The translations under genes and the position numbers were made by a program. Shown in pieces: positions 1-64,000 of a DNA stretch of 64,000 nucleotides; positions within the stretch are counted from its first letter, which is position 1; every line of letters begins with the position of its first letter. Source of the stretch: Gemmatimonadota bacterium (GTDB taxonomy: Bacteria; Gemmatimonadota; Gemmatimonadetes; Gemmatimonadales; GWC2-71-9). The notes beneath the pieces were generated by a model. That model did not search any database and had not been told where the DNA came from. It saw only the letters and a program-made list of their open reading frames with translations. The stretch is taken from assembly GCA_003222035.1 (NCBI GenBank), contig QHUS01000052.1, positions 6,003-70,002 of the forward strand, read 5' to 3'.

Positions 1-739
1 TGATGTTCCGCGCGGCGAACAAATCGTCCACCTTGCCGATCCCCACGCGCGGAATGTCCGCCGCGGCAAGCCGGTCGAGCAGCGTCTCCCCCACCGGCTC
101 GATCGAGAAGTCCTTGCGCCGCGGCGTCCGCTCGTACGCTCCCGGCTTTCCGGCGAAGGGGCGCGCGATCACCCGGCTCACCGCGTGCTCTCCGATCAGC
201 ATGTCGCGCGCGACGCCGCACGCCCGGTACAGCTCGTCCAGCGGCACGGTCTGCTCGTGCGCCGCCACCTGGAAAACCGAGTCCGCCGAGGTGTACACGA
301 TCCACTCGCCGGTCCGCTGGTGCACTTCCCCCAGCTCGGCGATGATCGCCGTACCGGAAGCAGCCTTGTTGCCCAGCCATCCTCGCCCGGTCCGCCGCGC
401 GAACTCGTCGAGCAGCTCCCGCGGAAAGCCGTGCGGGTAGGTGCGAAACGGCTTCGCGAGGAGCACGCCGCACATCTCCCAGTGCCCCGTCGTGCTGTCC
501 TTCCCCGCCGACGCTGGAAGGGCCACACCGTATGCCGCCGCTGGTCGATCCTCGGGCGTGAGGCCCAGTATCGACCGGCACCACCCGAGCCCCAACCGCT
601 GCAGGTTCGGCAGCCGCAACCCGCCCACCGCCCGCGCCACGTTGCCGAGCGTGTCGCTCCCCGCGTCCCCATAGGCCGCCTGGTCGGGACACGCCCCGAT
701 GCCGAGCCCGTCGAGCACGATGATCGCTGCGCGCTTCAA
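1..739 (-). CDS. deoB: phosphopentomutase, N-terminal ~246 aa (3' end runs off the left edge)
   Basis: Absent from the ORF track because there is no stop in the window. My reverse-complement translation from TTG 737-739 gives LKRAAIIVLDGLGIGACPDQAAYGDAGSDTLGNVARAVGGLRLPNLQRLGLG..MCGVLLAKPFRTYPHGFP. This matches the conserved phosphopentomutase N-terminus (VLDxxGIG..GDxGSDTLG). The start overlaps the alr stop (736-738). Confidence 0.8.
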   Translation of the reverse strand, partial: MKRAAIIVLDGLGIGACPDQAAYGDAGSDTLGNVARAVGGLRLPNLQRLGLGWCRSILGLTPEDRPAAAYGVALPASAGKDSTTGHWEMCGVLLAKPFRTYPHGFPRELLDEFARRTGRGWLGNKAASGTAIIAELGEVHQRTGEWIVYTSADSVFQVAAHEQTVPLDELYRACGVARDMLIGEHAVSRVIARPFAGKPGAYERTPRRKDFSIEPVGETLLDRLAAADIPRVGIGKVDDLFAARNI

Positions 740-1824
740 TCGTAGATGCGCGGCAGTCGGGGTCCGAGCCCGACCAAGAACTCGTGCTGCAGCATCCCGC
801 TCCAGGCGGCCCACTGATCGAGCGTGTTGCGCTGCCCGTCCGCTGCGCCGACCAGGGTCGCGACGTCGCCCACCGCGGCGCGACCGTCGCCCACATCGAT
901 CATCGTCAGATCCATCGTCACGACCCCGATCACGGGACAGCGTGCGCCGTGCAACAGCACGGTCGCTTCGCCTTGCAGGCCGACCGAGCGGCCCAGCCCA
1001 TCGGCGTACCCGATCCCGAGCGTGGCCACGGTCGTCGCGCGCGGCGCTGTCCAGGTCGCGTTGTAGCTGACGCTGTCGCCGGGCTGCACCCGGCGGACGC
1101 TCACCACCTCTGCGCGCAGCGCGATCGCCGGCTTGCCCGGCGGCGCACCGCCCGCGGATGCGCCATACAGATAAATGCCCGGACGGATCGCATCGAACGC
1201 GAACGCAGTGCCGCGGAGCGCTGCGGCGCTGTTCGCCACGTGGAGCAGCGGCGGCCGTCGGGCCAGGCGCCCCACCGCAACCCGGAAGCGCTCGAGCTGC
1301 GCCTCGGCCGAGCCGTCGCGCCGGTCGGCCGAATGAAAATGCGTGTAGCAGCCCTCGAGGTACGGCGTGTCGAGCAGATCGGCGAGCGGCTCGATCTCGT
1401 CCCAGCGCACGCCCGTGCGTCCCATCCCCGTGTCGATCTCCAGGTGGAACGCGCCGCCCTGCGCTCCGCGAGCAATCCAGGCGTAGATGCTCGCCCGGTC
1501 ATCGAGCACCGGGGTCAACCGGTGCGCGTGGTAGGCGTCGAACGCCTCAGGTCGGGCCGGCAGGAACACGAGCACCGGGCGCGTGATCCCGGCGGCCCGC
1601 AGCTCGACGCCTTCTTCGACGGTCGCCACGGCGTAGCCCCACGGATCCACGGCTTCCAGCGCCCGGGAAACAGCGACGGCTCCGATCCCATATGCGTTGG
1701 CCTTCACCACAGGGAGGAGCCGCGTGCCCGAGACCCGAGCCACCGTCCGCGCGTTCTCGACCACGGCGCCGAGGTCCACCTCGACCCACGCCCGGGCCTT
1801 CTGCCCGCCGATTGACCCGTTCAC
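736..1824 (-). CDS. alr: alanine racemase
   Basis: ORF 736..1950 contains VVKANAYGIGAV (the PLP-lysine region) and a full-length racemase-like body. I trimmed the start to GTG 1822-1824 (VNGSIGGQKARAWVEVDL) because the upstream residues look non-coding. The start is uncertain. Confidence 0.85.
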   Translation of the reverse strand: MNGSIGGQKARAWVEVDLGAVVENARTVARVSGTRLLPVVKANAYGIGAVAVSRALEAVDPWGYAVATVEEGVELRAAGITRPVLVFLPARPEAFDAYHAHRLTPVLDDRASIYAWIARGAQGGAFHLEIDTGMGRTGVRWDEIEPLADLLDTPYLEGCYTHFHSADRRDGSAEAQLERFRVAVGRLARRPPLLHVANSAAALRGTAFAFDAIRPGIYLYGASAGGAPPGKPAIALRAEVVSVRRVQPGDSVSYNATWTAPRATTVATLGIGYADGLGRSVGLQGEATVLLHGARCPVIGVVTMDLTMIDVGDGRAAVGDVATLVGAADGQRNTLDQWAAWSGMLQHEFLVGLGPRLPRIYD

Positions 1825-1892
1825 AGGCGCGCGAATGATAACGCGGAAATGTAAGACGTAAAAGGGGTTGGTGCGCGGATTATCGTTCACGC

Positions 1893-2702
1893 ATGAGCAC
1901 ACCCCCGTCCCCCCCTCCCGTACCCAGCGACGCTGCGCTCGGCCGCGCACTCGCGCTCGTGCGCGACCTGCGCGCCCGCTGCCCCTGGGACCATGGCCAG
2001 ACCCGCGAGACCCTGCGTCCGTACCTGGTCGAAGAAGCGCTCGAGCTCGACCAGGCGTTGCGACACGGCGATCCCGTCGCGTTGCGCGACGAACTGGGAG
2101 ACCTGCTCCTGCATCTGGCGTTTCAGATCGTGATCGGCGAGGAGCGGCGCGAATTCGACGCGGACGCCGTCACGCGGGGGCTCGAGGAGAAGATGTGGCG
2201 GCGCCATCCACACCTCTTCGGCGACTCGCCGACCCCTGACCACGAAGGGTGGGAGCGCGCGAAAAAAAGGGAGAGGGGAGAAGGGAGAGGGACGCTCCGT
2301 GGTCTACCTCCCACCTTGCCCCGTCTCCTGATGGCGTATCGGCTTCAAGAACGCGCTGCCGGCGTCGGGTTCGATTGGCCGGATGCGCGTGGCCCGCTGG
2401 AGAAGGTTAAGGAAGAGCTGGTCGAGGTCGAACGGGCAACCGGTAACGGGCAACGGACAACGATCGAGGAAGAACTCGGCGACCTGCTCTTCGCCGTCGT
2501 CAATCTCGCCCGCAAGCTCAGCGTCGATCCCCGCGCCGCGCTCGAGAAAGCCAACGAGAAGTTCCGGCGGCGCTTCGAAGCGATGGAGCAGCTCGCGGAG
2601 CAGCGAGGGGTAGAGATCGGCCGGGTGGGACTCGAGGAGCTGGACAAGCTGTGGGAGGAAGTCAAGGCGGTAGAAGTCGGTAGAGGTCGTAGAGGTCGGT
2701 AG
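1893..2702 (+). CDS. mazG: nucleoside triphosphate pyrophosphohydrolase MazG
   Basis: 269-aa ORF with two MazG-type repeats (CPWDHGQTRETLRPYLVEEALEL..DELGDLLLH..HPHLFG, and EELGDLLFAVVNLAR). It is the only plus-strand gene in the window. Confidence 0.9.
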   Translation: MSTPPSPPPVPSDAALGRALALVRDLRARCPWDHGQTRETLRPYLVEEALELDQALRHGDPVALRDELGDLLLHLAFQIVIGEERREFDADAVTRGLEEKMWRRHPHLFGDSPTPDHEGWERAKKRERGEGRGTLRGLPPTLPRLLMAYRLQERAAGVGFDWPDARGPLEKVKEELVEVERATGNGQRTTIEEELGDLLFAVVNLARKLSVDPRAALEKANEKFRRRFEAMEQLAEQRGVEIGRVGLEELDKLWEEVKAVEVGRGRRGR

Positions 2703-2760
2703 AAGATCATCGGAGATACCTCTACCGCCTTCTACCGACCTCTACAACCTCTACGACCTC
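2667..2760. terminator. long hairpin built from GTAGAGGTC(G) tandem units, between convergent mazG and rtcB; probable bidirectional terminator
   Basis: Arm 2680-2705 (gtagaggtcgtagaggtcggtagaag) pairs with 2729-2754 (cttctaccgacctctacaacctctac) for 26 bp with 1 mismatch. The loop is 23 nt, and pairing extends outward with a bulge. The element spans the mazG stop (2700-2702) and abuts the rtcB stop (2759-2761). Confidence 0.6.
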
Positions 2761-3967
2761 AGTCCTTGTACGGATCGAACTCCTCCGCCCCCGCCATCAC
2801 CACGATGAGGGGATGCAGCACGTGCAGCACCTCGACGGTCGGCCCTTGCGCCGCGAGCACGTCCGGGAGCCGGCGGTACACGTGGGGACTTTCGTCCGTC
2901 CCGCCACCTCGCAGCACGACGCCTTTCTGCTCCACCCACGCGAGCATCATGTCGCGTGAGATCGCCCCGGGCTTGAGCACCTTGCCCTTGCGCGTGCGCT
3001 TCCCCGCCGCGGCGGTGCGGCTCATCACCCGGCCGGCGCCGTGCACGGTCGAATACAGCGCGCGCGCCTGCAGGTCCCGGACGTCGGCGCGATCCGACGC
3101 GACCCCCTGAATGATCACCGCGTCGTCGCCCATCGACCCGCCCACGAACCCCTTCTGGCGGGGAAACGCGGGCGTCGCGCCCTTGCGCACGACGTAGAAC
3201 CGCTCGCCGCCGTGCTCTTCCTGCCAGGCGAAGTTGTGGTGGTTGTGGACCAGCTCCTGCTCTCGTCCGCCGAGCAGCGCGACTACCTTGCGCGCCACCC
3301 ACTCGCGGCCCGCGTACGCGTAGCGTCCCGCGAGGTTCATGAGCTGCCAGTAGGCGTCGCCCACGGGACTCGTGACGTCGAGCAGCGTCTCGCGCTCGGG
3401 GACGCGCTCGCCCCAGCTGCGGTTCTGGCCGAGCGCGAGGAAGCCGTGGGCAACGCCGAAGCCGAAGCCGCGGGACCCGAAGTGCACGCCGACCCAGATG
3501 CGGTCGTCGTCGTCGGCGAACACGTCCACGTAGTGGTTGCCGCTGCCCACCGTGCCGAGCTGCTCCCGCGCCTTGGCGCGGAGCCGATCGCGCTCGTGAC
3601 GGTCCGGCACCGCCTCCCACGCCGGGTCCTCGAACAGCGGGTGATCGGTGGGCGCGTCGTCGGCCCGGTTCTTCCGCCCTACGCCGAACGAGATCGCCTC
3701 CTGGATTCCGTCGGCCAGCTCGCGCAGGTGCGGCGCGACGTGCGCGCGGGTCAGGTCGGTACGGATCGCCGCGTTGCCGCACGCGATGTCGAACCCCACC
3801 CCCACGACCGACACGTGATTGCGGTACGCGGCGACGCCCCCGATGGGCATTACGTACCCGAGGTGGCCGTCCGCCATCAGGGCGGCGCGGTCGGCGCGGC
3901 TCGCCACGTCGTGCAGCTGCTCGAGCGTCTTGGGCTCGTGCGTTCCAAAGATCTGAGGCTCGGTCAT
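2759..3967 (-). CDS. rtcB: RNA-splicing ligase RtcB
   Basis: Motifs GSGNHYVDVF, HNHHNFAW, GSMGDD and HGAGR in ORF 2759..4114. The start is trimmed to ATG 3965-3967 (MTEPQIFG), which is preceded by a GGTGGAGGAAGC Shine-Dalgarno. Confidence 0.92.
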   Translation of the reverse strand: MTEPQIFGTHEPKTLEQLHDVASRADRAALMADGHLGYVMPIGGVAAYRNHVSVVGVGFDIACGNAAIRTDLTRAHVAPHLRELADGIQEAISFGVGRKNRADDAPTDHPLFEDPAWEAVPDRHERDRLRAKAREQLGTVGSGNHYVDVFADDDDRIWVGVHFGSRGFGFGVAHGFLALGQNRSWGERVPERETLLDVTSPVGDAYWQLMNLAGRYAYAGREWVARKVVALLGGREQELVHNHHNFAWQEEHGGERFYVVRKGATPAFPRQKGFVGGSMGDDAVIIQGVASDRADVRDLQARALYSTVHGAGRVMSRTAAAGKRTRKGKVLKPGAISRDMMLAWVEQKGVVLRGGGTDESPHVYRRLPDVLAAQGPTVEVLHVLHPLIVVMAGAEEFDPYKD

Positions 3968-4062
3968 GCTTCCTCCACCATGATATACGTCCCGCATCCG
4001 GCCGGAGTGAGGGGGACGACCACCCGCGAGGCTCACCCCGGCCCTGTACGCACCCGGCCCGC

Positions 4063-4371
4063 TTACAGCCCGGGCGGGTCCTCCTGCTCCCGCTCTTCGC
4101 GGAAGCGCCGCCACAGCTCACGCGTCTCCGGAGTCGAGTGCTCGAGTCCTTCGATCGCGCCGGCGCGCACCCGGATGCGCGCCCCCGACAGATCCACGAA
4201 CGTGACCCAGCGCGGCCGCGGCCACCGCTCGAGCTGCCGCTCGATGTGGCGTGCCATCACCGTGCTCACGGGGTGACAGCACTCCCGCATCACGACGAGG
4301 TGGTACTCCGGGTACAGGAACTCCACCCGCTCCTGCTCGGGCCGCTCCTCCCGGCTCTGTCGCTCGACCAT
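4063..4371 (-). CDS. hypothetical protein (102 aa), immediately upstream of rtcB
   Basis: GC3 rises sharply (about 68% to about 93%) at ATG 4369-4371 (MVERQSREERPEQERVEFLYPEYHLVV..), which is preceded by a GGAGG SD. I recognise no family. Confidence 0.55.
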   Translation of the reverse strand: MVERQSREERPEQERVEFLYPEYHLVVMRECCHPVSTVMARHIERQLERWPRPRWVTFVDLSGARIRVRAGAIEGLEHSTPETRELWRRFREEREQEDPPGL

Positions 4372-4751
4372 TGCGCCTCCATCCAGCAGCCCGGCCGGAC
4401 GTTCCGCCCGCTTCGGGAGTCGCGATCCGTCAGGGACTTCCCCTCCGGACCGGGCTGCAAACAGTTCGCCCCACCTCATGCCGGCACGGGGTGGGGCGAT
4501 GCGCATCAGCGAGACGTCGAGAGGTCCCCGCTAGCGCCGTGCTCCCGTGCCGGATGAGCGTGCCCCGACCTGCGCCGCCGGGTACACGCCGCCATCCCGT
4601 CGAAAGGCGAGCCTTCCGACGTCTGGCTGTCCGATCAGTCTGAGCCGAGCACTCCGCAACACGCTGTACCTCCTGAAAACACAAATCGCGCCGCCGTGGT
4701 CACTGAGAAAGTTACGGGACCAACGGGACGCGACTCCCTGAAACGCCGAGA

Positions 4752-4780
4752 ACCTTAGACGGGTGGACCGCCCCTGTCAA
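4752..4780 (-). promoter_or_regulatory. sigma70-like promoter (TTGACA-17 nt-TAAGGT) reading toward 4371
   Basis: The minus strand reads TTGACAggggcggtccacccgtcTAAGGT, with the -35 at 4775-4780 and the -10 at 4752-4757. It sits just after the ABM gene stop. Confidence 0.45.
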
Positions 4781-4783
4781 GGA

Positions 4784-5149
4784 CTAGTCAACGACTTCGA
4801 ACTTCCCGAGGCAAACCTCCACCTCGCACAACTCCAAGAACCGGTTGTCGAGCTCTTCATATTCCCGGGCGAATCGCTCGTTGAATGCCGCGTATGCGTC
4901 GGCACTGGACCAGCGATCAATCGTGAAATAGTCGCGTCCGTTTTTCTGGGCTTCCGCCTCCGACTGTGACGCATCTGCGAGCTCGTCGCGATCGCCAGCG
5001 GGCTCCAGGGTCGCCCGCAGCAATTCGGAGCCCTGATACTCCATACTTCTGCCGAAGAAGCGAGCCCAATCCCCGTGGGGCCCGTACGCCTCCTCGAACG
5101 CCTGCTCTCGCTCAGGCACAACCTGGAATTGCCACAAAATCACATACAT
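4784..5149 (-). CDS. small ABM/Dabb-fold (antibiotic-biosynthesis-monooxygenase-like) protein
   Basis: MYVILWQFQVVPEREQAFEEAYGPHGDWARFF..DYFTIDRWSSADAYAAFNERF resembles ABM-domain proteins. I chose ATG 5147-5149 because the longer ORF (to 5290) would overlap asnS. The gene looks lower in GC than its neighbours. Confidence 0.6.
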   Translation of the reverse strand: MYVILWQFQVVPEREQAFEEAYGPHGDWARFFGRSMEYQGSELLRATLEPAGDRDELADASQSEAEAQKNGRDYFTIDRWSSADAYAAFNERFAREYEELDNRFLELCEVEVCLGKFEVVD

Positions 5150-5217
5150 GGAATCTGTCGAATCTTCCTCTGTCGCTTTACCATCCGTCGCATCTCCGTC
5201 CGTCGCCCCTTCTTTCT

Positions 5218-6516
5218 TCACGGCCACAGCTTGTACAACGTGCGGGGAAACGCGATCGCCTCCCGGATGTGGGGGATACCGCAGATCCACGCCACGGTGC
5301 GCTCCACGCCAAGGCCGAACCCCGCGTGCACGAACGTGCCGTATTTCCGGAGGTCCAGATACCAGCTGTACGCGTCTTCCGGCAGCTTCTCCGCGCGGAT
5401 CCGGGCCAGCAGCTTGTCGTGGTCGTCCTCGCGCTGGCTCCCGCCGATGATCTCCCCGTACCCCTCGGGGGCGAGCATGTCGTTATTGAGCACCGTGCGC
5501 GGGTCGGCGGGGTTTTCCTTCATATAGAAGGCTTTCACGGTCTTGGGATAGTTGAACACCATGACCGGCCGGTCGTATTGCTTCGCCAGCAATGTCTCCG
5601 CTTCGCCTCCCAGGTCCTGTCCCCACGCGATGTCGCTGCCCAGCGTCTTGAGCTTGGCCACGGCGTCGGTGTAGGAGATCCGCGGGAACGGGGTCCGCAC
5701 GGCCTCGAGCGGCTTGACGTCGCGCTCGAGCTCGGCGAGCTCTCCCTTCCGCCGCTCGAGCGCGCGCCCCACGATGTACGCGACGAACTCTTCCTGCAGC
5801 TTCATGTTCGCCTCGGAGTCGTTCCACGCCACTTCGGGCTCGACCATCCAGAACTCGGTCAGGTGGCGCCGGGTCTTCGATTTTTCCGCTCGAAACGTCG
5901 GTCCGAAGCAGTAGACCTTGCCGAGCGCGGCGGCGGCCGCTTCGACGTAGAGCTGACCCGTCTGCGCGAGGTACGCCTTGCCGAGATCGAAATACTCGGT
6001 GGCGAACAGCGTCCCGGCGTGCTCGCCGATCGCCCCGGTGAGGATCGGCGTATCCACCAGCACGAAGTGCCGCTCGTAGAAGAAGTCTCTGATGGCCTGC
6101 ACCACCTCGTGGCGCACCCGCGCGATCGCCACCTGAAGCCGGCTGCGGAGCCAGAGGTGGCGGTGCTCGAAGAGGAACGCCGTGCCGTGCTCCTTCGGGG
6201 TGATCGGGAAATCGTGACTCGGCCCGAGGATCTTGAGATCCGCCGCGGTGAGCTCGACGCCACCGGGGGCGCGCGCATCGAAGCGCACGGTGCCCGTAAC
6301 CTCCACCGAGGTCTCCTGGGTGAGCTGTCCAACGGCCTCCCACGCGGCCTCCGGCATGTCCTTCTTCGAAAGCACGACCTGCAGGTACCCTGTCCCGTCG
6401 CGCAACGTCACGAACCCGATCTTCCCGGAGGACCGCGTGGTCATTACCCAACCGCGAGTGGACACGGTTTGCCCCACAAGTGACGGGAGATCTTCGATCC
6501 GGTGGAACGGAGGCAT
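5218..6516 (-). CDS. asnS: asparagine--tRNA ligase
   Basis: 432-aa class IIb aaRS with an N-terminal OB fold (VSTRGWVMTTRSSGKIGFVTLRDGTG), FRAEKS, and the C-terminus GFGLGVERTVAWICGIPHIREAIAFPR. The length fits AsnRS better than AspRS. Confidence 0.85.
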   Translation of the reverse strand: MPPFHRIEDLPSLVGQTVSTRGWVMTTRSSGKIGFVTLRDGTGYLQVVLSKKDMPEAAWEAVGQLTQETSVEVTGTVRFDARAPGGVELTAADLKILGPSHDFPITPKEHGTAFLFEHRHLWLRSRLQVAIARVRHEVVQAIRDFFYERHFVLVDTPILTGAIGEHAGTLFATEYFDLGKAYLAQTGQLYVEAAAAALGKVYCFGPTFRAEKSKTRRHLTEFWMVEPEVAWNDSEANMKLQEEFVAYIVGRALERRKGELAELERDVKPLEAVRTPFPRISYTDAVAKLKTLGSDIAWGQDLGGEAETLLAKQYDRPVMVFNYPKTVKAFYMKENPADPRTVLNNDMLAPEGYGEIIGGSQREDDHDKLLARIRAEKLPEDAYSWYLDLRKYGTFVHAGFGLGVERTVAWICGIPHIREAIAFPRTLYKLWP

Positions 6517-6525
6517 AGGGGCGGT

Positions 6526-6554
6526 AGACTAGCGGCGGTGATCGACACTGTCAA
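6526..6554 (-). promoter_or_regulatory. asnS promoter-like element (TTGACA-17-TAGTCT); near-leaderless
   Basis: The minus strand reads TTGACAgtgtcgatcaccgccgcTAGTCTaccgccccTATG. Only 9 nt separate the -10 from the asnS ATG (6516), and there is no SD. Confidence 0.5.
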
Positions 6555-6558
6555 ACGA

Positions 6559-6682
6559 GTGCGTGGTACGTGGTGCGTGGTTGCATGAAGCGTGCGTGGT
6601 GAGTGGTGCGTGGTGCATGAAGCGTGCGTGGTGCGTGGTGCGTGGTTAGCACCGTCGGCAACCACGCACCACGCACCACGCA
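6559..6682. repeat. three tandem ~32-nt units rich in GGTGCGT heptamers; the third unit forms a perfect 23-bp hairpin just after the recG stop
   Basis: Unit copies lie at 6559-6591, 6592-6623 and 6624-6647. Stem 6625-6647 (tgcgtggtgcgtggtgcgtggtt) pairs perfectly with 6660-6682 (aaccacgcaccacgcaccacgca), with a 12-nt loop. Confidence 0.8.
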
Positions 6683-6690
6683 GGCATCTC

Positions 6691-8757
6691 TTATCCTACT
6701 CTGAACAGTTCGAACCCCCGTTCGTATCTCGCCACGATCCGCTCCCGATACGCCGCATGCTGCGGCTGCGCGAGCGCCGGATCCCGCGCGATGATTTCGC
6801 CCGCCGCCCGGCGCGCCGCCTCGAGCAGCGGCAGATCGGTCGCGAAGTTCGCATAGCGCAGCGGCACGCCGCCCGACTGACGCGCCCCGGCGAGCTCACC
6901 CATGCCGCGCTCCTGGAGATCGAGCTCGGCGATCTTGAAGCCGTCCGTCGTATCGGCGAACGCCTGCAGCCGCGGCGCCGCCTCCGGAACGTCCGACAAC
7001 AAGATGCAATGGCTCGGCGCCGTCCCTCGCCCCACGCGCCCGCGCAGCTGGTGCAGCTGGGCCAATCCGAAGCGCTCCGCGTGCTCGATCAGCATCACGG
7101 TCGCGTTCGCGACATCGATGCCGACCTCGATCACGCTCGTCGCCACCAGGAGCTGCACCGCGCGGTCCCGGAACGCCCGCATCGTCGCGTCCCGCTCTTC
7201 CGGCCGGAGCCGTCCGTGCACCAGACCGACCGCGAGCTCCGGGAATACTTTCGCGATCCGGCCGGCCATGACCGTCGCGGCCTTCAGGTCGGCCCGCTCC
7301 GATTCCTCGATGACGGGATAGGTGACGTACGCCTGGCGGCCGGCCGCGCACTCCGATCGAATGAACTCGTAGATCTTCGGGCGCGCCGTTTCCGTGCGGA
7401 GCGCGGTTTTCACCGTTCCGCGGCCGGGCGGGCGCTCGCGCAACTGGGTCACGTCCAGGTCGCCGTACAATGTGAGGGCGAGGGAGCGTGGAATCGGCGT
7501 CGCCGTGAGCAGCAGCACGTCCGGGGCGTCGCCCTTCTCGACCAGAGCCGCCCGCTGTTCCACGCCGAAGCGATGCTGCTCGTCGATCACGACGAGACCG
7601 AGCCGATGGAACTGAACGGACTCCTGAATCAGGGCGTGCGTGCCGACTACCAGGCGTGGCCCACCCGCTGCGATGCGCTCGCGCGCGGCGGTTTTTTCCG
7701 CCGCACTGAGCCGCCCGATCAGCAGATCGGGCTTGAGCGACAGCGGCTCAAGCAACCGGCTCAGCGTCGCCACGTGCTGCTCCGCGAGCAGCTCCGTCGG
7801 CGCCATGATCGCCGCCTGATAGTCGTTCTCGACCGCGAGCAGCATCGCGAACAGCGCGACCACCGTCTTCCCGGTCCCGACGTCGCCCATCAACAACCGG
7901 TGCATCCGCAGCGGCGCGAGCATGTCGTCCGTGATCTCGCGGATCGCCTGCCGCTGGTCGCCGGTCAGCTCGAACGGGAGGTGCTGCTTCAGCCGCGTGG
8001 TGAGCGCCTTCTTATTGGTGAAGGTGATGCCCGCGCGGCCCCGTTTCGCGAGCGCGCGCGCCCGCGCCTGCACCAGCTGCTGATCGAACAGCTCGTCGAA
8101 CGCGAGCCGGCGCCGGCCGGCCTCGGCATCCGCCGGCACCGCGGGGCGGTGCACCGCCGCCAGCGCCGGCCGCAGCTCCGGGATTCCGGCCGCCGTGCGC
8201 AGGCTCCTCGGGTGCGGGTCATTGACGAGTGGCAGCAGCTCATCCAGGTGCTGCTGCACCAGCGCGCGGATCTGGCGATGGGTGAGCCCTTCGGTGGCGG
8301 GATACACCGGGAGCACCAGCCCGCGGTCGGGTTCCCCCCCTTCCCCATCCTCCGCGAGGATCACGAACTCGCGCGGTACCAGCTGGCGGCCGTGGTAGTA
8401 GCGTACCGGCCCGGTCACGAGCAGCAGCTGACCCTTTCTGATCTGGCGCTCGAGGAACGGCTGGCCCGGCCAGGCGCACTCGAGCGGGCCGCTCTGGTCC
8501 CGCAGCACGGCCCGGAACACGCGCAGTCCCCGCCGCGTCGGCAGGATACCGGTGCTCGCCACACGCCCGACGCACGTCACGTCCTGGCCCACCTGCGCCT
8601 TGGCGAGCGGCGTCACGGTGGTAGCGTCGAGATAGCGGTGGGGCGCGTGGTACAGCAGGTCGCCCACGCTGCGGATGCCGAGCCGAGCGAGCGCCTCGGC
8701 CCGCTTGGGACCGACGCCCTTCAGGTATTTGACCGAAGTCCTGAGCGACAGCGTCAT
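6691..8757 (-). CDS. recG: ATP-dependent DNA helicase RecG
   Basis: MTLSLRTSVKYLKGVGPKRAEALARLGIRSVGDLLYHAPHRYLD (wedge N-terminus), GDVGTGKT (Walker A), DEQHRFG, and the helicase C motifs. The start ATG 8755-8757 overlaps the ftsY stop (ATGA). Confidence 0.92.
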   Translation of the reverse strand: MTLSLRTSVKYLKGVGPKRAEALARLGIRSVGDLLYHAPHRYLDATTVTPLAKAQVGQDVTCVGRVASTGILPTRRGLRVFRAVLRDQSGPLECAWPGQPFLERQIRKGQLLLVTGPVRYYHGRQLVPREFVILAEDGEGGEPDRGLVLPVYPATEGLTHRQIRALVQQHLDELLPLVNDPHPRSLRTAAGIPELRPALAAVHRPAVPADAEAGRRRLAFDELFDQQLVQARARALAKRGRAGITFTNKKALTTRLKQHLPFELTGDQRQAIREITDDMLAPLRMHRLLMGDVGTGKTVVALFAMLLAVENDYQAAIMAPTELLAEQHVATLSRLLEPLSLKPDLLIGRLSAAEKTAARERIAAGGPRLVVGTHALIQESVQFHRLGLVVIDEQHRFGVEQRAALVEKGDAPDVLLLTATPIPRSLALTLYGDLDVTQLRERPPGRGTVKTALRTETARPKIYEFIRSECAAGRQAYVTYPVIEESERADLKAATVMAGRIAKVFPELAVGLVHGRLRPEERDATMRAFRDRAVQLLVATSVIEVGIDVANATVMLIEHAERFGLAQLHQLRGRVGRGTAPSHCILLSDVPEAAPRLQAFADTTDGFKIAELDLQERGMGELAGARQSGGVPLRYANFATDLPLLEAARRAAGEIIARDPALAQPQHAAYRERIVARYERGFELFRVG

Positions 8758-9605
8758 TGCGATACGAGCCGTCTGGCGTAGCGCTCCGCGTCGAACACCT
8801 CGAGATCCGCGAGACCCTCGCCGGTCCCGAGAAACCTGATCGGAACCTTTACCGCGCGCTCCAGCGCGACCACACTCCCGCCCTTCGCGGTGCCATCGAG
8901 TTTGGTGACGATCAGTCCAGTGAGAGGCACCGCCTCCGCGAAGGTCCGGGCCTGATGCACCGCGTTCTGTCCCACGGTGGCGTCGAGCACCAGCAGCGAC
9001 TCGTGCGGGGCGCCCGGCTGTTGCTTCGCGACGACGCGCACCACCTTCTTCAGCTCCTCGAGCAGCCGCTCTTCCGTGTGGAGCCGCCCGGCCGTGTCCA
9101 CCAGCACCGTGTCGGTGCCCCGCGCGCGCGCGGCGGCGATGGCATCGAACGCCACGGCCGCGGGATCCTTGGTTCCCGTGACACACGGCACGCCCAGCCG
9201 GTCGGCCCAGATCTGCAGCTGCTCGGCCGCGCCCGCGCGAAACGTGTCGGCCGCGGCGAACAGGACCGATCGTCCACCGCCCGCCAGGCGGGCGCCGAGC
9301 TTGGCGAGCGTGGTCGTCTTGCCGACGCCGTTCACACCGAAAACGAGCATGATCGTGGGCGCGACGGTCGCCCGCGCGAGAGCGCCGCCGTCGGAGAGTG
9401 TCGCGCCCGCGAGCGCAGCCACGACGGCACGCTCGAACGCGATCCGAAAGTCGCCATCGGCGCGCGTCAGCGCGTCGAGGATCTGGTCCGTGGCGTCCAC
9501 ACCGAAATCCGCTTCCAGCAGAATCCGCTCCGCCTCCGTCCGCTCAGGTGCCGCCGTGCCGGCTCCAAACACGCGCGCCAATCGCTCCCACAAGGTGCTC
9601 TTCAT
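8754..9605 (-). CDS. ftsY: signal recognition particle receptor FtsY
   Basis: GVNGVGKTTTLAKLG, DTAGRLH, TKLDGTAKGG. The start ATG 9603-9605 (MKSTLWERL) overlaps the upstream TAA by 1 nt. Confidence 0.92.
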   Translation of the reverse strand: MKSTLWERLARVFGAGTAAPERTEAERILLEADFGVDATDQILDALTRADGDFRIAFERAVVAALAGATLSDGGALARATVAPTIMLVFGVNGVGKTTTLAKLGARLAGGGRSVLFAAADTFRAGAAEQLQIWADRLGVPCVTGTKDPAAVAFDAIAAARARGTDTVLVDTAGRLHTEERLLEELKKVVRVVAKQQPGAPHESLLVLDATVGQNAVHQARTFAEAVPLTGLIVTKLDGTAKGGSVVALERAVKVPIRFLGTGEGLADLEVFDAERYARRLVSQ

Positions 9606-11371
9606 TAGGGAAGACCTTGCCGGCGCCGCCACGCCCATTCGGCCGCGAACAGGGCGATCGCGGCGAAGAACAGCCACCACCGCTCCCGCAGCGCCACGCT
9701 CGTGAAGCGATCACCGGAGGCGCCGGTCTGGGCGGCCAGCGTCACCGCGGCAGGCCGCCATTCCTCCGAATAGGTGTCCACGACCACGACGCCGCGCTCC
9801 GGACCGGCGCCGTCCGCGGCCGCGAAGTGGTACACGCCCGGCGGCAGCGCGAGCTCCGCCCGGCCGCCGGCGTCGAACCGCAGTGTATCCACCCGCTGCC
9901 CGCCCTCAGCGGTGAGGGCGACCACGACGTTCCGGGGTGAGCCCGATCCGGCCCATCGCCAAATCATGGGCAACCCGTTCGGAACTTCGTACGTCACCGG
10001 AGCGAACCGTGCCCCGCTCGCCGCTCCCGGGGCGAGGAGCCAGTCGGCCAACGCCGCGATCAGCGCGCGATACGCTTCGCCGCTGGCGCCTCCTCGGAAC
10101 GCCCAGCGATACAGACCGCCGGCGGCGATGATCGCGCGGCGTGCACCAGCCTGGTCGCTGAGCACGATCACGGGCCTGGGTGGGCCGCGTCGCGCCAGGC
10201 GTGCGGTGAGCACCACCGTGCTGGCGCTGTCGGGCCGGAGCTCTGCGAGCGAGCTGGCGGGAGGGAGCGAGTCCCAGGCCACCCCGGACAGTGCGGCCGC
10301 GAGTGGCGACGCACCGGGCGCCTGCACGTACCAGTCTCCGTCCTGACGCCGGGCGCTCGACCAGATCAGGGCGGCCCGTCTCGGGGGAAGGCTCACCCGG
10401 CTGAACATCGCCGGGTCGCCGGCTTGGATCACCAGCGCCGCACCCGCCACCGCTCGCGCTACGTCGCCCTGCGTCCGACCTTCGAGCGTCGCTCCGTCGC
10501 GCCAACCGCTTCCGGGGGTGGCGATACCGGTCTGCACGAACGTGCGCACCGGCACGCGGGCCACCTCCTCGAGCGTGTGCGCGAGAAACCGCGTCTCCCA
10601 ATCCGGCGGCGCCGCCAACAGCACGACCGATGGCTGCGGACTCACGTCGAGCACGAAGAGCCGGGCGTCGTCGCGCGGTTCGGAATCGCCGGCTACGCCT
10701 TCCAGTCGCACCTCGAGCGCGGACCAACCGGGCCGCAGGACGAGGGACGGGGGAAGGGTGATGTCGGTGGACACGATTCCGCTGTCGGGCAACGACACGG
10801 CTCGGGTCGCGAGCCGGCGACCCGCCGCACTGACCGCGAGCGCCGCCGTACCCGCCCCCCGTCCCCCGTCCCGCGTCCCCGCCGTCCCGTAGCTCACCCT
10901 GAGGCGTATCGTGTCGCCCCCACTGACTCGTCTGGGTCCCTCGACGTCGGATACAAAGGCGTCAAAGAACGGCGCGCGGGGCAGCACGATGATGCGCGCC
11001 CGGCGCAACAGGTCGGGTGGCAGGTCGGCCCGATCCGTTATGGCACCGTCGGTCACCACCGCGATGGGTCCGCCGCGCCCGGCCGCGGCGTCGAGGGCCG
11101 GCGCGAGACGGCTCGAGCCGTCCGTGGGTGGGACGGTGTCGAACGCCGCGACGCGGTCCCCGAATCGCCAGATCACGCCGCCGCGCGCGAGGGCGCGGGC
11201 CGTGTCGCGGGCTCCGCGCCAGCTGCCGCCATGGCCCGCCATGCTCAGCGACGCGTCGAGCAGCACCAGCGACTCCCCTCCCGCCGCGACGCTCGAAGTG
11301 CTGGGGTTCCACAGCAGGAGGACGAGTGCCGCCAGGGCGCCGACGCGAAGCGCGGCGAGGCCGGCCGTCAC
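9605..11371 (-). CDS. membrane-anchored VWA-domain protein (BatA/BatB-like architecture)
   Basis: N-terminal TM (LAALRVGALAALVLLLW), a DxSxS MIDAS motif (LLDASLSM), and a C-terminal TM (WWLFFAAIALFAAEWAWRRR). The start GTG 11369-11371 overlaps the hisA stop (GTGA). The longer ORF to 11947 is an overlap artefact. Confidence 0.65.
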   Translation of the reverse strand: MTAGLAALRVGALAALVLLLWNPSTSSVAAGGESLVLLDASLSMAGHGGSWRGARDTARALARGGVIWRFGDRVAAFDTVPPTDGSSRLAPALDAAAGRGGPIAVVTDGAITDRADLPPDLLRRARIIVLPRAPFFDAFVSDVEGPRRVSGGDTIRLRVSYGTAGTRDGGRGAGTAALAVSAAGRRLATRAVSLPDSGIVSTDITLPPSLVLRPGWSALEVRLEGVAGDSEPRDDARLFVLDVSPQPSVVLLAAPPDWETRFLAHTLEEVARVPVRTFVQTGIATPGSGWRDGATLEGRTQGDVARAVAGAALVIQAGDPAMFSRVSLPPRRAALIWSSARRQDGDWYVQAPGASPLAAALSGVAWDSLPPASSLAELRPDSASTVVLTARLARRGPPRPVIVLSDQAGARRAIIAAGGLYRWAFRGGASGEAYRALIAALADWLLAPGAASGARFAPVTYEVPNGLPMIWRWAGSGSPRNVVVALTAEGGQRVDTLRFDAGGRAELALPPGVYHFAAADGAGPERGVVVVDTYSEEWRPAAVTLAAQTGASGDRFTSVALRERWWLFFAAIALFAAEWAWRRRQGLP

Positions 11372-12054
11372 GCCGCGACGCACGCGAGCGCCTCCGCTAC
11401 GGTGAATCGGCCCTCGTGCAGGGCCCGGCCCACGATCGCACCCGCCAGTCCCGCGTCCGCGGCGCGCCGCAGGTCGTCGAGCGACGCGATCCCGCCCGAC
11501 ACGATCACGTCGAGGCCCGCGATCGCGCGCGCGCCGTCCAGGTCGGGTCCGGCGAGCATCCCGTCGCGCGCCGCGTCCGTATAGATCACCGTGCGCGCTC
11601 CGAGCGAGTGAACGATTCGGGCGAGCTCGACGGGCGACATGTCGAACATCACGGGAGACCCGGCGTCGCGGGGGGCCACGCGCCCGTCTCTCGCATCGAT
11701 CCCGATCGCGAGCCGCTCGGGGCCGTGTCGCGCCAGCAGCTGCGCGACCAGGTCGGCGTTCATCGCGGCGCGACTGCCGATCACCACGCGGCCCGCGCCC
11801 CACCCGAGCAGCTCCGCGATGGCCGCTTCCGTCCCGAGTCCCCCACCCAACTGGACGGGGAGGGGCGCACCCGCCAGGAACCGGCGCGTCAGCTCGCGGT
11901 TGTCGCCCGTGCCGTGGGCGCGGTCGAGATCGACGAAATGGATCCAACGGGCCCCGTCGCGCGCGTACCGGCGCGCTACCGCGAGGGGGTCATCGGAAGC
12001 GGCGGAACGCGCGACGCGCCCGCCCCGGACGTCAACGGCGGGATAAAGCTCCAC
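11368..12054 (-). CDS. hisA: ProFAR isomerase HisA (or bifunctional PriA-type)
   Basis: 228-aa (beta/alpha)8 HisA-like sequence: MELYPAVDVRGGR..HFVDLD..VQLGGGL..GIDAR..VIVSGGIASLDDL. Confidence 0.85.
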   Translation of the reverse strand: MELYPAVDVRGGRVARSAASDDPLAVARRYARDGARWIHFVDLDRAHGTGDNRELTRRFLAGAPLPVQLGGGLGTEAAIAELLGWGAGRVVIGSRAAMNADLVAQLLARHGPERLAIGIDARDGRVAPRDAGSPVMFDMSPVELARIVHSLGARTVIYTDAARDGMLAGPDLDGARAIAGLDVIVSGGIASLDDLRRAADAGLAGAIVGRALHEGRFTVAEALACVAA

Positions 12055-12066
12055 AGATGACGGAAC

Positions 12067-13350
12067 CTAATCGCGCGCGGCGGCTACCGGAGGCGCTACG
12101 GGCTGCTTGGGCTCGAGTTGGGCGAGCAGGGCGTCGCGCGCGGCGTCGTAGTCGGCGGTGAGCTGCTGCGGCACCGGCGTCCCCGCGCCCATGTCCCGAC
12201 GTTGGGGGTTCGTGGCCCGGCCGTTGACCAGGAACTCGTAATGCAGGTGCGGCCCGGTCGAGAGTCCCGTGGATCCGACGAAGCCGATCGTCTCGCCCTG
12301 GGACACCTGCTCGCCCGGGCGCAACCCGCGGGCGAAGCCCGACAGGTGACCGTAGCGGGTGCGGATGCCGTTGGGATGGCGCAGCTCGATCAGGTTGCCG
12401 TACCCGCCGTCTTCGCGTCCCACGCGCGTGACGATGCCGTCGGCGGTAGCGCGCACCGGTGTCCCGTAGGCCGCCGCAAAGTCGACGCCCTCGTGCGCCC
12501 GCCAGGCATGCAGGATCGGGTGGTAGCGCGAGCCGAACCGGCTCGAGACCCGGCGGAACTGCAGTGGGGCCCGCAGGAAGGCGCGGCGCAGCGAGCGGCC
12601 GCGCTCATCGTAGAACCCGGTCGCGCCGCCGTCCGAGTCCTCGAAGTAGAACGCGTACTGGGGCGTGCGGGCGACGTCGACCCGCGCGGCGAGCACCCGG
12701 CCGAAGCGCCGCTCTCCTTCACTCGATTCCAGGCGCTCGAGCAGCACCGTGAACCGGTCGCCCGGCCGGATGTCGCGCGTGAAGTCGACCTCCCAGTCGT
12801 ACACGTCGGCGATCGCCCAGGCGAGCTGGCGCCGCTCCGCAGCCGGCAGGAACGTGTCCGCCACCGCCTTGTCCAGGGCCTCGTACAGCGAGGACTCCAT
12901 TATCGCCGACACGCGCAGTCGCGTGATGGTCCACGGAATGGTCTCGACCACCTCGACCCAGCCGGAGTCGCTACCGGCACGAGACACGGTGAGCCGCCGG
13001 TCCGGGGAGAGGCGTACGGTCACCCGACTCGCCACGCTGTCCGTCTTCAGGCGTCGCAGCTGGAACTCCAGGCCCGGGCGCAGGCGGCGCACGGGCAGGG
13101 CCGTTGCGGCGGCGAGGAAGGCGGCGTAGTCGCGCCCCGTGATGCCGCCGCGCGCCAGTACGTCGGACAGCATCTCCCGCCGGCCGAGTCGCGTGGTGAC
13201 TTCGGCGTACGCCGCGTCCACGACGATCGCGGGCGCGGTGAGCGGCCGCCGCCAGGGCCAGGCATCGCTGGTGGCCCCCTCCCAGACAAGGCCGCCGGCG
13301 ACTAGCACGCCGGCGACGATGTAATGGCTCGCCCGCCAGGACGACGGCAT
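12067..13350 (-). CDS. M23 family metallopeptidase (murein endopeptidase-like)
   Basis: An N-terminal TM, then HEGVDFAA..GYGNLIELRH..GSTGLSTGPHLHYE (the M23 HxxxD/HxH motifs). The start ATG overlaps the ftsZ stop by 1 nt. Confidence 0.88.
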   Translation of the reverse strand: MPSSWRASHYIVAGVLVAGGLVWEGATSDAWPWRRPLTAPAIVVDAAYAEVTTRLGRREMLSDVLARGGITGRDYAAFLAAATALPVRRLRPGLEFQLRRLKTDSVASRVTVRLSPDRRLTVSRAGSDSGWVEVVETIPWTITRLRVSAIMESSLYEALDKAVADTFLPAAERRQLAWAIADVYDWEVDFTRDIRPGDRFTVLLERLESSEGERRFGRVLAARVDVARTPQYAFYFEDSDGGATGFYDERGRSLRRAFLRAPLQFRRVSSRFGSRYHPILHAWRAHEGVDFAAAYGTPVRATADGIVTRVGREDGGYGNLIELRHPNGIRTRYGHLSGFARGLRPGEQVSQGETIGFVGSTGLSTGPHLHYEFLVNGRATNPQRRDMGAGTPVPQQLTADYDAARDALLAQLEPKQPVAPPVAAARD

Positions 13351-14510
13351 CAGTCCATCTGCCGCCGGATGAAGGTGGGGATCTCGAGCTCGTTCAGCTC
13401 CGCGGGCGGTGGCGGCGACGCCGCGGGGCGGCGCACCGTCTGCTCGCCGGGCTTCACGTACCCGCCGGGCGGCACCGGCGCGGGCCGCGGCCCGCGCTCG
13501 CGGAAGGGCAGCACGCCCGGCGCCGCGCGCGAGGCTTCCGCCCCCGCGGCCGGTCTGTCGAAGCCGGTCGCGATGACCGTCACGCGAATCTCGCCGTGCA
13601 TCGCCGGATCGTTCACCGTGCCGAAGATGATTTCCGCCTCCTCCCCCGCGGCATCCTTCACCACGTCGGAAATCTGCGTGACCTCGCCCAGCGTGAGATC
13701 CTCGCCGCCCGTGATGTTGATCAGTACACCCGTGGCGCCGGTGATGGAGATATTGTCGAGCAGCGGCGACGAGATCGCCTGTTGCACCGCCTCCATCGCC
13801 CGGTTCTCGCCCCGCCCCATGCCCGTGCCCATGATCGCCGCGCCGCCGTTCTGCATGACGGTGCGGACGTCCGCGAAATCGACGTTAACGATACCCGTGA
13901 CCGTAATGAGCGAGGAGATGCCTTGCGTGGCATGCAGCAGCACTTCGTCGGCTTTCTTGAGGGCGTCCTGGAACGGGATGCCCTTGCCGACGACGGCGAG
14001 CAGGCGCTCGTTCGGCACGACCACCATCGTGTCGACGTGCTTGCGCATCTCGGCGATCCCCATGTCGGCCTGCCGCATCCGCTTGCGCCCCTCGAACAGG
14101 AACGGCTTCGTCACGATGCCGATCGTGAGGGCGCCCAAGTCGCGCGCCATCTGGGCAATGATCGGCGACGCGCCGGTCCCGGTGCCACCGCCCATGCCGC
14201 AGGTGACGAACACCATGTCCGCACCCTGAAGCGAGTGGAGTACCTCGTCGCGGTTTTCCTCGATCGCCTGGCGGCCGATCTCGGGGCGCGCGCCGGCCCC
14301 CAGGCCACGCGTGAGCTTCTTGCCGATTTGCACCTTCACGTCGGCCTTGTTATTGAGCAGGGCCTGCGCGTCGGTGTTCACGGAGATGAACTCGACGCCC
14401 TGGAGTCCTTCGTCGACCATGCGGTTCAGCGCGTTGCCGCCGCCGCCGCCCACGCCGACGACTTTCATCCGGGCGTTCTGCGATACGGTCTCTTCGAGCT
14501 CGAAGATCAT
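13350..14510 (-). CDS. ftsZ: cell division protein FtsZ
   Basis: [32 protein letters not shown] (tubulin signature), and a C-terminal peptide LEIPTFIRR. Confidence 0.97.
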
Positions 14511-14529
14511 GGCTCCCTCGGGTGACCGA

Positions 14530-15810
14530 TCAGAAGAAGTCCTGCAACCACCGCTTCAGCGGTCCAAACCACCGTTCGACGCCCCCCCCGCCCCCGCCCC
14601 CACCCCTTCCGCTCTTGACCAGCGCACCGCTCGGAACGCCGCCGTGTGCCAGTCGCCGTGCCGCGTACAACACGAGCCCTACCGGTACCGCGTAGCGCGG
14701 CGCCTGCACGCTGTCCACGAGTCCCGAGATTCCCTGCTCCGGCGTCCCGGCCCGCACCGGCAGCGCGAACGCCTCGCGCGCCAGCTCGACGGTCCCCGGG
14801 AGGTGCGCCGTCCCACCCGTCAGCACCACGCCGGCCGGCAGCCGCCCGCCGCCGTACCCCGCCCGCTCGAACTCGCGCTGCACCAGCTGGAAGATCTCAT
14901 CCATCCGCTGGTGGATGATGTGCGACAGCAGCTCGCGCGACGCCTGCCGCGCCCCCTGGCTCGGGGTGGACGGCAGGTTGATCATCTCCGACGCGTCCAC
15001 CAGCGGCTGATACGCGATCCCATCCTTCTCCTTCAGCCGCTCCGCGTCGGCCTGTGTCACGCCCAGCCCCGCCACCAGATCGCTCGTGACGTGGGCACCC
15101 GCGAACTTGAGCGAGGCCAGGTGCCGGATCTTTCCCTCGTGGAAGATCGCGACGCCCGTGGATCCGCCGCCGACCTCCACCAGCGCGACGCCCAGCTCCT
15201 TCTCGTCTTCGGTCAGCACCGCGTACGACGCGGCCAACGGCTCGAGCACCAGCTCGGCGGGACGATAGCGCGCCCGTTCCACGCTGCGGCGCAGGTTCTG
15301 CGCGGCGGTGGATTGTACCGTGACCAGGTACATCTCCACCTCGAGCCGCGTGCCCGTCATCCCCACGGGGTCCGAAATGCCGCGCTGCTGGTCGACCACG
15401 TACTCCTGCGGGATGTCGTGCAGCAGCTCGTGGTCCCGTCCCAGCGAAACGGCCCGCGCCACTTCGTTCACGCGCGCCACGTCGTCGGGCGTGATCTCGT
15501 CGGCCGACACCGCCACCACCCCGGGCGAGGTGCGCGCCGACACGTGCTCGCCCGCGATACCGCACGTCACCGCCTGGACCTTCACACCCGCCATCCGCTC
15601 GGCGTCGCGCATCGCGGCCACGATGGAGCGGCTCGTCTCGTCGATGTCGCGTACCATGCCGCGCCGCACGCCGGCGTTCTTCGCGAGCCCGACGCCGAGG
15701 ATTTTGGCGAGCGGCAGCCGCGGGAGCTCGCCCACGACCTCCGCGATCACGGCGCACGTCTTCGTGCTGCCGAGATCGAGCCCGGCGACGATCTGACGAT
15801 CCCGGCTCAC
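14530..15810 (-). CDS. ftsA: cell division protein FtsA
   Basis: [18 protein letters not shown].. actin-like fold, a poly-Gly linker, and a C-terminal amphipathic helix [13 protein letters not shown]. The start GTG 15808-15810 overlaps the ftsQ stop (GTGA). The longer ORF to 16524 is an artefact. Confidence 0.93.
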
Positions 15811-16553
15811 GCGCCACCACCAGCCGCGCTCACAGTCGCCCTTCCCCGCACGATCACCTGGCCGGCGAAGCGTGCGTCCAGCTCCACGTAGCGGCGTCTC
15901 CGCGCCGCGAGATCCTGTGCGACCAAAGCCACGGCTCGTATGACCTCCGGCCCGGCGTCGCGGCCGACCACCACGCGCCGGGCCCCGATCTCCAGGAGCA
16001 CGCCTCCCTGCGCGGCGCGACGCGCGCCCGAGATGGCGTGAAACAGCGCCGGATCGACCGACTGGATCAGCGCCAGCACCCCCACCACCTCGGAGTCGGC
16101 GCGCGCCACGATCGGCAGGTCGAGCGCCGTGCGGGCGGGGTCGAACGGCAACGGGCGCCCCGCGCCATCCACGGCCCGCAGGCCGACGCCCGATCCGCGT
16201 GGCGCGGGCACCAGCGCAGCCGGCTCCACCTCCCGCAGCTCGACCGTGAGCATCGCCGGCAGCCGCCGGACGACCCGCGCGTCGGCGACACCCGCCAGAC
16301 CGCGCACCCGATCCGCGAGCAAGCGCGTGTCGCCGAACACGCTCGCCCGGGGCCCCAGGCGTAACGCCGCGATCACGGCATCCGGCGAGAGGTTGTGCAC
16401 GCCCACCAGCTCGATCTGCCGCACCCGGAACAGCGCGAGCCGCCGCAACACCACGGGCGCGCCAAGCCATAGCGCGACGGCGAGCAACGATCCCGTGAAT
16501 CCCGCGAGTGCGCGGCGGCGCCACCGCGGCCAGGGTCGCGCGCGTCGCCTCAC
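15807..16553 (-). CDS. ftsQ: cell division protein FtsQ
   Basis: N-terminal TM followed by a POTRA-like FRVRQIELVGVHNLSPDAV. The position between murC and ftsA also supports the call. Confidence 0.85.
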   Translation of the reverse strand: MRRRARPWPRWRRRALAGFTGSLLAVALWLGAPVVLRRLALFRVRQIELVGVHNLSPDAVIAALRLGPRASVFGDTRLLADRVRGLAGVADARVVRRLPAMLTVELREVEPAALVPAPRGSGVGLRAVDGAGRPLPFDPARTALDLPIVARADSEVVGVLALIQSVDPALFHAISGARRAAQGGVLLEIGARRVVVGRDAGPEVIRAVALVAQDLAARRRRYVELDARFAGQVIVRGRATVSAAGGGA

Positions 16554-17956
16554 CGCCCCTTCCCCCTTCCCTCGTCCCTCTTCCCGAGCGTGTCGAGGAG
16601 CTCGGGCCCTACCCGCGTCACGTCGCCCGCGCCGAGCGTGAACACCACGTCGCCCGCCCGAACGGTCTCCGCCACGCGCTCGGTGAGCGCCGCCCGCTCA
16701 CGCACCGCGACCGTCGTCGCGCCGGCGCGCGCCGCGCCCTGGGCCACCAGCGCCGCGGTCACGCCCGGGACCGGCTGCTCGCGCGCGCCATAGATCGGCG
16801 CGACGACCACCACGTCCGCCGCGGCGAGTGCGCGGCCGAGCGCCGCGCCGTGCAGCGCCGTGCGCGAGAACAGATGCGGCTGAAACACCGCCACGACGCG
16901 CCGCCCCGGAAACGCTTGTCGCGCCGCGGCGAGCGTCGCCTGGACCTCCGTGGGGTGGTGGGCGTAGTCGTCCACCACCGTCACGCCCCGCGCCTCGCCC
17001 ACACGCTCGAACCGGCGCCCCACCCCGGTGAACTTTCCGAGCGCCTCGACCGCGGCCGCGAGGCTCGCTTCACCACCGAGCTCCAGCGTCACGGCAAGCG
17101 CCGCGGCGGCGTTCCGCACGTTGTGCAATCCCGGCACGCGCAGTCGTAGCGTGATCGCGCCCCCGCCCGGCAAATCGATCCGCGCCGTAGAACCGCGCTC
17201 GTCGAGCTGCGGCTGTGAGATCCGCACGTTGGCATCGGCACCCAGTCCTACCCGCCACACCGGGTTGCGGAGGGCGGCAACGACCCGCTGCGCCCCGGGG
17301 TCGTCGCCGCCGGCGATCACGCGCCGCGCCCGCCCCGCGAACTCTACGAACGCAGCCTCGAGCGTCGCGACGCTGCCGTCGTAGCACTCGAGGTGGTCCG
17401 CCTCGACGTTGTTCACGACCGCCACCGTCGGCGCGAGCGACAGAAACGCGCGGTCGTACTCGTCGGCCTCCACCACGAACAACTCGCGTCCGCCGACTCG
17501 GGCATTTCCACCCCATGGAGCGACGCGGCCGCCGGCGAGTCCCGTGGGATCTCGCCCGGCGGCCGCTAACGCCTCCGTGACCATCACCGTGGTGGTCGTC
17601 TTGCCGTGCGTCCCCGCCACGGCGACCACCGTTCCGCCGGCGACGGCCTGGCTGAGGGCGTCAGCCCGCCGTACCACCGGGACCCCTAGGGCGCGTGCTC
17701 GCTCCAGCTCCGGGTGGTCTCCCGGTACCGCAGCGGTGACCACGAGTGCCCGGGCCCCTGCAACGTGCCGCGGGTCGTGGCCCCGCCATATCTCCACCCC
17801 ATGGGCTGCCAAATCGGCGGCGCCCGATGGGTCGTTATCACAGCCGGTTATCGCGAAGCCTTGCTCTCTGGCGAGGAGCGCCAAGCCGCTCATGCCGGCT
17901 CCGGCGATCCCCATGAAGTGGATCGGACGGGGATCCACCATCGCAAACAAGGTCAT
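16550..17956 (-). CDS. murC: UDP-N-acetylmuramate--L-alanine ligase
   Basis: IHFMGIAGAGMSGLA, GTHGKTTTT, and Mur ligase middle and C-terminal domains. Confidence 0.95.
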   Translation of the reverse strand: MTLFAMVDPRPIHFMGIAGAGMSGLALLAREQGFAITGCDNDPSGAADLAAHGVEIWRGHDPRHVAGARALVVTAAVPGDHPELERARALGVPVVRRADALSQAVAGGTVVAVAGTHGKTTTTVMVTEALAAAGRDPTGLAGGRVAPWGGNARVGGRELFVVEADEYDRAFLSLAPTVAVVNNVEADHLECYDGSVATLEAAFVEFAGRARRVIAGGDDPGAQRVVAALRNPVWRVGLGADANVRISQPQLDERGSTARIDLPGGGAITLRLRVPGLHNVRNAAAALAVTLELGGEASLAAAVEALGKFTGVGRRFERVGEARGVTVVDDYAHHPTEVQATLAAARQAFPGRRVVAVFQPHLFSRTALHGAALGRALAAADVVVVAPIYGAREQPVPGVTAALVAQGAARAGATTVAVRERAALTERVAETVRAGDVVFTLGAGDVTRVGPELLDTLGKRDEGRGKGR

Positions 17957-17968
17957 TAATGGAGGGCT

Positions 17969-17996
17969 AATATAGCGAATCTACGAAACTTGCGAA
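17969..17996 (-). promoter_or_regulatory. candidate internal dcw promoter upstream of murC (TTCGCA-16-TATATT)
   Basis: An unusually AT-rich 56-nt gap. The minus strand reads TTCGCAagtttcgtagattcgcTATATTagccctccattaATG, with 12 nt between the -10 and the ATG and no SD. Confidence 0.4.
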
Positions 17997-18012
17997 AGAG
18001 AGCACGACCAAA

Positions 18013-19101
18013 TCACGCGACTAGTGTCAAAATCCTCGACACGATCTCCCGGGCCGCGTTCGGGTGCCCGCGAGCCTTCGCCCGAGCCCCGAGTGAGTCG
18101 AGTTGGCTGCGGTCGGCGAGCAGGCTGGTGACCTGTTCGGCGAGTGTGAACGGTGAGAGGTGCTCTTCGGAGAGCTGGATGGCGGCGCCGACGGCTGCCA
18201 GGGCGCTCGCGTTGCGGGTCTGGTGGTCGGCCGCGGCGGTGGGAAGCGGCACGAGGATGCTCGGTTTCCCCCAGGCGCACAGCTCGGCGACGGTCATCGC
18301 GCCGGCGCGCGACACTACGAGGTCGGCGGCGCGGTATGGCGGCGCCATCGGGTCGAAGAATCCGCGGACCACCACGCGCCCTGGGACCGCGTAGCGCGCG
18401 AGCGCCGCGGCGTGCGCGGAGCCCGTGCCCCACAGCACGTTGACCGCCTCGAGCAGGCGGCGCTCGAGTGCACCCGCGACGGCGTAATTGATCCGGCGCG
18501 CGCCCTGGCTGCCGCCGAACACGAGCAGTGTGGGACGCGTGGGGAGCAGCCCGAGCTCGGCGAGGGCGGCGTCGCGCGGTCCCGGCTCCGGCACGCGGAT
18601 CGGATTGCCGAGCGCGAACACGGCCGTGTGCGAACCGAGGCGCAGTCGCTCTTGGGCCTCGGGAAAGCCGAGATGCACCTGCCGCGCGCCGTGCGCGAGC
18701 CAGCGCGTCGTGAGTCCGGGGAACGCGTTCTGCTCCTGGAGGACCGTCGGGAGCCGGCGGCGCTGGGCGCGCCACAACACGGGGCCTGCCGCGTACCCAC
18801 CCGTGCCGATCACGATGGCCGGTCGCTCGGCATCGAGCACGCGTCCCACAGCGCGCCAGGCACGTCCGAGGATCAGTGGCCAACGCACGTTCTTCCACCA
18901 GGTGTGCCGGTAGATCGGTTCGATCGGGAGGAGGTGATGGCGGAACGGATAGCGGGGCAGCACGTCCACCTCGATGCCCCGCTGGGCGCCGACCAGGACG
19001 GGCTCGATCCCCCGCCTCGCCTCCTGCAGGGCCTGAGCCAATGCGAGGGCGGGCATGAGGTGGCCGCCGGTGCCGCCGCCCGCGAGGAGAACTCTCATCA
19101 C
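18013..19101 (-). CDS. murG: undecaprenyldiphospho-muramoylpentapeptide beta-N-acetylglucosaminyltransferase
   Basis: MRVLLAGGGTGGHLMPALALA.., GT28 family. The start is GTG 19101 or ATG 19098. Confidence 0.95.
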   Translation of the reverse strand: MMRVLLAGGGTGGHLMPALALAQALQEARRGIEPVLVGAQRGIEVDVLPRYPFRHHLLPIEPIYRHTWWKNVRWPLILGRAWRAVGRVLDAERPAIVIGTGGYAAGPVLWRAQRRRLPTVLQEQNAFPGLTTRWLAHGARQVHLGFPEAQERLRLGSHTAVFALGNPIRVPEPGPRDAALAELGLLPTRPTLLVFGGSQGARRINYAVAGALERRLLEAVNVLWGTGSAHAAALARYAVPGRVVVRGFFDPMAPPYRAADLVVSRAGAMTVAELCAWGKPSILVPLPTAAADHQTRNASALAAVGAAIQLSEEHLSPFTLAEQVTSLLADRSQLDSLGARAKARGHPNAAREIVSRILTLVA

Positions 19102-19108
19102 AGTTCAG

Positions 19109-19227
19109 ATTGCGGATTGTGGATTGCGGATTGCTGATTCGAAGGGGCCAGTTCGATGTGCGATGCCGGGCACACGCCTCGACGAGCGCTCGGTGCAATC
19201 CGCATTCCGAAATCCGCAATCCGCAAT
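19109..19227. repeat. long imperfect hairpin built from ATTGCGG / CCGCAAT heptamer repeats, filling the ftsW-murG intergenic gap
   Basis: Arm 19109-19134 (attgcggattgtggattgcggattgc) pairs with 19202-19227 for 26 positions, with 2 mismatches and 1 G-U. The central region is about 67 nt. Confidence 0.75.
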
Positions 19228-19228
19228 G

Positions 19229-20344
19229 TCATGCTCCCGCGTTCCGCCGCCCTCTCCCAATGCTGATCAACACGCCCGTCGCCACTAGGGCCACGAACAG
19301 GCTCGACCGCCCGTACGAGATGAAGGGCAGCGTGATGCCGGTGGCGGGAAGGAGCGCGAGGGTCACGCCCACGTGCAGCACGACCGTGATTCCGATCATC
19401 GCGGTGAGCCCGACGGCGAGCAGTCGGCCGAACGGATCGCTCGACGAGGTCGCGATGCGGAAGCCGAGCCAGACGAACGTGCCGAACAGAACGAGGATCG
19501 CGAACACGCCGACGAACCCCCACTCCTCGCCGATCGTGGAGAAAATGAAATCCGAATAGGCATATGGCAGGTAGCCGAGCTTCTGCTGCCCCTGCCCCAA
19601 CCCGACGCCGAACAGACGGCCCGCGCCGAGGCCGACGAGCGACTGATGGACCTGCCACGTGGCCTCAGCGGGCGCGCTCCCGGGATTCAGGAACGTCACG
19701 ACGCGCGCGAGGCGGTACTGTGCGCTCGCGACCGCACCGAACAGAATCGGCGTCGCCACCAGCCCGACGGCGAGGAAATGGCCGATGCGCGCGCCGGCGG
19801 TGAACAGCACCACGCCCGCCAGCGCCGTGACCAGCACCGCCTGGGAGAGGTTCGGCTCGAGGAAGATCAGCCCGACGAGCGGCCCGAGCACGACGATGAA
19901 CGGCAGCACGCCGTACTGGAACGTGCGGATGCGCTCGCCTTTCTTCGCCGCGAGCATCGCGGTCCACACGACGACGGCGAACTTCGCGAGCTCGGACGGC
20001 TGCACCGTCACGAATCCGAGATTCACCCAGCGCCTGGCGCCGTTGATGCCCGGCGCGATGGCGTAGGTGAACGGGAGGAGCGGGAGCAGCAGCAGCACCC
20101 CGACGACCGCGAGCACCGGCCACGCCCAGCGGCGCCACTTGTGGTAGTCCGAGCGCGCGAGTAGCGCGGCGACGATCCCCCCGACGGCGGCACCGAGAGC
20201 CTGCTTCAGAGCGAAGCTCGAGCCGACTTGCCCGCCCGAGATCGTCAGCAAACTCGACGCGCCGTAAACGGCGGTGAGCCCGAACACGACCAAGATCGCC
20301 GCGACGAGCGCGAGCAGACGCGTCTCCCAACGGGCGTCTCTCAC
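19229..20344 (-). CDS. ftsW: SEDS peptidoglycan polymerase FtsW
   Basis: 371-aa multi-TM SEDS protein (..QPSELAKFAVVVW.., YAYSDFIFSTIGEEWGF) in the canonical dcw position. Confidence 0.92.
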   Translation of the reverse strand: MRDARWETRLLALVAAILVVFGLTAVYGASSLLTISGGQVGSSFALKQALGAAVGGIVAALLARSDYHKWRRWAWPVLAVVGVLLLLPLLPFTYAIAPGINGARRWVNLGFVTVQPSELAKFAVVVWTAMLAAKKGERIRTFQYGVLPFIVVLGPLVGLIFLEPNLSQAVLVTALAGVVLFTAGARIGHFLAVGLVATPILFGAVASAQYRLARVVTFLNPGSAPAEATWQVHQSLVGLGAGRLFGVGLGQGQQKLGYLPYAYSDFIFSTIGEEWGFVGVFAILVLFGTFVWLGFRIATSSSDPFGRLLAVGLTAMIGITVVLHVGVTLALLPATGITLPFISYGRSSLFVALVATGVLISIGRGRRNAGA

Positions 20345-20444
20345 GCGGAGTCGCGGCTCAAGCCGCCGCTCGGCCGTGCCGCTGAAGCGGCTTGTCGCCC
20401 GTTCACGGGCAGATGCCGAGCCGCGTGTTTCCTCGCGCCCGTGC

Positions 20445-21657
20445 TCACATTCCCTCCACTAACTTGCGGAAGGTACTACCGCGCTCTTCATAGTTTTTGA
20501 ACATGTCGTAGCTCGAGCACGCGGGAGACAGCAGGACCGCGTCGCCCGGCCGCGCGGCCCGGCGCGCCCGGGCGACGACGTCCGCGAACGTCGTGCCGCG
20601 CTCGAGCGCCACCTTCCCCTTCAGGTCGCGCTCGATCAGGTCACCCGACTCGCCGTAGGCAATCACGAGGCGGCACCGCTGCTCCAGCAGCGGCGCCAGG
20701 CGGGTGTACGGCTCTCCTTTGTGCCGGCCGCCGAGCATCAACACGAACGGCCGATCCATCGCCTCGATCGCCACGACGGTCGGGAGTCACGCCCGCCTCG
20801 CGGACCGCGAGGGCGGCCGCCAGCGCATTGGCGACGTTGTGGTCGCCCAGCAGACGCAGCTCGTCGCGCGCGAGCAGGGCGTCGTCGCCGAGGTGCAGCC
20901 GGCGCGCGGATGCGTCGTACCATCCGTCCGCCCGGCGCCGCAGGGCGAACAGCACGCGGCGACCCGGCGCCTGGCCGGCGAGATCGAGCACGGGTGGCTC
21001 GTCCCCGTTCAGCACCCAGACGTCCCCCGCGCGCGCGTTCCGGAAGAGCAGCTGCTTGTCGGCGTAGTACGCCTCGACGGTGGGATAACGATCCAGGTGA
21101 TCGGGAGCGAGGTTCGTGACGATGCCGATCTCGGGAGCGAAATGGGGGCTGTCGTGCAGCTGGAACGACGACACCTCGATCGCCAGCCACTGGTAGCGAT
21201 CGCCGCTCAGCGCGATGTCCGCGAGCGGCCGCCCGATATTTCCGGCCGCCTCGGCGCGCAGCCCCGCGCCGCGCAACAGGTGCGCCACCAGTGCGGTGGT
21301 CGTCGTCTTGCCGTTCGTGCCCGTGATGGCGATGCCATGCGTGCCTGCGGCGGCCAACGCGCGGAAGCCGAGGTCGATCTCGGACAGGATCGGGACCCGC
21401 GCTTCGCGTGCGGCGGCGAGCGGTGGCGCCTCCGGCGGCACGCCCGGGGAGACGATCACCGCCGCGGCCGAGCGTATCCGCGCCAGGTCGTGTCGCCCGA
21501 CGTCCAGCGCCACGCCGTCGAGCGACTGGAGGGCGGCGAGCGCCTCGGCGCCGTAGGGATGGTCGGACGCGTCGCTCGCGTATACCGGCACGCCCTCGCG
21601 CGCGAGCAGCCGCGTGGCCGCCACGCCGCTCTTCCCCAGCCCCACCACGGCCACCAC
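20445..21657 (-). pseudogene. murD: UDP-N-acetylmuramoylalanine--D-glutamate ligase, disrupted (internal ~39-aa deletion plus frameshift) as sequenced
   Basis: One frame encodes the N-terminal and central domains (VVAVVGLGKSG..ITGTNGKTTTT..LLGDHNVANALAAALAVREAGVTPD), down to about 20779. A different frame (20445-20783) encodes ..TVVAIEAMDRPFVLMLGGRHKGEPY..LLSPACSSYDMFKNYEERG. The conserved block between them (GLPHRxE...NDSKATN) is missing. Confidence 0.75.
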
Positions 21658-21680
21658 GCCGCGGCGCCAGGTCGCGGGGA

Positions 21681-22802
21681 TCAGCGCACCTTCAACGTCG
21701 CCAGCGCGATCGCTGCGCACAGCACCCCCAGGATGTAGAACCGCGTCACCACCTGCGGCTCCGCCCAACCGAGTTTCTCGAAATGGTGGTGGAGCGGAGC
21801 CATGCGAAACACGCGGTGGGCGTCGGCGTACTCTTTGCCGCGCCGCCGCTTGTGCCACCGGTACACCCACACCTGGAGCATGACCGACACGGCCTCGGCC
21901 GCGAACACGCCGCCGGCGATCAACAAGAGGAATTCGGCCTTGAGCATGATCGCAACCGCGCCGAGCGCGCCGCCGATCGCGAGCGAGCCGGTGTCCCCCA
22001 TGAACACCTGCGCTGGATGGGCGTTGAACCACAGAAAGCCGAGAGCAGCGCCGGCGAGCGCCCCGCAAAAGATCGTCATCTCTTGCGCGCCGGGCAGGAA
22101 GTACACCAGCAGGTAGCGCGTCCAGTCGATCCGGCCGAACACGTACGCGAAGGCCGCGAAGGAGCCGGCGAGGATCGCCGTCAACCCGGCCGCGAGACCA
22201 TCCAGTCCGTCGGTCAGATTCACGGCGTTCGACGTGCCTGTGACGACCAGCGTGACGAACGCCACGTACAAGACCGGCGGCATGACCAACAGGGTGTACT
22301 TGAACAGCGGTACCTGTGTCGACGCCGGCGGCAGATCCGGCGCGAGGGGCCAGTACAGCAACGTCACCCCCAACGCGATGCCGAAGGAGACCTGACCGAT
22401 CAACTTCCAGCGGGCGACCAACCCCTGGGATTTGCTGCGGACGATCTTCAGGTAGTCGTCGATGAAGCCGATCGTCCCCGCCCACAGCATAGCGAGCACT
22501 GCGACGACCACGTACCGGCTGTCGAGCCGCGCCCACAAGAGCGTCGGGATGACCGTGGCCATCAGGATGATGAGCCCGCCCATCGTAGGCGTGCCGCGCT
22601 TGGTCTGGTGGCTGGCCGGCCCCTCGGCGCGGATCACCTGCCCGACGTTGCGCGCCCGCAGCCAGCGAATGACGGCAGGGCCGCACAGGAAGGCGAGCAG
22701 CAGGGCGGTCACGACGGCGCCCGCCGCGCGGAACGTCAGATAGTTGAACAGGTTGAAAAAGATGTGCTGCTTCGCGAGCGGCGCGAGCAGGTGATAGAGC
22801 AC
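21681..22802 (-). CDS. mraY: phospho-N-acetylmuramoyl-pentapeptide transferase
   Basis: MLYHLLAPL..KRGTPTMGGLIIL..NAVNLTDGLDGLA.. Confidence 0.96.
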   Translation of the reverse strand: MLYHLLAPLAKQHIFFNLFNYLTFRAAGAVVTALLLAFLCGPAVIRWLRARNVGQVIRAEGPASHQTKRGTPTMGGLIILMATVIPTLLWARLDSRYVVVAVLAMLWAGTIGFIDDYLKIVRSKSQGLVARWKLIGQVSFGIALGVTLLYWPLAPDLPPASTQVPLFKYTLLVMPPVLYVAFVTLVVTGTSNAVNLTDGLDGLAAGLTAILAGSFAAFAYVFGRIDWTRYLLVYFLPGAQEMTIFCGALAGAALGFLWFNAHPAQVFMGDTGSLAIGGALGAVAIMLKAEFLLLIAGGVFAAEAVSVMLQVWVYRWHKRRRGKEYADAHRVFRMAPLHHHFEKLGWAEPQVVTRFYILGVLCAAIALATLKVR

Positions 22803-22811
22803 GTGTGGTCC

Positions 22812-24158
22812 TCAGTTCAGGTGCCGCAACACTCGCTCGAGCGCCACCCCGCGAGACGCTTTGAGCAGGACGATCTCGTTGCCCGTGAGCACCCCCCGGA
22901 GCCGCGGGCCGAGCGCCTCCGCGTCGGGCGCCGTGAGCAGCCGGTTCCCGAGCGCCGCACGATGCGGCTCGAACGCGGGCACGAACTCTCCCACCGCCCC
23001 TACGAGCGCCGGGGGGGGAGCGAGCGCCGCGATTTCCGCCGCCGCGACCGCATGCAATCTCGCACTCTCGGGCCCGAGCTCCAACATCGAGCCGACGACC
23101 ACCGCGAGGGGGCGCCGTCGCCGGTCGGCGAGCCAGTGCGCGAACTTCACCGCCCAGTGGAGCGAGCCCGGGTTCGCGTTGTAGGTATCGTCGATCACCG
23201 TGAGGCCGCCGAGGGAAAGAACGGCGCCGCGACCCGCCGGGATGTGCACGTCGGCGAGCGCGGCGACGGCGCGCCCCGGGTCGGCGCCGGCGTGGCTCCC
23301 CACCGCGAGGGCCAGCATCGCATTCTCGATCTGGTGGAACCCGGCCAGCGGCAGGGTCACCGAGTGCCCCCGCCACGTGAGGTGGGCGTGCCCGGCGTCG
23401 TCCAGGTCGGCCGCGTCGGGACGCACGTCCGCCGCCGGGCCGGTGCCGGCGACGACGGTCGGCGCACGACGCCGCGCCTCCGCCGCCAGCGCCGGCGGGT
23501 CGGTCCCCACGACCGCCAGCCGCGCACCCTCCGTGAGCGACACCTTCTCCTGCATCACCCCGGCGAGCGACCCGAAGCCCTCCACGTGCGCGTACCCGAC
23601 ATTCGTGATCACCGCGATGGTGGGTTCGATGATCTCGCGCAGCCGGGGGATCTCTCCCGGGACGCTCGCGCCCGCCTCCACGACGAGCGCGTCGGCGTCA
23701 TCTGACGCTCCGAGGATGGTAAGCGGCACACCGATCAGGTTGTTCAGGTTCCCAGTCGTGGCATGCACCCGGTACGTCGTGGTGAGCACCGCCCGGATCA
23801 TCTCGCGGGTGCTGGTCTTCCCGCTCGAGCCCGTGACCGCGACCACCGGACTGCCGGCCGGCAAAAGCCGGCGCCGCGCGCGCGCCAGCAGACCGAGGGC
23901 GACGAGCGTGTCCGGGACCTCGAAGGCCGGCAGGCCGTCGAGGGATGGAGTGCCGCGCCGCACGACGGCAGCCGCCGCGCCCTTGGCCTTCGCCTGGTCG
24001 AGGAACGCATGGGCGTCGAAGCGATCGCCTTTGAGGGCGACGAACAAGGTGCCAGGTGTCAGGTGTCGGGTGTCGGTGCCCACCCCGGTGAAGCGCAGGC
24101 CGCGGGGCCCCGACACCCCCAAGACGCTCGCGACCCACGCCGAGTCCCAGGCGGTCAC
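22812..24158 (-). CDS. murF: UDP-N-acetylmuramoyl-tripeptide--D-alanyl-D-alanine ligase
   Basis: GTDTRHLTPGTLFVALKGDRFDAHAF, VTGSSGKTSTREM. The start is trimmed to GTG 24156-24158, because the longer ORF translates the heptamer repeat element. Confidence 0.9.
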   Translation of the reverse strand: MTAWDSAWVASVLGVSGPRGLRFTGVGTDTRHLTPGTLFVALKGDRFDAHAFLDQAKAKGAAAAVVRRGTPSLDGLPAFEVPDTLVALGLLARARRRLLPAGSPVVAVTGSSGKTSTREMIRAVLTTTYRVHATTGNLNNLIGVPLTILGASDDADALVVEAGASVPGEIPRLREIIEPTIAVITNVGYAHVEGFGSLAGVMQEKVSLTEGARLAVVGTDPPALAAEARRRAPTVVAGTGPAADVRPDAADLDDAGHAHLTWRGHSVTLPLAGFHQIENAMLALAVGSHAGADPGRAVAALADVHIPAGRGAVLSLGGLTVIDDTYNANPGSLHWAVKFAHWLADRRRRPLAVVVGSMLELGPESARLHAVAAAEIAALAPPPALVGAVGEFVPAFEPHRAALGNRLLTAPDAEALGPRLRGVLTGNEIVLLKASRGVALERVLRHLN

Positions 24159-24170
24159 CCCACCACCCCG

Positions 24171-24272
24171 ATTGTGGATTGCGGAGTGCGGAATGCGGAT
24201 TTGAAATGAAAGGTCGGTCGCCGACCGACTCCTCCCTGGATATTCCGCAATCCGCAATCCGCAATCCGCAAT
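24171..24272. repeat. second ATTGCGG / CCGCAAT heptamer-repeat hairpin, filling the murE-murF intergenic gap
   Basis: 24171-24201 pairs with 24242-24272 for 31 positions, with 3 mismatches and 1 G-U. The 40-nt loop holds a nested perfect palindrome gtcggtcgCcgaccgac (24213-24229). Confidence 0.8.
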
Positions 24273-24276
24273 TGCT

Positions 24277-25731
24277 TCATGACGCCCCCAGCTCCCGCAC
24301 GATCACGCGCTCGTCGAACGGCTGCTTTTCGGTTCCCACCACCTGGTAGGTCTCGTGCCCCTTCCCGGCCAGGAGGATCGTGTCACCCGTGCGCGCCTGC
24401 TCGAGCGCGTACGCGATGGCGCGCCGCCGGTCGACCTCGCGATGGTGCCCCTTCCCCCGCATCCCGCCCTCGACCTCGTCGAGGATTCGTTCGGGGTCCT
24501 CGGTGCGCGGATTGTCCGAGGTGACGATCGCCAGGTCCGCCAGGCGTGCGCCCACCTCACCCATGGGCGCCCGCTTGCCGCGGTCCCGATCGCCGCCGGC
24601 GCCGAACACCACGATGAGGCGTCCCGTGGTCAAGGGGCGCAACGTCTCGAGCGCCCGCTCCAGCGCATCGGGCGTGTGGGCGTAGTCGCGCAACACCATG
24701 CAGGGACGTTCGGCGATCCGCTCCATGCGGCCGGGGACCTGCGGTGCGCGCGTGAGGGACTGGGCCACGGTTTCAACGGGCACGCCGAGCCCCCAGGCGC
24801 ACGCCGCCACGCCGAGCGCGTTGACGACGTTGAACCGGCCGAGCAGCGGCAGCCGCACGTCCGCGCGTCCCGTGGGCGTGACGAGCTCGAAGCCGGCACC
24901 CGCGGCGGTGAGCGTTAGGCGCCGCGCCGTCACCTCGCCGCCGCGCTCGCCGAACGTCACGCGGCGATGCTCGCGGCGCAGGCGTTGCCACGCGGGATCG
25001 TCGGCGTTCACCACCTCGAGCCCGTCGGGCGCGAGATAGCCCACGAGCTTGGCCTTGGCGCGAAAGTAGTCGTCGAGCGTCTTGTGATAATCGAGGTGGT
25101 CTCGCGTCAGGTTGGTGAATACGCCTGCCCGGAACACGAGACCGTCGACACGTCCCTGGTCGAGGCTGTGGGAGGACACCTCCATGGCGACCGCGCGCGC
25201 GCCCCGGGCGACCAGGGCGGCCAGGGTCGCCTGGAGATCGATCGGACCGGGCGTCGTGAGGTTGCCCGCTTCGCTCTCCACCGTCGCGCCTTCCTGATCG
25301 AACGCGCCCAGCGTGCCGATGGAGCCCGTCGGCTCGAGCACCGACAGGACGTGGCGGAGCAGCGTGACCGTCGTGGTCTTGCCGTTAGTGCCCGTGACGC
25401 CCACCAGCTCGAGCTTCGCGGCGGGCCGATCGTACCAGGCCTCCGCCGCCGCGGCGGCCGCGCGCCGGCCGTCGCGCACCATCACCTGCGGCAGCTCCGC
25501 CGCTTGCTCGCGCTCGACCAGGGCCGCCGCCGCGCCCCGCTCGCGCGCGGCCGCGACGAACGCGTGCCCGTCCTGGACCGCGCCCCGGATCGCGCAATAC
25601 AGCATCCCGGGCGTCACCCGGCGGCTATCGGCCGTGAGGCCCGTGAGTTCGGGCCAGGTGTGCAGGTCCGGAGTTTCGACGAGGAGTTGCGCACGCTCGA
25701 GCGCGGTCACCACTCGCTCGAGGCTGGTCAT
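24277..25731 (-). CDS. murE: UDP-N-acetylmuramoyl-L-alanyl-D-glutamate--2,6-diaminopimelate ligase
   Basis: LTADSRRVTPGMLYCAIRG, VTGTNGKTTT, DNPRTEDP. The start ATG 25729-25731 overlaps the ftsI stop (ATGA). Confidence 0.93.
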   Translation of the reverse strand: MTSLERVVTALERAQLLVETPDLHTWPELTGLTADSRRVTPGMLYCAIRGAVQDGHAFVAAARERGAAAALVEREQAAELPQVMVRDGRRAAAAAAEAWYDRPAAKLELVGVTGTNGKTTTVTLLRHVLSVLEPTGSIGTLGAFDQEGATVESEAGNLTTPGPIDLQATLAALVARGARAVAMEVSSHSLDQGRVDGLVFRAGVFTNLTRDHLDYHKTLDDYFRAKAKLVGYLAPDGLEVVNADDPAWQRLRREHRRVTFGERGGEVTARRLTLTAAGAGFELVTPTGRADVRLPLLGRFNVVNALGVAACAWGLGVPVETVAQSLTRAPQVPGRMERIAERPCMVLRDYAHTPDALERALETLRPLTTGRLIVVFGAGGDRDRGKRAPMGEVGARLADLAIVTSDNPRTEDPERILDEVEGGMRGKGHHREVDRRRAIAYALEQARTGDTILLAGKGHETYQVVGTEKQPFDERVIVRELGAS

Positions 25732-27722
25732 CGCGAGGGTCCTTTTCCCCGGCGCGGCGTGGCAGGAACGCGCGGCGGCGCGTCGGCACGCCGGCCCGGT
25801 TCGGCCCACAGCGTCACGATGGAGCCGAACGCGGCACTATCGCCGGCCGCGGGCCAGGTGTGCTCCGCCACGCCCCAGCCGCGGAGGGCCACGCGGAATC
25901 CGCGCCGATGCAGCGTGCGGGCGGCTTCGCGCATGCCGACGCCCGTCACGTCGGGGACGGCCAGGCGCGGCGCGGTGCCGGCGCTGTCGGGCCGATACGG
26001 CCAGGGCACCACGTAGGGCACGAGGCCGCCGTCGTCTTCCGCGCGCGTCGCGACCGCGCGCGGCGCGGCGGTCGAGAGCCGGGCGCGGTCGAGCGCCACG
26101 GTGCGGGCCGACAGAGCCTGCTCGAGCATCGACCGCGTCACCGGCGCCGCCGTCTGTGCCGCGAAGTAGCTCCCCTTGTGCGGATTGTCGATTTTCACGA
26201 CGAGCACGAGCTGCGGCCGATCGGCGGGGAACAGCGCGGCGAACGACGCGGTGTACTCGCCCGCCGCATAGCGGCCGTTCACGACGCGACGCGCGGTCCC
26301 GGTCTTCGCTGCCACCGGAAAATTCGTGAGGGCCGCCTCGGTGCCGGTGCCGCGCTCCACGACGCCGCGCAACAGCTGCCGCAGTGTCGCCGCCACCTCC
26401 CGCGACACGACCTGCCGCACCGGCTCGGGACGATGCCGGTACCCCACGCCCAGCGGGGCCCGTGCGTTCCGTACCTCGCGGATCAGCGTCGGCTGCAGCA
26501 GCAGCCCGTCGTTCGCCAGCGCCCCATACGCCACCGCGATCTGGATCGGTGTGACCGAAAGCTCGTAGCCCATCGCGAGGCTCGCTGCGCTCGGTCGCGT
26601 CCACTCGGAGGGTGGGCGCAGGCGGCCGGTGGCCTCGGCCGGAAAGTCGATCCCGGTGTACGCGCCGAACCCGAAGTCCCGGAGCATGGCGTACTGCTCG
26701 GCGGGCGTGAGCCGCGCTGCGAACTTGGCGATTGCGATGTTGCTCGAGACACGGATCGCGTCGGCCAGCGTCAGCGTGGGCTGTGGATCGTCGTCGGTGA
26801 TGGTGCGGCCCAGCACCCGCCACTTGCCTCCCTCCCCCGACACGCGATTCGTGGGTGACACGCGGCTCAACGACAGCAGGGCGGCGGCCGCGAAGATCTT
26901 GGCGAGGGACCCCGGTTCGAAGGTGTCGGTGAACGCGCTGGGGCGGGCGCCGCCGTCCCGCTGCCGGGTCGCGAGCGCCAAGACCTCGCCCGTCCCGGGA
27001 TCGAGCATCACGACGTCACCGCCATCCGCGTCCATGCGGCGCAACGCGTCGTCCAACGCCCGCTGCGCGATCTCCTGCAGCTCCGCGTCGAGCGTGAGCA
27101 CGACGTCGAGCCCCGGCACGGGCGGCGCGATCACGCGCGCCGGTGATTCGTACTCCCGTCCCGCGCGATCCTTCAGGACCACCGCCGCGCCAGCCCGGCC
27201 CACCAGCAGCGTATCGAGGGCTTTCTCGAGGCCCGACGCTCCCTGGCCGTCGTCGGCGAGCCGGCCGATGGTGGCGCGCGCCATGCCGGGATCGGGATAA
27301 AACCGGTTGAGAACGGGCTCGAGGTGAACGCCGCGCAGGTTGCGCAGCGCCTGCACCTCGAGCGCGCTGTAGGGGCCCGCAAAGTATGCGTACCGCCGCC
27401 GCACCGCCTCTTGCCAAGTGCGCGCCGACAGGCCGAGACGCCGGCTGATCAAGGCGCCGTCGGCCGGCGGGTCGCGCAACTCGTTGGGCGCGACGCCGAC
27501 GTGATAAGTCTCCTGCGTGACGGCGAGCGGTGTACCGTGCCGGTCGAACAGCGTGCCGCGACGCGCCGGAAGCACGATCCGCTCGGTACGCTGCGCCTGC
27601 GCCTCTTCCGCCCAGCGGCGGCCCTGGAGGATCTGCACCTGGACGGCGCGGCAAACGAGGAGACCCAGACAGGCGAGCACCCCGAGTTGGACGACCTGGA
27701 TCCGGACCGCGGGCTTCGCCAT
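25728..27722 (-). CDS. ftsI: penicillin-binding protein 3-type transpeptidase
   Basis: N-terminal TM (VVQLGVLACLGLLV), a PBP dimerisation domain, a transpeptidase domain (FEPGSLAKIF matches the SxxK region; KTGTA) and a PASTA-like tail. The start is ATG 27720-27722. Confidence 0.9.
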   Translation of the reverse strand: MAKPAVRIQVVQLGVLACLGLLVCRAVQVQILQGRRWAEEAQAQRTERIVLPARRGTLFDRHGTPLAVTQETYHVGVAPNELRDPPADGALISRRLGLSARTWQEAVRRRYAYFAGPYSALEVQALRNLRGVHLEPVLNRFYPDPGMARATIGRLADDGQGASGLEKALDTLLVGRAGAAVVLKDRAGREYESPARVIAPPVPGLDVVLTLDAELQEIAQRALDDALRRMDADGGDVVMLDPGTGEVLALATRQRDGGARPSAFTDTFEPGSLAKIFAAAALLSLSRVSPTNRVSGEGGKWRVLGRTITDDDPQPTLTLADAIRVSSNIAIAKFAARLTPAEQYAMLRDFGFGAYTGIDFPAEATGRLRPPSEWTRPSAASLAMGYELSVTPIQIAVAYGALANDGLLLQPTLIREVRNARAPLGVGYRHRPEPVRQVVSREVAATLRQLLRGVVERGTGTEAALTNFPVAAKTGTARRVVNGRYAAGEYTASFAALFPADRPQLVLVVKIDNPHKGSYFAAQTAAPVTRSMLEQALSARTVALDRARLSTAAPRAVATRAEDDGGLVPYVVPWPYRPDSAGTAPRLAVPDVTGVGMREAARTLHRRGFRVALRGWGVAEHTWPAAGDSAAFGSIVTLWAEPGRRADAPPRVPATPRRGKGPSR

Positions 27723-27724
27723 CC

Positions 27725-28006
27725 CTAGTGGGACCCGCCCGGCGCCGGGACGAGCACGATCTCGCTGTCGCTCGGCAGGTGCAGGCCCAGACGCACGCCG
27801 CGCGGGACCAGCACGACCCGGCTCTCGGCGACGCGGATGCGGCGCTGGAGGTCGGCCCGGTGACCCTCGAGGTTGGCGCGTCGGGCGCGCAGATCGGCGA
27901 GCTCGCGAGCCGCGCGGTAGGCGGCGGTTTGGCGGGCGTACACGATCCACGTCGTCACGAGAAACGCGACGAGCCAGAGCGCCACCCAGTGGCGGCCTCT
28001 AGCCAT
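27725..28006 (-). CDS. ftsL: FtsL-like cell division protein
   Basis: 93-aa bitopic protein (WVALWLVAFLVTTWIVY followed by a coiled coil LADLRARRANLEGHRADLQRR), positioned between rsmH and ftsI. Confidence 0.7.
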   Translation of the reverse strand: MARGRHWVALWLVAFLVTTWIVYARQTAAYRAARELADLRARRANLEGHRADLQRRIRVAESRVVLVPRGVRLGLHLPSDSEIVLVPAPGGSH

Positions 28007-28913
28007 CGGCGGCCACCTCGAAGGCTCGCAGGCTCGCCGAGCGGGCCCGCGGGTTGGCACGCAGCTCGGCCGCGTCGGGGCGGATTGGCTTGCGCGTGAG
28101 CAGGCGACCCAGGGCGCGCCCGCGGCAGGTGCAGACGGGCTGGCCCGGCGGGCACACGCACGACCGGCTCCAGTCGCGGAACGCGTTCTTCACGATGCGG
28201 TCCTCGCCCGAGTGGTACGTGATCGCGGCCATCCGGCCGCCGGGGACGAGCGTCGCTCGTAGCGCCGGCAGAGCCAGCGCGAGCTGCTCCAGCTCCTGGT
28301 TCACCACGATCCGGAGCGCCTGGAACAGCCGCGCGAAGTCGGATGGCCCCGCGCGCGCGCCCCGGGCCTCCCGAATCGCGTTCACCAGATCGTCGCTGGT
28401 CGCGAACGGCGCGGTCCCCCGCCGCCGCACGATCGCCCGCGCTAGGCGGCGCGCCCGCGGCTCGTCGGCCAGAGTGGCGAACGCGTCGGCCAGCCGCTGT
28501 TCAGGCCACGTATTCAGGAGGTCCGCGGCCGTCACGCCCCGTCCCCCCGCCATCCGCATGTCCAGTGGTGCCCCGGGACGAAAGGTAAACCCGCGCGCAT
28601 CGGTATCGATCTGGTGAGACGAGACGCCGAGGTCGAGCAGGATGCGATCGGGGCGGAACGTTTCGACGGTCCCCAGGACCTTGGCTGATCCGAACGGGCC
28701 GGTCGAATAGCGTATGCCGGTGTCGCCCAAGCGGTCGCGCGCCGCGGCGATCGCCTCGGGATCCCGGTCCACGGCCAGGACCTCGGCGCCGAGCTCCCGA
28801 AACAGCGCCGCGTGGCCCCCGCCGCCGACGGTCGCGTCCACGACGCGGCCCCCCCCCCTCGTCCACTCGCGCACGGCATCGGCCAAGACGGGAACATGGT
28901 AGGTGGCGGTCAA
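27999..28913 (-). CDS. rsmH: 16S rRNA (cytosine1402-N4)-methyltransferase
   Basis: YHVPVLADAV..VDATVGGGGHA..LLDLGVSSHQID..DMRM..ITYHSGEDRIVK. The start is TTG 28911-28913 after a GGGAGGG SD. The longer ORF would run through tRNA-Asp. Confidence 0.9.
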   Translation of the reverse strand: MTATYHVPVLADAVREWTRGGGRVVDATVGGGGHAALFRELGAEVLAVDRDPEAIAAARDRLGDTGIRYSTGPFGSAKVLGTVETFRPDRILLDLGVSSHQIDTDARGFTFRPGAPLDMRMAGGRGVTAADLLNTWPEQRLADAFATLADEPRARRLARAIVRRRGTAPFATSDDLVNAIREARGARAGPSDFARLFQALRIVVNQELEQLALALPALRATLVPGGRMAAITYHSGEDRIVKNAFRDWSRSCVCPPGQPVCTCRGRALGRLLTRKPIRPDAAELRANPRARSASLRAFEVAADG

Positions 28914-28923
28914 TGCCCTCCCG

Positions 28924-28961
28924 AAAAAGACGAAAGCCCCGCCTGCCGTGGCAGACGGGGC
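28924..28961 (-). terminator. rho-independent terminator downstream of tRNA-Asp
   Basis: The minus strand reads GCCCCGTCTGCC-ACG-GGCAGGCGGGGC followed by TTTCGTCTTTTTC. Confidence 0.75.
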
Positions 28962-28992
28962 CGGATGCGTCGTCCCGCGAGGCGGGTTCAGG

Positions 28993-29066
28993 CGGGGCTG
29001 ACGGGGCTCGAACCCGCGACCTCCGGTGTGACAGACCGGCACTCTAACCAGCTGAGCTACAGCCCC
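28993..29066 (-). tRNA. tRNA-Asp (anticodon GTC)
   Basis: The minus strand reads GGGGCTGTAGCTCAGCTGGTTAGAGTGCCGGTCTGTCACACCGGAGGTCGCGGGTTCGAGCCCCGTCAGCCCCG. It folds as a cloverleaf with anticodon loop CTGTCAC. CCA is not encoded. Confidence 0.93.
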
Positions 29067-29083
29067 CTGCGACGGAAGGTCGC

Positions 29084-29112
29084 AATATAGGCCGCCGCGG
29101 AAGTCAATTCAA
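29084..29112 (-). promoter_or_regulatory. tRNA-Asp promoter-like element (TTGAAT-17-TATATT)
   Basis: The minus strand reads TTGAATtgacttccgcggcggccTATATT, ending 17 nt upstream of the mature tRNA 5' end. Confidence 0.55.
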
Positions 29113-29116
29113 TGCC

Positions 29117-30925
29117 TCAGAAATTCTTGCACTTGAACTGTTTCTTCACCTGCGGCATGACCGCCTCGAACTTGGAGACGTTCTGCAGCATCGTGTTGGC
29201 CGTCGGCGGATGCACGCGCGCGCCGAACGTCAGCGCCTCCTTCGTTCGAGCGAGGCGATCGTTGATGACCTTCGCTTCGGTGCAGCTCTTCGACTTGACC
29301 ATCGCGGTGTACGGTGCCGACAGCGATGCGACCGACGAGACGCCGTACCAGAAGCTCCCCTGGAGGCGGATCTGCTGCCGTGGCCCGAGCGTGTCCGCGG
29401 GCGTGCGCGACGCGACGACCTGCACCAGCTGGTCGAGCCACGGGTAGGCCCGGTCGTACGCCCCCGCTTGCGAGATCTTCGATCCCGCGGTCAACATGAA
29501 GACCGATGCGCTGAGCCGGTCGGTCGAATCGGGCGAGGTCAGCGCCGGGGCGATGTACACCTTCGCGCTGTCGATGCGATCGGCGAACGCGTTGCGGAAC
29601 GCCCGCAGGGCGGCGGTGTCGCTCTTGAGCTTGGACGCCTGGGCCGTGTCGTAGGTCGTCCCTTCCACGATGGCGCGCGCTACGAGCAGGGATCCTTTGA
29701 CGTCGGACGGATCGAGTTTCAGGGACTGTTTGTACGCCCAGACCGCCGAGTCCTTTTGACCCCTCAGGTCGTACGCCGAGCCGAGCGCTTTCAAGAAGGC
29801 CGCGGACTTGGGGAAGTGGCGCGCCGCGGCACGGCTGAAGAAGAGGAGCTGCTGTGTGTCGGATAACTGTTGGGACGCGCCGATCGCAGCCTTGAGCAAC
29901 GTCGTATCGGCGAGCTTCGACGTGTCCTTGGTCACCTGCGCGACGAACCCGTCCAGCACGCAGCGCGTCAACTCGCCCTCGATGCACAGCCGCAGCACGA
30001 AGGCGCTCAGCCGCTCGTCGTTCGGGTTCTTGGCGATCCCTTCGTCGAGCACCGCCTTCGCGCGCGGGTACTGTTTCTGCTGCCGCAGCAGCTCGGCGAT
30101 GCCGAGGCGGAGCTGGGTGTTTTGCGGTTCACCCGCCAGCTCCCGGACGTAGGCGTCGATCGCCTTGAGCGTGTCGCCTTTTTGCTGGTACAGGTGGGCG
30201 ATGTTCTCCCACGCGGTCGCATTGAGGGAATCGCCCTTGGCCGCCCGCTGGTACGCCGCGAGCTGGCTGTCCACGCCCAGGTGCTGCGCCTCGTAGATGG
30301 TCGCGATGCAGATGTGCGCAGCCGGGAGGTTCGGCTCGATCGCCATCGCCTTGCGCGCGTCGTCGAGTGCCTTGCCGAACTGGCCTTTCTTGCGCTCGTC
30401 GTCACAGGCGCGCGCCTGTTCCGCTGCACGGATGATGGTGTTGAGCCGCAGCGCGATCGACTCGCCTAACGCCACCGCCGTCCCCGGGTTGCCCCCCGCC
30501 ATCGTGAACAGCGACGCCATGCCGGAGCCGCCGATGTCGCGGACGCGAACCATCGCGGTGAGGTTGCCGCCGCCGCGCTCCAACCATCCAATGGTGTAGG
30601 AGTTGACAGTGAGGAACCGCGCCAGCTGGTTCGCCTGCGTCTCGTCGAGCAGGACGTCGCACGGGTAGTCGGACGCCTTCAGTGCCTCGCACAGCTTGGG
30701 CTTGGGAATGACCTGGACCTTGTAGCGCGCCGTCGAGGCGAGCTTGGTGCGCGCGGCGTCCATCACCGCGACGCTGAACGCCGAGTCACTCTGCGATTTC
30801 ACGAGGAGCGGCAGAACCAGCAGCTTGTCGGTCGGTTGCTGAACTGTCAGTTGCGCCGGAGCCGCGGTGGCGATGCAGCCCAACCCGACCACCCATCGCA
30901 GCAGTCTCACGCGTGCAGTCCTCAC
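29117..30925 (-). CDS. secreted TPR-repeat protein
   Basis: A signal-peptide-like N-terminus (RLLRWVVGLGCIATAAPAQ) and several TPR-like repeats (AHICIATIYEAQH.., AWENIAHLYQQKGD.., LRLGIAELLRQQKQY..). The start is GTG 30925, or more likely GTG 30910, which follows a GAGGA SD. Confidence 0.75.
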   Translation of the reverse strand: MRTARVRLLRWVVGLGCIATAAPAQLTVQQPTDKLLVLPLLVKSQSDSAFSVAVMDAARTKLASTARYKVQVIPKPKLCEALKASDYPCDVLLDETQANQLARFLTVNSYTIGWLERGGGNLTAMVRVRDIGGSGMASLFTMAGGNPGTAVALGESIALRLNTIIRAAEQARACDDERKKGQFGKALDDARKAMAIEPNLPAAHICIATIYEAQHLGVDSQLAAYQRAAKGDSLNATAWENIAHLYQQKGDTLKAIDAYVRELAGEPQNTQLRLGIAELLRQQKQYPRAKAVLDEGIAKNPNDERLSAFVLRLCIEGELTRCVLDGFVAQVTKDTSKLADTTLLKAAIGASQQLSDTQQLLFFSRAAARHFPKSAAFLKALGSAYDLRGQKDSAVWAYKQSLKLDPSDVKGSLLVARAIVEGTTYDTAQASKLKSDTAALRAFRNAFADRIDSAKVYIAPALTSPDSTDRLSASVFMLTAGSKISQAGAYDRAYPWLDQLVQVVASRTPADTLGPRQQIRLQGSFWYGVSSVASLSAPYTAMVKSKSCTEAKVINDRLARTKEALTFGARVHPPTANTMLQNVSKFEAVMPQVKKQFKCKNF

Positions 30926-30945
30926 GTTGCGGTTTGATACCCCAA

Positions 30946-31019
30946 TGGGCGAAGAGGGATTCGAACCCCCGACATCCTGCGTGTAAGGCAGGCGCTCTGA
31001 ACCGCTGAGCTATTCGCCC
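30946..31019 (-). tRNA. tRNA-Val (anticodon TAC)
   Basis: The minus strand reads GGGCGAATAGCTCAGCGGTTCAGAGCGCCTGCCTTACACGCAGGATGTCGGGGGTTCGAATCCCTCTTCGCCCA. It folds as a cloverleaf with anticodon loop CTTACAC. Confidence 0.93.
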
Positions 31020-31034
31020 GGTGCACGGCGGGGC

Positions 31035-31220
31035 CTAAAGGGCGAGGCCTACCGGAAAGAAGACGCAGTATCCCAGGACCAGCAGGATCGGTGCCGCCGT
31101 CGTGGACCCCTGGTGCAACAGCCAGTACCCGACTGCCAGCACGACCACCGCCGCGCCCAGGAACAGCCAGTTGCGAGGTCCGAAATGCAGCCGCGATGCG
31201 ACGACACCCTGATCGGACAT
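31035..31220 (-). CDS. small two-TM membrane protein (61 aa)
   Basis: MSDQGVVASRLHFGPRNWLFLGAAVVVLAVGYWLLHQGSTTAAPILLVLGYCVFFPVGLAL has two clear hydrophobic helices and may belong to the DUF3098 family. Confidence 0.5.
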   Translation of the reverse strand: MSDQGVVASRLHFGPRNWLFLGAAVVVLAVGYWLLHQGSTTAAPILLVLGYCVFFPVGLAL

Positions 31221-31254
31221 AAGGGCAGGAGTTTACGCGGCAATTTCAACGTCG

Positions 31255-32118
31255 TCAAGCAGTTGGATCATCCTCACTTGGCACGGTCCACCCCTCGTCG
31301 AGCAGCGCCCGCCGGGCCCGGTCGCGCCGTCGCCGCAGCCGCACGAGCCAGATCATGGTCAGCCCGAGGATCGCCCACACGAGCCCGACCGCGCCGGCCC
31401 AACCGAGCCAGCCGTACCGCGTCGCGACGTCCTGCTGCCACCGAATCTCGAAATCGTCTTCCGTGATGTGATACGTGTCGCGCAGCGCCGCATCGAACGT
31501 CGGATCCCGCGCGAGGTGCTCGATGAACGGCGCGAGACCGCGATCACCCCCGGCTACGACATTGCCGCCCCCGCCGCCCGCAGCGCTCCACCGTGCGAGC
31601 AACAGCACCGCTGTCGTCGCGAGTGCGTACGCCGTCGTGGCGTCGGGCCGATCTCCGCGCAGCGCCCGATCGAGTTCGTCCAGATCGAACCGCGCGCCTC
31701 GCGCCACCTGCCAGTTCAGCTGCAGGGCATCGAGGCGGTCCCACTCGCCCGCCGCCAGGCTGGCGTAGCCCTCCTCGAACCACAGCGGCAGCGAATGACG
31801 CACGCGTGCCCGCAACGCCAAATGCGCGAGCTCGTGGCGCAGTGCCCCGGCCAGTCGGAGCGTCGGACGGTCGGACAGCAACACCACGACGCCGCGCTCG
31901 GGGAACGCGGCCCCTTCGCTCCACCCGGGCAGCCGTCGGCGTGTCAGCGAATCGAACACGGCGCGGCTCGGGGCGAGGATCAATCGGATCGGGCGATCGG
32001 GCAACGGGCCGACGCCGGGGAACGGCTCAGCCGCGTCGGCCGCCCGGGCGAGCTCGACGGCAAGCGCCTGCTGCGGCGGCCACGCAACCGCAGTCACCCG
32101 GCCCACGGTGACGCTCAT
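31255..32118 (-). CDS. peptidase-MA-like zinc metalloprotease with C-terminal TM anchor
   Basis: HELAHL, with WFEEGYA about 20 residues downstream (gluzincin HExxH..E), and a C-terminal TM (WAGAVGLVWAILGLTMIWLV). The start is ATG 32116-32118. Confidence 0.6.
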   Translation of the reverse strand: MSVTVGRVTAVAWPPQQALAVELARAADAAEPFPGVGPLPDRPIRLILAPSRAVFDSLTRRRLPGWSEGAAFPERGVVVLLSDRPTLRLAGALRHELAHLALRARVRHSLPLWFEEGYASLAAGEWDRLDALQLNWQVARGARFDLDELDRALRGDRPDATTAYALATTAVLLLARWSAAGGGGGNVVAGGDRGLAPFIEHLARDPTFDAALRDTYHITEDDFEIRWQQDVATRYGWLGWAGAVGLVWAILGLTMIWLVRLRRRRDRARRALLDEGWTVPSEDDPTA

Positions 32119-32153
32119 GGGCGCCGCGCCCTGCAGGACCAGCCAGATCAGAC

Positions 32154-33017
32154 TCAGTTGCGCGGCGGCTCCTGTCCCTGGAGAGCCAGCGTGAGCGTGT
32201 CCTGACACTTCTTGCCCCAGGGGTTGAACTTGTTCGCCTTGAATCCCTCTTCCCACGATTGCTTCGCCCGATCCTGATCGCCCGCAAACCAGTAGGCGCG
32301 TCCCAGCTCGTAGTAGGCCTCGATCAGGTTCGGGCCGAGCTTGAGGGTCTTCTGGAAAAACGTCTGCGCGTCCTCGAACATCTCGCGCTGCAGGTAGACG
32401 AGCCCAAGGTAGAAGTGGGCGTACAGCGTCGCCTTCTTGTCGTTGTCGAGGCGGATCGCCTTCGAAAGGTGCTCGATGGCTTCGCCGAAGATGCGCTTCT
32501 TGAGGCAGATGTACCCGACGTTGATGCGGGCGAGGGAGTTGGCGGGCTCCTTCATGAGGACCTTCTGAAACGTGCCGAGCGCGTCGTCGTAGTCCTCATG
32601 CAGCATCTGGCCCCAACCGAGCAGCGACTCGGCCTGCGTCGCGCCGGGGGACAGCTGCAGCGCCTTCTGCAGCGCCTGGATCGCGCCGGCGTAGTCGCCG
32701 AGGGAGATGAGGCTCCATCCCTTTTCGATGAACGTGGACGCACCGATGTGGTCGGCGTGCACAGCGGGTCGCGTGCCGGTGAATTCGGGGGCCGACGCCT
32801 CGGCCGTGGAGGACGCGACCTGCTTGAAGCGCTCGACGAGCTTGCGGACGTCTTCCTTCAGCGCCGACAGCTCGGCAATCAACGCATCCACCCGCTTGAA
32901 GTACGCAATGATCTCGCGCTTCACCGCCTCGCGCTCCGCACCGCCGGTCACCGTGTCGAGGCGCCGCGCGATCTGCTCGTACTCGGCCCGGAGGGCCGGG
33001 AGCGGAGTCTCCGCCAT
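32154..33017 (-). CDS. coiled-coil plus TPR-repeat protein (last gene of the Che/Mgl string)
   Basis: MAETPLPALRAEYEQIARRL.., then TPR repeats (GDYAGAIQALQKALQLSP, YDDALGTFQKVLMKEP, FGEAIEHLSKAIRLD, FEDAQTFFQKTLKLGP). The start ATG overlaps the cheW stop by 1 nt. Confidence 0.8.
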   Translation of the reverse strand: MAETPLPALRAEYEQIARRLDTVTGGAEREAVKREIIAYFKRVDALIAELSALKEDVRKLVERFKQVASSTAEASAPEFTGTRPAVHADHIGASTFIEKGWSLISLGDYAGAIQALQKALQLSPGATQAESLLGWGQMLHEDYDDALGTFQKVLMKEPANSLARINVGYICLKKRIFGEAIEHLSKAIRLDNDKKATLYAHFYLGLVYLQREMFEDAQTFFQKTLKLGPNLIEAYYELGRAYWFAGDQDRAKQSWEEGFKANKFNPWGKKCQDTLTLALQGQEPPRN

Positions 33018-33493
33018 CACGCCTGTGCCGGTTCCCGAACCGCCGTCTCGAGCGCGAGCTTCTCCTTGGACGAGAGGAGACGCGCGGTGTTGAGCACGAT
33101 GATCGTTCGCCCGTCCTTCACGACCAGTCCCGTGATGTACTCCGCCGCGAGACCTTTCACGATGGTCGGCGGCGCCGAGATTTCGGGCGCCGCCACTTGC
33201 AGGACTTCGGTGACCGCGTCGACCACCACGCCCAGCCGTCCCCCCTCCCACTCCAGGATCGCGATCCGCGTCTCCTCACGCAGCGGCGCCGCGACGCCGA
33301 GACGCTTCCGCAGATCCACCAGCGGCACGGGGGCATTCTGATACCGCAGCACGCCTTCGAGAAAGTCCGGCGCCTTGGGGAGCGGCGCGGGCGCCTCATA
33401 GCGGAGAATCCGCTCGACCTGGAAGATGTTGAACGCCAGATCCTGACCGGCCACCTTGAAGGTGACGAGCTGGACGTCGTCGCCTGTCGTCAT
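33017..33493 (-). CDS. cheW: chemotaxis coupling protein CheW
   Basis: LVTFKVAGQDLAFNIFQVERIL..FLEGVLRYQNAPVPLVDLRKRLG..GVVVDAVTEVL. Confidence 0.9.
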   Translation of the reverse strand: MTTGDDVQLVTFKVAGQDLAFNIFQVERILRYEAPAPLPKAPDFLEGVLRYQNAPVPLVDLRKRLGVAAPLREETRIAILEWEGGRLGVVVDAVTEVLQVAAPEISAPPTIVKGLAAEYITGLVVKDGRTIIVLNTARLLSSKEKLALETAVREPAQA

Positions 33494-33918
33494 CCGATCT
33501 TATCTCCCAAGGCATCCAGGTCCAGGATCGGCACCAGGGTGCCGCGACGTCGGGCCACGCCGGAGGCCCAGGGCAGCGACTCGCCGTGCGGTACGGGCAG
33601 GGCACGCTCGCGTACCACGTCGTCGGCGTCGTCCACCTCGAACGCCACCTGGCGCGTGCCCCCGCCCTTTCCGCCGGGCCCCAGCTCCACGAGCACTGCC
33701 GCCCGTCCGCGCTCGGGTGGCGGCGTCCGCTCCCCCAGCAGCGCGCCGAGGTGCACGACGGGAACCAGGCGTCCCCGTAGCGGCGTGAGTCCGCGCATCG
33801 CGGGCAGGGCGCGGGGCACGGAGAGCACTTCGGCCAGGTCTCCGACCTCGAGCACGCGCGCAAGCGGGAGGCCATACTCCTTGCCGTCGACGCGGACCAG
33901 CAGGTAACCGCGGCTCAT
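33490..33918 (-). CDS. CheW-like protein (divergent)
   Basis: LLVRVDGKEYGLPLARVLEV..MRGLTPLRGRLVPVVHLGALLG..AFEVDDADDV; it overlaps the next cheW by 4 nt. Confidence 0.8.
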   Translation of the reverse strand: MSRGYLLVRVDGKEYGLPLARVLEVGDLAEVLSVPRALPAMRGLTPLRGRLVPVVHLGALLGERTPPPERGRAAVLVELGPGGKGGGTRQVAFEVDDADDVVRERALPVPHGESLPWASGVARRRGTLVPILDLDALGDKIG

Positions 33919-33964
33919 GGCTCGCGGCTGAAGCCGCGGCTCGGCCCTGCCGCTAAGGTGGCGC

Positions 33965-35077
33965 TCATTCTGCGCCCCGCACGTTCAATTTGGCTCCCCG
34001 TGCCGTCAGTTGGTCGACCACGCGCTCCGCGATCTCCCCCAAGGGGAAGACCGCGTCTACCCCGCCGATCTGCACGGCGGCCGTCGGCATGCCGGCGATC
34101 ACGGCGGAGGCGCGGTCCTGCGCGATGCCGCCGCCGCCCGCCGCGCGGATCGCGCGTACGCCGTCCGCGCCGTCGCGGCCCATGCCGGTGAGGACGACGC
34201 CGACCGCATGCGGGCCGAACACAAGGGCCACGGAGCGGAACAGTGGATCGGCCGCCGGGCGGACGCCCCAGATAGGCGGCTCCTGGTCGAGCGCGATCGC
34301 GGGGCCATCGGGCGCGCGGACCACCCGCATATGATAATCGCCCGGCGCGACGTACGCCGTGTCGGCGACCACGGGCGTGCCGTCGTCGGCCTCCACCACG
34401 TGGAGCTCGGACAGCGAGTCGAGGCGCTCCGCGAGGGACCGCGTGAAATTCGGCGGCATGTGTTGCACCACGAGCACGGCGGCGCCCCGCCCCGTCGGAA
34501 GCCGCGGGATCAACTCGGCGAGCGCGCGGGGGCCGCCGGTCGACGCGGCCACGGCCACGGCGAACTGGGCCCGCGGGCGGAGCCCCGCTTCGGGCACGCG
34601 GCGGGCGGGCACCGGTGGCCGGGCCATCACGGCGACGCGGGACACGTCGGCCGCGAGGGCGCGGCGCACCGCGGCGCGCAACTCGGGACCCATGCGCAGC
34701 AGCGCCGAGCGGTTCCCTTCGTCGGGCTTGGCGACGATCTCGACTGCGCCCAGCTCCAGCGCGCGGATCGCGGCACCGGTCCCGGGCCCCGCGTGCGCGC
34801 TGACCACCACGATCGGGCGCGGCGTCTCCGACATGATGTAGCCGATCGCGCCCAGGCCGTCGAGCTCGGGCATCTCGAGGTCCATGGTCACGACATCGGG
34901 ATCGAACTGATGCACCTTGCGGACCGCGTCGAATCCGTCGCGGGCGGTCCCCACGACGCGGAACTCGCCGTCCCCCGCGGTATTCGCGCCGCTCAGCACG
35001 TCGCTCAGCACGCGTCGCAGCAACGCGCTGTCATCCACGACGAGAACGCTCGGCCGCCGATCAGAGGACGGTGACAT
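33965..35077 (-). CDS. cheB: protein-glutamate methylesterase CheB (REC plus esterase)
   Basis: [27 protein letters not shown] (REC domain) and [26 protein letters not shown] (esterase domain). The start ATG 35075-35077 overlaps the cheD 3' end by 17 nt. Confidence 0.93.
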
Positions 35078-35582
35078 CGGCCCCCACCGAGCGAACCTCG
35101 ACCCGGCCGTCCCCCACATAGAACCGCACGGAGCGGCCGGACCCACCCCCCACCGCCTCCCGCATCACGGGGATTCCGATGCGACGCAGGACGTCGCGCG
35201 CGGCGACGATGTTCCGTTCGCCCATCTGCATGGAGCCCGGGGTCATGAGCTGGGCGAACATGCTCGCTCCGCCCGCGAGCTTGGCGATCAGGCGCCGCGG
35301 TTCGGCGCCGAGCCGCGTGAGCTCGTGCACCAGCAGCGGGACGGCCGTCTCGGGAAACTTCGCGGGGTTGGTCGCATCGCGTGCGAGGCTGCGCGACGGG
35401 AGCAGGACATGCGCCATCGCCCCGGCCCCCGCCTGCGGATCGTGCAGCATGATCGCGACGCAGGACCCGAGCCCCAGCGTCACGAGCACCGCGCTCCCGC
35501 GTTCGGCGGCCCACTCGGCCACCTTGACGATCCGCTCGGCGGGGGGGAGCGGGGAGGGGGCCGCCCCGTCGCCCGCCCTCAC
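35061..35582 (-). CDS. cheD: chemoreceptor glutamine deamidase CheD
   Basis: [60 protein letters not shown]. The start GTG 35580-35582 overlaps the cheR stop (GTGA). Confidence 0.88.
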
Positions 35583-36403
35583 GCGGGCGTCGCCTTCTGG
35601 TAGATCCGCTCGCGCGGCTCCTCCAGCCGGAACCGGTCCCGCGCGGGGCCGAACAACGTCTCCACCTTGCCGAGGAGCAGCAACCCTCCGGGCGCGAGGG
35701 TATCGGCGAACAGCGTGAACAGCCGTTCCTGCATCGGCCGGTCGAAGTAGATCACGACGTTGCGACACACGATCAGGTCGTAGGGCGCCGCGGGCGCCGG
35801 CTCGCTGGTGAGGTCGTGCTTGAGGACGCGCACGATCCGCTGCAGCTCCGGCACGGGGCGGCGCGGCGGCTCCGGGGTGAAGTAGCGGTGGACCAGCTCG
35901 GCCGGCATCTCGGTGAACGCCGCCTCGGGATACGCGGGTGCCCGGGTGCGCTCGAGACTCGCGCGGTCGATGTCGGTGGCATCGACCCGAGCCCGTCCCA
36001 GCAGCGCGGGCTGGCCCAGCCGGCGCGCCGTCTCGGCGAGCGCCACCGCCATCGTGTATGGCTCCTCCCCCGAGGCGCAGCCGGCGGACCAGGCGCGAAC
36101 CTCCCCGCGGCGCGCTTTCCAGAGTCCCTCGATCCACGGCGCCAGCGCGCGCCACGTTTCCACGTTGCGGAAGAACTTGGTGACGTTGATGGTGAGCGCG
36201 TCGAGCAGCAAATCGTACTCGAGCGCGTCCTCCTCCAGCAGCCGGCCGTAGTCGGCGAACGTGTGAACGCCGCGGGCCCGCATCCGCACCGAGATGCGAC
36301 GCCGCAGGCAGCGGTCCTTGTAGGAGTCGCAGGCGAGGCCCCGCGCCTGCGTGATCTTGCGCGTGAGCGCCCGGAACGCCAGTTCGTCCTGCTCCGACTT
36401 CAC
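35579..36403 (-). CDS. cheR: chemotaxis protein methyltransferase CheR
   Basis: LTINVTKFFRNVETW..VRAWSAGCASGEEPYTMA..IVCRNVVIYFD. The start GTG 36401-36403 overlaps the upstream stop (GTGA). Confidence 0.9.
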   Translation of the reverse strand: MKSEQDELAFRALTRKITQARGLACDSYKDRCLRRRISVRMRARGVHTFADYGRLLEEDALEYDLLLDALTINVTKFFRNVETWRALAPWIEGLWKARRGEVRAWSAGCASGEEPYTMAVALAETARRLGQPALLGRARVDATDIDRASLERTRAPAYPEAAFTEMPAELVHRYFTPEPPRRPVPELQRIVRVLKHDLTSEPAPAAPYDLIVCRNVVIYFDRPMQERLFTLFADTLAPGGLLLLGKVETLFGPARDRFRLEEPRERIYQKATPA

Positions 36404-38016
36404 GACAGCGCGCTCAGGGTGTCCAGATTGGCCTTGACGAGCTCGTGCTTCGGATTGATCTCGAGCGCCTTGCGCCACAGCTGCGCCGCGAGCTCACGGT
36501 TGTTCCGCTTGTACGCAATGTTCCCGAGCTTGAAGTAGACGTCGTCGCCCAGCTCGGGCGCCAGCTCGACCGCCCGACTGTACGCGTCCCAGGCCTCGTC
36601 GTAGCGCGACCCGCGATAGGCCAGGTCGCCGAGATTCTTGGACAGCTGGGGGAGCGACGGCTCGTTCTTGCGCGCCGCCCGCACCAGGTCCTCCGCGCCT
36701 GTCAGATCGCCGGACAGCTCCTTCAGCACGGCGAAGTTGTTCTGCAGCGCGGCGTGCGAGGGATAGGCCTCCACTCCGTCCTCGGCCAGCTCCTCGGCCT
36801 GCTCGAATTCGCCGGCGCCCGCCGCCGCGAGGGAGCGCGCCCAGAACCAGGCGGGCGGGGGCGCTTGTCCGAACAGCTCGCGTGCCCGGTCGAGCCGCCC
36901 GGCGGCGCCGCCGTAGTCACCGCGCTTGAGCGCGACCACGCCCCAGCCGAGATACACTTTGGCATCGGTCCGCGCCCGGGCAGCGGCTTCGGCGTAGGCG
37001 GCCTCCGCCTCGTCCAGCCGCCCCAGCTGCTCGTATGCGAACCCCAGGTTGTGGAACACCGCGGGCCGCCCGCCGCCCTTCTCCGCGGCGAGGCGTAGCG
37101 CCTCCATGGCCTCGCGCCACCGGGCCTGCTTCAACGCCACCAACCCGATGTAGAAGTGGGCACTCGCGTCGCTGCCGCGCAGCTCCGCCACGCGCCGGAA
37201 CTCCCGCGTGGCTTCGTCGAGCATGCCCGTCTTGTAAAACGCCACGCCCAGGTTACGGTGCTCTTCGACGCGCGCGTCGGTAATCTCCGCATCCGCCCCC
37301 GTGGTCGTGCGCCCGGCGCGGTGCACGAACCCCGCCGTGATCAAGCCGTACAGCGCCTTCCCGATCTCGAACTCGCCCAACCCCGAGTCTTCGATCACCT
37401 GGTTCACGTCGCGCGACGCGTCGAGCAGCGGCAGGAGGCGTTGTTGCGCATCCGTGAGTTGGCTTTCGCTGATCGCGATCCGGTCCTTGTCTACGACGAA
37501 GATCAGGTCGAATGACGGGATCTTTTTTTCGATCAGGCTCCATTCGTCCACCCGGCGGGCGCCCTCGAGCAGCAGCGATTCCGGGTTGATCGAGACGAGG
37601 AAATCCTGTGGCCCCGGGCGGACGTCGGCCTCGAAGTTGAAGGTCCCCTGCGTCCACGTGAACAGGTAATAAACCGACTCCTCGATCTGCACGCGCATGT
37701 AGCGCTCGAGATCTCCCTGCGTGATCACCCCCATCGCGACCAGGACCTCGCCCAGCCTCTTGCCGTGCTCCTTGGTCTGCCGGTGCACGGCCACGTCGAG
37801 CTGCTCCTGGGTGATCTTGCTGTGCTTCACGAGGATGTCGCCCAAGCGGTCGCGTCGGTTCACGATCGACGCGTAGCAGATGCGCCCCTTCTCGAAGTAG
37901 ATGTAGCCGAAGTTCGAGCGGTCGGCGATGGACAGGCATCCCGTCTTCTGCCCGAGCGCCAGGAGCTGGAGCACGTCGGGGAGGGACGCTTCCTTGAGCG
38001 AGCCCTTGATGGCCAT
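36400..38016 (-). CDS. PATAN(DUF4388)-like domain protein with MshEN-like helical insert and C-terminal TPR repeats (paralog 1)
   Basis: [49 protein letters not shown] (DUF4388/PATAN signature), tandem RLGxxLV..G.I....L......Q motifs, and at least 6 TPR-like repeats. The start ATG 38014-38016 overlaps the upstream stop by 1 nt. Confidence 0.8.
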   Translation of the reverse strand: MAIKGSLKEASLPDVLQLLALGQKTGCLSIADRSNFGYIYFEKGRICYASIVNRRDRLGDILVKHSKITQEQLDVAVHRQTKEHGKRLGEVLVAMGVITQGDLERYMRVQIEESVYYLFTWTQGTFNFEADVRPGPQDFLVSINPESLLLEGARRVDEWSLIEKKIPSFDLIFVVDKDRIAISESQLTDAQQRLLPLLDASRDVNQVIEDSGLGEFEIGKALYGLITAGFVHRAGRTTTGADAEITDARVEEHRNLGVAFYKTGMLDEATREFRRVAELRGSDASAHFYIGLVALKQARWREAMEALRLAAEKGGGRPAVFHNLGFAYEQLGRLDEAEAAYAEAAARARTDAKVYLGWGVVALKRGDYGGAAGRLDRARELFGQAPPPAWFWARSLAAAGAGEFEQAEELAEDGVEAYPSHAALQNNFAVLKELSGDLTGAEDLVRAARKNEPSLPQLSKNLGDLAYRGSRYDEAWDAYSRAVELAPELGDDVYFKLGNIAYKRNNRELAAQLWRKALEINPKHELVKANLDTLSALS

Positions 38017-39980
38017 CAGCGAAACTCCTCGATCATGCGGTCCGCCACGTCGATCCAGTCCCAGACCATCTTCTCGCGACTCTTGACGCCTCCGAGGCTC
38101 GAGACCACGAGACCGCTGGTGCGAAACCCGCTGGAGCGTCGGCTGTCGCGCGGCGCCTGGCCTTCGAGCACTTCGCGCGCGAGGCCCGCCGAGACAGGCC
38201 GCCCATCCTGGGCGGCCCCCGCCTCGATCACGCGCTGGATCAGGCCCACGAGGCCGCGCACCGAGTCGGCGGGCCGGTCGGCGAGGTAGTCGATCAGCGC
38301 CGGTTCCGGGGTCACGCCCTGCTGCGCCAGCAAACGCTCGAGCACGGCGCGCCTCACGTCGCGGTCGGGCTCCTTGATCTCCGCCACCAGTCCGCCCTCG
38401 AGGCGCGACACGATGCGCTCCTCGATCCCGACCAGCGTATTGGGATGCGCCGGCGCCGTGAACACGAGCTGGCGATCCTTGTCCTGGAGCAGGTTGAACA
38501 GGTTGAACAGCTCTTCCTGTGTCCGTTCCTTGCCGGTCAGCAGATGGATGTCGTCGAGCAACAACGCCGTGGCTCGGCGGTAGCGGGCGCGCCACCAGTC
38601 CACGCGGTTGCCGTCGATCGCGCCGATCAGCTCGTCGATGAACGCCTGGGTGGAGAGGCACGCCACGACGGCGCGGCGGCCGCGCGCCAACTCGAGCCCG
38701 ACCGCGTTGAGCAGGTGCGTCTTGCCGAGCCCGCTCTTCCCGACGAGGACGAGCGGGTTGTACTTCTTCCCCGGCCGCTCGAGCACGGCCCGGGCCGCGC
38801 TGACCGCGACCTGGTTCGACGGGCCCACGGCGTACGCGGCGAGCGGAAACGCCGCTGACGGCCCGGGGGGCGGCGCGGCCCCATCCCGGACCTTCGTAGC
38901 GGCCTGCTCCGCCTCCTGCAGCCGCTCGGGGTCTCGGAACACGCTGTCGCCGGCGGCCTGGGGGTCGAGCTCCCCCACCTCCGCCTCGAGCGCTTTGAGG
39001 CGCTCGACGTCCTCCGCGAACCCCGCGATGGCCTCGTCCACCGCAGTTGGCGCGTCCTGCTGCAGGAGCGCCTCGAGCCGATGCGTGCGGTATCCCTCGC
39101 CTTCCCACCGCAGCACGGCTTCGCCCACCCGAGCGCGCCACGCTTCGACGGCTTTTCCGACGGTGACGGTCACGTCGGCGAGGAATTGTCCGAACTCGTC
39201 CCCGCCGGCCGCGGCGGCCGGGACGGGCCCGGCCTTCTCCGCCGCCCCCTTTGCCCGCTGCGCGTCGAGCCCCAGGATCCGTTTGACCGTCTCCGCGTTG
39301 ATCGAGGTATCGTGGACGGCCTGGAACGCCACGAGCCGGTTCAACGCGCCCATCAACTCGCGCACGTTGCCGAGCTCGGCTTGCGCCACGGTCTCGAGTA
39401 CGCCGGGGTCGAACCGCGCGCCCCGCTCTTCGGCCTTCCGCCGCAGAATCGCCACGCGGGTTTCGTACTCGGGCGTCGCGATGTCCACCACCAGCCCGCC
39501 CGACAGCCGGGAGATCAGCCGCTCGTCGAGATCGGCGATCTCGGCGGGCGGGCGATCGCTCGTCAGGACGATCTGGCGCCCCGCGGCCTGTAACGCCTCG
39601 GTGAGCCGCAGCAGCTCCGACTGCATCTCCTTGCGGTTCGTCAGGAATTGCACGTCGTCCACGAGGAGCACGTCCACGTTCTGGAAGCGGCGACGGAACG
39701 CGTCACCCTGTCCCGCCGCCACGCTCGCGTGGAACGCTTCGACGTACTCGTCGAGCGTCAGGTACTCGATGTTCAGCGCGGGTGCCGCCTTCTTGGCGGC
39801 GTGGCCGATCGCCATGAGGAGATGCGTCTTGCCCAGACCCGGGCCGCTATAGACGAACAGCGGGTTGTATGCCGCGCCCGGGCTCTCGGCCACGGTGCGG
39901 CCCGCCGTGACGGCCAGCCGGTTCGCGGCGCCCACGACGAACGTGTCGAAGGAGTACTTCGGGTTGAGCGCGCTCGTCAT
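38016..39980 (-). CDS. tandem DnaA-type AAA+ ATPase (two DnaA domain-III-like modules; no DnaA domain I/II or DNA-binding domain IV)
   Basis: Module 1: [78 protein letters not shown]. Module 2: [66 protein letters not shown]. The start ATG overlaps the mglA stop (ATGA). Confidence 0.8.
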
Positions 39981-40576
39981 GCCGTGGTCCCGGCGGCGAG
40001 CCTTTTGAGCACCAGCTCGGAGATGCCCTTGAGTGTCTCGAACACGCCCTTCCCGTGCAGCGCGTCAGCGCTGAAGCTCGGGACTCCCCGGAAATTGAGC
40101 GCGTCGTCCAGATCGGACGCCGAGAGGATCAGCTCGCGCGGCAGGTCCTGCTTGTTGTACTGCAGGACCAGCGGAACGGTGCGGATGTCCACGCCGTGCT
40201 CCAGCAAATTGCTCTGCAGGTTCTGCAGGCTCTCGAGGTTCTCATCGAGCTGGCGCGCCTGACTGTCGGCGACGAACACGACGCCGTCGGCCCCCTGGAG
40301 CACCAGCCGGCGCGTGGCGTTGTAGTAGACCTGGCCGGGGACCGTGTAGAGCTGAAACCGCGTCGCGAATCCCGAGATCTGCCCCAGGTCGATCGGCAGA
40401 AAGTCGAAGAACAGGGTGCGGTCGGTCTGCGTGGCCAGGGAGACCATGCGTCCCCGACGCGAGTCCGGGACGCGGCCATAGATGTAGTGCAGGTTCGTCG
40501 TCTTGCCAGACCGCCCCGGCCCGTAGTAGACGATTTTGCACGTGATCTCGCGCGTCGTGAAGTTGACCAGAGACAC
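39977..40576 (-). CDS. mglA: Ras-like small GTPase MglA
   Basis: [77 protein letters not shown] is collinear with, and highly similar to, Myxococcus MglA as I recall it. Confidence 0.92.
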
Positions 40577-40580
40577 GGGG

Positions 40581-41051
40581 CTATCTCCCGAAGAGCGTGT
40601 TGAGACTGGCGCTCAGCTCGCGCTCGAAGTCGGCCGCGAGCACCTGCTTCGGCACGCTGTCTTTGGGGCTCGCCGCCTGCAGATCGGCGGCGAGCTGCTC
40701 AAAGAATAATTGCACCAGGCCGAGCGACGAAACCTCGAGATCGTACACGACCAGCGCCACCAACCGGCCGCGGCCCGTCGCGACTGCCGCCAGGAAGATC
40801 CCGTGCCGCTCACCCTGATGGTTCAACGCGGCGAACGGCGGTTGACCCATCTGCCGCGCGATCTCGTCGGTGGATGCGACGATCGCCGCCCCGAGCGCCG
40901 CCGCTGACATCACGTCCACGGCGCGCGAGAATCCGTGCTGCGCCAGCACCTGGCCCGCCGACGTCATGACCAGCACGAGCCGCGCGCTCGCTTCCTTCAC
41001 GAACTTGACCAGCGGCTCGAGGGTCCAGTTTTCGACGGCGCGCGTCGTCAT
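40581..41051 (-). CDS. mglB: Roadblock/LC7 protein, MglB-like (putative MglA GAP)
   Basis: 156 aa, immediately upstream of mglA (4-nt gap). [52 protein letters not shown] parallels the MglB roadblock fold. Confidence 0.8.
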
Positions 41052-41407
41052 CCGACCACCTCCCCCGCCCGCAGCAGCTCCAGCCGCACGAGGCCGACGT
41101 TCACGTCCGGCTCCGCGACCGCCACGACGAGGGTCCCGCCGGCGGTCGGAACCACCAGCAACGCGCCCTGCTCGGCCTGCAGGTGCCAGAACAGGCTCGC
41201 GCCGACGCCCGCGGCTTCCATCGCGCGGCGCAACCGCGTGGCGAGGCTCGCCGCGAGCGCCGCGACCGCGGGTCCCTTGATCCCCTCCATGAGCTGCTCC
41301 GCCACGATGATCCCGTCGTCGGCGGAGACGAGCATCGCTCCCCGCACGCCGCGCACGCGCGTGACGAGGTCGAGCGCCCGCGTATAATTCGCCGGCGCGG
41401 TCGTCAT
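41048..41407 (-). CDS. Roadblock/LC7 domain protein (second)
   Basis: 119 aa. VRGVRGAMLVSADDGIIVAEQL..AVAALAASLATRL..ALLVVPTAGGTLVVAVAEPDVNVGLVRLELLR. It overlaps both neighbours with ATGA junctions. Confidence 0.75.
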   Translation of the reverse strand: MTTAPANYTRALDLVTRVRGVRGAMLVSADDGIIVAEQLMEGIKGPAVAALAASLATRLRRAMEAAGVGASLFWHLQAEQGALLVVPTAGGTLVVAVAEPDVNVGLVRLELLRAGEVVG

Positions 41408-42288
41408 GCGTGCTTCTCCAGCCAGCGGCGCGCCGCCACGGCCGCGCGCTGGGCGATGATCGCCAACCGTCCCATCGGGACGGCGCGGTCGCGCACGACG
41501 AGCAGCAGCGCGTCGCCCGTGGGCGCGGTCAGATGGACATGTCCGCCGTTGCCCTCCGCCGCAACACCGGTCCACCGTCCCAGAGCCAGCAGCTTGGCCG
41601 TCCGCGCCGCCTCCTGGGAGACGCCGGCGAGGTACGCGGCGACGGCGTCGGTCACGTCCTTGCCCCCGGGGTCCTTGAGCGCTCCGCCGAGCACCCGCCC
41701 CGCCGCGTCGAGCAACAGAAGCCCCTCCTGTGCTCCCTCGAGCCCGGCGAATACGCGGGCCTCCTCGAGAGGCTGGGCCGCCCCGGGGGGTCGGGGGGGG
41801 GGTGGAGGCGCGCGCTCGGTGGGAGCGTCGGAGGCCGGCAGCGCGACGGGCTCCCCCTCGCCCTCGGGGGCGGTGGGGCTAGGGGGGGATTCGCCGCCGC
41901 GCGCCATCGCGAGGGCTTGCGCGATACTCGCATCGGCCGGCGCCACGCGCTGCGCCGCCTCCAGGTGTGCGGCCGCCTGTGCCAGGTCGCCCACCTTGAA
42001 ATAGAGGAAGGCGAGCCCCTTGAGCGCGCCGACGTGGTCAGGAGCGATGCGCAGCGCCATGTCCCACTCGTCGAAGGCGCGCTCGTAGTCGTGCTTGTCT
42101 GCGAGGATGCGCGCGAACAGGTCGTGCGCGTCGGGGAGGTGGGGGTGACGGTCCAGGCCCGTCACGGCCACCCGCTGCGCGGCGTCGAGCTGGCCCTTCA
42201 TGCGCAGCAGCTCCCCCAGGCGCAGGAACACGAGGCTGTCCGGATCCTGCGCCAACTGCGAGGAGAGGGTCTTGATCTCTTCAGCCAT
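41404..42288 (-). CDS. TPR - Pro-rich linker - Roadblock/LC7 fusion protein
   Basis: N-terminal TPRs (SLVFLRLGELLRMKGQLDAA.., DAHDLFARILADKHDYERA.., ALKGLAFLYFKVGDLAQA), a PPPPPRPPG linker, and a C-terminal roadblock-like GLLLLDAAGRVLGGAL..DAVAAYLAGVSQEAART..ALLLVVRDRAVPMGRLAI. Confidence 0.7.
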   Translation of the reverse strand: MAEEIKTLSSQLAQDPDSLVFLRLGELLRMKGQLDAAQRVAVTGLDRHPHLPDAHDLFARILADKHDYERAFDEWDMALRIAPDHVGALKGLAFLYFKVGDLAQAAAHLEAAQRVAPADASIAQALAMARGGESPPSPTAPEGEGEPVALPASDAPTERAPPPPPRPPGAAQPLEEARVFAGLEGAQEGLLLLDAAGRVLGGALKDPGGKDVTDAVAAYLAGVSQEAARTAKLLALGRWTGVAAEGNGGHVHLTAPTGDALLLVVRDRAVPMGRLAIIAQRAAVAARRWLEKHA

Positions 42289-43438
42289 GCGTCGAGTTCC
42301 CCGTGCCCGCCAAGGTCTGGGCGGCGGCCTTGGCGCGGTGCACGGCGTCGCTCTGCGCCAGCTCCGCTTCCGAGTGCGCGGCCAGGCGCTCCCACTGGTC
42401 CCACTGCTCCACGGCCTCGCCGAACCGCCCGGTGGCGGCGAGGGCGTAACCGAGGATGCGGTGCGCGGCGACGCTCAAGGGGTCGAGCCGAAGCGCCCCG
42501 CGCAACTCTTCCACGGCGTCGGCAGCGCGTCCCCCGGCGAGCGCGATGCGGCCCAGCAGCAGGTGCACGTCGGGATCATGGGGATGCACGCCCGCCGCCT
42601 GCTCGGCCAGGCTACGCGCTTCCTCCAGGTCGCGCCGCCGCAGCGCGTCTTCCGCGCGCGCCACGAGCGCCGCCAGATCGGCGGCGAGCGTGGTGTGCTC
42701 GCGCTTGGTCGTACCGGGGTCGGAGAGCACGATCACCCCGGCGCTCTCGAGCCCGAACAGGGTCTTGGCGACGTCGAACTCCGAGCGTCCCAGGTCGGAG
42801 GCGATGGCCCGCACGTCCCGCGCGCCGTTGATCATCGCGAGCATCTCCCACTCGGGCGGTAGCAGGTCGAGCCCGCCCTCGACGCCTCCCTGGGGCGGGG
42901 CGAGCGTGGGCACGACGCCCAGGTGGGGAATGCGGCCCTCGATACGGGACCACTCGTCGATGCGCCGCGCGCCTTCCATCAGCAGCGCCTCCGTGGGAAT
43001 GCGCACGGTGGCGTCCGCCGGCACCTCGTCGGGCAGGCCCTCGGTGAACGAGAAGTAGCCTTCGCGCCAGCTCATGACCTCGAAGACGACCTCTTCGATC
43101 TGGAATCGCACCTGGCGCTCGAGCTCGCGGCGCGTGAGGGCGCCGATCGCGACGAGGATCTCGCCCAGGCGGCGTTTGTCGCCCTGGCGCAGCTGCATGT
43201 CGCGCGCGCGGTGGATGTCGGCCTCGCCGATCTTGCCGGTCCGCAGCAGCAGCGCGCCGATCGGATGGGGGTTCGAGCGAATCTCCGCGGCAATGATGGC
43301 GCCGCCCTCGAACGAGATCATGCCCGCGTTGTTGCGGAGCTCGGAGGTGACACGCAGCGCCCCGGTCTTCCGGCTCAGGTCGAGCAGCTGGAAGACATCG
43401 TGGATACCGAGCTCGCGGAGCGGGCCTTCGATCGGCAT
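42281..43438 (-). CDS. PATAN(DUF4388)-like domain protein with MshEN-like insert and TPR repeats (paralog 2)
   Basis: MPIEGPLRELGIHDVFQLLDLSRKTGALRVTSELRNNAGMISFEGGAIIAA, then RLGEILVAIGALTRRELERQVRFQ, and C-terminal TPRs. The architecture matches 36400..38016. Confidence 0.8.
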   Translation of the reverse strand: MPIEGPLRELGIHDVFQLLDLSRKTGALRVTSELRNNAGMISFEGGAIIAAEIRSNPHPIGALLLRTGKIGEADIHRARDMQLRQGDKRRLGEILVAIGALTRRELERQVRFQIEEVVFEVMSWREGYFSFTEGLPDEVPADATVRIPTEALLMEGARRIDEWSRIEGRIPHLGVVPTLAPPQGGVEGGLDLLPPEWEMLAMINGARDVRAIASDLGRSEFDVAKTLFGLESAGVIVLSDPGTTKREHTTLAADLAALVARAEDALRRRDLEEARSLAEQAAGVHPHDPDVHLLLGRIALAGGRAADAVEELRGALRLDPLSVAAHRILGYALAATGRFGEAVEQWDQWERLAAHSEAELAQSDAVHRAKAAAQTLAGTGNSTHG

Positions 43439-43452
43439 GGGGGGGGGCTGGC

Positions 43453-46149
43453 CTAATCCGAGGCGAAGATGTGTTGCAGGTCGACGGCGGTGCGCGCGTG
43501 CGCGCGCGCCGCCTGTGCGAACGCGCCAGCGGGGTCGATGCGCGTCACTTTCCCCCACGCCTGCACCGCCTCGTCGTAGCGGTGCAGGCGCGCGAGCGCC
43601 ACGCCGAGCTGAAACAGCGCTTCCACCTGGTCGGGGTCGAACTTGAGCGCGCGCTGGAACGCCTCGAGCGCCTGGGCATCGCGCTTGTCGTCCAGCAGGG
43701 TACGCCCGAGCAGCAGCAGCGCCAGCAGATCGTACGGGTCCTGCTCGAGCATCTCTGCGAGTCGCACGACGGCCTGGCGGTGGCGCCCGGAGCGCCGCAG
43801 CAGGTCGGCCAGCGCCAGCCCGGCCTCGTGAAAGGTCGGCAACGCATCGAGGGCGCGCTCGTAGGCGTCCTGGGCGTCGCGCCACGCTTCCTTGTCCTCG
43901 TGCAGCCGGCCCAGGTCGAGCCAGACCTGGATATAGCCGCGGTCGAGCTCGAGCGCGGACCGGTACGCGGCGAGCGCCCCCGCCTTATCGCCGACCTTGA
44001 GGGCGACGTCGCCCTGCAACTTGTGGAGGTCGGCGCGCCCAGGCGCGCGGGTCTGCGCCCGCTGCAGCGCGACGAGAGCTCCGGCGGCATCGCCTGCCGC
44101 CGCCCGCCCTTTGGCCGCGGCGACGAGGGCATCCACGTTCTCCGGTGCGAGCGCCAGCAGTTCCTCCGCCAGCCCGCGCGCCTCGTCGCCACGCGGGCCG
44201 CCCAGGGCGAACAACGCCTTGACCTCCCCGAGGCGCGCGTCGGCGCGGTCGGGTTCGAGCCCCCGGACCTCGCGGTAGCGCTCGAGCGCCTCGCCGTGCA
44301 GGCCCCGCTTCGCGAAGATGTCGCCCAGCAGCACGCCGGCGTGGGCGCGGCTGGCACCCCGCTGCACGGCGCGCACCGTCTCGGCCGCGGCGACATCCAG
44401 CAGGCCCTTGCTCACGTAATCGCGCGCCAGCGCGAGGGGATCGTCGGCGGACTTGGCGGTTGGCGACTCCGCGGCGGCAACCGCCGGCGCCAGGTCCTGA
44501 AAGATGTTGTCGAGCAGCCGCTCGTCGAAGGTGAAGTCCTCGCCGATCGTCTCGGCCGTCACGTCCGCCGAAATCTCGGGCGCGATGCCGATCGTGCCCT
44601 TCTCGTACTGCAGGTCGATGGTGAGGGCGAACTTCTGTGAGACGTAATAGGGATCGAGCTCGAGCGCCCGTTTTGTGGCGCGCAACGCGCCGTCGAAGTC
44701 GCCCAGGTTGGACAGGGTGAAGCTCAGGTTGTAGTGCGCGCCCGCGTGGTGCGGGTCCACCTCGACGGCGCGCACGAAGGCGTTGCGCGCGTCCTGAAAG
44801 CGCTTCAGCTCCACGAGCACCAGCCCCACGCCGTTCCACGCCGGCGCGGAGCTGGCGTCGCTCGACAGGACCTGGCGGTACGCTTCCAGCGACAGTTGGA
44901 AGCGGCGCAGTTGAAACAGCAGCAGGGCCAGGTTGAGGCGCGCGGCGGTGAACGTCCCCTGGAGCCGCAGCGCGGTCCGGAACGACTCGATCGCGGTGTC
45001 GGCGTCTTTGCCCGAGGCCTGGACCACGCCGAGGTTGTTCCACGCCAGCGCGTACTTCAGGTCCACCTCGACCGCCTGGCGGTACGAGGCGACCGCCTGC
45101 GTCGTGCGGCCCGCCTGGTGCAGAACGACGCCGTGCTCGTTCCAGAGCTTGGGCGAGTCGGGGACTTCGCGGAGCAGCGTTTCGTACAGCTCCAGGGCGG
45201 CCGGGAAGTCGCGCTTCAGGAGGTGAACCTCGGCCGTCGCCTGCAGCGCGAGGCGCCGATCCTCGCCGCGCTCGAGCCCGAGCCGGTATTCGCGCAGTGC
45301 CTCGTTATAGTAGCCCTTCTGCCGGAACGCGAGCCCGAGATTGTAGTGGGCCAGCGCGTTGCCCTCCACCACCTGCGGCTCGGGCGCCAGGCGCTGGCGC
45401 CGCTCCTGCATCTTGCGCTCGGCGTTGTAGCGCTCGAGCGAGAGGTTGGTCTGTGCCCGGGCGAGCGGCGGGTTGAGCTCGATGGCGCGCTTGGAGGACG
45501 CACGCGCCTCCTGATGCCGGCCCATGTCGCCCAGCACGAACGCCATCAGGTAGTGGGCGTTGGCGTTGTCGGGGTTCAGCTCCACGGCGCGCTCCAGGGC
45601 GGCGAGCGCCTCCGTGTTCAACCCGCGATTGTAGTAGATCTCGCCGAGGTAGAAGTGCACGACCGTGGACTCGGGCTCGAGTTCGACGGCGCGCGCGAAC
45701 CAGTCGGTCGCCGCCTCGGGACGGCCCCGGTTCTTTTCCGCGAGCCCGAGCTGGATGATCGCGGCCACATCCTTGGAGCGGTGGGCCAGCAGCTGCTCGA
45801 ACTCTTTGACCGCGTCATCGTGCGCGCCGAGGATCGCGTAGGCGCGTCCCAGCTCCCAGCGGGCGTCGCGGTCGTCGGGCGCCTGGCGGAGGCGCTCGCG
45901 CAACTGCGCGACCCGACGGTCGTAATAACCCGTGTCGTGATAGGCGATCTCGAGGTTGCGCTGCGCGACCTGCATCTTCGGATCGAGCTCGAGCGCGCGC
46001 GTGAACGCCCCGATTGCCTCTTCGACGAGGCCCTTCTGGTAGTAGAGAACGCCGAGATTGTTGTGCGCCCCGGCGTCCGACGGATCGATCCGGCGCGCGA
46101 AGGATCGGAGGACGGCGAGGTCGCGTTCCGAGAGCGCCGGCGCCGTCAC
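43453..46149 (-). CDS. large TPR-repeat protein (898 aa)
   Basis: About 20 consecutive TPR units (e.g. AHNNLGVLYYQKGLVEEAIGAFTRALELDP, VHFYLGEIYYNRGLNTEALAALERAVELNP, AWNNLGVVQASGKDADTAIESFRTALRLQ). Confidence 0.85.
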   Translation of the reverse strand: MTAPALSERDLAVLRSFARRIDPSDAGAHNNLGVLYYQKGLVEEAIGAFTRALELDPKMQVAQRNLEIAYHDTGYYDRRVAQLRERLRQAPDDRDARWELGRAYAILGAHDDAVKEFEQLLAHRSKDVAAIIQLGLAEKNRGRPEAATDWFARAVELEPESTVVHFYLGEIYYNRGLNTEALAALERAVELNPDNANAHYLMAFVLGDMGRHQEARASSKRAIELNPPLARAQTNLSLERYNAERKMQERRQRLAPEPQVVEGNALAHYNLGLAFRQKGYYNEALREYRLGLERGEDRRLALQATAEVHLLKRDFPAALELYETLLREVPDSPKLWNEHGVVLHQAGRTTQAVASYRQAVEVDLKYALAWNNLGVVQASGKDADTAIESFRTALRLQGTFTAARLNLALLLFQLRRFQLSLEAYRQVLSSDASSAPAWNGVGLVLVELKRFQDARNAFVRAVEVDPHHAGAHYNLSFTLSNLGDFDGALRATKRALELDPYYVSQKFALTIDLQYEKGTIGIAPEISADVTAETIGEDFTFDERLLDNIFQDLAPAVAAAESPTAKSADDPLALARDYVSKGLLDVAAAETVRAVQRGASRAHAGVLLGDIFAKRGLHGEALERYREVRGLEPDRADARLGEVKALFALGGPRGDEARGLAEELLALAPENVDALVAAAKGRAAAGDAAGALVALQRAQTRAPGRADLHKLQGDVALKVGDKAGALAAYRSALELDRGYIQVWLDLGRLHEDKEAWRDAQDAYERALDALPTFHEAGLALADLLRRSGRHRQAVVRLAEMLEQDPYDLLALLLLGRTLLDDKRDAQALEAFQRALKFDPDQVEALFQLGVALARLHRYDEAVQAWGKVTRIDPAGAFAQAARAHARTAVDLQHIFASD

Positions 46150-46152
46150 GGG

Positions 46153-46770
46153 TCAGCTCAGGCGGATGGCGTCAAAGATGGCCTTGAGCGACGCCAGATC
46201 GGGGAGCAGCAGGAAGTCGCCCCGCAGCCCGTCCCCCGCGTCGATCTGCAACTCGGTCTCGACGCAGAACACGAAGTCGCGCTCGTGCCCGAAATTCAGA
46301 TAGGTGGTCGTGAGCACCGCCGCCGCCAGGTCCACCACGAGGCTCGGGACGGAGGGCAGCAGCAACATCCCCATGAAGTCCGAGAGCGCATTCAGGTACG
46401 CACCCGCCAGGATGTTGCCCGCCTCCTTGAGACAGGACTGCTCCAGCGCGTCGTACACGGCGGTCGTGCCGATGGGCCGGCGCAGCAGCATGTCGCACAG
46501 CCGGCGGCCCGCCGACTCGGGGAACAAGAGCAGCGTGCGCCCCGTCAGATCCCCCAGCATGTGCATCAGGACCGCCGCCACCACGTCCTGCGGATTGCCC
46601 AGCAGGTCGGGGACCTCTTCGAGGCGCGCGATGTTGATCTGCGGCACGCTGATCATGATCCGGCAGTTCGTGAGCTGCGACAGGGCGGTGGCGGCGTGAC
46701 CGGCGCCGATGTTCGCCACCTCGCGCAACGCGTCGATCTGCCGCTCCTTGAGATCCCGCACGTCCTCCAT
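46153..46770 (-). CDS. cheC: CheY-P phosphatase CheC
   Basis: IDALREVANIGAGHAATALSQL and a second EAGNILAGAYLNALS half-site (the CheC/FliY duplicated motif). Confidence 0.88.
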   Translation of the reverse strand: MEDVRDLKERQIDALREVANIGAGHAATALSQLTNCRIMISVPQINIARLEEVPDLLGNPQDVVAAVLMHMLGDLTGRTLLLFPESAGRRLCDMLLRRPIGTTAVYDALEQSCLKEAGNILAGAYLNALSDFMGMLLLPSVPSLVVDLAAAVLTTTYLNFGHERDFVFCVETELQIDAGDGLRGDFLLLPDLASLKAIFDAIRLS

Positions 46771-46786
46771 TGCGCCTCCGCTCGCC

Positions 46787-48682
46787 CTACACTAGCCCGC
46801 CCGCATCGAGAATCAGCGCGGGCATCCCGTCGCCCATGATCGTCGCGCCGCTGAATACCGGCAGCGTGCCGCGAGGGGCGTCGAATCCCTTGACCACGAT
46901 CTCCTGCTGCCCCAGCATCCCGTCGACCACGATGCCGCTGCGCCGGTCACCCATTTCGAGCACGATGATCGGCCAGCGGGCGGGCGGATCGCCGGCCACC
47001 CCGAGCAGCCGCCGGAGGTGCACCAGCGGAACCACGCGGTCGCGCAGTACGATCGCCTCCCGCCCCTCGACGATGGTCGTGGCCTGTACGCCGAATTCCA
47101 CCGTCTCCGCTACGTAGGTGAGCGGCAGCGCGTAGCGCTCCGGTCCCACCCCGGCGATCAGAGCGCGCACGATCGCCAGGGTGACCGGCAGCCGCATCAC
47201 GAACGTAGTGCCCTTCCCCGCCTCCGTCCGGATATCGAGCGAGCCTCCCAGCGCCCGGATGCGCGTCATGGCCACGTCGATGCCCACGCCGCGCCCCGAC
47301 ACGCTCGTTACGGCCTCGGCGGTCGAGAATCCGGGCCGGGCGAGGACGCGCAGCAGCTGATCGTCGGTGAGCGCCTCGGCGTGCGCATCCACGATGCCCT
47401 CCCGCTTGGCCCGCGCGAGGACCTTCGCGCGGTCGATGCCGCGTCCGTCGTCCCGCACGCTGATCGCGACGCTGGCGCGCTCGCGCACCGCCGTCAGCAC
47501 GATCTCTCCCTCGGGCTTCTTGCCGCGGCGCTTGCGGTCGGCGGGCGACTCGATCCCGTGATCCACGGCGTTCCGCAACAGGTGCAGCAGCGGATCGCCC
47601 AGCTCGTCGAGGATCGCGCGGTCGACCTCGATTTCCTTCCCCTCCACGCGGAACGCGACCTGCTTCCCGAGCTCGCGCGCCAGGTCACGCACCAGCCGGG
47701 GGAAGCGATCGAACACCTGCCACACGGGCGTCATGCGCGCCTGGATGATCTCGGCCTGCAGCTCGCTCGAGAGCCGGGACACCTGAATCGCAACGTCGTC
47801 GATCGCGGGGTCACGCCGCTCGGCGGCGAGCTCGTTGAGCCGGCCGCGCACCGTGACGAGCTCGCCGATGAGATCCATCAGACCGTCGAGCCGTCCGAGG
47901 TCGACGCGGATGTGACGGGTCCTGGCGTCCGGCGTCCCGGCGCCCGACGGACCCGGCGCTTCGGGCGCGGGGCGCCGCTCCTCGCCGCCCACCGTGACGT
48001 GCTCGACGTCCCCCGCGGATCGCACCACCCGTTCGATGTCCCCCGGCGCGGCCGCGCCGCCGATCCGGAAGCTGAACCGCCCGTCGAAGTCCTCGGCCTC
48101 GAATGCCACCTCGGGCGGCGTCACGTCGTGGATCTCGCCCAGCGACCGCGCCTTCTTGAGCGCGAGCACCGCGCGTCCCCCCTTGAGCGGCGCCTCGGCG
48201 CGCAGGGTCACCTGGACCAGCCGTCCCGGCGTGATCGGGCCCGCCACCTCCGGCGCCGGCCCGGGCGTGGCGGTCGGGCGGGCGCCCGATCGAACGCCCG
48301 CGAGCGCCGCGGCCGCGCCGTCGAGATCGGCGACGACCTCCGCGACGTCGATCTCGTCCTCGCGGCCCGCGACCGACAGCTCCACCGCGTGCTCGAGCCC
48401 GTCCCGCGCCCGAAACAGCAGCTGCAGGAGGTCGTCCGTGGCCGGTCGCGCGCCGCGCCGCACCAGGTCGAGCAGGTTCTCGGCCCGGTGGGCCAGGTCG
48501 GTGACGCGCGCATAACCCATCGTCGCCGCCATGCCCTTCACGGTGTGCACGGCGCGGAACAGTCCACCGACCGGTGCGGGGTTGGCGGGAGCCCGCTCCC
48601 AGTCGAGCAGCAGCTGGTTGCAGGCGCTCAAGTGCTCCCGGCTTTCCGCGAGGAACAGCTCGGCGTACTGCGACAGGTCCAT
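46787..48682 (-). CDS. cheA: chemotaxis histidine kinase CheA
   Basis: Hpt domain (FRAVHTVKGMAATMG), a dimerisation region, HATPase (HLLRNAVDHGIE..DDGRGID..GRGVGIDV..GKGTTF) and a C-terminal CheW-like domain. Confidence 0.95.
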   Translation of the reverse strand: MDLSQYAELFLAESREHLSACNQLLLDWERAPANPAPVGGLFRAVHTVKGMAATMGYARVTDLAHRAENLLDLVRRGARPATDDLLQLLFRARDGLEHAVELSVAGREDEIDVAEVVADLDGAAAALAGVRSGARPTATPGPAPEVAGPITPGRLVQVTLRAEAPLKGGRAVLALKKARSLGEIHDVTPPEVAFEAEDFDGRFSFRIGGAAAPGDIERVVRSAGDVEHVTVGGEERRPAPEAPGPSGAGTPDARTRHIRVDLGRLDGLMDLIGELVTVRGRLNELAAERRDPAIDDVAIQVSRLSSELQAEIIQARMTPVWQVFDRFPRLVRDLARELGKQVAFRVEGKEIEVDRAILDELGDPLLHLLRNAVDHGIESPADRKRRGKKPEGEIVLTAVRERASVAISVRDDGRGIDRAKVLARAKREGIVDAHAEALTDDQLLRVLARPGFSTAEAVTSVSGRGVGIDVAMTRIRALGGSLDIRTEAGKGTTFVMRLPVTLAIVRALIAGVGPERYALPLTYVAETVEFGVQATTIVEGREAIVLRDRVVPLVHLRRLLGVAGDPPARWPIIVLEMGDRRSGIVVDGMLGQQEIVVKGFDAPRGTLPVFSGATIMGDGMPALILDAGGLV

Positions 48683-48686
48683 GTGG

Positions 48687-49049
48687 TCAGCCGAGCACGC
48701 GCTGAACGGCCTCGAGCACGCGCGATGGCTGGAACGGCTTCACGACGAAGTCCTTCGCGCCGGCCTGGATCGCCTCGACGACGAGGGCCTGCTGGCCCAT
48801 CGCGCTGCACATGAGAATCTTCGCGTCGGGATCCTGCTTGACGATCTCGCGCACCGCGTCGATCCCGCCCATGTCCGGCATCACGATGTCCATGGTGACG
48901 AGATCGGGCTTGAGTTGGCGGTATTTCTCGACGGCCTGCGATCCCGTTTCGGCCTCGCCCACCACCTCGAAGCCGGCTTGCGCCAGGATGTCGCTGATCA
49001 TCGTCCGCATGAAGATGGCGTCGTCGCAGACGAGGACAGTGTGGCTCAC
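48687..49049 (-). CDS. cheY: response regulator CheY
   Basis: 120-aa single REC domain: VLVCDDAIFMR..LVTMDIVMPDMGG..KDFVVKPF. Confidence 0.92.
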   Translation of the reverse strand: MSHTVLVCDDAIFMRTMISDILAQAGFEVVGEAETGSQAVEKYRQLKPDLVTMDIVMPDMGGIDAVREIVKQDPDAKILMCSAMGQQALVVEAIQAGAKDFVVKPFQPSRVLEAVQRVLG

Positions 49050-49058
49050 ACATCCTCC

Positions 49059-49631
49059 CTAGGAAGACAGAATGGGGGTTAGCAGCGCGTCGGTATCGAG
49101 AACCACGAAGAGTTGACCGGCGCGGCGCCCGACGGCCCGCACTAGCGTCGGATCGATGCCGGGCAGTGCCTGCCGGCGTTCCAGCGCCTCTCCACCCACC
49201 GAGAGGAGGTCCACGACCTCATCGACCGTGAAACCGAGGACCTTTTTGCCCCCGTCCAGCTCGAGCAACACCGTCGTCCCCGCCACGTCTCCCCCTTCTC
49301 CTCCCACCCTCTCTCCCCCTCCACCCGCCCCGCCACCGGTCATGGGGTCTGAGGCGGGGGCAGGAGCAGGGGCAGGGCTTGGGGCGGACCCGGAAGCGGG
49401 GGCGGGGGGGAGGGGGGGGGCGGGGGCGGCCTGACGCAACGCCCGCCATCCCTCCACCACCGTCACGAGGGTGCCCCGCACGTTCACAATTCCTGCCACG
49501 ACTGGGGGCGCCCCGGGGATCCGGGTCGGCTCCAGCCGCGGCAGGATTTCACGGACCCGCTCTGCCTCGGTGGCGCAGAGGAGGTTGCCCACCCGAAACA
49601 GCAGCAGTCGGACGACCCCCGCGTCACTCAT
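49059..49631 (-). CDS. CheW-like protein with a ~50-aa Pro/Ala/Gly low-complexity insert
   Basis: LLLFRVGNLLCATEAERVREIL..VAGIVNVRGTLVTVV..LGFTVDEVVDLL, with the insert APAPPLPPAPASGSAPSPAPAPAPAS..GGGAGGGGERVGGEGGD. The start ATG 49629-49631 overlaps the rluD end. Confidence 0.8.
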   Translation of the reverse strand: MSDAGVVRLLLFRVGNLLCATEAERVREILPRLEPTRIPGAPPVVAGIVNVRGTLVTVVEGWRALRQAAPAPPLPPAPASGSAPSPAPAPAPASDPMTGGGAGGGGERVGGEGGDVAGTTVLLELDGGKKVLGFTVDEVVDLLSVGGEALERRQALPGIDPTLVRAVGRRAGQLFVVLDTDALLTPILSS

Positions 49632-50640
49632 CCGATGCGAAGAAGCCAAGATACTGCAAGGGGTTGCGTTGAGCAAGCAAATTCGAATCGGCCGCTGCTT
49701 CCGCGAGGGCCGGGCGAAGCTCCGCCGGCCATTCCGAGCGCAGCGTCAGCTGCGCACCGCTCACCGGATGGGGGAGGGCCAGCAGAGCGGCGTGGAGCAG
49801 CTGGCGCGGAGCAAGGGCTTCGAGGCGTTCGGCCGCCTGTCGCTGTGACGGCGTGACGCGCCGGCTGCCGCCGAAGGCGTACTCGCGGTCGCCGACCACG
49901 GGGTGCCCGACGTGCGCGAGGTGGACGCGAATCTGATGGGTACGCCCCGTGCCGAGCGTGACCCGCAGCAGATCGGTCTGGGCAAAGCGCGCGGTGACGC
50001 GCACGTGCGTGACCGCGTGGCGGCCGCCCGCCCGTACCGTCATGCGCTTGCGATCCGCCGGATCGCGAGCCATCGGTGCCTCGATGTCCACGGGACTCTT
50101 GGCGAAGTGCCCCCAGGCGAGGGCGGCGTAGACGCGGCTCACCTGGCGCCGCTCGATCAGGCTCGTGAGACGGCGGTGTGCGACGTCGGTCTTCGCCACC
50201 AGGAGGAGCCCCGAGGTATCACGGTCGAGTCGATGCACGATACCGGGCCGCCCTTCGGCCGCGCCGTCCGGCGCGAGCGCCGTCCCCCGCTCCGTCAGCA
50301 CGTTCACGAGCGTGTCATCCCAGTGCCCGGGGCCCGGGTGGACGACCAGGCCGGCCGGCTTGTCCAGCACCGCGAGGTGCTCGTCTTCGTATGCAAACGT
50401 CAGGTCGCGGTGCGCGGGGGCGTAGCTTCTGGGCCGCGGTTCCGCGGCGGGCATGTCGACGGACACCACCGCACCCCGCTCCAGTTGCGTCGAGGCGCGC
50501 AGGGGTCGTCCGTGGAGGGTGACGCGTTTGTCGGCGATGATGCGGGCGGCGACGGTGCGGGACAGCGCTAACTGGTCGGCGAGGAACCGGTCGAGCCGCT
50601 CCGTTTCCGGGGTGAGGATGCAGAAGGTGATGGCGGCCAT
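49624..50640 (-). CDS. rluD: 23S rRNA pseudouridine synthase RluD family
   Basis: An S4 domain (RLDRFLADQLALSRTVAARII) and the catalytic HRLDRDTSGLLLVAK, GRTHQIRVH. Confidence 0.9.
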   Translation of the reverse strand: MAAITFCILTPETERLDRFLADQLALSRTVAARIIADKRVTLHGRPLRASTQLERGAVVSVDMPAAEPRPRSYAPAHRDLTFAYEDEHLAVLDKPAGLVVHPGPGHWDDTLVNVLTERGTALAPDGAAEGRPGIVHRLDRDTSGLLLVAKTDVAHRRLTSLIERRQVSRVYAALAWGHFAKSPVDIEAPMARDPADRKRMTVRAGGRHAVTHVRVTARFAQTDLLRVTLGTGRTHQIRVHLAHVGHPVVGDREYAFGGSRRVTPSQRQAAERLEALAPRQLLHAALLALPHPVSGAQLTLRSEWPAELRPALAEAAADSNLLAQRNPLQYLGFFASDE

Positions 50641-51161
50641 CAGGGCTCGGCCGCGCCGGCCTCCTTCGCGCGCTCGTGCGTCCGCCCTTCGAGCCAGAGG
50701 GAGATCGCGAGCGCGATCGCCCCGACCGTGATCGCCGAGTCGGCCACGTTGAAGGTCGGCCACCGCGCGTTGCCGATTCCCACGTCCACGAAGTCCACGA
50801 CGCCCTGCGCGCTGCGAATCCGGTCGATCACGTTGCCGACCGCGCCGGCGCAGACGAGCGCCAGGGCAACGAGCCGGAAGCGATCGCCCGGGCGCGCCGA
50901 GACCACCATGGAGCGCAGCACGAACAGCGCGACGATCGCCAGCCCGAAGAAGATCCAGCGCGAGTACGCTTCGCCGCCGAGGCACAGGCCGAACGCCGCG
51001 CACTTGTTGAACACGAGCCGCAGCTGGACGAAATCGCCGATGACCTGAATCGGGAGGTGACGCGCCAGAACGGCCTCGGCCACGAGCTTGGTGACCAGAT
51101 CCGCCGCGACGACCGCGCCGGCGATCGTCCAGAACAACCGGCGGTCAGCGGCGTTTTCCAT
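50640..51161 (-). CDS. lspA: lipoprotein signal peptidase II
   Basis: DLVTKLV..NKCAAFG..GAVGNVIDR..VDFVDV..WPTFNVADS. Confidence 0.9.
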   Translation of the reverse strand: MENAADRRLFWTIAGAVVAADLVTKLVAEAVLARHLPIQVIGDFVQLRLVFNKCAAFGLCLGGEAYSRWIFFGLAIVALFVLRSMVVSARPGDRFRLVALALVCAGAVGNVIDRIRSAQGVVDFVDVGIGNARWPTFNVADSAITVGAIALAISLWLEGRTHERAKEAGAAEP

Positions 51162-51579
51162 CTTCCTCCTTCGCCTTGCATTTGATGCACAATCGGGCGT
51201 GGGGCAGCGCATCCAGGCGCTCGAAGCCGATCTCCTCGCCGCATTGCTCGCACTTGCCGAACCTGTCGGGGGCCTGGAACAACCGCCGCAGGGCCTGGTT
51301 CACGTGCCAGAGATACCGGCCCTCTTGCGAGGCGAACAGGAATGCCTTCTCGCGCTCCATCGCGTCCGTCCCCTGATCGGCCATGTGGAACGAGTAGCTC
51401 GAGAGGTCCCCGTCGGAGGCCTGCAGGCTCGAATTGAAGGACTCGTCGTAGTAGCCGAGCTCCTTCATCACCCGGGCGCGCTCCTCGTGGAGGCGCTTCT
51501 CGAGGTGGGCCAGCTGCTTCTTGTTCAGGCCGCCCTTGGTCGCCTTGGACTTGACTTTGGTCTTCGATTTCGTCGGCAT
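51145..51579 (-). CDS. DksA/TraR-family C4 zinc-finger protein
   Basis: CEQCGEEIGFERLDALPHARLCIKCK, preceded by a coiled-coil region. Confidence 0.85.
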   Translation of the reverse strand: MPTKSKTKVKSKATKGGLNKKQLAHLEKRLHEERARVMKELGYYDESFNSSLQASDGDLSSYSFHMADQGTDAMEREKAFLFASQEGRYLWHVNQALRRLFQAPDRFGKCEQCGEEIGFERLDALPHARLCIKCKAKEEDGKRR

Positions 51580-54500
51580 TATCGCGTACCGCCCTTTCTT
51601 CCGTCATGGCGCCGGAGCGCAATCGTCACCCGGCGAGCCTCGATGTCAACGTCCCGCTTGAGATCCGCTTCTTCCAGCACCGCTCCCAACACCAGCTTGC
51701 GCGTCAGCGTTTCGCCTTCCACGAACCCCTGGAACGCCGACACAGCGGCGACGACCTCCGGGGCGCCGGCGACGCTCAGCTCGATGCGCGTCGTGTATTC
51801 ATAGCCCGCCTCCTTGCGGAGACGTTGCACACGGTTCACGAGCTCGCGCGCCAGACCCTCCTGGATCAGGTCTGCCGTCAGCCGGGGGTCGACCGCCACC
51901 ACGTAGGGGCCGTCCGCCTGCACCGCCCAGTCGCTCGCGACCTCGCGGGTCACCAGCACGTCCTCGGGCCGGAACTCGAACTCCCCGGACCGCACGGGGT
52001 CACCATGTTCCAGCGCCTGGAGCTCTGCCGCGGTGAGCTGCGACACGGCGGCGGCGGCCCGGGGCGTATCCTTGCCGTAACGCTTGCCCAGCGTGCGGAA
52101 GTCCGGCTTCCCCTTCAGCCGGACGAGGTCGTGATCCGAGCCCGCCACTTCCACGACCTTGGCGTTCACTTCGGCGGCCAAGATATCTAACAGGTCTGCC
52201 AAGGCTGGGCCCCGGACCGCCGGTGGAACCACGACCTGTACCTTGGCGACGGGCTGCCGGACGTGGAGCTGCTTGGTCTCGCGCGCCGCCCGCACCAGCG
52301 AGGCGAGCTTGCGCACGGCCGCCATGGCCAGGAGCAGCTCCGGAGTCCGGCGGCCTTGATCGGCGGGAAACGACGCCAGGTGGACCGAGGTTCCCGTGAG
52401 CGCGCGATGCATCCAGTCGGAGAGGAAGGGCGCGGCCGGCGCGAGCAGACGGGCCGAGGTCACCAGGGCCTCGTGCAGGGTTTCGAGTGCCACGGTATCC
52501 GTGGCCCGATCGGGAGCCCAGAAGCGCGGCCGGTTGCGCCGGACATACCAGCGCGACAGATCCTCGCCCACGAAGTCCATGATCCCCCGTACGCCCGCCG
52601 TCACGTCGTAGTCCGACCACGCGCGCCGTACCTCGCCCACCACCTCGTCGAGCCGCGCGAGCAGCCACCGGTCCGCCGGCGGCCGCTTCTCGAACGCGGT
52701 TCCGGCCCCGTCCGCCGGCGACGGCGGCGTCCAGCTCTCCGCGTAGCGACGGAAGAACTCGTAGGTGCTGCGAAACGCGTTGAGGAATCCCCCCGTGATC
52801 TCGGGCACCTGCCGGCGATCGAACCGCTTTTTCTGCCATACCTGACTCTGACCAAGCAGGTAGAGCCGCACCGCGTCCGCGCCGTACTCCTCGATCACTT
52901 CCCAGGGATTCACGACGTTGCCGCGACTCTTCGACATCTTCTGACCCTGCGCGTCGACGACCAGCTCGTTCACGATCACGTTCTTGTAGACGAGCGCGTC
53001 GAATGCGGTGACACCGATCGCGAGCAACGAATAGAACCAGCCGCGCGTCTGGTCTACGCCCTCGCAAATGAAGTCGGCCGGGTAATGCGCCTTGAAGTCG
53101 GCCTGATGCGCGAACGGGTAGTGCCACTGGGCGTAGGGCATCGCGCCGGAGTCGAACCACGCGTCGATGACCTCGGGCACGCGGCGCATGGTGCCACCGC
53201 ACACGCGGCACCGCCACGAGTACTCGTCGATGGCCGGCTTGTGGGGATCGAAGTCCTTCGGCAAGCGCTTGCCCCAGCGCTCGGCCAGCTCCGCGTACGA
53301 CCCGATCACCTCGCGGTGCTCCGCTTCGGCATCGCACTCCCACACGTTGAGCGGCGTGCCCCAGTATCGGTCCCGCGACAGGGCCCAATCCACGTTGTTC
53401 TCGAGCCATTCGCCGAACCTTCCGGTGCCCATTTCCGGCGGATGCCAGGCGACCTGGGCATTCACTTCCAGCAAGCGCGCCTTCACCGCGGTGGTACGGA
53501 TGAACCACGAGCTCCGCGCGTAATAGATGAGCGCCGAGTCGCAGCGCCAGCAGAAGGGATAGCTGTGGGTGAACGGTAGCGTCTCGAGCCAGCGCCCGTC
53601 GTGTTTCAGCCGCTCGATGATCAGCTGGTTCGTTTCCTTGTCCGTGACGAGCCGGCCGTTGATCTCGGGCCACCGGGTATCCTGGAACGTGCCGTCGGGG
53701 GCGACGGGGTTCACGAACGCCAGGCCGTACTGTTGCGCCGCGGCGTAGTCGTCCGCGCCGAACGCCGGCGCCATGTGCACGAGGCCGGTCCCCTCCTCGG
53801 CGGACACGAAGGTCCCGGCGACCACGATGGCCCGTTGCCCCTCCTGCGGCAGCGGCACGACGTCGAGCGGCGGGACGTAGCGCTGACCGACGAGATCGCG
53901 CCCCCGGTACCCCGCGACCCGCGTCGCCTCGGCGAGCGGCTCGCCGTGCACGTGTACGTGCGCCGCCCGCTCCACGGCAACGACGTAGCGCACCCCTTCC
54001 ACCTCGTACTCGCCGTATTCGAGGTCCGGGTGCACGGCGACCGCGATGTTGGCGAGCAGCGTCCAGGGCGTCGTCGTCCAGACGACGAGTTGGCGTTTCT
54101 CGTCGCTTGCGAGCGGGAACGTGACGAACACGGAATTCGTCTGGACGTCCTCGTAGCCGAGCGCCAGCTCGTGCGACGAGAGGGCGGTGCCGCAGCGTGG
54201 GCAGTACGGGAGCACTTTATGGCCGCGGTACAGCAGCGCCTTGTCGAACAGGCGCTTGAGCAGCCACCACACCGTCTCGATGTACTCGTTCGTGTACGTG
54301 ATGTACGGATGCTCGTAGTCCAGCCAGTAGGCGATCCGCTCCGAGAGCGACTCCCAGTCGGTCTTGTACTTGAAGACGTTCTCGCGGCACAAGCGGTTGA
54401 ACTTCTCGACGCCGTACGCTTCGATCTGCTTCTTGCCCGAGATACCGAGCATCCGCTCGACCTCGATCTCGACCGGCAGGCCGTGCGTGTCCCAGCCGGC

Positions 54501-54749
54501 GATGCGCGTTACCCCCTGCCCCAGCATGGTGTGATAGCGGCATACCAGGTCTTTGATGGTGCGGGCGAACACGTGATGGATGCCCGGCCGCCCGTTGGCG
54601 GTGGGCGGACCCTCGTAGAACACGAACGGCGGACCGTACCGCGCCGCGTCCTGCGTCTTTTGGAACAGGCGCTCGTGCTTCCACTCGGCCAGCAGCCGCT
54701 TCTCCAGGACGTCGGGCGAGAGCTTGGGGTCGAAGAGCGGGTAGGCCAT
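51579..54749 (-). CDS. ileS: isoleucine--tRNA ligase (type 2)
   Basis: PPTANGRPGIHHV (HIGH), KMSKSRGN (KMSKS), 1056 aa. The start ATG 54747-54749 overlaps the PNP stop by 1 nt. Confidence 0.95.
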   Translation of the reverse strand: MAYPLFDPKLSPDVLEKRLLAEWKHERLFQKTQDAARYGPPFVFYEGPPTANGRPGIHHVFARTIKDLVCRYHTMLGQGVTRIAGWDTHGLPVEIEVERMLGISGKKQIEAYGVEKFNRLCRENVFKYKTDWESLSERIAYWLDYEHPYITYTNEYIETVWWLLKRLFDKALLYRGHKVLPYCPRCGTALSSHELALGYEDVQTNSVFVTFPLASDEKRQLVVWTTTPWTLLANIAVAVHPDLEYGEYEVEGVRYVVAVERAAHVHVHGEPLAEATRVAGYRGRDLVGQRYVPPLDVVPLPQEGQRAIVVAGTFVSAEEGTGLVHMAPAFGADDYAAAQQYGLAFVNPVAPDGTFQDTRWPEINGRLVTDKETNQLIIERLKHDGRWLETLPFTHSYPFCWRCDSALIYYARSSWFIRTTAVKARLLEVNAQVAWHPPEMGTGRFGEWLENNVDWALSRDRYWGTPLNVWECDAEAEHREVIGSYAELAERWGKRLPKDFDPHKPAIDEYSWRCRVCGGTMRRVPEVIDAWFDSGAMPYAQWHYPFAHQADFKAHYPADFICEGVDQTRGWFYSLLAIGVTAFDALVYKNVIVNELVVDAQGQKMSKSRGNVVNPWEVIEEYGADAVRLYLLGQSQVWQKKRFDRRQVPEITGGFLNAFRSTYEFFRRYAESWTPPSPADGAGTAFEKRPPADRWLLARLDEVVGEVRRAWSDYDVTAGVRGIMDFVGEDLSRWYVRRNRPRFWAPDRATDTVALETLHEALVTSARLLAPAAPFLSDWMHRALTGTSVHLASFPADQGRRTPELLLAMAAVRKLASLVRAARETKQLHVRQPVAKVQVVVPPAVRGPALADLLDILAAEVNAKVVEVAGSDHDLVRLKGKPDFRTLGKRYGKDTPRAAAAVSQLTAAELQALEHGDPVRSGEFEFRPEDVLVTREVASDWAVQADGPYVVAVDPRLTADLIQEGLARELVNRVQRLRKEAGYEYTTRIELSVAGAPEVVAAVSAFQGFVEGETLTRKLVLGAVLEEADLKRDVDIEARRVTIALRRHDGRKGGTR

Positions 54750-55555
54750 CAGTTGAGGCGCTCCAGCACCCCGCGTACCAACGCCGTCAGGGCAGGCTCG
54801 GCGCCGCGGGCCACGGCGATGATCGCCTCGACCGACGTGGGCGCGAGAGCGTCCGGCAAACACTGATCCGTGATGATCGACACCCCCAGGACCTTCATTC
54901 CCATGTGCACCGCGGTGATCACCTCCGGCACCGTGCTCATGCCCACCACATCCGCCCCCATCGCGCGGAGCACGCGATACTCCGCCCGGGTCTCGAGGTT
55001 CGGCCCGGTGACCGCGACGTACACGCCTTCCCGCAGGATGATGCGCCGCTCCAGCGCGACGGCGCGGGCCAGCGCCCGCAGCGCGCCGTCGTACGCGTCC
55101 GACATGTCCGGGAAGCGCGGGCCGAGGGCCTCGTCGTTCGGGCCCACGAGCGGGTTGCCGTCGAGCAGATTGATGTGGTCCGCGATGAGCATGAGATCGC
55201 CGGGGCGCCACAGCGGGTGCATCCCGCCGCACGCGTTGGACACCACGAGGGTCCGGGCGCCGAGCCGGCCGAGGATCCGCACGGGCAACCCGATCTGCTG
55301 CGGCGTATAGCCCTCATAGCGGTGGAATCGCCCTCGCATCGCGACCACCCGTCTGCCGGCCAGGGTGCCGACGAGCAGCTCCCCCGCGTGGCTCTCGACC
55401 GTCGCGACCGGAAACCCGGGGATCTCCGTGTAGGGAATCCGCGCGTCCACCGCCACGTCTTCGGCGAGCCCGCCCAGCCCGGTGCCGAGGATGATCGCGA
55501 CGTCGGGTACCACGCTCGTCCGCGCCCGGATGGCGCGGACCGCCGCGTCGATCAT
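54749..55555 (-). CDS. punA: purine nucleoside phosphorylase (trimeric PunA type)
   Basis: AIILGTGLGGL..GFPVATVESHAGELLVG..GRFHRYEG..VSNACGG..DHINLL..GMSTVPEV. Confidence 0.9.
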   Translation of the reverse strand: MIDAAVRAIRARTSVVPDVAIILGTGLGGLAEDVAVDARIPYTEIPGFPVATVESHAGELLVGTLAGRRVVAMRGRFHRYEGYTPQQIGLPVRILGRLGARTLVVSNACGGMHPLWRPGDLMLIADHINLLDGNPLVGPNDEALGPRFPDMSDAYDGALRALARAVALERRIILREGVYVAVTGPNLETRAEYRVLRAMGADVVGMSTVPEVITAVHMGMKVLGVSIITDQCLPDALAPTSVEAIIAVARGAEPALTALVRGVLERLN

Positions 55556-56025
55556 CAGCCCCGCTGACCGTCCAGTGCGCGCAGCTCGGCGAGTTGACGC
55601 TCGAGCAGCGCGCGGAACCCCGCCACGTACGCCAGGAACTGGCGCTCGACGTCGGCGCTCTGGCGCTGCACCTCGTTCTGGGAGGCCTTCGCCTCGTCCA
55701 CCAGGCGCCGGCCTTCGGCTTGGGCCTCGCGCACGATCACTTGGGCCTCCCGCTCGGCCGTGGCCCGCGTTTCCTCGCGCAGCTGCTGCGCCGCCACGAG
55801 GGCGTCGTTCATCGCGCGCTCCCGCTCGCGGTACGCCTTGAGCTGCTCCCCGAGCGCCGCCAGCCGCTCCTCCAGCACCGACTTCTCCCGCAGGATCCGC
55901 TCGAGCTCGTCGGCCACACGTGCGCGAAAGTCCTCGACGCCCAGCGGCTCATAGCCCCGCAGGGTACGGCGGAAGTCCTGCTTGCGGACGTCGTGCGGAG
56001 TGAGATGGAACGCGTCGCCGCTCAC
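55555..56025 (-). CDS. DivIVA-domain protein
   Basis: HLTPHDVRKQDFRRTLRGYEPLGVEDFRARVADELE followed by a long coiled coil. The start GTG overlaps the yggS stop (GTGA). Confidence 0.85.
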   Translation of the reverse strand: MSGDAFHLTPHDVRKQDFRRTLRGYEPLGVEDFRARVADELERILREKSVLEERLAALGEQLKAYRERERAMNDALVAAQQLREETRATAEREAQVIVREAQAEGRRLVDEAKASQNEVQRQSADVERQFLAYVAGFRALLERQLAELRALDGQRG

Positions 56026-56777
56026 GCCGGGTCCTCCCCGCCCCCCCTCTCGCGCTCCACTGTCTCCTCCCCCGCCCTCTCCGTTGTCCGCGGCCCGAAC
56101 AGGACGGTCCCCAAGCGGATCACTGTTGCCCCTTCCTCGACGGCGGTGCCGTAGTCCGCGGACATCCCCATCGAGAGCGTCGGCAGCCATAGCCCCTCCT
56201 CCTGCTGCAGGGCGTCCCGCAACGCGCGCAATCCGCGGAACGTTCGCCGCTGCACGTCCTCGTCATCGGTGAACGGCGCGATCGTCATCAGGCCTTCGAG
56301 CGCGAGATGCGGCTGCGCCGCGACGTGGCGCGCCAGCGACGACGCCTCGGCCGGCGTGCAGCCGCTCTTCTGCGCTTCTCCGGCCATGTTCACCTGCAGC
56401 AGCACGCGCTGCGTCGCGCCGTGCGCCGCGGCCCGCCGGTCCAGCTCATCGGCGAGCGCCACCGAATCAAGCGAATGGACCAGCGCGAAGCGCCCGGCCA
56501 CGTGCTTCGCCTTGTTGCGTTGCAGATGCCCGATCAAGTGCCACGCCACCCGCCGGCCCGCGAGCGGTGGAGCGTCGAGCTTCTGCAGCGCCTCCTGCAC
56601 CCGGTTCTCTCCCAGGTCGGTGACGCCCGCAGCCAGTGCGGCTTCCACCGCATCCACTCCGAAGCCCTTGGTGACCGCGACGAGCGTGACCGGGCCGGTC
56701 CGGCCCGCCGCGGCCTGCCGTCGAGCGATCTCGGCCCGTACGTGGGCCAGCCGCTCGGGCAGGGCTCCAAAATCCAT
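56022..56777 (-). CDS. yggS: YggS-family pyridoxal-phosphate homeostasis protein
   Basis: LVAVTKGF..LGENRVQE..WHLIGHLQRNK..VHSLDS..LSMGMSADY. Confidence 0.9.
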   Translation of the reverse strand: MDFGALPERLAHVRAEIARRQAAAGRTGPVTLVAVTKGFGVDAVEAALAAGVTDLGENRVQEALQKLDAPPLAGRRVAWHLIGHLQRNKAKHVAGRFALVHSLDSVALADELDRRAAAHGATQRVLLQVNMAGEAQKSGCTPAEASSLARHVAAQPHLALEGLMTIAPFTDDEDVQRRTFRGLRALRDALQQEEGLWLPTLSMGMSADYGTAVEEGATVIRLGTVLFGPRTTERAGEETVERERGGGEDPA

Positions 56778-56785
56778 AACCGCAA

Positions 56786-56814
56786 AAAGTATCTCGGGGC
56801 CCTGCGTGAAACAA
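56786..56814 (-). promoter_or_regulatory. candidate yggS promoter (TTGTTT-17-TACTTT), near-leaderless
   Basis: The minus strand reads TTGTTTcacgcagggccccgagaTACTTTttgcggttATG, with 8 nt from the -10 to the ATG and no SD. The match to consensus is weak. Confidence 0.35.
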
Positions 56815-56822
56815 TCGGGGGG

Positions 56823-57623
56823 TCAGCTGGCTGGTGCCGTAACTCGTTCGCCACCTTCGAGGTGCGAGATCGCGCCGGACAGGAGGTCGCGCACCTGCGG
56901 CGCGCTCAGGTGGCGATGCAGCAGCCCGTGACTCGCCACGGAGATCGTCGAGGTCTCCTCGGAGACGACCAGGACGGTGGCGTCGGTCTCCTCGGAGAGC
57001 CCGAGCGCCGCGCGGTGACGCGTACCGAGGGACTTGTCCGCCACCTTGAACTGCGTGAGGGGCAGGACGCAGCCGGCGCCGATGATGCGGTCGCCCCGCA
57101 CCAACACGGCGCCGTCGTGCAACGGAGAGTAAGGCGTGAAAATCGTCGTCAGGAGGTCGGCGGACACCTTGGCCTCCATCGGCACGCCGGACGAGATGAA
57201 TTCTTCCAGACCGATGTCGCCTTCCACGGCGATGATGGCGCCCGTGCCGCCGCGCGACAGGCGGTCCAGCGCTTCGGCGATCTCTTCGGCGACCGATTGC
57301 CGCTCGCTCTGCGAAAACCGACGCATGAAGCGGGACTGGCCCAGCCGGGCGAGGGCGTTCCGGAGCTCGGGCTGGAACACGACGACCGCCGCGAACGCGC
57401 CGAAGGTGAACACGTACGACAGCAGCGCGCTGATCATGGTGAACTTGGCGAGCAGCGCGCCGAAATACGCGACCGACAGGATCATCACGCCGACGACGAT
57501 CTGCATCGCCCGCGTGCCGACGAGGAACAGGAGGAAACGGTAGATGACGAACGCGACGAGAATGATCTCGACCACGTCCGGCCAGAACCGCGGGATGAGG
57601 AACTGGTAGGCTTCGAGGTTCAC
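56823..57623 (-). CDS. cdaA: diadenylate cyclase CdaA (c-di-AMP synthase)
   Basis: Three N-terminal TM helices followed by a DAC domain (GAIIAVEG..PLHDGAVLV..GTRHRAALGLSEETDATVLVVSEETSTIS). The start GTG overlaps the folP stop (GTGA). Confidence 0.9.
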   Translation of the reverse strand: MNLEAYQFLIPRFWPDVVEIILVAFVIYRFLLFLVGTRAMQIVVGVMILSVAYFGALLAKFTMISALLSYVFTFGAFAAVVVFQPELRNALARLGQSRFMRRFSQSERQSVAEEIAEALDRLSRGGTGAIIAVEGDIGLEEFISSGVPMEAKVSADLLTTIFTPYSPLHDGAVLVRGDRIIGAGCVLPLTQFKVADKSLGTRHRAALGLSEETDATVLVVSEETSTISVASHGLLHRHLSAPQVRDLLSGAISHLEGGERVTAPAS

Positions 57624-58786
57624 CGTGCGCTCGTGGTCGCGCCGGCCACCCGCAGCGCCTCGCGCGCGAGCGCGGCGTCGTGTACCCGGAACAGGCGCGC
57701 GCCCCGCTCCCACGCGAGGGCGCACGCCACGGCCGTCGCGCGGTCGCGGTCTTCGACCGGCCGCCCGGTGGCGGCCCCCAGGAACCGCTTGCGCGACGGT
57801 CCCACCGCTACAGGATAGCCCAACGCGACCACCGTTGCCAGTTCATCGAGCAGTCGAAAGTTCTGCTCGGGGGTCTTCGCGAACCCGAACCCCGGGTCCA
57901 CGACGATGCGCGGCGGCGCGACGCCCCCGGCCTCCGCCCGCGCCGCCGCGGTCCCGAGCTCCGCCGCCACCTCCGCCGGCACGTGCCGGTACACGGCGAG
58001 CGAGTCCATCGTGTCGGGCGTGCCCCGCATGTGCATCACGATCAGTCCGGCGCCGGCGTCGCCCACGACACGGGCGAGCGCCGGATCGAACGCCAGCCCC
58101 GACACGTCGTTCACCACGGCGGCGCCCGCGGCGAGCGCGGCGCGCGCCACCGCGCCCTTGCGCGTGTCCACCGACACCGGGCCCAGCCCGCGCCGCGCCA
58201 GCTGCTCGATGACCGGCGCCACGCGCCTGATCTCCTCCTCCGCGGTTACCGGCGCCGCGCCCGGCCGCGTGGACTCGCCGCCCACGTCCAGCAGCTCGCA
58301 CCCGTCGGCCACGAGCCGCTCGGCCTGCGCGACGGCGCGGTCCGCAGTGGCGAAGCGCCCGCCGTCCGAGAAGGAGTCGGGCGTCACGTTCACGATGCCG
58401 ATGAGCACTGGGTGATCGAGGGTGAGGACGCCGCCGGAGATTTCCCAGCGGCGCGGCGGATCAGCGTAGCTCGCGAGGAACCGGCCCAGCTCGGGCGCCA
58501 GCGCCTCGAGCCCGGGCGGCAGCCGGTCGGGGCGCGCCAGCGGCGCCAGCCGGCTCGCGGCCGCCCCGACCAGCGCCCAGCCGTCGCCGGTGAGGACGTC
58601 GGCACCGGCCTTGGCGCCCCAGCGCACCAGACTCTCGCGCTCGGGTTCGCTGACTTCATCGAGCAGGACGACCAGGGATTGTACGCCGGTGGCGGCGAAC
58701 CAGGCGGGCTGGGTCTCCCAGCCGCGGGCCGCGAGCGCCGCGCGCACCGCTTCGGGTGTGTGCGCGGCGAGCGCGGTCAACTTCAC
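57620..58786 (-). CDS. folP: dihydropteroate synthase with ~115-aa N-terminal extension
   Basis: IGIVNVTPDSFSDGG..LDVGGESTRPG..VSVDT..INDVSG..DPGFGF..SRK in the C-terminal ~270 aa. The N-terminal 115 aa have coding-like GC3 but match no family I recognise. Confidence 0.9.
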   Translation of the reverse strand: MKLTALAAHTPEAVRAALAARGWETQPAWFAATGVQSLVVLLDEVSEPERESLVRWGAKAGADVLTGDGWALVGAAASRLAPLARPDRLPPGLEALAPELGRFLASYADPPRRWEISGGVLTLDHPVLIGIVNVTPDSFSDGGRFATADRAVAQAERLVADGCELLDVGGESTRPGAAPVTAEEEIRRVAPVIEQLARRGLGPVSVDTRKGAVARAALAAGAAVVNDVSGLAFDPALARVVGDAGAGLIVMHMRGTPDTMDSLAVYRHVPAEVAAELGTAAARAEAGGVAPPRIVVDPGFGFAKTPEQNFRLLDELATVVALGYPVAVGPSRKRFLGAATGRPVEDRDRATAVACALAWERGARLFRVHDAALAREALRVAGATTSAR

Positions 58787-59955
58787 GATGCCCGCAACGC
58801 GTTCACGATGTTGAGGCGCGCCGCCCGCACCGCCGGAAGGAACCCGCCGACCACACCCATCACGACGGCGAAGATCAGCGCGTTCTTGACGACCCCGGGC
58901 GACAGGGCGAACCCGAAGCCGATCTCGGAGAAGCTCTGGAAGTTGACGACCGAAATGCGCGCGAACGACAGCAGCGCGGCGAGCGCGACGCCGATGCCGC
59001 CACCCACGAGCGCGAGCACCACGGATTCCACCAGGAACGCGGCCAGCACGCTGCGCCGCCGGAACCCCAGGGCACGCAGCGTGCCCACTTCCACCGTTCG
59101 GTTCGCGACGGCGGCGTACATGGTGATCATCGCCCCGATCATCGCTCCGAAGCTGAAGATGGTGGTCACGACGAGCCCGAGGATCCGGATGAACTTCGCG
59201 AGCGTCTGCGACTGCTCCTTGTAGTAGTCGCGCTCGTGCTTGAGCTCCACGGACTGGAAGCGGGGATCGGCCTGGAGGCGCGCCTTGAGCTGATCGAACC
59301 GGGCCGGCTCGGCGAGGCGGAACGTCAACGACGAATACCCCGGCCGCCCGGCCGCCTGCATGAACTGGTCGGCGTCGCCCCAGATCTCCGAGTCGAAGCC
59401 CGTGCCGCCGGCGTCCATGGTCCCCACGATGGTCCAGCGGTCGCCCGCGAAGGCGAGCTCCGCCCCGAGGGCCACCCCTTTGAACCGGGAGGCGATGCTT
59501 TTCCCGACCACGATCTCGTGCGTGCCGAACTGGAAAGGCCTTCCCTGGATGATGCGCACGCCGTGGCGGACCTCCAGCGCGTGGGCTGAGACACCCCGAG
59601 TCGACACGTTGCCGAGCGCGCCGCTCTTCTTTTTGTAGAGGTTGATGATGAGCATGACGTCGCGCGACAGGAGCGCACGACCGTCGCCCGCACGGGCTAC
59701 ACCGTTCTCGGCCTCGAGTGCGTCCGCCGTCGCGCGGTCGATCTGACTCGACAGCTCAGACGTCGCCGAGCGCCTGAGCACGATCACGTTGTCCGCCGAG
59801 CCCGTCTCGACGAGGGTGGCTTCCAGGCCGCGGGCGAGCATGAGCACGCCGGCGAACACGAACACGACGAGAGCCACGCCGCCGACCGTGAGCGCCGTGG
59901 TGAGGCGGCGGGCCCAGAGGCTCCGCCAGCTATACGCGAATGGGATGCGCGCCAT
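58783..59955 (-). CDS. ABC transporter permease (FtsX/MacB-type)
   Basis: An N-terminal TM, a large periplasmic loop, and a C-terminal FtsX 3-TM bundle (VEVGTLRALGFRRRSVLAAFLVES). Confidence 0.88.
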   Translation of the reverse strand: MARIPFAYSWRSLWARRLTTALTVGGVALVVFVFAGVLMLARGLEATLVETGSADNVIVLRRSATSELSSQIDRATADALEAENGVARAGDGRALLSRDVMLIINLYKKKSGALGNVSTRGVSAHALEVRHGVRIIQGRPFQFGTHEIVVGKSIASRFKGVALGAELAFAGDRWTIVGTMDAGGTGFDSEIWGDADQFMQAAGRPGYSSLTFRLAEPARFDQLKARLQADPRFQSVELKHERDYYKEQSQTLAKFIRILGLVVTTIFSFGAMIGAMITMYAAVANRTVEVGTLRALGFRRRSVLAAFLVESVVLALVGGGIGVALAALLSFARISVVNFQSFSEIGFGFALSPGVVKNALIFAVVMGVVGGFLPAVRAARLNIVNALRAS

Positions 59956-59962
59956 GAGCCGG

Positions 59963-61120
59963 CTACCCCACTGTCCGCAGGCCCAAAACGATGGGCATGC
60001 GGACCACGCGGTTGACGGGGACCGCGGCGGCTGCCAGGCCGGCCAGCAGGGCCGCGCCGAGACCCAACGCCATCGTGAGTGGGGCGACGCTGATCACCGG
60101 GAAGAAGGTCGGGAGCGCCTTCGCGAACCCCTGGACCATGGGGAACGTCAGGAGCAGCCCGAGCACGCCTCCCGACAAAGAGATCACGAGCGCCTCGCCG
60201 AGGACGAGGGCCCCGAGGTGGCGCCCCGAGAAGCCGAGGGTCTTCAGCACCGCGTACTCGCGCGTCCGCTCCCGCACCGACATGATGATCGTGTTCGCCA
60301 GCACGAGCAGGATGATCCCGACGATCACGACCGAGATCACCTGCAGCGACGTGATGATCGCCGACGACATCTGGACGAAGCTCTGCTGAAACTCGCGTTC
60401 ACTCTCGGTCTTCGTGGGGGCGCGCGAGTTCACGAACTGCGTGTCGATCGCCGCCGCCACGCGGGCCATCGCGTCGGGCGACCCGACGCGCAGGACGTAA
60501 AACCCCGCGTCCACGGGCCGGCCGGGCTCGCGCGCACGCACCTGCTCGTAGAGGTAGGCAAACTGGAAGAACATCTGCGTCTCGTCGGTCGACGGGTCGC
60601 GGCCGGTGTAGATCCCGCGCACCACCCACTGCCAGCTTCCAGGATAGATGTCGCCTTCCATCGTGATGACGTCGCCGAGCTTGAAGCCGTGCTGCTGCGC
60701 CAGCTTGCGGCCGATGATGCACGCGTTGCGCTCCTTCTTGAACGCGGCCAGCTGGTCCGGCGGCACCTGGAACTCCGGGTAGAGATCGAAGTACGTGTCC
60801 GGATCGACCGCGAAGCGCGGCCAGAAATTCTTGAAATCGTTCGGGTCCCCAAACACACCGCCGAACCAGTTGCCCCACGACACGCCCGTCACGCCCGGCA
60901 CCTTGGCGATGTCGTTCCGGTAGGGCAGCGGGATCGGGAAGATCAGCGACACGCGGTGCTGGGTGATCATGCGATTGGAGGCGGCCCCCGTGACGCCGGC
61001 GTTCCACGCGCCTACGATCGTCCGAATGAGGGCGAACCCCATCACCGCCGCCGCGATCCCGAGGATCGTGAGCGCGGTGCGGAGGCGGTGCCGGAACAGG
61101 TTCTTGAAGACCAATTTCAT
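59963..61120 (-). CDS. ABC transporter permease (FtsX/MacB-type)
   Basis: MKLVFKNLFRHRLRTALTILGI.., REYAVLKTLGFSGRHLGALVLGEA. Confidence 0.88.
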   Translation of the reverse strand: MKLVFKNLFRHRLRTALTILGIAAAVMGFALIRTIVGAWNAGVTGAASNRMITQHRVSLIFPIPLPYRNDIAKVPGVTGVSWGNWFGGVFGDPNDFKNFWPRFAVDPDTYFDLYPEFQVPPDQLAAFKKERNACIIGRKLAQQHGFKLGDVITMEGDIYPGSWQWVVRGIYTGRDPSTDETQMFFQFAYLYEQVRAREPGRPVDAGFYVLRVGSPDAMARVAAAIDTQFVNSRAPTKTESEREFQQSFVQMSSAIITSLQVISVVIVGIILLVLANTIIMSVRERTREYAVLKTLGFSGRHLGALVLGEALVISLSGGVLGLLLTFPMVQGFAKALPTFFPVISVAPLTMALGLGAALLAGLAAAAVPVNRVVRMPIVLGLRTVG

Positions 61121-61791
61121 TGCAGTTCACCCTTGTCCAAGTGGCGCACCAGGTGTGCGCGCTCGGCGGCGTGCGGGTCGTGCGTCACCATCACGATGGT
61201 CTTCTTGAACTCTCGATTGAGGCGCTCCAGCAGCGTCAGGATCTCCTCCGCGGACTTGCGGTCGAGGTCGCCCGTCGGCTCGTCCGCCACGATGATCGTG
61301 GGGTCGGTGGCGATGGCGCGGGCGATCGCGACGCGCTGCTCCTGGCCACCCGAGAGCTGGCGTGGATAGTGGTGCACCCGGTCGGCGAGGTCCACGAGCG
61401 CGAGCGCTGTTTCGACGTGCTGTTTCCGTTCCCTCTTGGAGAGCGACGTGAGCAGCAGCGGCAGCTCGACGTTTTCGAAGGCCGTGAGCACCGGGATCAG
61501 ATTGTAGAACTGGAACACGAACCCGATGTGGGTGGCGCGCCAGCGGGCGAGCTGCGACTCGCTGAGCGTCGTCACGTCGGTGCCCGCGACCAGCACGCTC
61601 CCGGCGTCCGGCCGATCGATCCCCGCGATCAGGTTCAACAGGGTGGTCTTGCCGGAGCCGGAGGGACCCATCAGCCCGAGGAACTCCCCTTCGGGGACCT
61701 CGAGCGTGATGTCCCGCAACACGGGGATCTGCATACTGTCGCGTCGATAGGCCTTCGAGAGACCGCGGATCTGGACGATCGGATTGGGCAT
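61117..61791 (-). CDS. ABC transporter ATP-binding protein (MacB/LolD-type)
   Basis: GPSGSGKTTLLN (Walker A), LSGGQEQRVAIARA (signature), IIVADEPTGDLD (Walker B). The start ATG 61789-61791 follows a GAGGAG SD. Confidence 0.93.
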   Translation of the reverse strand: MPNPIVQIRGLSKAYRRDSMQIPVLRDITLEVPEGEFLGLMGPSGSGKTTLLNLIAGIDRPDAGSVLVAGTDVTTLSESQLARWRATHIGFVFQFYNLIPVLTAFENVELPLLLTSLSKRERKQHVETALALVDLADRVHHYPRQLSGGQEQRVAIARAIATDPTIIVADEPTGDLDRKSAEEILTLLERLNREFKKTIVMVTHDPHAAERAHLVRHLDKGELQ

Positions 61792-61799
61792 GCGCTCCT

Positions 61800-63020
61800 C
61801 TACTGCACGGTGACCTTGACGCCGCCACGCAGGCGGGCGCCGACGCTGTCCACCACCTGAGTGCCGGGACGCACTCCTTCGCGGATGGCCACGGACGAGC
61901 CCACCTGTCGGCCGACGACGACCGGCACCTCCACCGCCCGGCCCCCCTCGACGACGAAAACCACACTGCGGCCGTTTCGCTCGGACACCGCAGTGCCGGG
62001 GACCACCAGAACCGACTGCGTATCCACGGCAACCCGCGAGGGACGCGGCAGGAAGTGGACCTTGGCGCTCATTTCGGGCAGCACGCGGGCGTCGTACGAG
62101 CGAAACGCGACCTTGACTTGCACCGTGGCCTTCGCGCGGTCCGCGGTCGGCACGATCTTCGCCACGACGCCGGGATACCGCACGTCGGGATACGCATCCA
62201 GCACGATCTCGCACGGCTGGCCCGGGCTGACGGCCTCGAGGTTCGATTCCGCGACGTCGGCCTCGACCTGGAGCGAGCGCAAGTCGGCGATCGTGACCAC
62301 CGCGCTCTTGGAGAAGGCGCTGGCCGCGAGGGGCGCCACCACCTCCCCGACGTCGGCGTTCTTCGTCAGCACCGTGCCATCGAACGGCGCACGGATCACT
62401 GTATTCTCGAGCGCCACTTGCGCCACTTCAACGGCGGCCTCCGCGGTCGCGATACTGGCTTTCACCCGCTGGTAGCGAGCCTCCGCGGCGTCCACACTCG
62501 CCTGCGACGAGGCTCCACTGTCGCTGAGAAACCGCTCCCGCTCGAGCGAGCGCCCGGCATCGTGGAGCTCGGCTCGACTCAGCTGCACGTTGGCCTGGGC
62601 CTGGGCGAGTTGGGCTTTGACGTCGGCGTCCTCGATGCGGGCTATCACCTGGCCGGCCCGCACCCGGTCCCCTTCCGCGACCCCGAGGTAGACGAGCCGG
62701 CCGGTCCCCTTGGAGGCGACCGCGGCCTTGCGTTGAGCAACGACGTAGCCGCTCGCGATGAGCACGGCGCCCGCGCGCATCGGCGACACCATGGTCGCGG
62801 GGGTCAGATGCACGGGCACCGCCGACCCGAGGGCACCGCTCGTGATCAGGACGACGGCCGCGAGAACCAGGATGGCGGCGGCAGGGAGCCCGATCGCGAG
62901 CCACACCCGGGTGCGGCGCCGTGGCGCCGGTCCGGCCGACTCACCGGAGCGATTGATACGCAGCGCGGCAAGGTCCGCGTTTTTCGCTTCCATCGACTTC
63001 AATCCTAACACCCCGGGCAC
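61800..63020 (-). CDS. efflux periplasmic adaptor (HlyD/MacA-type membrane fusion protein)
   Basis: TM anchor, barrel-sandwich and coiled-coil hairpin (IARIEDADVKAQLAQAQANV..AEARYQRVKASIATAEAAVEVAQVALENTVIRAPFDGTV). An alternative start is ATG 62993 (MEAKNADL). Confidence 0.88.
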   Translation of the reverse strand: MPGVLGLKSMEAKNADLAALRINRSGESAGPAPRRRTRVWLAIGLPAAAILVLAAVVLITSGALGSAVPVHLTPATMVSPMRAGAVLIASGYVVAQRKAAVASKGTGRLVYLGVAEGDRVRAGQVIARIEDADVKAQLAQAQANVQLSRAELHDAGRSLERERFLSDSGASSQASVDAAEARYQRVKASIATAEAAVEVAQVALENTVIRAPFDGTVLTKNADVGEVVAPLAASAFSKSAVVTIADLRSLQVEADVAESNLEAVSPGQPCEIVLDAYPDVRYPGVVAKIVPTADRAKATVQVKVAFRSYDARVLPEMSAKVHFLPRPSRVAVDTQSVLVVPGTAVSERNGRSVVFVVEGGRAVEVPVVVGRQVGSSVAIREGVRPGTQVVDSVGARLRGGVKVTVQ

Positions 63021-63063
63021 CCGGCAGCGACGCTAACGCTAACCGGCTATTTATGTCCGAGCG

Positions 63064-64000
63064 TCAGGCGCCGGCGGGTTCGGGCGGCGGGCTCCCCAGC
63101 ACGGGGCCGCGTTGTGCGGGTGCCTTCTCGCGCGCGCCCTCGCCGGACGGCGCCGGCGGTGCCGCGGGCGGTGGGGGGACGGGCGGTAGCGGCTTGCCCG
63201 CGACGACCAGCTCGACGTCTTCGCGATCGAGCGTTTCGCGCTCGAGCAGCGCCGCGGCTAGGCGATCGAGCCCATCGCGATGCTCGAGCACCACGGTCTT
63301 GGCTGTCTCGTACGCATCACCCAGAATGCGCTTCACTTCGGTATCGACGAGCTCCGCCGTCCGCTCCGAGATCTCCCGCCGCTGGACGATCTCACGGCCC
63401 AGGAAGATCTCCGCCTCGCGGTCGCCCACCGCGATCGGCCCGATCGTGTCGCTCATGCCGTACTGCGTCACCATGCGCCGCGCGATGTCCGTGGCATGTT
63501 GGATGTCCTGCGCGGCGCCGGTCGTGACTTTCTCCGGACCGAAGACCAGCTCCTCCGCGACGCGCCCGCCGTAGGCCATGGCGAGGCGCGACAGGATGGA
63601 CTGCTTCGTGTACTTGTGCAGCTCCTCCTCGGGGAGGTACGCCGTGATCCCGAGTGCCCGCCCGCGGGGAATGATCGTGACCTTATGCAGCGGGTCCGAC
63701 CCCGGGAGGTTGAGGGACACGAGCGCGTGTCCCGCCTCGTGATAGGCGATGAGGCGCCGCTCCTCCTCCGACAGGACCCGACTGCGGCGCTCGAGGCCGA
63801 GCATCACCTTGTCCTTGGCGTCCTCGAGGTCCTGCATGTCCACCGCCGCCTTGTTGCGCCGGGCCGCAAGCAAGGCGGCCTCGTTCACGACGTTCGCGAG
63901 CTCGGCGCCCGCGAGGCCGGGTGTGCCGCGCGCGATGCGCTCCAGGTCTACGTTGGAGCCGAGCGGAATCTTGCGCGTGTGCACGCGCAGGATCTGCTCG
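63064..64000 (-). CDS. ftsH: ATP-dependent zinc metalloprotease FtsH, C-terminal part (5' end beyond the right edge)
   Basis: ..RVHTRKIPLG..GTPGLAGAELANVVNEAALLAAR..AYHEAGHALV (HExxH)..VTIIPRGRALG.. The reading frame continues to position 64000. Confidence 0.93.
   Translation of the reverse strand, partial: EQILRVHTRKIPLGSNVDLERIARGTPGLAGAELANVVNEAALLAARRNKAAVDMQDLEDAKDKVMLGLERRSRVLSEEERRLIAYHEAGHALVSLNLPGSDPLHKVTIIPRGRALGITAYLPEEELHKYTKQSILSRLAMAYGGRVAEELVFGPEKVTTGAAQDIQHATDIARRMVTQYGMSDTIGPIAVGDREAEIFLGREIVQRREISERTAELVDTEVKRILGDAYETAKTVVLEHRDGLDRLAAALLERETLDREDVELVVAGKPLPPVPPPPAAPPAPSGEGAREKAPAQRGPVLGSPPPEPAGA

Follow-up and report, generated by a model that had tools for sequence, protein, structure and literature searches.

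The murE-murF hairpin of a Gemmatimonadota bacterium: a probable gene-less member of a dispersed palindrome family with tandem-heptamer arms

The hairpin that separates murE from murF in the Gemmatimonadota genome studied here probably belongs, as a copy that lacks a gene, to a family of dispersed palindromes in which cassettes carrying a PF05635 gene represent the full-length members, and we interpret it as a tolerated selfish or neutral insert rather than as a regulator of murE or murF. The window, i.e., the whole stretch of DNA that was analysed, comprises 64,000 nucleotides of contig QHUS01000052.1. The genome (designated G000; 3.58 Mb, 68% G+C, 130 contigs, 94% complete) is syntenic with Gemmatimonadetes MAGs at 73-79% nucleotide identity.

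The dcw genes of the window lie on the minus strand in the order rsmH, PBP, murE, murF, mraY, murD, ftsW (19229-20344) and murG (18013-19098). The Mur ligase gene murE (24277-25809, minus; Pfam Mur_ligase_M/C/N and the ORF list) ends with a TGA at 24279-24277, and the A that precedes it creates an ATGA, in which a start codon lies over the stop. Gene murF (22812-24158, minus) begins with the GTG at 24158-24156, a start chosen from the N-terminus MTAWDSAW...GTDTRHLTPG. The spacer between the two genes measures 118 nt, and on the mRNA strand the hairpin begins 4 nt past the murE stop and ends 12 nt ahead of the murF GTG. Its 5' arm on that strand (24244-24272, minus) is G-rich and consists of a perfect (ATTGCGG)x4, as seen in the sequence and by the repeat finder, and its 3' arm (24171-24199, minus) is C-rich and forms a mosaic of ATT, AGT and AAT unit variants. 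Read on the plus strand, the 24171-24199 arm is composed of ATTGTGG, ATTGCGG, AGTGCGG, AATGCGG and a final A, and the 24244-24272 arm of four TCCGCAA units and a T. The arms are 29 nt each and 90% complementary, with three non-Watson-Crick positions, one of which is a G.T on the plus strand; the stem is 29-31 bp long, the two heptamer arrays count 4.1 and 3.4 copies, and pairings of the arms shifted in register by 7 nt in either direction are possible as well. The 44-nt loop (24200-24243, minus), which is orthologous across the genus under any arm type, holds an inner palindrome of 8 bp (GTCGGTCG-C-CGACCGAC, 24213-24229) and a GGGAGGAG stretch. The murF GTG is preceded by a Shine-Dalgarno-like G-rich stretch, CGGGGTGGTGGG (24159-24170, minus), and the motif GGGGYGGGGYG is conserved at this position in all alleles that carry the hairpin. 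Within murF itself, an AGGTGTC heptamer run of 4.7 copies (24047-24078) codes for the conserved TDTRHLTPG motif; one hairpin family and a PF05635 cassette on contig C68 likewise have GGTGTC units, possibly by coincidence.

Sequence, repeat finder and gene borders thus agree with the original prediction of an intercistronic, 118-nt tandem-heptamer inverted repeat in the dcw operon whose loop has a palindrome of its own, except that the loop had been given as 40 nt. The prediction had also placed the same build, with different units, at three other loci of the window. The build does recur, at four loci: 2664-2760 (10-mers resembling GGTAGAGGTC), 6559-6682 (GTGCGTG units), 10729-10880 (GGGACGG units) and 19108-19227 (minus), the last of which lies between ftsW and murG and carries the same ATTGCGG unit. 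The congener sites orthologous to the first three elements carry other units (AACGCGG, CGGGAAA). The window also contains, at 49288-49429, a C-rich and then G-rich low-complexity run (TCTCCCCC... / GCGGGG x5.7) that lacks the arrangement of a unit-repeat hairpin.

The hairpin belongs to a genome-wide class, in keeping with the earlier suggestion of a generative process rather than a single conserved motif. Tandem Repeats Finder was run on the whole genome and its arrays were paired with reverse-complement arrays, which yielded at least 109 paired elements of the form array, loop, reverse array. Medians for the heptamer arms are 4.3 copies and 30 nt, and the loops, with a median of 23 nt, are unrelated between loci (54% baseline identity). 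Some 35 unit classes occur in the genome, with at least 20 unrelated unit families side by side: AACGCGG is the commonest (37 elements), ATTGCGG accounts for about eight, and further units include GGTGTCR, GTGCGTG, 8-mers such as GTCGGACG and several 10-mers. Same-unit pairs at short range are convergent in 49 cases vs. divergent in three. In the ATTGCGG family the phase is fixed at both the outer and the inner arm borders, i.e., (G)ATTGCGG x4 ATT(G). When the elements were tabulated against the genes, 46 of the 65 measurable edges fell at -3 to +10 nt from a stop codon. About 80 solo arrays, similar in size to the arms, are also present in the genome and show no strand preference relative to genes genome-wide. 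Same-unit elements were not neighbours in excess (4 of 37 observed vs. 4.7 expected, in a permutation test of low power).

The arm sequence is shared well beyond this phylum. A scan of one genome per species with the pattern (GCGGAWY)3GCGG matched at least 120 contigs, and the reversed-pattern control gave no matches. Arms of the GCGGA-NN type, 31-33 nt long, occur in more than ten phyla; the taxa among the matches listed include Acidobacteriota, Verrucomicrobiota, Planctomycetota, Gemmatimonadota, Bacteroidota, Chloroflexota, Actinomycetota, Binatia, Omnitrophota, Armatimonadota and proteobacteria. The matched contigs repeat the same build, with a 31-33-nt arm, a variable loop and a reverse arm, the G-rich arm coming first. 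Exact matches number 107 in one acidobacterial genome and 25 in an Ignavibacteria genome, and in an unbiased 400-kb sample of the Ignavibacteria genome 20 of the 23 heptamer arrays had a GCGGA-type unit. A literature search found no paper on the arm sequence itself.

Action at the DNA level was also considered; one could view the paired arrays as a strand-symmetric module bound by a host nucleoid or topology factor, or as a cruciform or G-quadruplex. The G-rich arm is indeed 5' on either strand in 105 of the 109 elements, solo arrays of equal length exist, the GCGGA core is conserved across phyla, and the analogous Xanthomonas repeat forms G4 structures in vitro (Rehm et al. 2015, PMC4692102). 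The units here, however, carry only GG tracts and fall into at least 20 unrelated families within one genome; the elements hug stop codons rather than being spaced along the chromosome; three congeners have no arrays at all, and no candidate host factor is known. We therefore consider a structural or binding site of the host unlikely.

The interpretation of the hairpin as an inserted copy is best examined in the genus, where both states of the site can be compared. Among 25 congeners, 13 carry a murE-murF hairpin (114-130 nt) and 12 have no spacer, the murE stop overlapping the murF start (tcGTGAcc), in line with the earlier statement that the spacer is short in ordinary dcw clusters. Other genera of the family and order likewise have an overlap or a few bases at this junction; given these genera and the empty congeners, the empty site is ancestral. 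Soil metagenome contigs supplied a further 32 empty and 25 filled alleles. Two conspecific strains, with MurF proteins 99% identical, have a spacer 100% identical to that of the window. The 4-nt GTGA-type junction (NTGA) is present at both ends of the insert. The G-rich stretch before the murF start was also compared with the 3' end of murE for a long target-site duplication, and the two resemble each other only loosely.

All filled alleles align colinearly and their loops are homologous, with 68% identity vs. 54% for unrelated loops. Their arms vary by genome, with ATTGCGG, AATGCGG, AGTGCGG or AACGCGG as the unit, and double compensatory changes are found at 9 of the 31 stem pairs, in every case at one of the unit's two variable positions. 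On the MurF tree, arm types are patchily distributed, as are the filled and empty states (the sister species G016 and G002, for example, have AGT and ATT arms, respectively), which implies either exchange of alleles or precise loss, more than once, at the duplicated GTGA. The element is 92-96% identical in G000 and G004, compared to about 82% for the flanking genes, a difference that could mean function.

Several alleles at this junction take other forms. One metagenome locus (L287, Ga0079222_10000135) has half an element of 55 nt, consisting of the G-rich arm alone (AGT/AAT units) and the G-rich stretch before the start. In other lineages (L317, L326, L327, L297 and G030, the last being L055) solo 8-mer arrays, (GTCGGACA)x4 or (GGGCGGAC)x4.5, directly follow the overlapping start in frame with murF and form N-terminal extensions of its product. 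The murE-murF junction is one that has been struck repeatedly across lineages.

The type of arm is a property of the genome more than of the locus. Arrays of the AAC type predominate in G023 (141 AAC, 0 ATT, 3 AGT) and G025 (137, 7 and 0, in the same order), those of the ATT type in G001 (6, 139 and 4) and G002 (0, 35 and 7), and those of the AGT type in G010 (4, 0 and 46), while G000 has 53 AAC, 27 ATT and no AGT arrays. In 9 of 12 genomes the murE-murF arm type is the top type of the genome, and it is never a type absent from that genome; genomes predicted to be AGT-rich from their AGT-type site proved to be so. At ftsW-murG, 5 kb from this site, the hairpin has an orthologous loop of its own and agrees in arm type with the murE-murF hairpin in 6 of 7 genomes. 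A mixed, alternating order of AAT and AGT units is common to the arrays at dozens of loci in G021, and higher-order arm sequence is thus copied between loci in that genome. Since the arm type tracks the genome and the loops stay, the arms appear to be overwritten in place by copying between loci.

How an insert of this size is accommodated between two coupled genes may be explained by its reading frame. The base before the murE stop retains the ancestral overlapping start codon in the form of ATGA, and the frame that begins there is open through the whole hairpin and ends on a TGA overlapping the murF GTG. The resulting bridging ORF (24155-24280, minus; ATG over the murE stop to TGA over the murF GTG) has 41 codons and encodes MKQLRIADCGLRNIQGGVGRRPTFHFKSAFRTPQSTIGVVG. 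It is kept in 19 of 21 unique murE-murF alleles, with spacers of 55, 118, 121 and 130 nt, and is broken only in two alleles of 114 nt; the half element of L287 is also still in frame. A similar ORF of 44 codons spans the ftsW-murG hairpin (19098-19232, minus) and ends on the TGATG at the murG start. There, 7 of 8 alleles keep the bridging ORF in seven different lengths, and in empty alleles ftsW overlaps murG (ATGA in G008 and G018). Across the genome, the upstream stop is overlain by a start codon at 32 of 56 co-directional elements, and the frame starting on this NTGA spans the element in 26 of the 32 cases, vs. a baseline of about 56% open for all frames. We estimate P ~0.002 for the keeping of the frame, counting independent length changes. 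Open frames arise easily, because the heptamer arms lack stop codons in all frames, and the rule was not seen in small samples (400 kb) of two other genomes, one from an acidobacterium and one from Ignavibacteria. The P value makes a coupling relay suggestive, though not proven: judged from the sequence, ribosomes passing along the bridging ORF would keep murE and murF translationally coupled.

A strong and conserved fold in an essential operon also invites the interpretation of a dedicated cis-acting RNA element, one that would stabilise the murE message, attenuate read-through or set the murE:murF ratio. Both strands fold far more stably than shuffled sequence (mRNA strand, -61.7 kcal/mol, z -6.6; plus strand, -63.7 kcal/mol, z -7.6), and none of 200 shuffles folds as well. 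The stem covaries, the element is identical in conspecific strains and, when G000 is compared with G004, better conserved than the coding DNA on either side, and the same operon holds a second hairpin between ftsW and murG. Against such a role, the element is absent, with a perfect GTGA overlap, from about half of the genus and from most metagenome relatives; the sequence of its arms is of the type prevailing in the genome rather than one peculiar to the locus; and more than 100 look-alike elements adjoin unrelated genes. The sense strand has no surplus of G.U pairs (36 vs. 48), and an Rfam scan of positions 18000-26000 at E<=1 gave no match. Partial termination, one of the functions proposed originally, disagrees with the sequence that follows the stem on the mRNA strand, which is CGGGGUGGUGGGGUG and contains no U-tract as an intrinsic terminator would. 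A locus-specific regulatory role for the hairpin is not supported, and nothing points to the hairpin serving specifically to stabilise, terminate or process the mRNA; we regard an RNA element of the dcw operon as distinctly unlikely.

Dispersal in high copy number with phase-fixed arm ends and a 4-nt NTGA at both ends of the insert would also suit a REP/REPIN or a MITE moved by a transposase in trans, either of the RAYT type (Y1) or another. Y1 transposases occur in 19 of 28 congeners and are absent from the array-free ones. Nevertheless, G000, G004 and G002 have no Y1 transposase (PF01797 was not found in G000) yet contain 27-92 arrays, and the Y1 genes of the congeners are flanked by a different, classical REP, CCCGGGCTTGCGCCCGGG, with a GCGGANN array in 0 of 20 Y1 loci. 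Y1/RAYT was accordingly rejected as the partner of the arrays: its presence correlates with theirs across the genus, but its genes are framed by classical REPs and not by heptamer arrays. The loops of the copies are unrelated, so that no internal sequence is conserved as in a MITE; each keeps its position from species to species; no long form carrying a transposase was found; and only the 4-nt NTGA is duplicated, as selection would require on its own. A transposase-driven REP or MITE is improbable on this evidence. The REP CCCGGGCTTGCGCCCGGG itself frames RAYT-type Y1 genes in six congener loci (L337, L338, L340, L342, L345 and L347), and it gives 21 pattern hits in G000, which has no Y1 gene (both strands, up to two mismatches; the palindrome may be counted twice).

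A purely local genesis, in which each hairpin grows in place by replication slippage and by template switching at quasi-palindromes and loci do not copy one another, is favoured by the tandem units, the register-shifted pairings, the mosaic arms and the fact that no other long simple repeat is as common in bacteria as the heptamer, but it is highly improbable given that a 31-33-nt arm with equal phase at both borders recurs at many loci in many phyla and that genome-wide type switching and the shared mixed-unit orders of G021 need inter-locus copying. An array writer resembling a reverse transcriptase or telomerase was also considered and rejected, RVT_1 being present in just 3 of 28 congeners and absent from G000.

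The reading of the hairpin as a gene-less copy draws on the cassettes that share its arms. These enclose ORFs of family PF05635, the 23S rRNA intervening-sequence protein (S23p), an Avd-like four-helix bundle. At least six array-armed cassettes are present in G000; four were scanned against Pfam, and in each the enclosed ORF matches PF05635. The four have four different arm units. One of the cassettes, at C128:70073-70517, is armed with ATTGCGG like the murE-murF hairpin (ATTGCGG x4.6, 381 nt, AATCCGC x4.6) and encloses a PF05635 ORF at 70110-70484, of which G025 has an AAC-type orthologue; the arms of the others (GGTGTCG, GGTGCGT, TAGAGGTCG and 10-mers) are likewise units of gene-less families. 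Gene-less hairpins that match a cassette unit number 10 for GGTGTCG, 9 for GGTGCGT and 8 for ATTGCGG. The cassettes of G000 are 445-627 nt long, with arms of 24-92 nt, most of them about 30 nt.

The association extends through the genus. Copies of PF05635 number 2-13 in 25 congeners, and the family is missing from exactly the three congeners that are free of GCGGANN arrays (G017, G012 and G026). Inverted arrays enclose 18 of the best 30 PF05635 loci and, among the 22 orthologues of the protein from the ATTGCGG cassette, 16. The identity of the cassette proteins averages 77% within an arm type vs. 54% between types, and in the sisters G016 and G002 the proteins are 62% identical and the arms differ; such co-variation of protein and arm could be due to physical linkage alone. 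AACGCGG, the commonest type in G000, has no cognate cassette in the G000 assembly, and no GCGGA-type cassette was found in the array-rich genomes G023, G010 and G014. The murE-murF copy encloses no PF05635 ORF in its 44-nt loop and is at most a gene-less derivative of a PF05635 cassette. In a further congener locus (L354, G015:C201), a PF05635 gene lies within GGGATTC arrays, a close variant of the GGGAATC repeat of Xanthomonas.

As a tentative generalisation, which we hold to be possible but by no means established, PF05635 proteins may be sequence-specific partners of heptamer arrays, and gene and arms together may constitute an unrecognised class of mobile cassette, whose gene-less progeny would occupy operon stop/start junctions in more than ten phyla and have their arms rewritten to the type of the resident cassette. 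Such a class would unite the 23S intervening sequences (IVSs), the STRR, the GGGAATC repeats and the hairpins described here.

For the murE-murF hairpin as a gene-less family member, the following course of events may be envisaged. The arms of the family are arrays of about 31 nt, with 4-4.5 tandem heptamers, its IVS-like full-length members enclosing a PF05635 gene. The copy occupies what used to be an overlapping junction of murE stop and murF start (GTGA), and some half of the species in the genus have inherited it, their loops being homologous. Correction of one arm by the other within the hairpin, together with copying between loci, would keep the arms alike; the copying may be ectopic gene conversion, or a process in which the cognate PF05635 cassette serves as master. 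The insert would be tolerated in an essential coupled operon on account of being stop-free: ribosomes finishing murE would restart immediately at the ATG and unfold the hairpin on their way to the murF start, where they would terminate and initiate once more. In RNA that is not translated, by analogy with the 23S rRNA IVSs, a stem of 29-31 bp would be a likely RNase III site, and processing of the hairpin by RNase III is plausible on that analogy; a search of the 94%-complete G000 with PF14622 found no RNase III domain of that family.

The locus can be viewed as a natural experiment, offering an empty ancestral site, an orthologous loop with genome-matched arms and a candidate partner gene in like arms, and the bridging ORF suggests a way for a palindrome of 100 nt to persist inside an essential, translationally coupled operon. 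The origin and role of heptamer repeats (STRR, the Xanthomonas repeats, TAACTGA) have been in question since the 1990s. Like REP/REPIN-RAYT systems, the elements described here are short extragenic palindromes, with at least 100 copies in this genome, located just past stops and vertically stable, and a protein gene is framed by cognate repeats; unlike in those systems, the framed gene belongs to PF05635 and not to Y1, the RAYTs of the genus frame another REP, the arms are tandem repeats and the loops are variable. The TAACTGA heptamer of Beggiatoaceae, cyanobacteria and Bacteroidetes occurs as 2-6 direct repeats at gene junctions, with a patchy cross-phylum distribution that suggests horizontal spread by no known mechanism (MacGregor 2015, PMC4679880). 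It resembles the present arms in being one heptamer repeated at gene junctions and patchy across phyla, but its repeats are direct and almost never inverted pairs, lie upstream of starts and contain stops in all frames.

The convergent heptamer pairs of Xanthomonas (GGGAATC) and Nostoc (GGGGAYT / STRR) have about four units, are mostly intergenic and number 70-75 pairs per genome; they can form stem-loops, and their position is conserved between species, whereas their length varies and their role is unknown (Rehm et al. 2015, PMC4692102). As in those pairs, about four tandem 7-nt units form adjacent, convergent arrays on opposite strands here. Unlike them, ATTGCGG has only GG and no GGG quadruplex tracts, at least 20 unit families coexist in one genome, with a unit common to several phyla, and the elements stand out by their bridging ORFs, by the switching of units at the level of whole genomes and by their association with PF05635 cassettes. 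In Coxiella burnetii, the 23S IVS in helix 45 is 428-444 nt long, has a terminal stem of 28 bp and an S23p/PF05635 ORF, is cut by RNase III and is deemed selfish (Warrier et al. 2016, PMC4990558). The 29-31-bp stem of the murE-murF hairpin and the 445-627-nt cassettes of G000 around PF05635 ORFs are close to these dimensions; the murE-murF copy, on the other hand, is gene-less, has arms of tandem heptamers and is located in an mRNA spacer rather than in rRNA. Among published elements, the Xanthomonas convergent heptamer repeats and the ORF-bearing 23S IVSs come closest. As far as the searchable literature shows, the link between these two kinds, the bridging ORF, the occurrence of one unit in many phyla and the rewriting of arms on the scale of the genome are new.

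What the first reader, a model, noticed from the sequence alone, without database searches (positions are those of the whole stretch)
32154..49631. MCP-less Che pathway interleaved with MglA/MglB, extra roadblock proteins, PATAN-TPR paralogs and a tandem DnaA-like ATPase in one co-directional gene string
Nineteen consecutive minus-strand genes have gaps of 46 nt or less, and most junctions overlap (ATGA, GTGA or TGATG). The order is cheW-like, cheY, cheA, cheC, TPR(898 aa), PATAN-TPR, TPR-roadblock, roadblock, mglB, mglA, 2xDnaA-AAA+, PATAN-TPR, cheR, cheD, cheB, cheW, cheW-like, TPR, followed after 35 nt by an MA-type metalloprotease. The adaptation enzymes CheR, CheB and CheD are all present, yet I found no methyl-accepting chemoreceptor signalling domain in any ORF of the window. 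From established knowledge, the Myxococcus Frz chemosensory pathway acts on the MglA/MglB polarity switch, and TPR proteins such as SgmX are MglA effectors, but those genes are at separate loci. Here the GTPase module sits physically inside the che operon, between cheA/Y/C and cheR/D/B, next to a protein type not known from Frz/Mgl systems. My inference is that this is a dedicated polarity or surface-motility (or other spatial-switch) system, in which the PATAN/TPR proteins or the AAA+ protein replace or supplement a receptor. I am not aware of a characterised system with this composition.
Basis: partly seen in the sequence, partly recalled or inferred. Interest (0 to 1): 0.88.

Follow-up and report, generated by a model that had tools for sequence, protein, structure and literature searches.

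The report
Chemosensory–MglA polarity supercluster in Gemmatimonadota
In soil Gemmatimonadales, about 20 tightly packed and strictly conserved genes join a chemotaxis-type signalling pathway to the MglA/MglB cell-polarity GTPase switch, PATAN/TPR adaptors carrying a c-di-GMP-binding motif, and an undescribed double DnaA-like ATPase; the cluster most likely steers a pole-specific, probably type IV pilus-based, behaviour.

Summary
All 19 domain calls, the gene order and the junctions (-17 to +46 nt) hold. No MCP signalling domain is present in the 64 kb window.

The organism is a Gemmatimonadales bacterium. Every cluster gene sits at its expected place in 43/43 to 77/77 related species loci (PepMA 46/49), so the arrangement is not chance.

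Distant relatives show three layers:
- **Phylum-wide core:** 2xDnaA-ATPase, PATAN-TPR and an MA-peptidase after rluD. This core is also present in Longimicrobiales, which lack Mgl and Che genes at this locus.
- **Gemmatimonadales layer:** CheY-CheC-TPR-PATAN-3xRoadblock-MglA.
- **Variable Che layer:** CheA/CheW and CheR/D/B/W, present, partial or absent by lineage.

Both PATAN proteins carry tandem MshEN-type c-di-GMP motifs. In Fermentibacteria, MshEN is fused to DnaA-type ATPase domains inside type IV pilus clusters.

Best reading: a Frz/Mgl-like chemosensory-GTPase polarity controller, probably acting on type IV pili. Receptors are likely encoded elsewhere. The "receptor-less" idea is not supported, although it could not be tested genome-wide. 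I found no published description. I rate it a new variant of a known kind, with a new ATPase component.

The parts
49624..50640 (-). rluD-type pseudouridine synthase. Its stop overlaps the cheW1 start by 8 nt. It is the constant upstream neighbour of the locus across the phylum.
   Evidence: Pfam PseudoU_synth_2 + S4; junctions; the same neighbour in L081, L083-L085, L087, L088 and L092
49059..49631 (-). CheW-like protein 1, with a Pro/Gly-rich insertion. Belongs to the variable Che layer.
   Evidence: Pfam CheW 70.5 bits in two stretches; least conserved cluster gene, median 57% identity; absent in L081
48687..49049 (-). CheY, a single-domain response regulator. It always accompanies the Mgl module.
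   Evidence: Response_reg E 1.9e-31; 67% identical to T. maritima CheY, E 1.1e-51; median 97% identity across species; kept in the CheA-less locus L081
46787..48682 (-). CheA histidine kinase (Hpt-P2-dimerisation-HATPase-CheW), with no fused receiver. Belongs to the variable Che layer.
   Evidence: Pfam; absent in L081/L082/L093
46153..46770 (-). CheC-type CheY-P phosphatase. It always accompanies CheY and the Mgl module.
   Evidence: Pfam CheC; NCBIfam CheC_Thtogales 164 bits, below that model's 250-bit cut-off; present in all Gemmatimonadales-type loci
43453..46149 (-). 898-aa all-TPR protein, a candidate MglA effector or scaffold analogous to SgmX.
   Evidence: TPR families; conserved in place 54/54
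42281..43438 (-). PATAN(DUF4388)-TPR paralogue 1. Its MshEN-like insertion has lost the first Arg of the first motif in this lineage.
   Evidence: DUF4388 E 4e-30; NF053729 27 bits, below cut-off; both motifs intact in L081/L083/L085 orthologues
41404..42288 (-). TPR-Roadblock fusion protein.
   Evidence: TPR + Robl_LC7
41048..41407 (-). Stand-alone Roadblock/LC7 protein (MglB paralogue).
   Evidence: Robl_LC7 30.3 bits; PDB 7f8m Robl protein E 3.6e-6
40581..41051 (-). MglB orthologue (Roadblock GAP of MglA).
   Evidence: E 2.3e-9 to M. xanthus MglB 6hjm; the NCBIfam MglB model is the only match but scores 38 bits, far below its 200-bit cut-off
39977..40576 (-). Group-1 MglA small GTPase (P-loop, intrinsic Arg in [17 protein letters not shown]3 motif).
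   Evidence: E 1.6e-73 to M. xanthus MglA 5ymx and 7e-70 to Thermus MglA; 56% identity; median 90% identity across species
38016..39980 (-). Tandem DnaA-domain-III AAA+ ATPase ('2xDnaA'). Two DnaA-like ATPase modules are joined by a conserved helical linker, followed by the C-terminal motif EKxVWxWP. It has no DnaA domains I/II or IV.
   Evidence: Bac_DnaA x2; domain 1 matches B. subtilis DnaA domain III at 212 bits and TM 0.94; AF2 pLDDT 84; family alignment
36400..38016 (-). PATAN(DUF4388)-TPR paralogue 2. Its start overlaps the 2xDnaA stop, and it is the invariant partner of 2xDnaA across the phylum.
   Evidence: DUF4388 E 1.4e-39; adjacent to 2xDnaA in every locus, including Longimicrobiales L084
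37687..37848 (-). Tandem MshEN-type c-di-GMP-binding motif inside PATAN2 (residues 57-110: RLGDILVKHSKITQEQLDVAVHRQ ... RLGEVLVAMGVITQGDLERYMRVQ).
   Evidence: NF053729 55.8 bits against a cut-off of 38; PDB MshE-N 5htl and Thermus PilF 6f8l at E ~3e-5; the model superposes on c-di-GMP-bound MshE at 1.3 A over 56 columns, though Foldseek E is only 0.02 and the model pLDDT is 74; conserved phylum-wide
35579..36403 (-). CheR methyltransferase, without a TPR domain. Belongs to the variable Che layer.
   Evidence: CheR + CheR_N; absent in L081, L087 and L093
35061..35582 (-). CheD (start codon uncertain). Belongs to the variable Che layer.
   Evidence: CheD E 1.3e-28; it is the only downstream che gene in L087
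33965..35077 (-). CheB methylesterase with receiver domain. Belongs to the variable Che layer.
   Evidence: CheB_methylest + Response_reg
33017..33918 (-). Two further CheW genes (33490-33918 and 33017-33493). They occur only in the 'full' clade.
   Evidence: CheW; absent in L083, L085 and L087
32154..33017 (-). 287-aa protein with an N-terminal coiled coil and TPR repeats. Part of the constant Gemmatimonadales layer.
   Evidence: TPR families; 50/50 in place, median 81% identity; present in the che-poor L081
31255..32118 (-). Membrane-anchored HExxH (MA-clan) peptidase. It accompanies 2xDnaA and PATAN-TPR across the phylum.
   Evidence: Peptidase_MA_2 24 bits, below cut-off, but unmarked hits in relatives' orthologues; 46/49 in place
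31035..31220 (-). 61-aa ORF predicted to have two TM helices, following PepMA.
   Evidence: ORF list; a 59-68 aa gene is called at the same place in L081, L083-L085, L087, L088 and L092
30946..31019 (-). tRNA-Val, marking the downstream end of the gene string.
   Evidence: ARAGORN and Rfam

Best explanation
The locus is a layered cell-polarity controller specific to Gemmatimonadota. Its logic resembles the Myxococcus Frz -> MglA/MglB -> SgmX circuit, but it is encoded as one supercluster and contains a new ATPase.

Shown by these analyses:
1. A phylum-wide core consists of a tandem DnaA-domain-III ATPase (2xDnaA), translationally coupled to a PATAN-TPR protein whose PATAN domain carries a tandem MshEN-type c-di-GMP motif, plus a membrane MA-peptidase.
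2. In Gemmatimonadales this core is preceded by CheY, CheC, a large TPR protein, a second PATAN-TPR, three Roadblock proteins (one is MglB) and a group-1 MglA.
3. CheA/CheW and CheR/CheD/CheB/CheW blocks are inserted in some lineages and missing in others.

Inferred mechanism:
- Chemoreceptors encoded elsewhere drive CheA-CheW.
- CheY~P is turned over by CheC (with CheD) and adapted by CheR/CheB where these are present.
- CheY~P acts on the PATAN-TPR proteins and/or the MglA-MglB-Roadblock switch. The basis is a Rosetta-stone argument: PATAN is fused to a receiver domain in cyanobacterial PatA-type regulators.
- This re-sets which pole holds MglA-GTP.
- MglA-GTP, the TPR proteins and the c-di-GMP-sensing PATAN domains then engage a polar machine, most likely the type IV pilus motor (PilB/PilC).
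- The 2xDnaA protein serves as an ATP-dependent oligomerising scaffold or switch bound to PATAN-TPR.
For: Reality and cohesion of the cluster:
- Junctions span -17 to +46 nt.
- Every gene is at its expected place in 43/43 to 77/77 species-level loci, in identical order in about 36 full-length loci.

Layering:
- L081/L082/L093 keep CheY-CheC and the Mgl/PATAN/2xDnaA genes but lack cheA, cheW, cheR, cheD and cheB.
- L087 has only cheD downstream.
- L085 lacks cheD.
- L083 lacks cheW2/3.
- Longimicrobiales have only rluD-2xDnaA-PATAN-TPR-PepMA.
- A tree of 2xDnaA sequences separates these grades into clades.

Polarity switch:
- MglA is a group-1 orthologue and MglB is orthologous.
- CheY (median 97% identity) and MglA (90%) are the most constrained genes.

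Link to type IV pili:
- In Synechocystis, the PATAN domain binds PilB1 and the PilC N-terminal domain, and it is sufficient for output. The same preprint cites the M. xanthus PATAN protein SgnC as required for S-motility, and notes that MglAB genes are often near PATAN genes (preprint 10.1101/2021.06.11.447907; PMC4316618).
- The MshEN motif, typical of T4P/T2SS ATPases, is present in PATAN2 above the NCBIfam cut-off and superposes on c-di-GMP-bound MshE and PilF. It is conserved phylum-wide.
- In Fermentibacteria, MshEN is fused to one or two DnaA-type ATPase domains. These genes sit next to T4P genes in three genomes: the full pilD/pilB/pilT/pilC/pilSR set in L086, a pilin and pilB in L090, and pilD in the contig-truncated L089.

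ATPase:
- Walker A of domain 1 is invariant across the family. Both modules look competent in Gemmatimonadales.
Against: - No pil, flagellar or gliding gene lies in the 64 kb window. I could not check whether these genomes encode type IV pili at all.
- The che genes look like the F1, flagellar/archaellar-type class. CheY is 67% identical to T. maritima CheY, and CheC is closest to Thermotogales CheC. That fits a swimming output at least as well.
- The Fermentibacteria DnaA-type domains are closer to B. subtilis DnaA (50-58% identity) than to the window's domain 1 (37-42%). That association is therefore analogous, not orthologous.
- The core 2xDnaA and PATAN-TPR pair exists without MglA, so its role need not be MglA-dependent.
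- The locus sits between divIVA...ileS-rluD and the dcw cluster, which could point to division rather than motility.
- No experiment exists for any gene of this locus.
Confidence: 0.5

Rival explanations
1. The che genes are simply the organism's F1-class flagellar chemotaxis operon, with MCPs elsewhere. They share a transcription unit with an unrelated MglA/PATAN module, and CheY~P acts on FliM rather than on the polarity proteins.
For: CheY is 67% identical to T. maritima CheY, followed by archaeal CheYs. CheC matches Thermotogales CheC at 164 bits, and CheD is present. CheA has the classical five-domain architecture without a fused receiver. From my own knowledge, Gemmatimonas aurantiaca is described as flagellated.
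Against: The che genes are not one block. They are split into two blocks that flank and interleave the Mgl/PATAN genes, in identical order in all 43-77 loci. CheY and CheC stay welded to the Mgl module even where cheA/W/R/D/B are gone. No flagellar gene is nearby.
Confidence: 0.15
2. The phylum-wide core (2xDnaA, PATAN-TPR and PepMA), and in Gemmatimonadales the MglA switch as well, organises cell-cycle polarity such as asymmetric or budding division, or chromosome or pole maturation, rather than motility. The DnaA-derived ATPase would then couple to DNA or to DnaA itself.
For: Domain 1 is about 45-50% identical to bona fide DnaA domain III and structurally superposable, with TM 0.94. The locus always follows ftsH-cdaA-ylmE-divIVA-PNP-ileS-(lspA)-rluD, and in Gemmatimonadales it directly precedes mraW-ftsL-ftsI-mur...ftsZ. 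The core is conserved in Longimicrobiales without MglA or Che genes at this locus. From my own knowledge, c-di-GMP controls pole development in other bacteria, and the type genus is named for budding.
Against: There is no DNA-binding domain IV and no clamp-binding motif. The position next to dcw genes may be inherited synteny without functional meaning. It is not kept in Longimicrobiales, where the locus is followed by unrelated genes. The known partners of PATAN, MshEN and MglA are type IV pilus components.
Confidence: 0.15
3. One reading: a genuinely receptor-less Che pathway in which PATAN/TPR proteins or the AAA+ ATPase take the place of MCPs in activating CheA.
For: No MCP signalling domain was found in the window or in the 80 related loci fetched by then, and no MCP family was reported for any called gene in the later loci. 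There are three CheW proteins plus abundant TPR scaffolds.
Against: MCPs are commonly encoded away from che operons (my own knowledge). CheR, CheB and CheD are conserved at 61-85% identity, and their only known substrates are MCPs. PATAN, TPR and 2xDnaA persist where CheA and CheW are absent, so they are not primarily CheA activators. CheR/CheB are dispensable in L087.
Confidence: 0.07
4. Chance juxtaposition or an assembly artefact.
For: None found.
Against: Order and content are identical across dozens of independently assembled species-level MAGs from several projects. The locus is recognisable down to 35-40% protein identity.
Confidence: 0.01

Closest known systems
Myxococcus xanthus Frz chemosensory system acting on the MglA/MglB(/MglC)-RomR/RomX polarity module and the TPR effector SgmX
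   Same: A Che-type phosphorelay, a group-1 MglA, an MglB Roadblock GAP with additional Roadblock paralogues, and large TPR proteins. The predicted logic is the same: response-regulator phosphorylation resets pole identity.
   Different: The modules are physically merged in one gene string, whereas in Myxococcus they lie at separate loci (PMC4316618). There is no cytoplasmic MCP (FrzCD) in the locus, CheA has no fused receiver (unlike FrzE), and CheR has no TPR (unlike FrzF). CheC and CheD are present. PATAN-TPR and the 2xDnaA ATPase are integral. I did not look for RomR/RomX.
Cyanobacterial PatA-type (PATAN-REC) regulators of the Tax/Pix systems (PixG, PixE, LsiR)
   Same: PATAN domain with the two-repeat alpha-helical insertion, and a genetic link to chemosensory genes. 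The experimentally shown output is binding to PilB1 and PilC (preprint 10.1101/2021.06.11.447907).
   Different: Here PATAN is fused to TPR repeats instead of a receiver domain, and CheY is a separate gene. The insertion keeps a full MshEN c-di-GMP consensus. The partners MglA and 2xDnaA are absent in cyanobacteria.
MshEN c-di-GMP receptor domain of MshE/PilB/PilF ATPases (PMC5013675)
   Same: Tandem 24-residue motif RLGxx(L/V/I)(L/V/I)xxG(L/V/I)(L/V/I)xxxxLxxxLxxQ. PATAN2 scores above the NCBIfam cut-off and superposes at 1.1-1.4 A on c-di-GMP-bound structures.
   Different: The motif is embedded as an insertion in a PATAN domain of a non-ATPase protein. Binding has not been tested, and in this lineage PATAN1 has lost the first Arg.
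DnaA (domain III) and Hda
   Same: The AAA+ fold with the DnaA-specific motifs (Walker A/B, sensor I, box VII Arg, sensor II). Domain 1 is 45-50% identical to B. subtilis DnaA domain III.
   Different: Two ATPase modules in one chain, joined by a conserved helical linker, with a family-specific C-terminal EKxVWxWP motif. There are no domains I/II, no DNA-binding domain IV and no clamp-binding motif. It is encoded in a signalling cluster, not at the replication origin.
MshEN-DnaA-domain fusion proteins next to type IV pilus genes of Candidatus Fermentibacteria (L086, L089, L090)
   Same: Non-replicative DnaA-type ATPase modules, including tandem ones separated by a long helical linker, combined with an MshEN module.
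   Different: The fusion is in one polypeptide rather than in neighbouring genes. The ATPase domains are not orthologous, being closer to true DnaA. The genes sit next to pil genes, and no MglA or che genes are nearby.
F1-class chemotaxis systems of Thermotoga/Bacillus
   Same: The CheA-CheW-CheY-CheC-CheD-CheR-CheB gene set, and very high CheY similarity.
   Different: The genes are split into two blocks around a GTPase/PATAN module. There are no MCP, CheV or flagellar genes nearby. Content varies between sister lineages.

Membership tests
MglA family, group 1 (Wuichet & Sogaard-Andersen 2015) | G1 P-loop, intrinsic Arg next to the G2 Thr, and a TVPGQ G3 motif | tested here: met
   [19 protein letters not shown] and YTVPGQ are visible in the alignment to M. 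xanthus MglA (E 1.6e-73)
MglA family, group 1 (Wuichet & Sogaard-Andersen 2015) | A coupled MglB (Roadblock/LC7) gene adjacent to mglA | tested here: met
   mglB ends 4 nt before mglA; E 2.3e-9 to M. xanthus MglB
Frz-type chemosensory system | Cytoplasmic MCP (FrzCD) encoded in the cluster | tested here: not met
   No MCP signalling domain in the window or in the 80 related loci searched
Frz-type chemosensory system | CheA-receiver hybrid kinase (FrzE) and CheR with a TPR domain (FrzF) | tested here: not met
   CheA has Hpt, P2, dimerisation, HATPase and CheW only. CheR has CheR_N + CheR only
Frz-type chemosensory system | Output through response regulators onto MglA/MglB polarity | not testable with these tools
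   Supported only by gene linkage: CheY-CheC are always with the Mgl module
F1-class chemotaxis system | Presence of CheC and CheD with classical CheA, CheW, CheY, CheR and CheB | tested here: met
   Pfam and NCBIfam; CheY is 67% identical to T. maritima CheY
F1-class chemotaxis system | Cognate MCPs and a flagellar/archaellar output | tested here: inconclusive
   None in the window or within +/-10 kb in relatives. Whole genomes could not be searched.
DnaA replication initiator | C-terminal DNA-binding domain IV (Bac_DnaA_C) and N-terminal domains I/II | tested here: not met
   Only Bac_DnaA (domain III) is matched, twice. The protein starts at the domain III motif [10 protein letters not shown]. 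Even so, it scores above the TIGR00362 cut-off (495 vs 344 bits).
Hda/HdaA | A single DnaA-like AAA+ module with an N-terminal clamp-binding motif | tested here: not met
   Two modules and no QL[SP]LPL-like N-terminus; below the Hda cut-off (186 vs 195 bits)
PatA-type PATAN regulators | PATAN (DUF4388) domain with the alpha-helical insertion | tested here: met
   DUF4388 E 1.4e-39 and 4e-30; the insertion is modelled as two helical hairpins
PatA-type PATAN regulators | C-terminal receiver (REC) domain | tested here: not met
   TPR repeats follow PATAN, and no Response_reg match was found
MshEN c-di-GMP receptors | Two tandem 24-residue RLGxxhhxxGhhxxxxLxxxLxxQ motifs | tested here: met
   PATAN2 scores 55.8 bits on NF053729 (cut-off 38); the motifs are readable and conserved; superposition on 5htl and 8pfa. 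PATAN1 is below the cut-off in this lineage.
MshEN c-di-GMP receptors | Measured c-di-GMP binding | not testable with these tools
   Needs ITC or DRaCALA on the purified domain

The most novel reading that the evidence does not exclude
The 2xDnaA ATPase, the c-di-GMP-motif PATAN-TPR protein and the membrane MA-peptidase form a Gemmatimonadota-specific pole-organising machine derived from the replication initiator. It would link chromosome or cell-cycle state and c-di-GMP to pole identity, for example in the budding or asymmetric division for which the phylum is named. In Gemmatimonadales this machine has been placed successively under MglA-GTPase control and then under chemosensory control. 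If so, it is a natural, stepwise record of how a polarity circuit is assembled.
Probability: 0.15. Interest if true: 0.9.

Novelty: new variant of a known kind. Interest (0 to 1): 0.7.

Why it matters
The Frz-to-MglA connection in Myxococcus was worked out genetically because the modules are scattered across the genome. Here evolution has written the whole circuit into one conserved gene string, so linkage alone names the candidate partners:
- CheY/CheC with the GTPase switch
- two PATAN-TPR adaptors with c-di-GMP motifs
- three Roadblock proteins
- an entirely uncharacterised tandem DnaA-like ATPase

The graded series of loci (core only; core plus Mgl plus CheY/CheC; plus partial or full Che) acts as a natural deletion series. 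It shows which parts are obligatory.

The work also exposes a large protein family, with dozens of 50%-identity clusters, that annotation pipelines label 'chromosomal replication initiator protein DnaA'. This family is clearly not the initiator.

Finally, it points to a recurrent association between DnaA-type ATPase modules and MshEN/c-di-GMP and type IV pilus genes in two FCB-group phyla.

Tried and rejected
- **MCP search.** I searched the six-frame translation of the window and 80 loci with E. coli Tsr and a consensus signalling domain. Nothing scored better than E 0.37. No tool allowed a whole-genome check.
- **Orthology of the Fermentibacteria proteins.** I tested whether the MshEN-DnaA proteins are orthologues of 2xDnaA. 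They are not, because their ATPase domains are closer to B. subtilis DnaA. I use them only as an analogous association. The ranking, where Gemmatimonadota 2xDnaA proteins come next after the protein's own family, is inflated by double-domain scoring and was not used.
- **2xDnaA as DnaA or Hda.** Rejected on architecture.
- **Promoter and terminator scan of the string.** Three promoter-like sites against 0.8 expected, two of them on the wrong strand. Terminator-like sites were below expectation. The scan is uninformative in 70% GC DNA.
- **Rfam scan of 28-52 kb.** Only the two tRNAs were found.
- **Literature.** Six searches found no description of this gene order, nor of a DnaA-like protein linked to MglA or T4P. 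Makarova et al. 2006 (the PATAN paper) is not in the library.
- **Structure prediction of PATAN.** The two-sequence model has only pLDDT 74. Its weak Foldseek hits to GATOR1/SEA-complex subunits (probability up to 0.9, E about 1) are too weak to claim a longin/Roadblock-like PATAN core.
- **G. aurantiaca T-27.** I could not establish its arrangement. Wuichet's table lists GAU_1115 'MglB>MglA>' and GAU_1409 'PATAN>MglA>-PATAN>', which I could not map onto this cluster.

Full report
**1. Observation**

The window has about 70% GC, and almost all genes lie on the minus strand.

Junctions measured on the refined starts run from -17 to +46 nt, with many 1-, 4- and 8-nt overlaps. The GTPase is a bona fide group-1 MglA. 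It matches M. xanthus MglA at E 1.6e-73 with 56% identity, and it has the TVPGQ motif and the intrinsic arginine. The adjacent Roadblock protein is the MglB orthologue (E 2.3e-9).

An unfiltered phmmer search of the six-frame translation with E. coli Tsr and a consensus MCP signalling domain found nothing better than E 0.37 in the window. A standard phmmer search found nothing at E<=1e-3 in 80 related loci.

Two boundary corrections are needed:
- The tight string continues upstream. rluD overlaps cheW1 by 8 nt, and lspA/rluD share ATGA.
- It ends after PepMA with a conserved 61-aa two-TM ORF (31035-31220) and tRNA-Val (30946-31019).

**2. Source organism and conservation**

A scan of one genome per GTDB species with the 2xDnaA protein returned 130 relatives. 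The best 80 have 71-90% identity and are almost all labelled Gemmatimonadales or Gemmatimonadota MAGs.

tblastn of 21 window proteins against these loci shows the identical order, rluD through TPR602, in all of roughly 36 full-length loci. I counted only loci whose sequence covers the expected position. On that basis every cluster gene is found in place in 43/43 (cheW1) up to 77/77 (2xDnaA) loci, with PepMA at 46/49.

Median identity is highest for CheY (97%) and MglA (90%), followed by CheC (85%), Roadblock (82%), PATAN2 and TPR287 (81%). It is lowest for cheW1 (57%). Chance juxtaposition is excluded.

**3. The locus is layered**

The 50%-identity representative library shows that the 2xDnaA family is large. 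Many full-length members of about 650 aa share only 34-57% identity with the query. I looked up the contigs of distant members, with the results below.

| Locus (2xDnaA identity) | Content |
|---|---|
| L083 (39%) | As the window, but without cheW2/3 |
| L085 (36%) | Also lacks cheD |
| L087 (43%, on a 1.14 Mb contig) | cheW-cheY-cheA-cheC upstream; only cheD downstream |
| L081/L082 (36%) and L093 (39%) | CheY-CheC-TPR-PATAN-TPR-Roadblock-MglB-MglA-2xDnaA-PATAN-TPR(-PepMA); no cheA, cheW, cheR, cheD or cheB |
| L084, L088 (Longimicrobiales, assigned) | Only rluD-2xDnaA-PATAN-TPR-PepMA; no Mgl or Che gene |
| L091 (Gemmatimonadaceae MAG) | The downstream half of the full set (TPR through PepMA; the contig ends before the CheW1-CheC block), plus an extra AAA_22 ATPase and a long CheW |
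| L092 | Full, but lacks PepMA |

In L088 the PATAN-TPR gene is split by an IS element.

A neighbour-joining tree of 2xDnaA sequences places these grades in separate clades, with Longimicrobiales outside. Three conclusions follow:
- 2xDnaA plus PATAN-TPR (plus PepMA) is the invariant core.
- CheY and CheC travel with the MglA module.
- CheA/CheW and CheR/D/B/W are the most dispensable layer.

**4. The new component**

The 654-aa protein consists of two DnaA-domain-III AAA+ modules. Domain 1 matches B. subtilis DnaA domain III at 212 bits. In the AlphaFold model (pLDDT 84) it superposes on that structure with TM 0.94, rmsd 1.4 A and 45% identity.

There is no domain I/II or IV and no clamp-binding motif. 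The protein still exceeds the TIGR00362 DnaA cut-off, and JGI names it 'chromosomal replication initiator protein'.

The family alignment shows the following:
- The Walker A Lys and His of domain 1 are invariant.
- Both modules are intact in the window lineage.
- The second module is degenerate in Longimicrobiales.
- The helical linker is conserved (DEFxxFL...W..R...RW..EGY.T.RLE.LL).
- The C-terminal motif E-K-x-V-W-x-W-P is a family hallmark.

**5. PATAN-TPR proteins carry a c-di-GMP motif**

NCBIfam NF053729 (MshE-related c-di-GMP motif) matches PATAN2 residues 57-110 at 55.8 bits against a cut-off of 38. It matches PATAN1 at 27 bits.

The two 24-residue repeats fit the consensus published for MshEN (PMC5013675). 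They hit V. cholerae MshE-N and Thermus PilF by sequence. In a moderate-confidence model (pLDDT 74) they superpose on the c-di-GMP-bound structures at 1.1-1.4 A with 30-36% identity, although the best Foldseek E-value is only 0.02.

The motifs are conserved in PATAN2 orthologues throughout the phylum. Both are intact in PATAN1 of L081, L083 and L085.

The homology of the PATAN insertion to the N1 repeats of T2SS/T4P ATPases has been noted before (preprint 10.1101/2021.06.11.447907). The explicit c-di-GMP consensus in this setting is my reading.

**6. Independent context for DnaA-type ATPases**

Two giant hits of the representative search (P0200 and P0209) have MshEN, a DnaA-type ATPase, a very long coiled coil and a second DnaA-type ATPase. 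On its contig, P0200 lies in an array of MshEN-DnaA genes between pilD and pilB-pilT-pilC-pilS-pilR (L086).

The same array recurs next to T4P genes in two further genomes: a pilin and pilB in L090, and pilD in L089, whose contig ends inside the array. The family is labelled Candidatus Fermentibacteria.

Their ATPase domains are closer to true DnaA than to the Gemmatimonadota family. This is therefore an analogous recruitment, not orthology. It does show the same domain partnership (MshEN motif plus DnaA-type ATPase, including tandem ATPases) in a type IV pilus setting.

**7. Genomic setting**

The window reads ftsH ... cdaA - ylmE - divIVA-like - PNP - ileS - dksA-like - lspA - rluD - [cluster] - tRNA-Val - TPR lipoprotein-like - tRNA-Asp - mraW - ftsI - murE - murF - mraY - murD - ftsW - murG - murC - ftsQ - (a 14.5-15.8 kb ORF that I did not scan, at the usual ftsA position) - ftsZ ....

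The upstream part is identical in Longimicrobiales. No pilus, flagellar, gliding or MCP gene lies in the 64 kb.

**8. Interpretation**

Shown by these analyses:
- A conserved, layered locus.
- An orthologous MglA/MglB pair.
- F1-like che genes. CheY is 67% identical to T. maritima CheY.
- MshEN-type motifs in both PATAN proteins.
- A new tandem DnaA-derived ATPase family that, in every member with a taxon label or a retrieved locus, belongs to Gemmatimonadota.

Inferred: CheY~P, controlled by CheC/CheD, acts on PATAN-TPR and/or the MglA-MglB-Roadblock switch. PATAN-REC fusions in cyanobacteria are the Rosetta stone for this step. MglA-GTP with the TPR proteins, and the c-di-GMP-sensing PATAN domains, then address a polar machine. 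Type IV pili are the most likely target, for four reasons:
- PATAN binds PilB1 and PilC in Synechocystis.
- The M. xanthus PATAN protein SgnC is needed for S-motility.
- MglA controls T4P polarity in Myxococcus.
- MshEN is a T4P/T2SS module.

I give this reading a confidence of 0.5.

The main rivals are:
- A conventional flagellar F1 che operon sharing a transcript with the Mgl module (0.15).
- A role in cell-cycle, division or budding polarity, suggested by the DnaA ancestry, the dcw/divIVA neighbourhood and the MglA-independent core (0.15).
The persistence of PATAN, TPR and 2xDnaA without CheA argues against it, as does the conservation of CheR, CheB and CheD, whose catalytic motifs can be read in the translations.

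**9. Comparison with what is known, and novelty**

The closest system is Frz-MglA/MglB-SgmX of M. xanthus. Membership in the Frz family fails on the tested defining features: there is no FrzCD-type MCP in the cluster, no CheA-REC hybrid and no CheR-TPR. The resemblance is one of logic, not of family.

Wuichet and Sogaard-Andersen recorded group-1 MglA in Gemmatimonadetes and occasional PATAN neighbours. They state that mglA is not encoded near its signalling partners in Myxococcus or Bdellovibrio, and they mention neither che genes nor a DnaA-like gene (PMC4316618). Six full-text searches found no description of this arrangement or of the 2xDnaA family.

I classify the finding as a new variant of a known kind, namely chemosensory control of an MglA polarity switch, containing a novel ATPase component. 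Interest: 0.7.

Noticed in passing
window 37687-37848 (PATAN2 residues 57-110); window about 43100-43262 (PATAN1 residues 59-113): Both PATAN-TPR proteins carry a tandem MshEN-type c-di-GMP-binding motif inside the PATAN alpha-helical insertion. It scores above the NCBIfam cut-off in PATAN2. In PATAN1 of this lineage the first Arg is lost, but it is intact in more distant relatives.
   Followed up: yes
L086 4309-15923; L089 5797-15198; L090 5619-17217: Candidatus Fermentibacteria genomes hold an array of genes in which the MshEN domain is fused to one or two DnaA-type ATPase domains (about 400, 980 and 1990 aa, the last with a coiled coil of over 1000 residues). The array sits directly beside type IV pilus genes: pilD, pilB, pilT, pilC and pilSR in L086, a pilin and pilB in L090, and pilD in the truncated L089. 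I found no description of these proteins.
   Followed up: partly
window 38016-39980 and family members P0001-P0120: The tandem DnaA-like protein scores above the TIGR00362 'DnaA' equivalog cut-off (495 vs 344 bits). JGI annotations label it 'chromosomal replication initiator protein DnaA', which is a systematic mis-annotation risk for this phylum.
   Followed up: yes
window 54749-57842 and 49624-55232; L088 437-9964: The gene order ftsH ... cdaA - ylmE - divIVA-like - PNP - ileS - (dksA-like - lspA) - rluD precedes the locus in both Gemmatimonadales and Longimicrobiales. From my own knowledge, it resembles the tail of the Firmicutes dcw region (divIVA-ileS-lspA-rluD). In Gemmatimonadales the head of the dcw cluster (mraW-ftsI-mur...ftsZ) follows the locus.
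   Followed up: partly
window 30946-31019 and 28991-29066; window 31035-31220: tRNA-Val and tRNA-Asp bracket the 602-aa TPR protein that separates the cluster from mraW. No mraZ-sized gene is called upstream of mraW in the window or in relatives, though I did not run a specific search for mraZ. A conserved two-TM ORF of about 60 aa follows PepMA.
   Followed up: partly
L091 11792-13509: In a Gemmatimonadaceae MAG the downstream che block carries an extra 266-aa AAA_22 ATPase gene and an enlarged 306-aa CheW between cheB and the last cheW.
   Followed up: no
L088 11948-14460: In one Longimicrobiales genome the PATAN-TPR gene next to 2xDnaA is split by a DDE transposase insertion, leaving a 55-aa remnant, the IS element and a 250-aa TPR remainder.
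   Followed up: no
PATAN2 N-terminal model md95ca44b0ec2 (window 37282-38016): Apart from the MshEN-like insertion, the PATAN model gives weak Foldseek hits (E about 1, probability up to 0.9) to subunits of the GATOR1/SEA complexes, which are GAPs for Rag GTPases. This may hint at a longin/Roadblock-like or winged-helix element, but it is too weak to interpret.
   Followed up: no
window 9605-11947: A 780-aa minus-strand ORF between the ftsY-like and hisA/F-like genes has no Pfam match. This stretch (about 9.7-11.4 kb) remained unannotated.
   Followed up: no

Follow-up and report, generated by a model that had tools for sequence, protein, structure and literature searches.

A tandem DnaA-like AAA+ protein encoded among MglA, PATAN and TPR genes in Gemmatimonadota: a possible reuse of the initiator ATPase fold

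DnaA domain III is the textbook ATPase of replication initiation. To our knowledge, its known offshoots (Hda, DnaC/DnaI, IstB and Orc/Cdc6) all function in DNA transactions. The window analyzed here, a 64-kb (64,000-nucleotide) stretch of DNA from a Gemmatimonadota bacterium, encodes a 654-aa tandem DnaA-like ATPase, referred to below as DD, between mglA and a PATAN-TPR gene. What role does a duplicated initiator-type ATPase have in such an operon?

Results

Operon structure

The following genes surround DD (positions in the window). The che genes were named by tblastn synteny (across loci L001-L080) and by Pfam labels from locus L086.

46787-48682, minus strand: cheA, upstream
46153-46770, minus strand: cheC, upstream
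43453..46149, minus strand: large TPR protein, 898 aa (homologue in L085; synteny)
42281..43441, minus strand: PATAN (DUF4388)-TPR protein 2 (Pfam DUF4388, E ~1e-30)
41404-42288, minus strand: TPR+Roadblock fusion gene (Pfam; kept in related loci)
41048-41575, minus strand: Roadblock/LC7 gene (Pfam; a long ORF whose true start is probably further in; kept in related loci)
40581..41051, minus strand: mglB, Roadblock/LC7 (Pfam Robl_LC7; PDB MglB match, E 2e-9)
39977..40576, minus strand: mglA (E 1.6e-73 to M. xanthus MglA, PDB 5ymx)
38016..39980, minus strand: DD gene, 654 aa, ATG start, stop codon included (ORF list and translation)
36400..38016, minus strand: PATAN (DUF4388)-TPR protein 1 (Pfam DUF4388, E 1.4e-39)
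35579-36478, minus strand: cheR
within 33017..36478, minus strand: cheD, between cheR and cheB in the listed order
33965-35146, minus strand: cheB
33017-33493, minus strand: cheW

An earlier note on this DNA had described the DD reading frame and quoted a series of motifs from it; the frame is present in the ORF list and all quoted strings occur in its translation. The note did not mention that the gene lies on the minus strand. The gene overlaps it reported are also visible in the sequence: the stop codon of mglA (TGA) overlaps the start codon of DD in the sequence ATGA, and the DD stop codon (TGA) overlaps the ATG of PATAN-TPR protein 1 in TGATG, which places the start of PATAN-TPR protein 1 at 38016. 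A genuine MglA-type GTPase adjoins the Roadblock/LC7 protein MglB in the DD operon. The cluster is located directly upstream of the dcw division cluster (rsmH-ftsI-mur...ftsA-ftsZ). Type IV pilus genes were not found in the 64-kb window.

Two DnaA domain-III modules and no DNA-binding domain

DD contains the following features.

39276..39968, minus strand: AAA+ module 1, aa 5-235 (Walker A; Walker B, LLVDD; sensor I, TSDRPP; box VII, ERLISRL; sensor II, NVRE)
38880..39197, minus strand: helical middle domain, family-specific, aa 262-367 (DEFGxFL...W...EGYRTxRLExLL...FRDPD)
38163..38834, minus strand: AAA+ module 2, aa 383-606 (Walker A; Walker B, LLLDD; degenerate sensor I, TAPAHP; box VII, ERIVSRL; sensor II, SVRG; GKERTQ retained)
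38019..38081, minus strand: conserved C-terminal motif, aa 634-654 (conservation in 68 non-redundant members)

Two stretches of DD, the first starting at residue 5, match Bac_DnaA (Pfam accession PF00308, E 2.4e-99). In searches of PDB sequences, each half alone matches domain III of B. subtilis DnaA (8bv3), half 1 with an E-value of 1.9e-61 and 46.5% identity and half 2 with an E-value of 6.6e-42 and 37.2% identity. The halves are 33% identical to each other. The AF2 model of DD superposes on 8bv3 with a TM of 0.95 and an rmsd of 1.4 Å; its pTM is 0.50, and the placement of one module relative to the other is uncertain. The Pfam, PDB and AF2 results together bear out the proposal of two tandem DnaA domain-III AAA+ modules. 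Both modules of the window protein contain the Walker A Lys, the Walker B acidic pair, the box VII arginine and the sensor II Arg.

DD lacks the remaining domains of DnaA, as had been claimed. Pfam detects no Bac_DnaA_C (domain IV) in the protein, and tblastn searches with canonical DnaA (domain IV of three) find neither domain I nor domain IV in any frame of the window or of 80 related loci. A frameshift does not hide a domain IV, since none is present in any frame and the DD stop codon overlaps the next gene. The reported lack of an oriC context likewise holds: the window contains no DnaA boxes (up to one mismatch allowed), no AT-rich stretch and no GC-skew switch, with GC content uniform at 65-74% and a cumulative skew that does not turn. 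No dnaA, dnaN or oriC lies near DD, whose neighbors are mglA and the PATAN-TPR gene.

A middle domain and a C-terminally anchored motif

The region between the modules had been read as a coiled-coil linker of about 130 aa. It instead comprises a disordered segment of about 22 residues and, after it, a helical domain of about 105 aa that is conserved in the family. This domain is conserved in alignments A1 and A4 and is modeled by AF2 with a pLDDT of 93 and a pTM of 0.78. It has no Pfam match and no significant Foldseek match in the PDB (best E-value 2).

The short tail that had been noted at the C-terminus is there, but it is a strongly conserved, C-terminally anchored motif. A disordered stretch (aa 610-638, AF2 pLDDT below 50) precedes it. 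E636 occurs in 61 of the 68 non-redundant members, K637 in 62, W642 in 65, E651 in 59 and E652 in 52. The conserved Trp lies exactly 12 residues from the C-terminus in 58/65 members. DD thus combines two DnaA domain-III modules with a new helical middle domain and a C-terminally anchored tail motif.

Unequal conservation of the two modules

We counted residues in the same 68 non-redundant family members. The Walker A (P-loop) Lys and Walker B Asp of module 1 are invariant (68/68), and the corresponding site of module 2 is intact in 60/68. The arginine fingers show a different distribution: that of module 2 is present in 58/68 members, including all 8 with a decayed module-2 P-loop, and that of module 1 in only 46/68. 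A putative intramolecular Arg-finger pair fits this conservation pattern. Eight of the 68 members have lost both fingers and kept both P-loops, and finger-stimulated hydrolysis is therefore not universal in the family. The sensor-I Asp is found in 49/68 members in module 1 and in 13/68 in module 2.

Gene context across the family

The DD family is large, and all named members are from Gemmatimonadota. Their usual database label is 'chromosomal replication initiator DnaA'. The gene order CheA-CheC-TPR-PATAN-Robl-Robl-MglB-MglA-DD-PATAN/TPR-CheR-D-B-W is identical in those Gemmatimonadales loci (L001-L080) that are long enough to show it. At 35-39% DD identity the core of the operon is kept without CheA, CheR or CheB. 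The mglA-DD linkage, whose conservation in other genomes the earlier note had proposed to check, spans more than 80 Gemmatimonadales loci: it extends through the loci of L001-L080 that reach far enough upstream and through L081-L084 and L086. It stands for the main-clade loci examined, down to 35% identity, but not for two divergent lineages. In L085, L087, L088, L090 and L092, mglA is absent beside DD, but PATAN and/or TPR genes are still there.

MglA-less lineages show three arrangements, with a large TPR gene directly upstream of DD, TPR and PATAN genes directly upstream, or a PATAN-TPR gene directly downstream. In L085, the upstream gene encodes a homologue of the 898-aa TPR protein (30% identity over 766 aa, E 1e-93). 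In every lineage examined, the partners of DD include PATAN and/or large TPR proteins, often with Che genes. Because MglA-less lineages retain TPR and/or PATAN, the core partners of DD are PATAN/TPR proteins and not the GTPase. In other lineages, divIVA adjoins the DD cluster. We detected no competence or DNA-processing genes in the contexts of DD and related proteins that we examined.

The association of PATAN with MglA was reportedly noted by Makarova in 2006. It was noted as well by Wuichet and Sogaard-Andersen (2015; PMC4316618), and supplementary table S2 of that study lists G. aurantiaca GAU_1409 as 'PATAN>MglA>-PATAN>'. The unnamed gene in this string is probably a DD homologue; DnaA is nowhere mentioned in that paper. 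We found no published description of a tandem DnaA-like protein in such an operon, in agreement with the earlier note, which knew of no precedent.

DnaA-like modules in fusion proteins

DnaA-like modules are also fused to other domains. One protein (P0256) joins a TPR to a DnaA-like module. Two others (P0200 and P0209, loci L089 and L091) join MshEN to DnaA-like modules and are encoded inside pilD...pilB-pilT-pilC-pilS-pilR clusters. Like DD, the MshEN fusions have two DnaA-type modules without domain IV and are associated with MshEN/PATAN-type domains and motility machinery. Unlike DD, they are 1,876-1,990 aa long with a long helical spacer, lack the middle domain and the C-terminal motif, and keep all ssDNA-contact residues. 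An NJ tree places their N-terminal modules together with module 1 of the low-GC DD lineage.

Discussion

A proposed function for DD

Our preferred reading, to which we assign a probability of roughly 0.55, is that DD is a non-replicative, DnaA-derived tandem AAA+ ATPase that serves as an ATP-gated switch or assembly scaffold in a conserved PATAN/TPR polarity and motility module. DD lacks a DNA-binding domain and is encoded beside PATAN/TPR regulators, so an ATPase fold of the initiator type seems to have found a use outside replication. The context of the gene and the fusions both suggest a signalling or scaffolding co-option of this kind. In the main Gemmatimonadales clade, MglA, MglB, additional Roadblock proteins and a Che pathway also belong to the PATAN/TPR module.

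Module 1 is predicted to be the working nucleotide site of DD, whereas the site of module 2 would be regulatory or degenerate. The module-1 site may be completed by the box VII arginine of module 2, supplied by the same chain or, as in DnaA filaments, by another one. The IEEVD tail of Hsp70 and Hsp90 binds TPR co-chaperones. By analogy, and given the co-occurrence of the genes, the C-terminal peptide of DD could dock from its disordered tether onto the TPR domain of a PATAN-TPR protein or of the large TPR neighbor. Whether a PATAN/TPR/MglA complex assembles, or where it localizes, would then depend on the ATP state of DD. Judging from MglA, PATAN and MshEN systems elsewhere, such a complex probably controls the function of type IV pili or of the cell pole. 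The proposed connection of DD to type IV pili comes from other lineages and from known MglA/PATAN biology in other bacteria.

A broader proposal is more tentative, and we give it rather less than even odds. DnaA-type AAA+ modules without the DNA-binding domain could form an unrecognized class of motility/polarity ATPases with at least two architectures, in which DnaA-like, ATP-dependent self-assembly gates how type IV pilus/polarity machinery is built or placed at the pole. The architectures in question are the tandem DD of Gemmatimonadota, with PATAN/TPR/MglA, and the MshEN-fused giants in pilB-pilT-pilC clusters of another lineage. Under this proposal, the PATAN partners may additionally provide c-di-GMP input through MshEN-type motifs.

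Alternative explanations

DD could instead regulate the genuine DnaA in the manner of Hda, coupling initiation to polarity, chemosensory or cell-division signals. Its AAA+ faces would co-assemble with DnaA-ATP, and DD would either cap the filaments or use a box VII arginine to stimulate hydrolysis. The identity of module 1 to B. subtilis DnaA domain III is consistent with this model, since it makes DD far closer to DnaA than Hda is and suggests that DnaA-type oligomerization surfaces may be preserved. The box VII arginines in both modules of the window protein, the position directly upstream of dcw and the divIVA neighbor in other lineages argue in the same direction. Yet the arginine fingers are dispensable in many members, dnaA, dnaN and oriC are not nearby, and replication genes are not among the conserved neighbors and fusion partners, which are PATAN, TPR, MshEN, MglA, Che and pilus genes. 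Read directly, the N-terminus of DD contains no beta-clamp-binding motif (QL[SP]LPL-like) of the Hda type. All Hda models score below their cutoffs (TIGR03420, 186.2 versus 194.8; NF006571, 68 versus 297; NF051883, 67 versus 300), and the modules match the Hda structures 3bos and 3sc3 with E-values of ~1e-6, against 1e-42 to 1e-61 for DnaA. The earlier description of DD as a duplicated 'Hda-like' ATPase is accordingly inexact, both modules being closer to DnaA. We consider regulation of DnaA by DD unlikely.

Single-stranded nucleic acid offers another potential substrate, which DD would bind through module 2 and DnaA-like filaments, acting on pilus-handled DNA (for example, in uptake) or tethering part of the chromosome at the pole. 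In the window protein, module 2 retains equivalents of the A. aeolicus ssDNA contacts, with Ile for V156 and the GKERTQ sequence. Across the family, the module-2 equivalent of V211 is hydrophobic in 47/68 members and that of R245 is Arg in 48/68; the full set of contact residues in the MshEN fusions of pilus clusters also favors nucleic acid binding. Module 1, however, has lost these contacts: its V211 equivalent is polar and its R245 equivalent is Glu or Asp in 54/68 members, a reversal of charge. GKERTQ decays in more distant members, domain IV is missing, and competence and DNA-processing genes are absent from the contexts examined. Together, these features make a DNA-handling role less plausible still.

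That DD is the chromosomal replication initiator, as JGI labels many family members, is scarcely credible. DD does exceed the cutoff of the NCBIfam model TIGR00362 (495.6 versus 343.9 bits), but each stretch spans only model positions ~101-336, and the score is an artefact of duplication in which two domain-III copies add up. The missing domain I and domain IV helix-turn-helix, the lack of DnaA boxes and a skew switch, and the setting within an MglA/PATAN/Che operon contradict initiator function. An IstB/DnaC-type ATPase from a mobile element is also rejected: DD falls below the cutoffs of NF038214 (IstB, 91 versus 200 bits) and NF005931 (27.6 versus 357), both halves have their best structure and sequence matches in DnaA, and the locus has no nearby transposase and is syntenic across the phylum.

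Implications

If our preferred reading is correct, the phylum-wide presence of DD in an MglA/PATAN/TPR/Che operon would extend the initiator clade to the control of cell polarity or motility, and the MshEN fusions in pilus clusters would represent the same extension. There are also consequences for annotation. Thousands of database entries mislabel DD-type proteins as 'chromosomal replication initiator DnaA' because the two modules jointly pass the TIGR00362 cutoff, and this label can introduce errors when origins are predicted or gene content is surveyed in Gemmatimonadota. The DD system is open to direct tests in cultured Gemmatimonas.

Comparison with known systems

DD resembles DnaA domain III (B. 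subtilis 8bv3 and 8btg; A. aeolicus 2hcb and 3r8f) in its fold, Walker A/B motifs, box VII arginines and sensor II. The DnaA-specific sensor-I Asp is kept in module 1 and degenerate in module 2. DD differs from DnaA in having two modules per chain, an extra helical domain and a C-terminal motif, in lacking domains I, II and IV, in the absence of ssDNA-contact residues from module 1, and in a motility/polarity context rather than an oriC-dnaN context.

Tandem (type II) AAA+ proteins such as p97/Cdc48, NSF and ClpB likewise carry two unequally conserved AAA+ modules in one polypeptide. In DD, this inequality suggests one working site and one regulatory site. DD belongs to the initiator clade rather than the classic clade (the Foldseek TM to p97 is only ~0.27), and we see no evidence for a hexameric ring or substrate threading.

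Hda/HdaA, the RIDA regulator of DnaA, is also a DnaA-derived AAA+ protein that has no DNA-binding domain and keeps its Arg finger. DD, like Hda, would act by protein-protein contact and not by binding origin DNA. Hda has only one module, spans ~230 aa and bears a clamp-binding motif at its N-terminus, whereas DD is a 654-aa tandem protein without that motif.

The MglA/MglB polarity module of M. xanthus and T. thermophilus shares with the DD operon the combination of MglA and MglB with PATAN, TPR and a Che pathway. In the literature, we found no DnaA-like ATPase described as part of any MglA system. If the proposed function is correct, DD is a candidate for a missing ATP-dependent component of MglA-type polarity systems.

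A tandem DnaA domain III protein

We identified a gene encoding a tandem DnaA-like ATPase (hereafter DD) in the ORF list and its translation:

38016..39980, minus strand, ATG start: DD, 654 aa

DD contains two matches to Bac_DnaA (Pfam accession PF00308, E 2.4e-99). Among solved structures, its N-terminal AAA+ half (module 1) and C-terminal AAA+ half (module 2) match B. subtilis DnaA domain III with E-values of 1.9e-61 and 6.6e-42 (46.5% and 37.2% identity, respectively) and share 33% identity with one another. These matches bear out an earlier note, which described two tandem DnaA domain III modules, and every motif string that it quoted is found in the translation. A neighbor-joining tree of the modules, which is rough and was used only for DnaA origin and module grouping, derives both from DnaA and, within the main clade, places the module-1 copies in one group and the module-2 copies in another.

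The protein had also been called ‘Hda-like’, which is inexact, as both modules resemble DnaA far more than Hda. Hda structures match the halves no better than ~1e-6, and NCBIfam models for Hda, HdaA, IstB, and DnaC all score under their cutoffs on DD, which places the halves outside the IstB/DnaC clade. These comparisons bear on the possibility that DD is an Hda-like regulator of a real DnaA that links replication to polarity or division. The DnaA ancestry of both modules is compatible with such a role; the poor Hda scores argue against it, and we consider it unlikely. No canonical dnaA was found in the window or in the related loci retrieved.

Conservation of the two modules

Residue counts were made in 68 family members less than 75% identical to one another.

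Conserved residues among 68 family members
ATP site (Walker A Lys and Walker B Asp): module 1, 68/68; module 2, 60/68
Sensor II Arg: module 1, 63/68; module 2, 57/68
DnaA-specific sensor-I Asp: module 1, 49/68; module 2, 13/68
Box VII Arg finger: module 1, 46/68; module 2, 58/68

The module-2 Arg finger is present in all eight members with a decayed module-2 P-loop, and both Arg fingers are lost from 8/68 members that keep both P-loops. From this pattern we infer that nucleotide binding by module 1 is required throughout the family. Module 2 appears to be regulatory or in decay, and its arginine is a good candidate for completing the nucleotide site of module 1.

We also mapped the residues that contact single-stranded DNA in DnaA (E. 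coli V211 and R245; A. aeolicus V156, K188, R190, and T191) onto the modules, using established knowledge and the half alignments. Module 2 partly keeps them, with a hydrophobic V211 equivalent in 47/68 members and an Arg at the R245 equivalent in 48/68. Module 1 has a polar residue at the V211 position and, in 54/68 members, an acidic one (Glu or Asp) at that of R245. The module-2 residues leave some room for a residual ssDNA-binding role of DD; with module 1 altered at the same positions, such a role seems quite doubtful.

Predicted structure, middle domain, and C-terminal motif

An AlphaFold2 model of DD was built on 30 diverse relatives (mean pLDDT 86.9, pTM 0.50). The best Foldseek match of its AAA+ modules is DnaA domain III (TM 0.95, rmsd 1.4 Å). 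We rejected p97-type tandem ATPases as homologues, their whole-model TM being only ~0.27. Two stretches are disordered (aa 240-263 and aa 610-638).

The region between the modules, previously described as a coiled-coil linker of about 130 aa, is instead a helical domain (aa 262-367) that AlphaFold2 folds with high confidence (pLDDT 93 and pTM 0.78 when modelled by itself), and thus not a generic linker. Its sequence is conserved in the family (DEFGxFL...W...EGYRTxRLExLL...FRDPD), and a Foldseek search of the PDB yields nothing significant (best E-value 2).

Following the second disordered stretch is a short C-terminal element. The earlier note saw a short tail there, which is indeed present but is more than a mere tail: its consensus, [ST]xEKxVWxWPxxxxRhIEExx-COOH, is among the best-conserved parts of the protein. 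In the non-redundant set, W642 is kept in 65/68 members, K637 in 62/68, and E651 in 59/68, and in 58 of the 65 members with the Trp the chain ends exactly 12 residues beyond it.

Family, distribution, and annotation

DD-type proteins are abundant in metagenomes. Among 1.84 billion cluster representatives searched, there are many full-length tandem relatives of ~650 aa, down to ~34% identity. Members with an organism name are all Gemmatimonadota (Gemmatimonadales, Gemmatimonadaceae, ‘Gemmatimonadetes bacterium’), the taxonomy of distant members being inferred from source names. Scanning one genome per GTDB species for the middle domain matched 310 genomes, the closest 80 of which are all Gemmatimonadales, bar two probably mis-binned contigs. 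These two, L020 (a ‘Myxococcales’ MAG) and L021 (a ‘Thermoleophilaceae’ MAG), are 88-90% identical to Gemmatimonadales loci and have the same synteny; mistaken binning in these public MAGs is the likeliest explanation, and we rejected a wider distribution based on them.

The usual JGI name of these proteins is ‘chromosomal replication initiator protein DnaA’; NCBI uses ‘DnaA/Hda family protein’. The NCBIfam DnaA model TIGR00362 scores 495.6 bits on DD (cutoff 343.9), a sum of two partial matches, both to the domain III part of the model. In DD and in relatives P0001-P0120, two domain III copies add up past this cutoff, which is why JGI/IMG gives many members the DnaA name; the label is a systematic misannotation. 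Searches with three canonical DnaAs (tblastn) match only the two domain III copies and detect no domain I or domain IV in any frame of the window or 80 related loci, so the earlier account of a protein lacking both domains also survives reading of other frames. As previously claimed, the window has no DnaA-box or AT-rich oriC context: it contains no DnaA box and no GC skew or composition change, and thus nothing pointing to a replication origin. That DD is DnaA itself, as the databases have it on the strength of the summed score, is hardly credible given the missing domains.

Gene neighborhood and synteny

Gene order around DD, all on the minus strand, is as follows:

From ileS to DD: ileS, lspA, rluD, cheW, cheY, cheA, cheC, TPR (898 aa), PATAN-TPR, TPR-Roadblock, Roadblock, mglB, mglA, DD
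After DD: PATAN-TPR, cheR, cheD, cheB, cheW, TPR, hypothetical gene, TPR
Then the dcw cluster: rsmH, ftsI, murE, murF ... ftsW ... murC ... ftsA, ftsZ
36400..38016, minus strand: PATAN-TPR protein 1 (PATAN is DUF4388)
42281..43441, minus strand: PATAN-TPR protein 2
40581-42288, minus strand: three successive Roadblock/LC7 genes before mglA (MglB, a second Roadblock, a TPR-Roadblock fusion)

The mglA stop and DD start share ATGA, and the DD stop and PATAN-TPR start share TGATG, in agreement with the overlaps given in the earlier note. Upstream of DD, mglA encodes a genuine MglA (M. xanthus MglA is matched at E 1.6e-73), and mglB is supported by a match to MglB structures. The three Roadblock/LC7 genes point to a GAP/GEF set more elaborate than that of model organisms, which have a single MglB.

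The whole Che/Mgl/DD cluster is flanked by ileS-lspA-rluD on one side and the dcw division cluster on the other, all on one strand (flanking regions: window 12067-32256 and 49624-56777, minus strand), with yggS upstream of ileS and an M23 peptidase gene after ftsZ at the dcw end. Distant family members (L081, L086, L087, L090) show the same placement. The hypothetical 333-aa ORF between two TPR genes (31255-32256, minus strand) has no Pfam match at E 1e-5; its counterpart by position in the same four loci is a Peptidase_MA_2 protein, whose conserved position downstream of PATAN-TPR extends to MglA-less lineages. PADLOC returned only marginal generic AAA and TPR matches, and therefore no link to a defence system.

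The cheA-to-cheW order is identical in a Gemmatimonadaceae MAG and in those of the related loci L001-L080 that span it. Members at 35-39% identity keep cheC, TPR, PATAN, TPR, Robl, mglB, mglA, DD, PATAN-TPR, and TPR and lack cheA, cheR, cheD, and cheB. More divergent loci are arranged as follows:

L085 (lineage of ~50% GC, two members named Gemmatimonadetes): 898-aa TPR homologue directly upstream of DD (30% identity over 766 aa, E 1e-93)
L088 (same lineage): arrangement as L085, with an 817-aa protein as the candidate at the TPR position
L092 (same lineage): cheW, cheY, cheA ... cheC, TPR, PATAN, DD
L087 (dead module-2 P-loop): ileS, rluD, DD, PATAN-TPR
L090 (dead module-2 P-loop): rluD, Roadblock, DD, PATAN-TPR

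No mglA adjoins DD in these five loci. The linkage of DD to mglA thus extends through the main-clade loci examined, down to 35-39% identity, but not to these lineages. Because PATAN and/or TPR proteins are kept in the mglA-less divergent lineages, they are the invariant partners of DD; MglA/MglB is an addition to, or a retention in, the main clade.

The sub-lineage with destroyed module-2 Walker A and B motifs (e.g. SPDGVAARVL, LLVHG) retains the C-terminal motif and the box VII arginine of each module. It includes L087 6892-8838, L090 10001-12190, and proteins P0173, P0177, P0183, P0191, P0197, P0202, P0224, P0234, P0241, and P0254. Its genes lack mglA and are arranged rluD-(Roadblock)-DD-PATAN/TPR near divIVA.

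Fusions and a candidate c-di-GMP motif

The representative P0256 is a fusion of ~550 aa of TPR repeats with a DnaA-like module, a hint that TPR proteins and DnaA-like ATPases may work together. This 876-aa protein lies on a 3.4-kb JGI contig and may be truncated, or a gene-calling merge. Two further proteins, P0200 (1,990 aa) and P0209 (1,876 aa), carry an N-terminal MshEN domain followed by two DnaA-like modules with a long helical region between them. They are encoded in type IV pilus clusters with pilD, several MshEN/DnaA-like genes, pilB, pilT, pilC, pilS, and pilR. Taken together, the fusions link DnaA-like modules to the domain types of DD's neighbors (TPR, MshEN/PATAN) and to pilus machinery.

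Loci L089 (4309-15923) and L091 (2681-13179) contain three to four successive genes for MshEN and/or DnaA-like AAA+ modules, all without domain IV, within the type IV pilus clusters pilD ... pilB-pilT-pilC-pilS-pilR; among their products are giants of 1,876-1,990 aa. We found no description of such genes in the literature.

Both window PATAN proteins carry a tandem RLGxxhhxxGhhxxxxLxxxhxxQ motif, the c-di-GMP-binding motif defined for MshEN (Wang et al. 2016, PMC5013675). This fit suggests that the PATAN partners may be c-di-GMP receptors. The MshEN-like reading draws on the published motif and on a single BLAST alignment, in which the MshEN region of P0200 aligns with the motif part of PATAN-TPR. 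Pfam gives no MshEN match in the window PATAN proteins even with the E threshold relaxed to 10, and the tandem motif falls inside the DUF4388 model. The 24-residue motifs are:

37687-37848, minus strand (PATAN-TPR aa 57-110): RLGDILVKHSKITQEQLDVAVHRQ, 6-residue spacer, RLGEVLVAMGVITQGDLERYMRVQ
42281-43441, minus strand: same motif pair at the corresponding place in the second PATAN gene

A proposed role for DD

Wuichet & Sogaard-Andersen list G. aurantiaca GAU_1409 as ‘PATAN>MglA>-PATAN>’, leaving the gene at the DD position unnamed and making no mention of DnaA (PMC4316618). Full-text literature searches, which also covered MglA in Gemmatimonadetes, turned up no account of a DnaA-like ATPase alongside MglA, PATAN/DUF4388, MshEN, or type IV pili, in line with the earlier statement that no precedent was known. 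The fold and clade are known already; the tandem architecture, extra domain, tail motif, and context are new.

Set beside the observed architecture, conservation pattern, and gene linkage of DD, the best-supported reading, to which we assign a probability of roughly 0.55, is that DD has no part in replication and instead serves a PATAN/TPR(/MglA) module for polarity and motility as its ATP-gated switch or scaffold. Judging from residue conservation, the module-2 Arg finger would complete the module-1 site. The output may be the pilus or the cell pole, as suggested by the fusions and by what is known of MglA and PATAN in other bacteria. The C-terminal peptide could dock onto a TPR domain, a proposal motivated by the universal TPR neighbors, the TPR fusion, and an analogy to Hsp70/Hsp90: there, an IEEVD tail is bound by TPR, and DD likewise has a conserved C-terminal tail after a disordered stretch and TPR neighbor genes.
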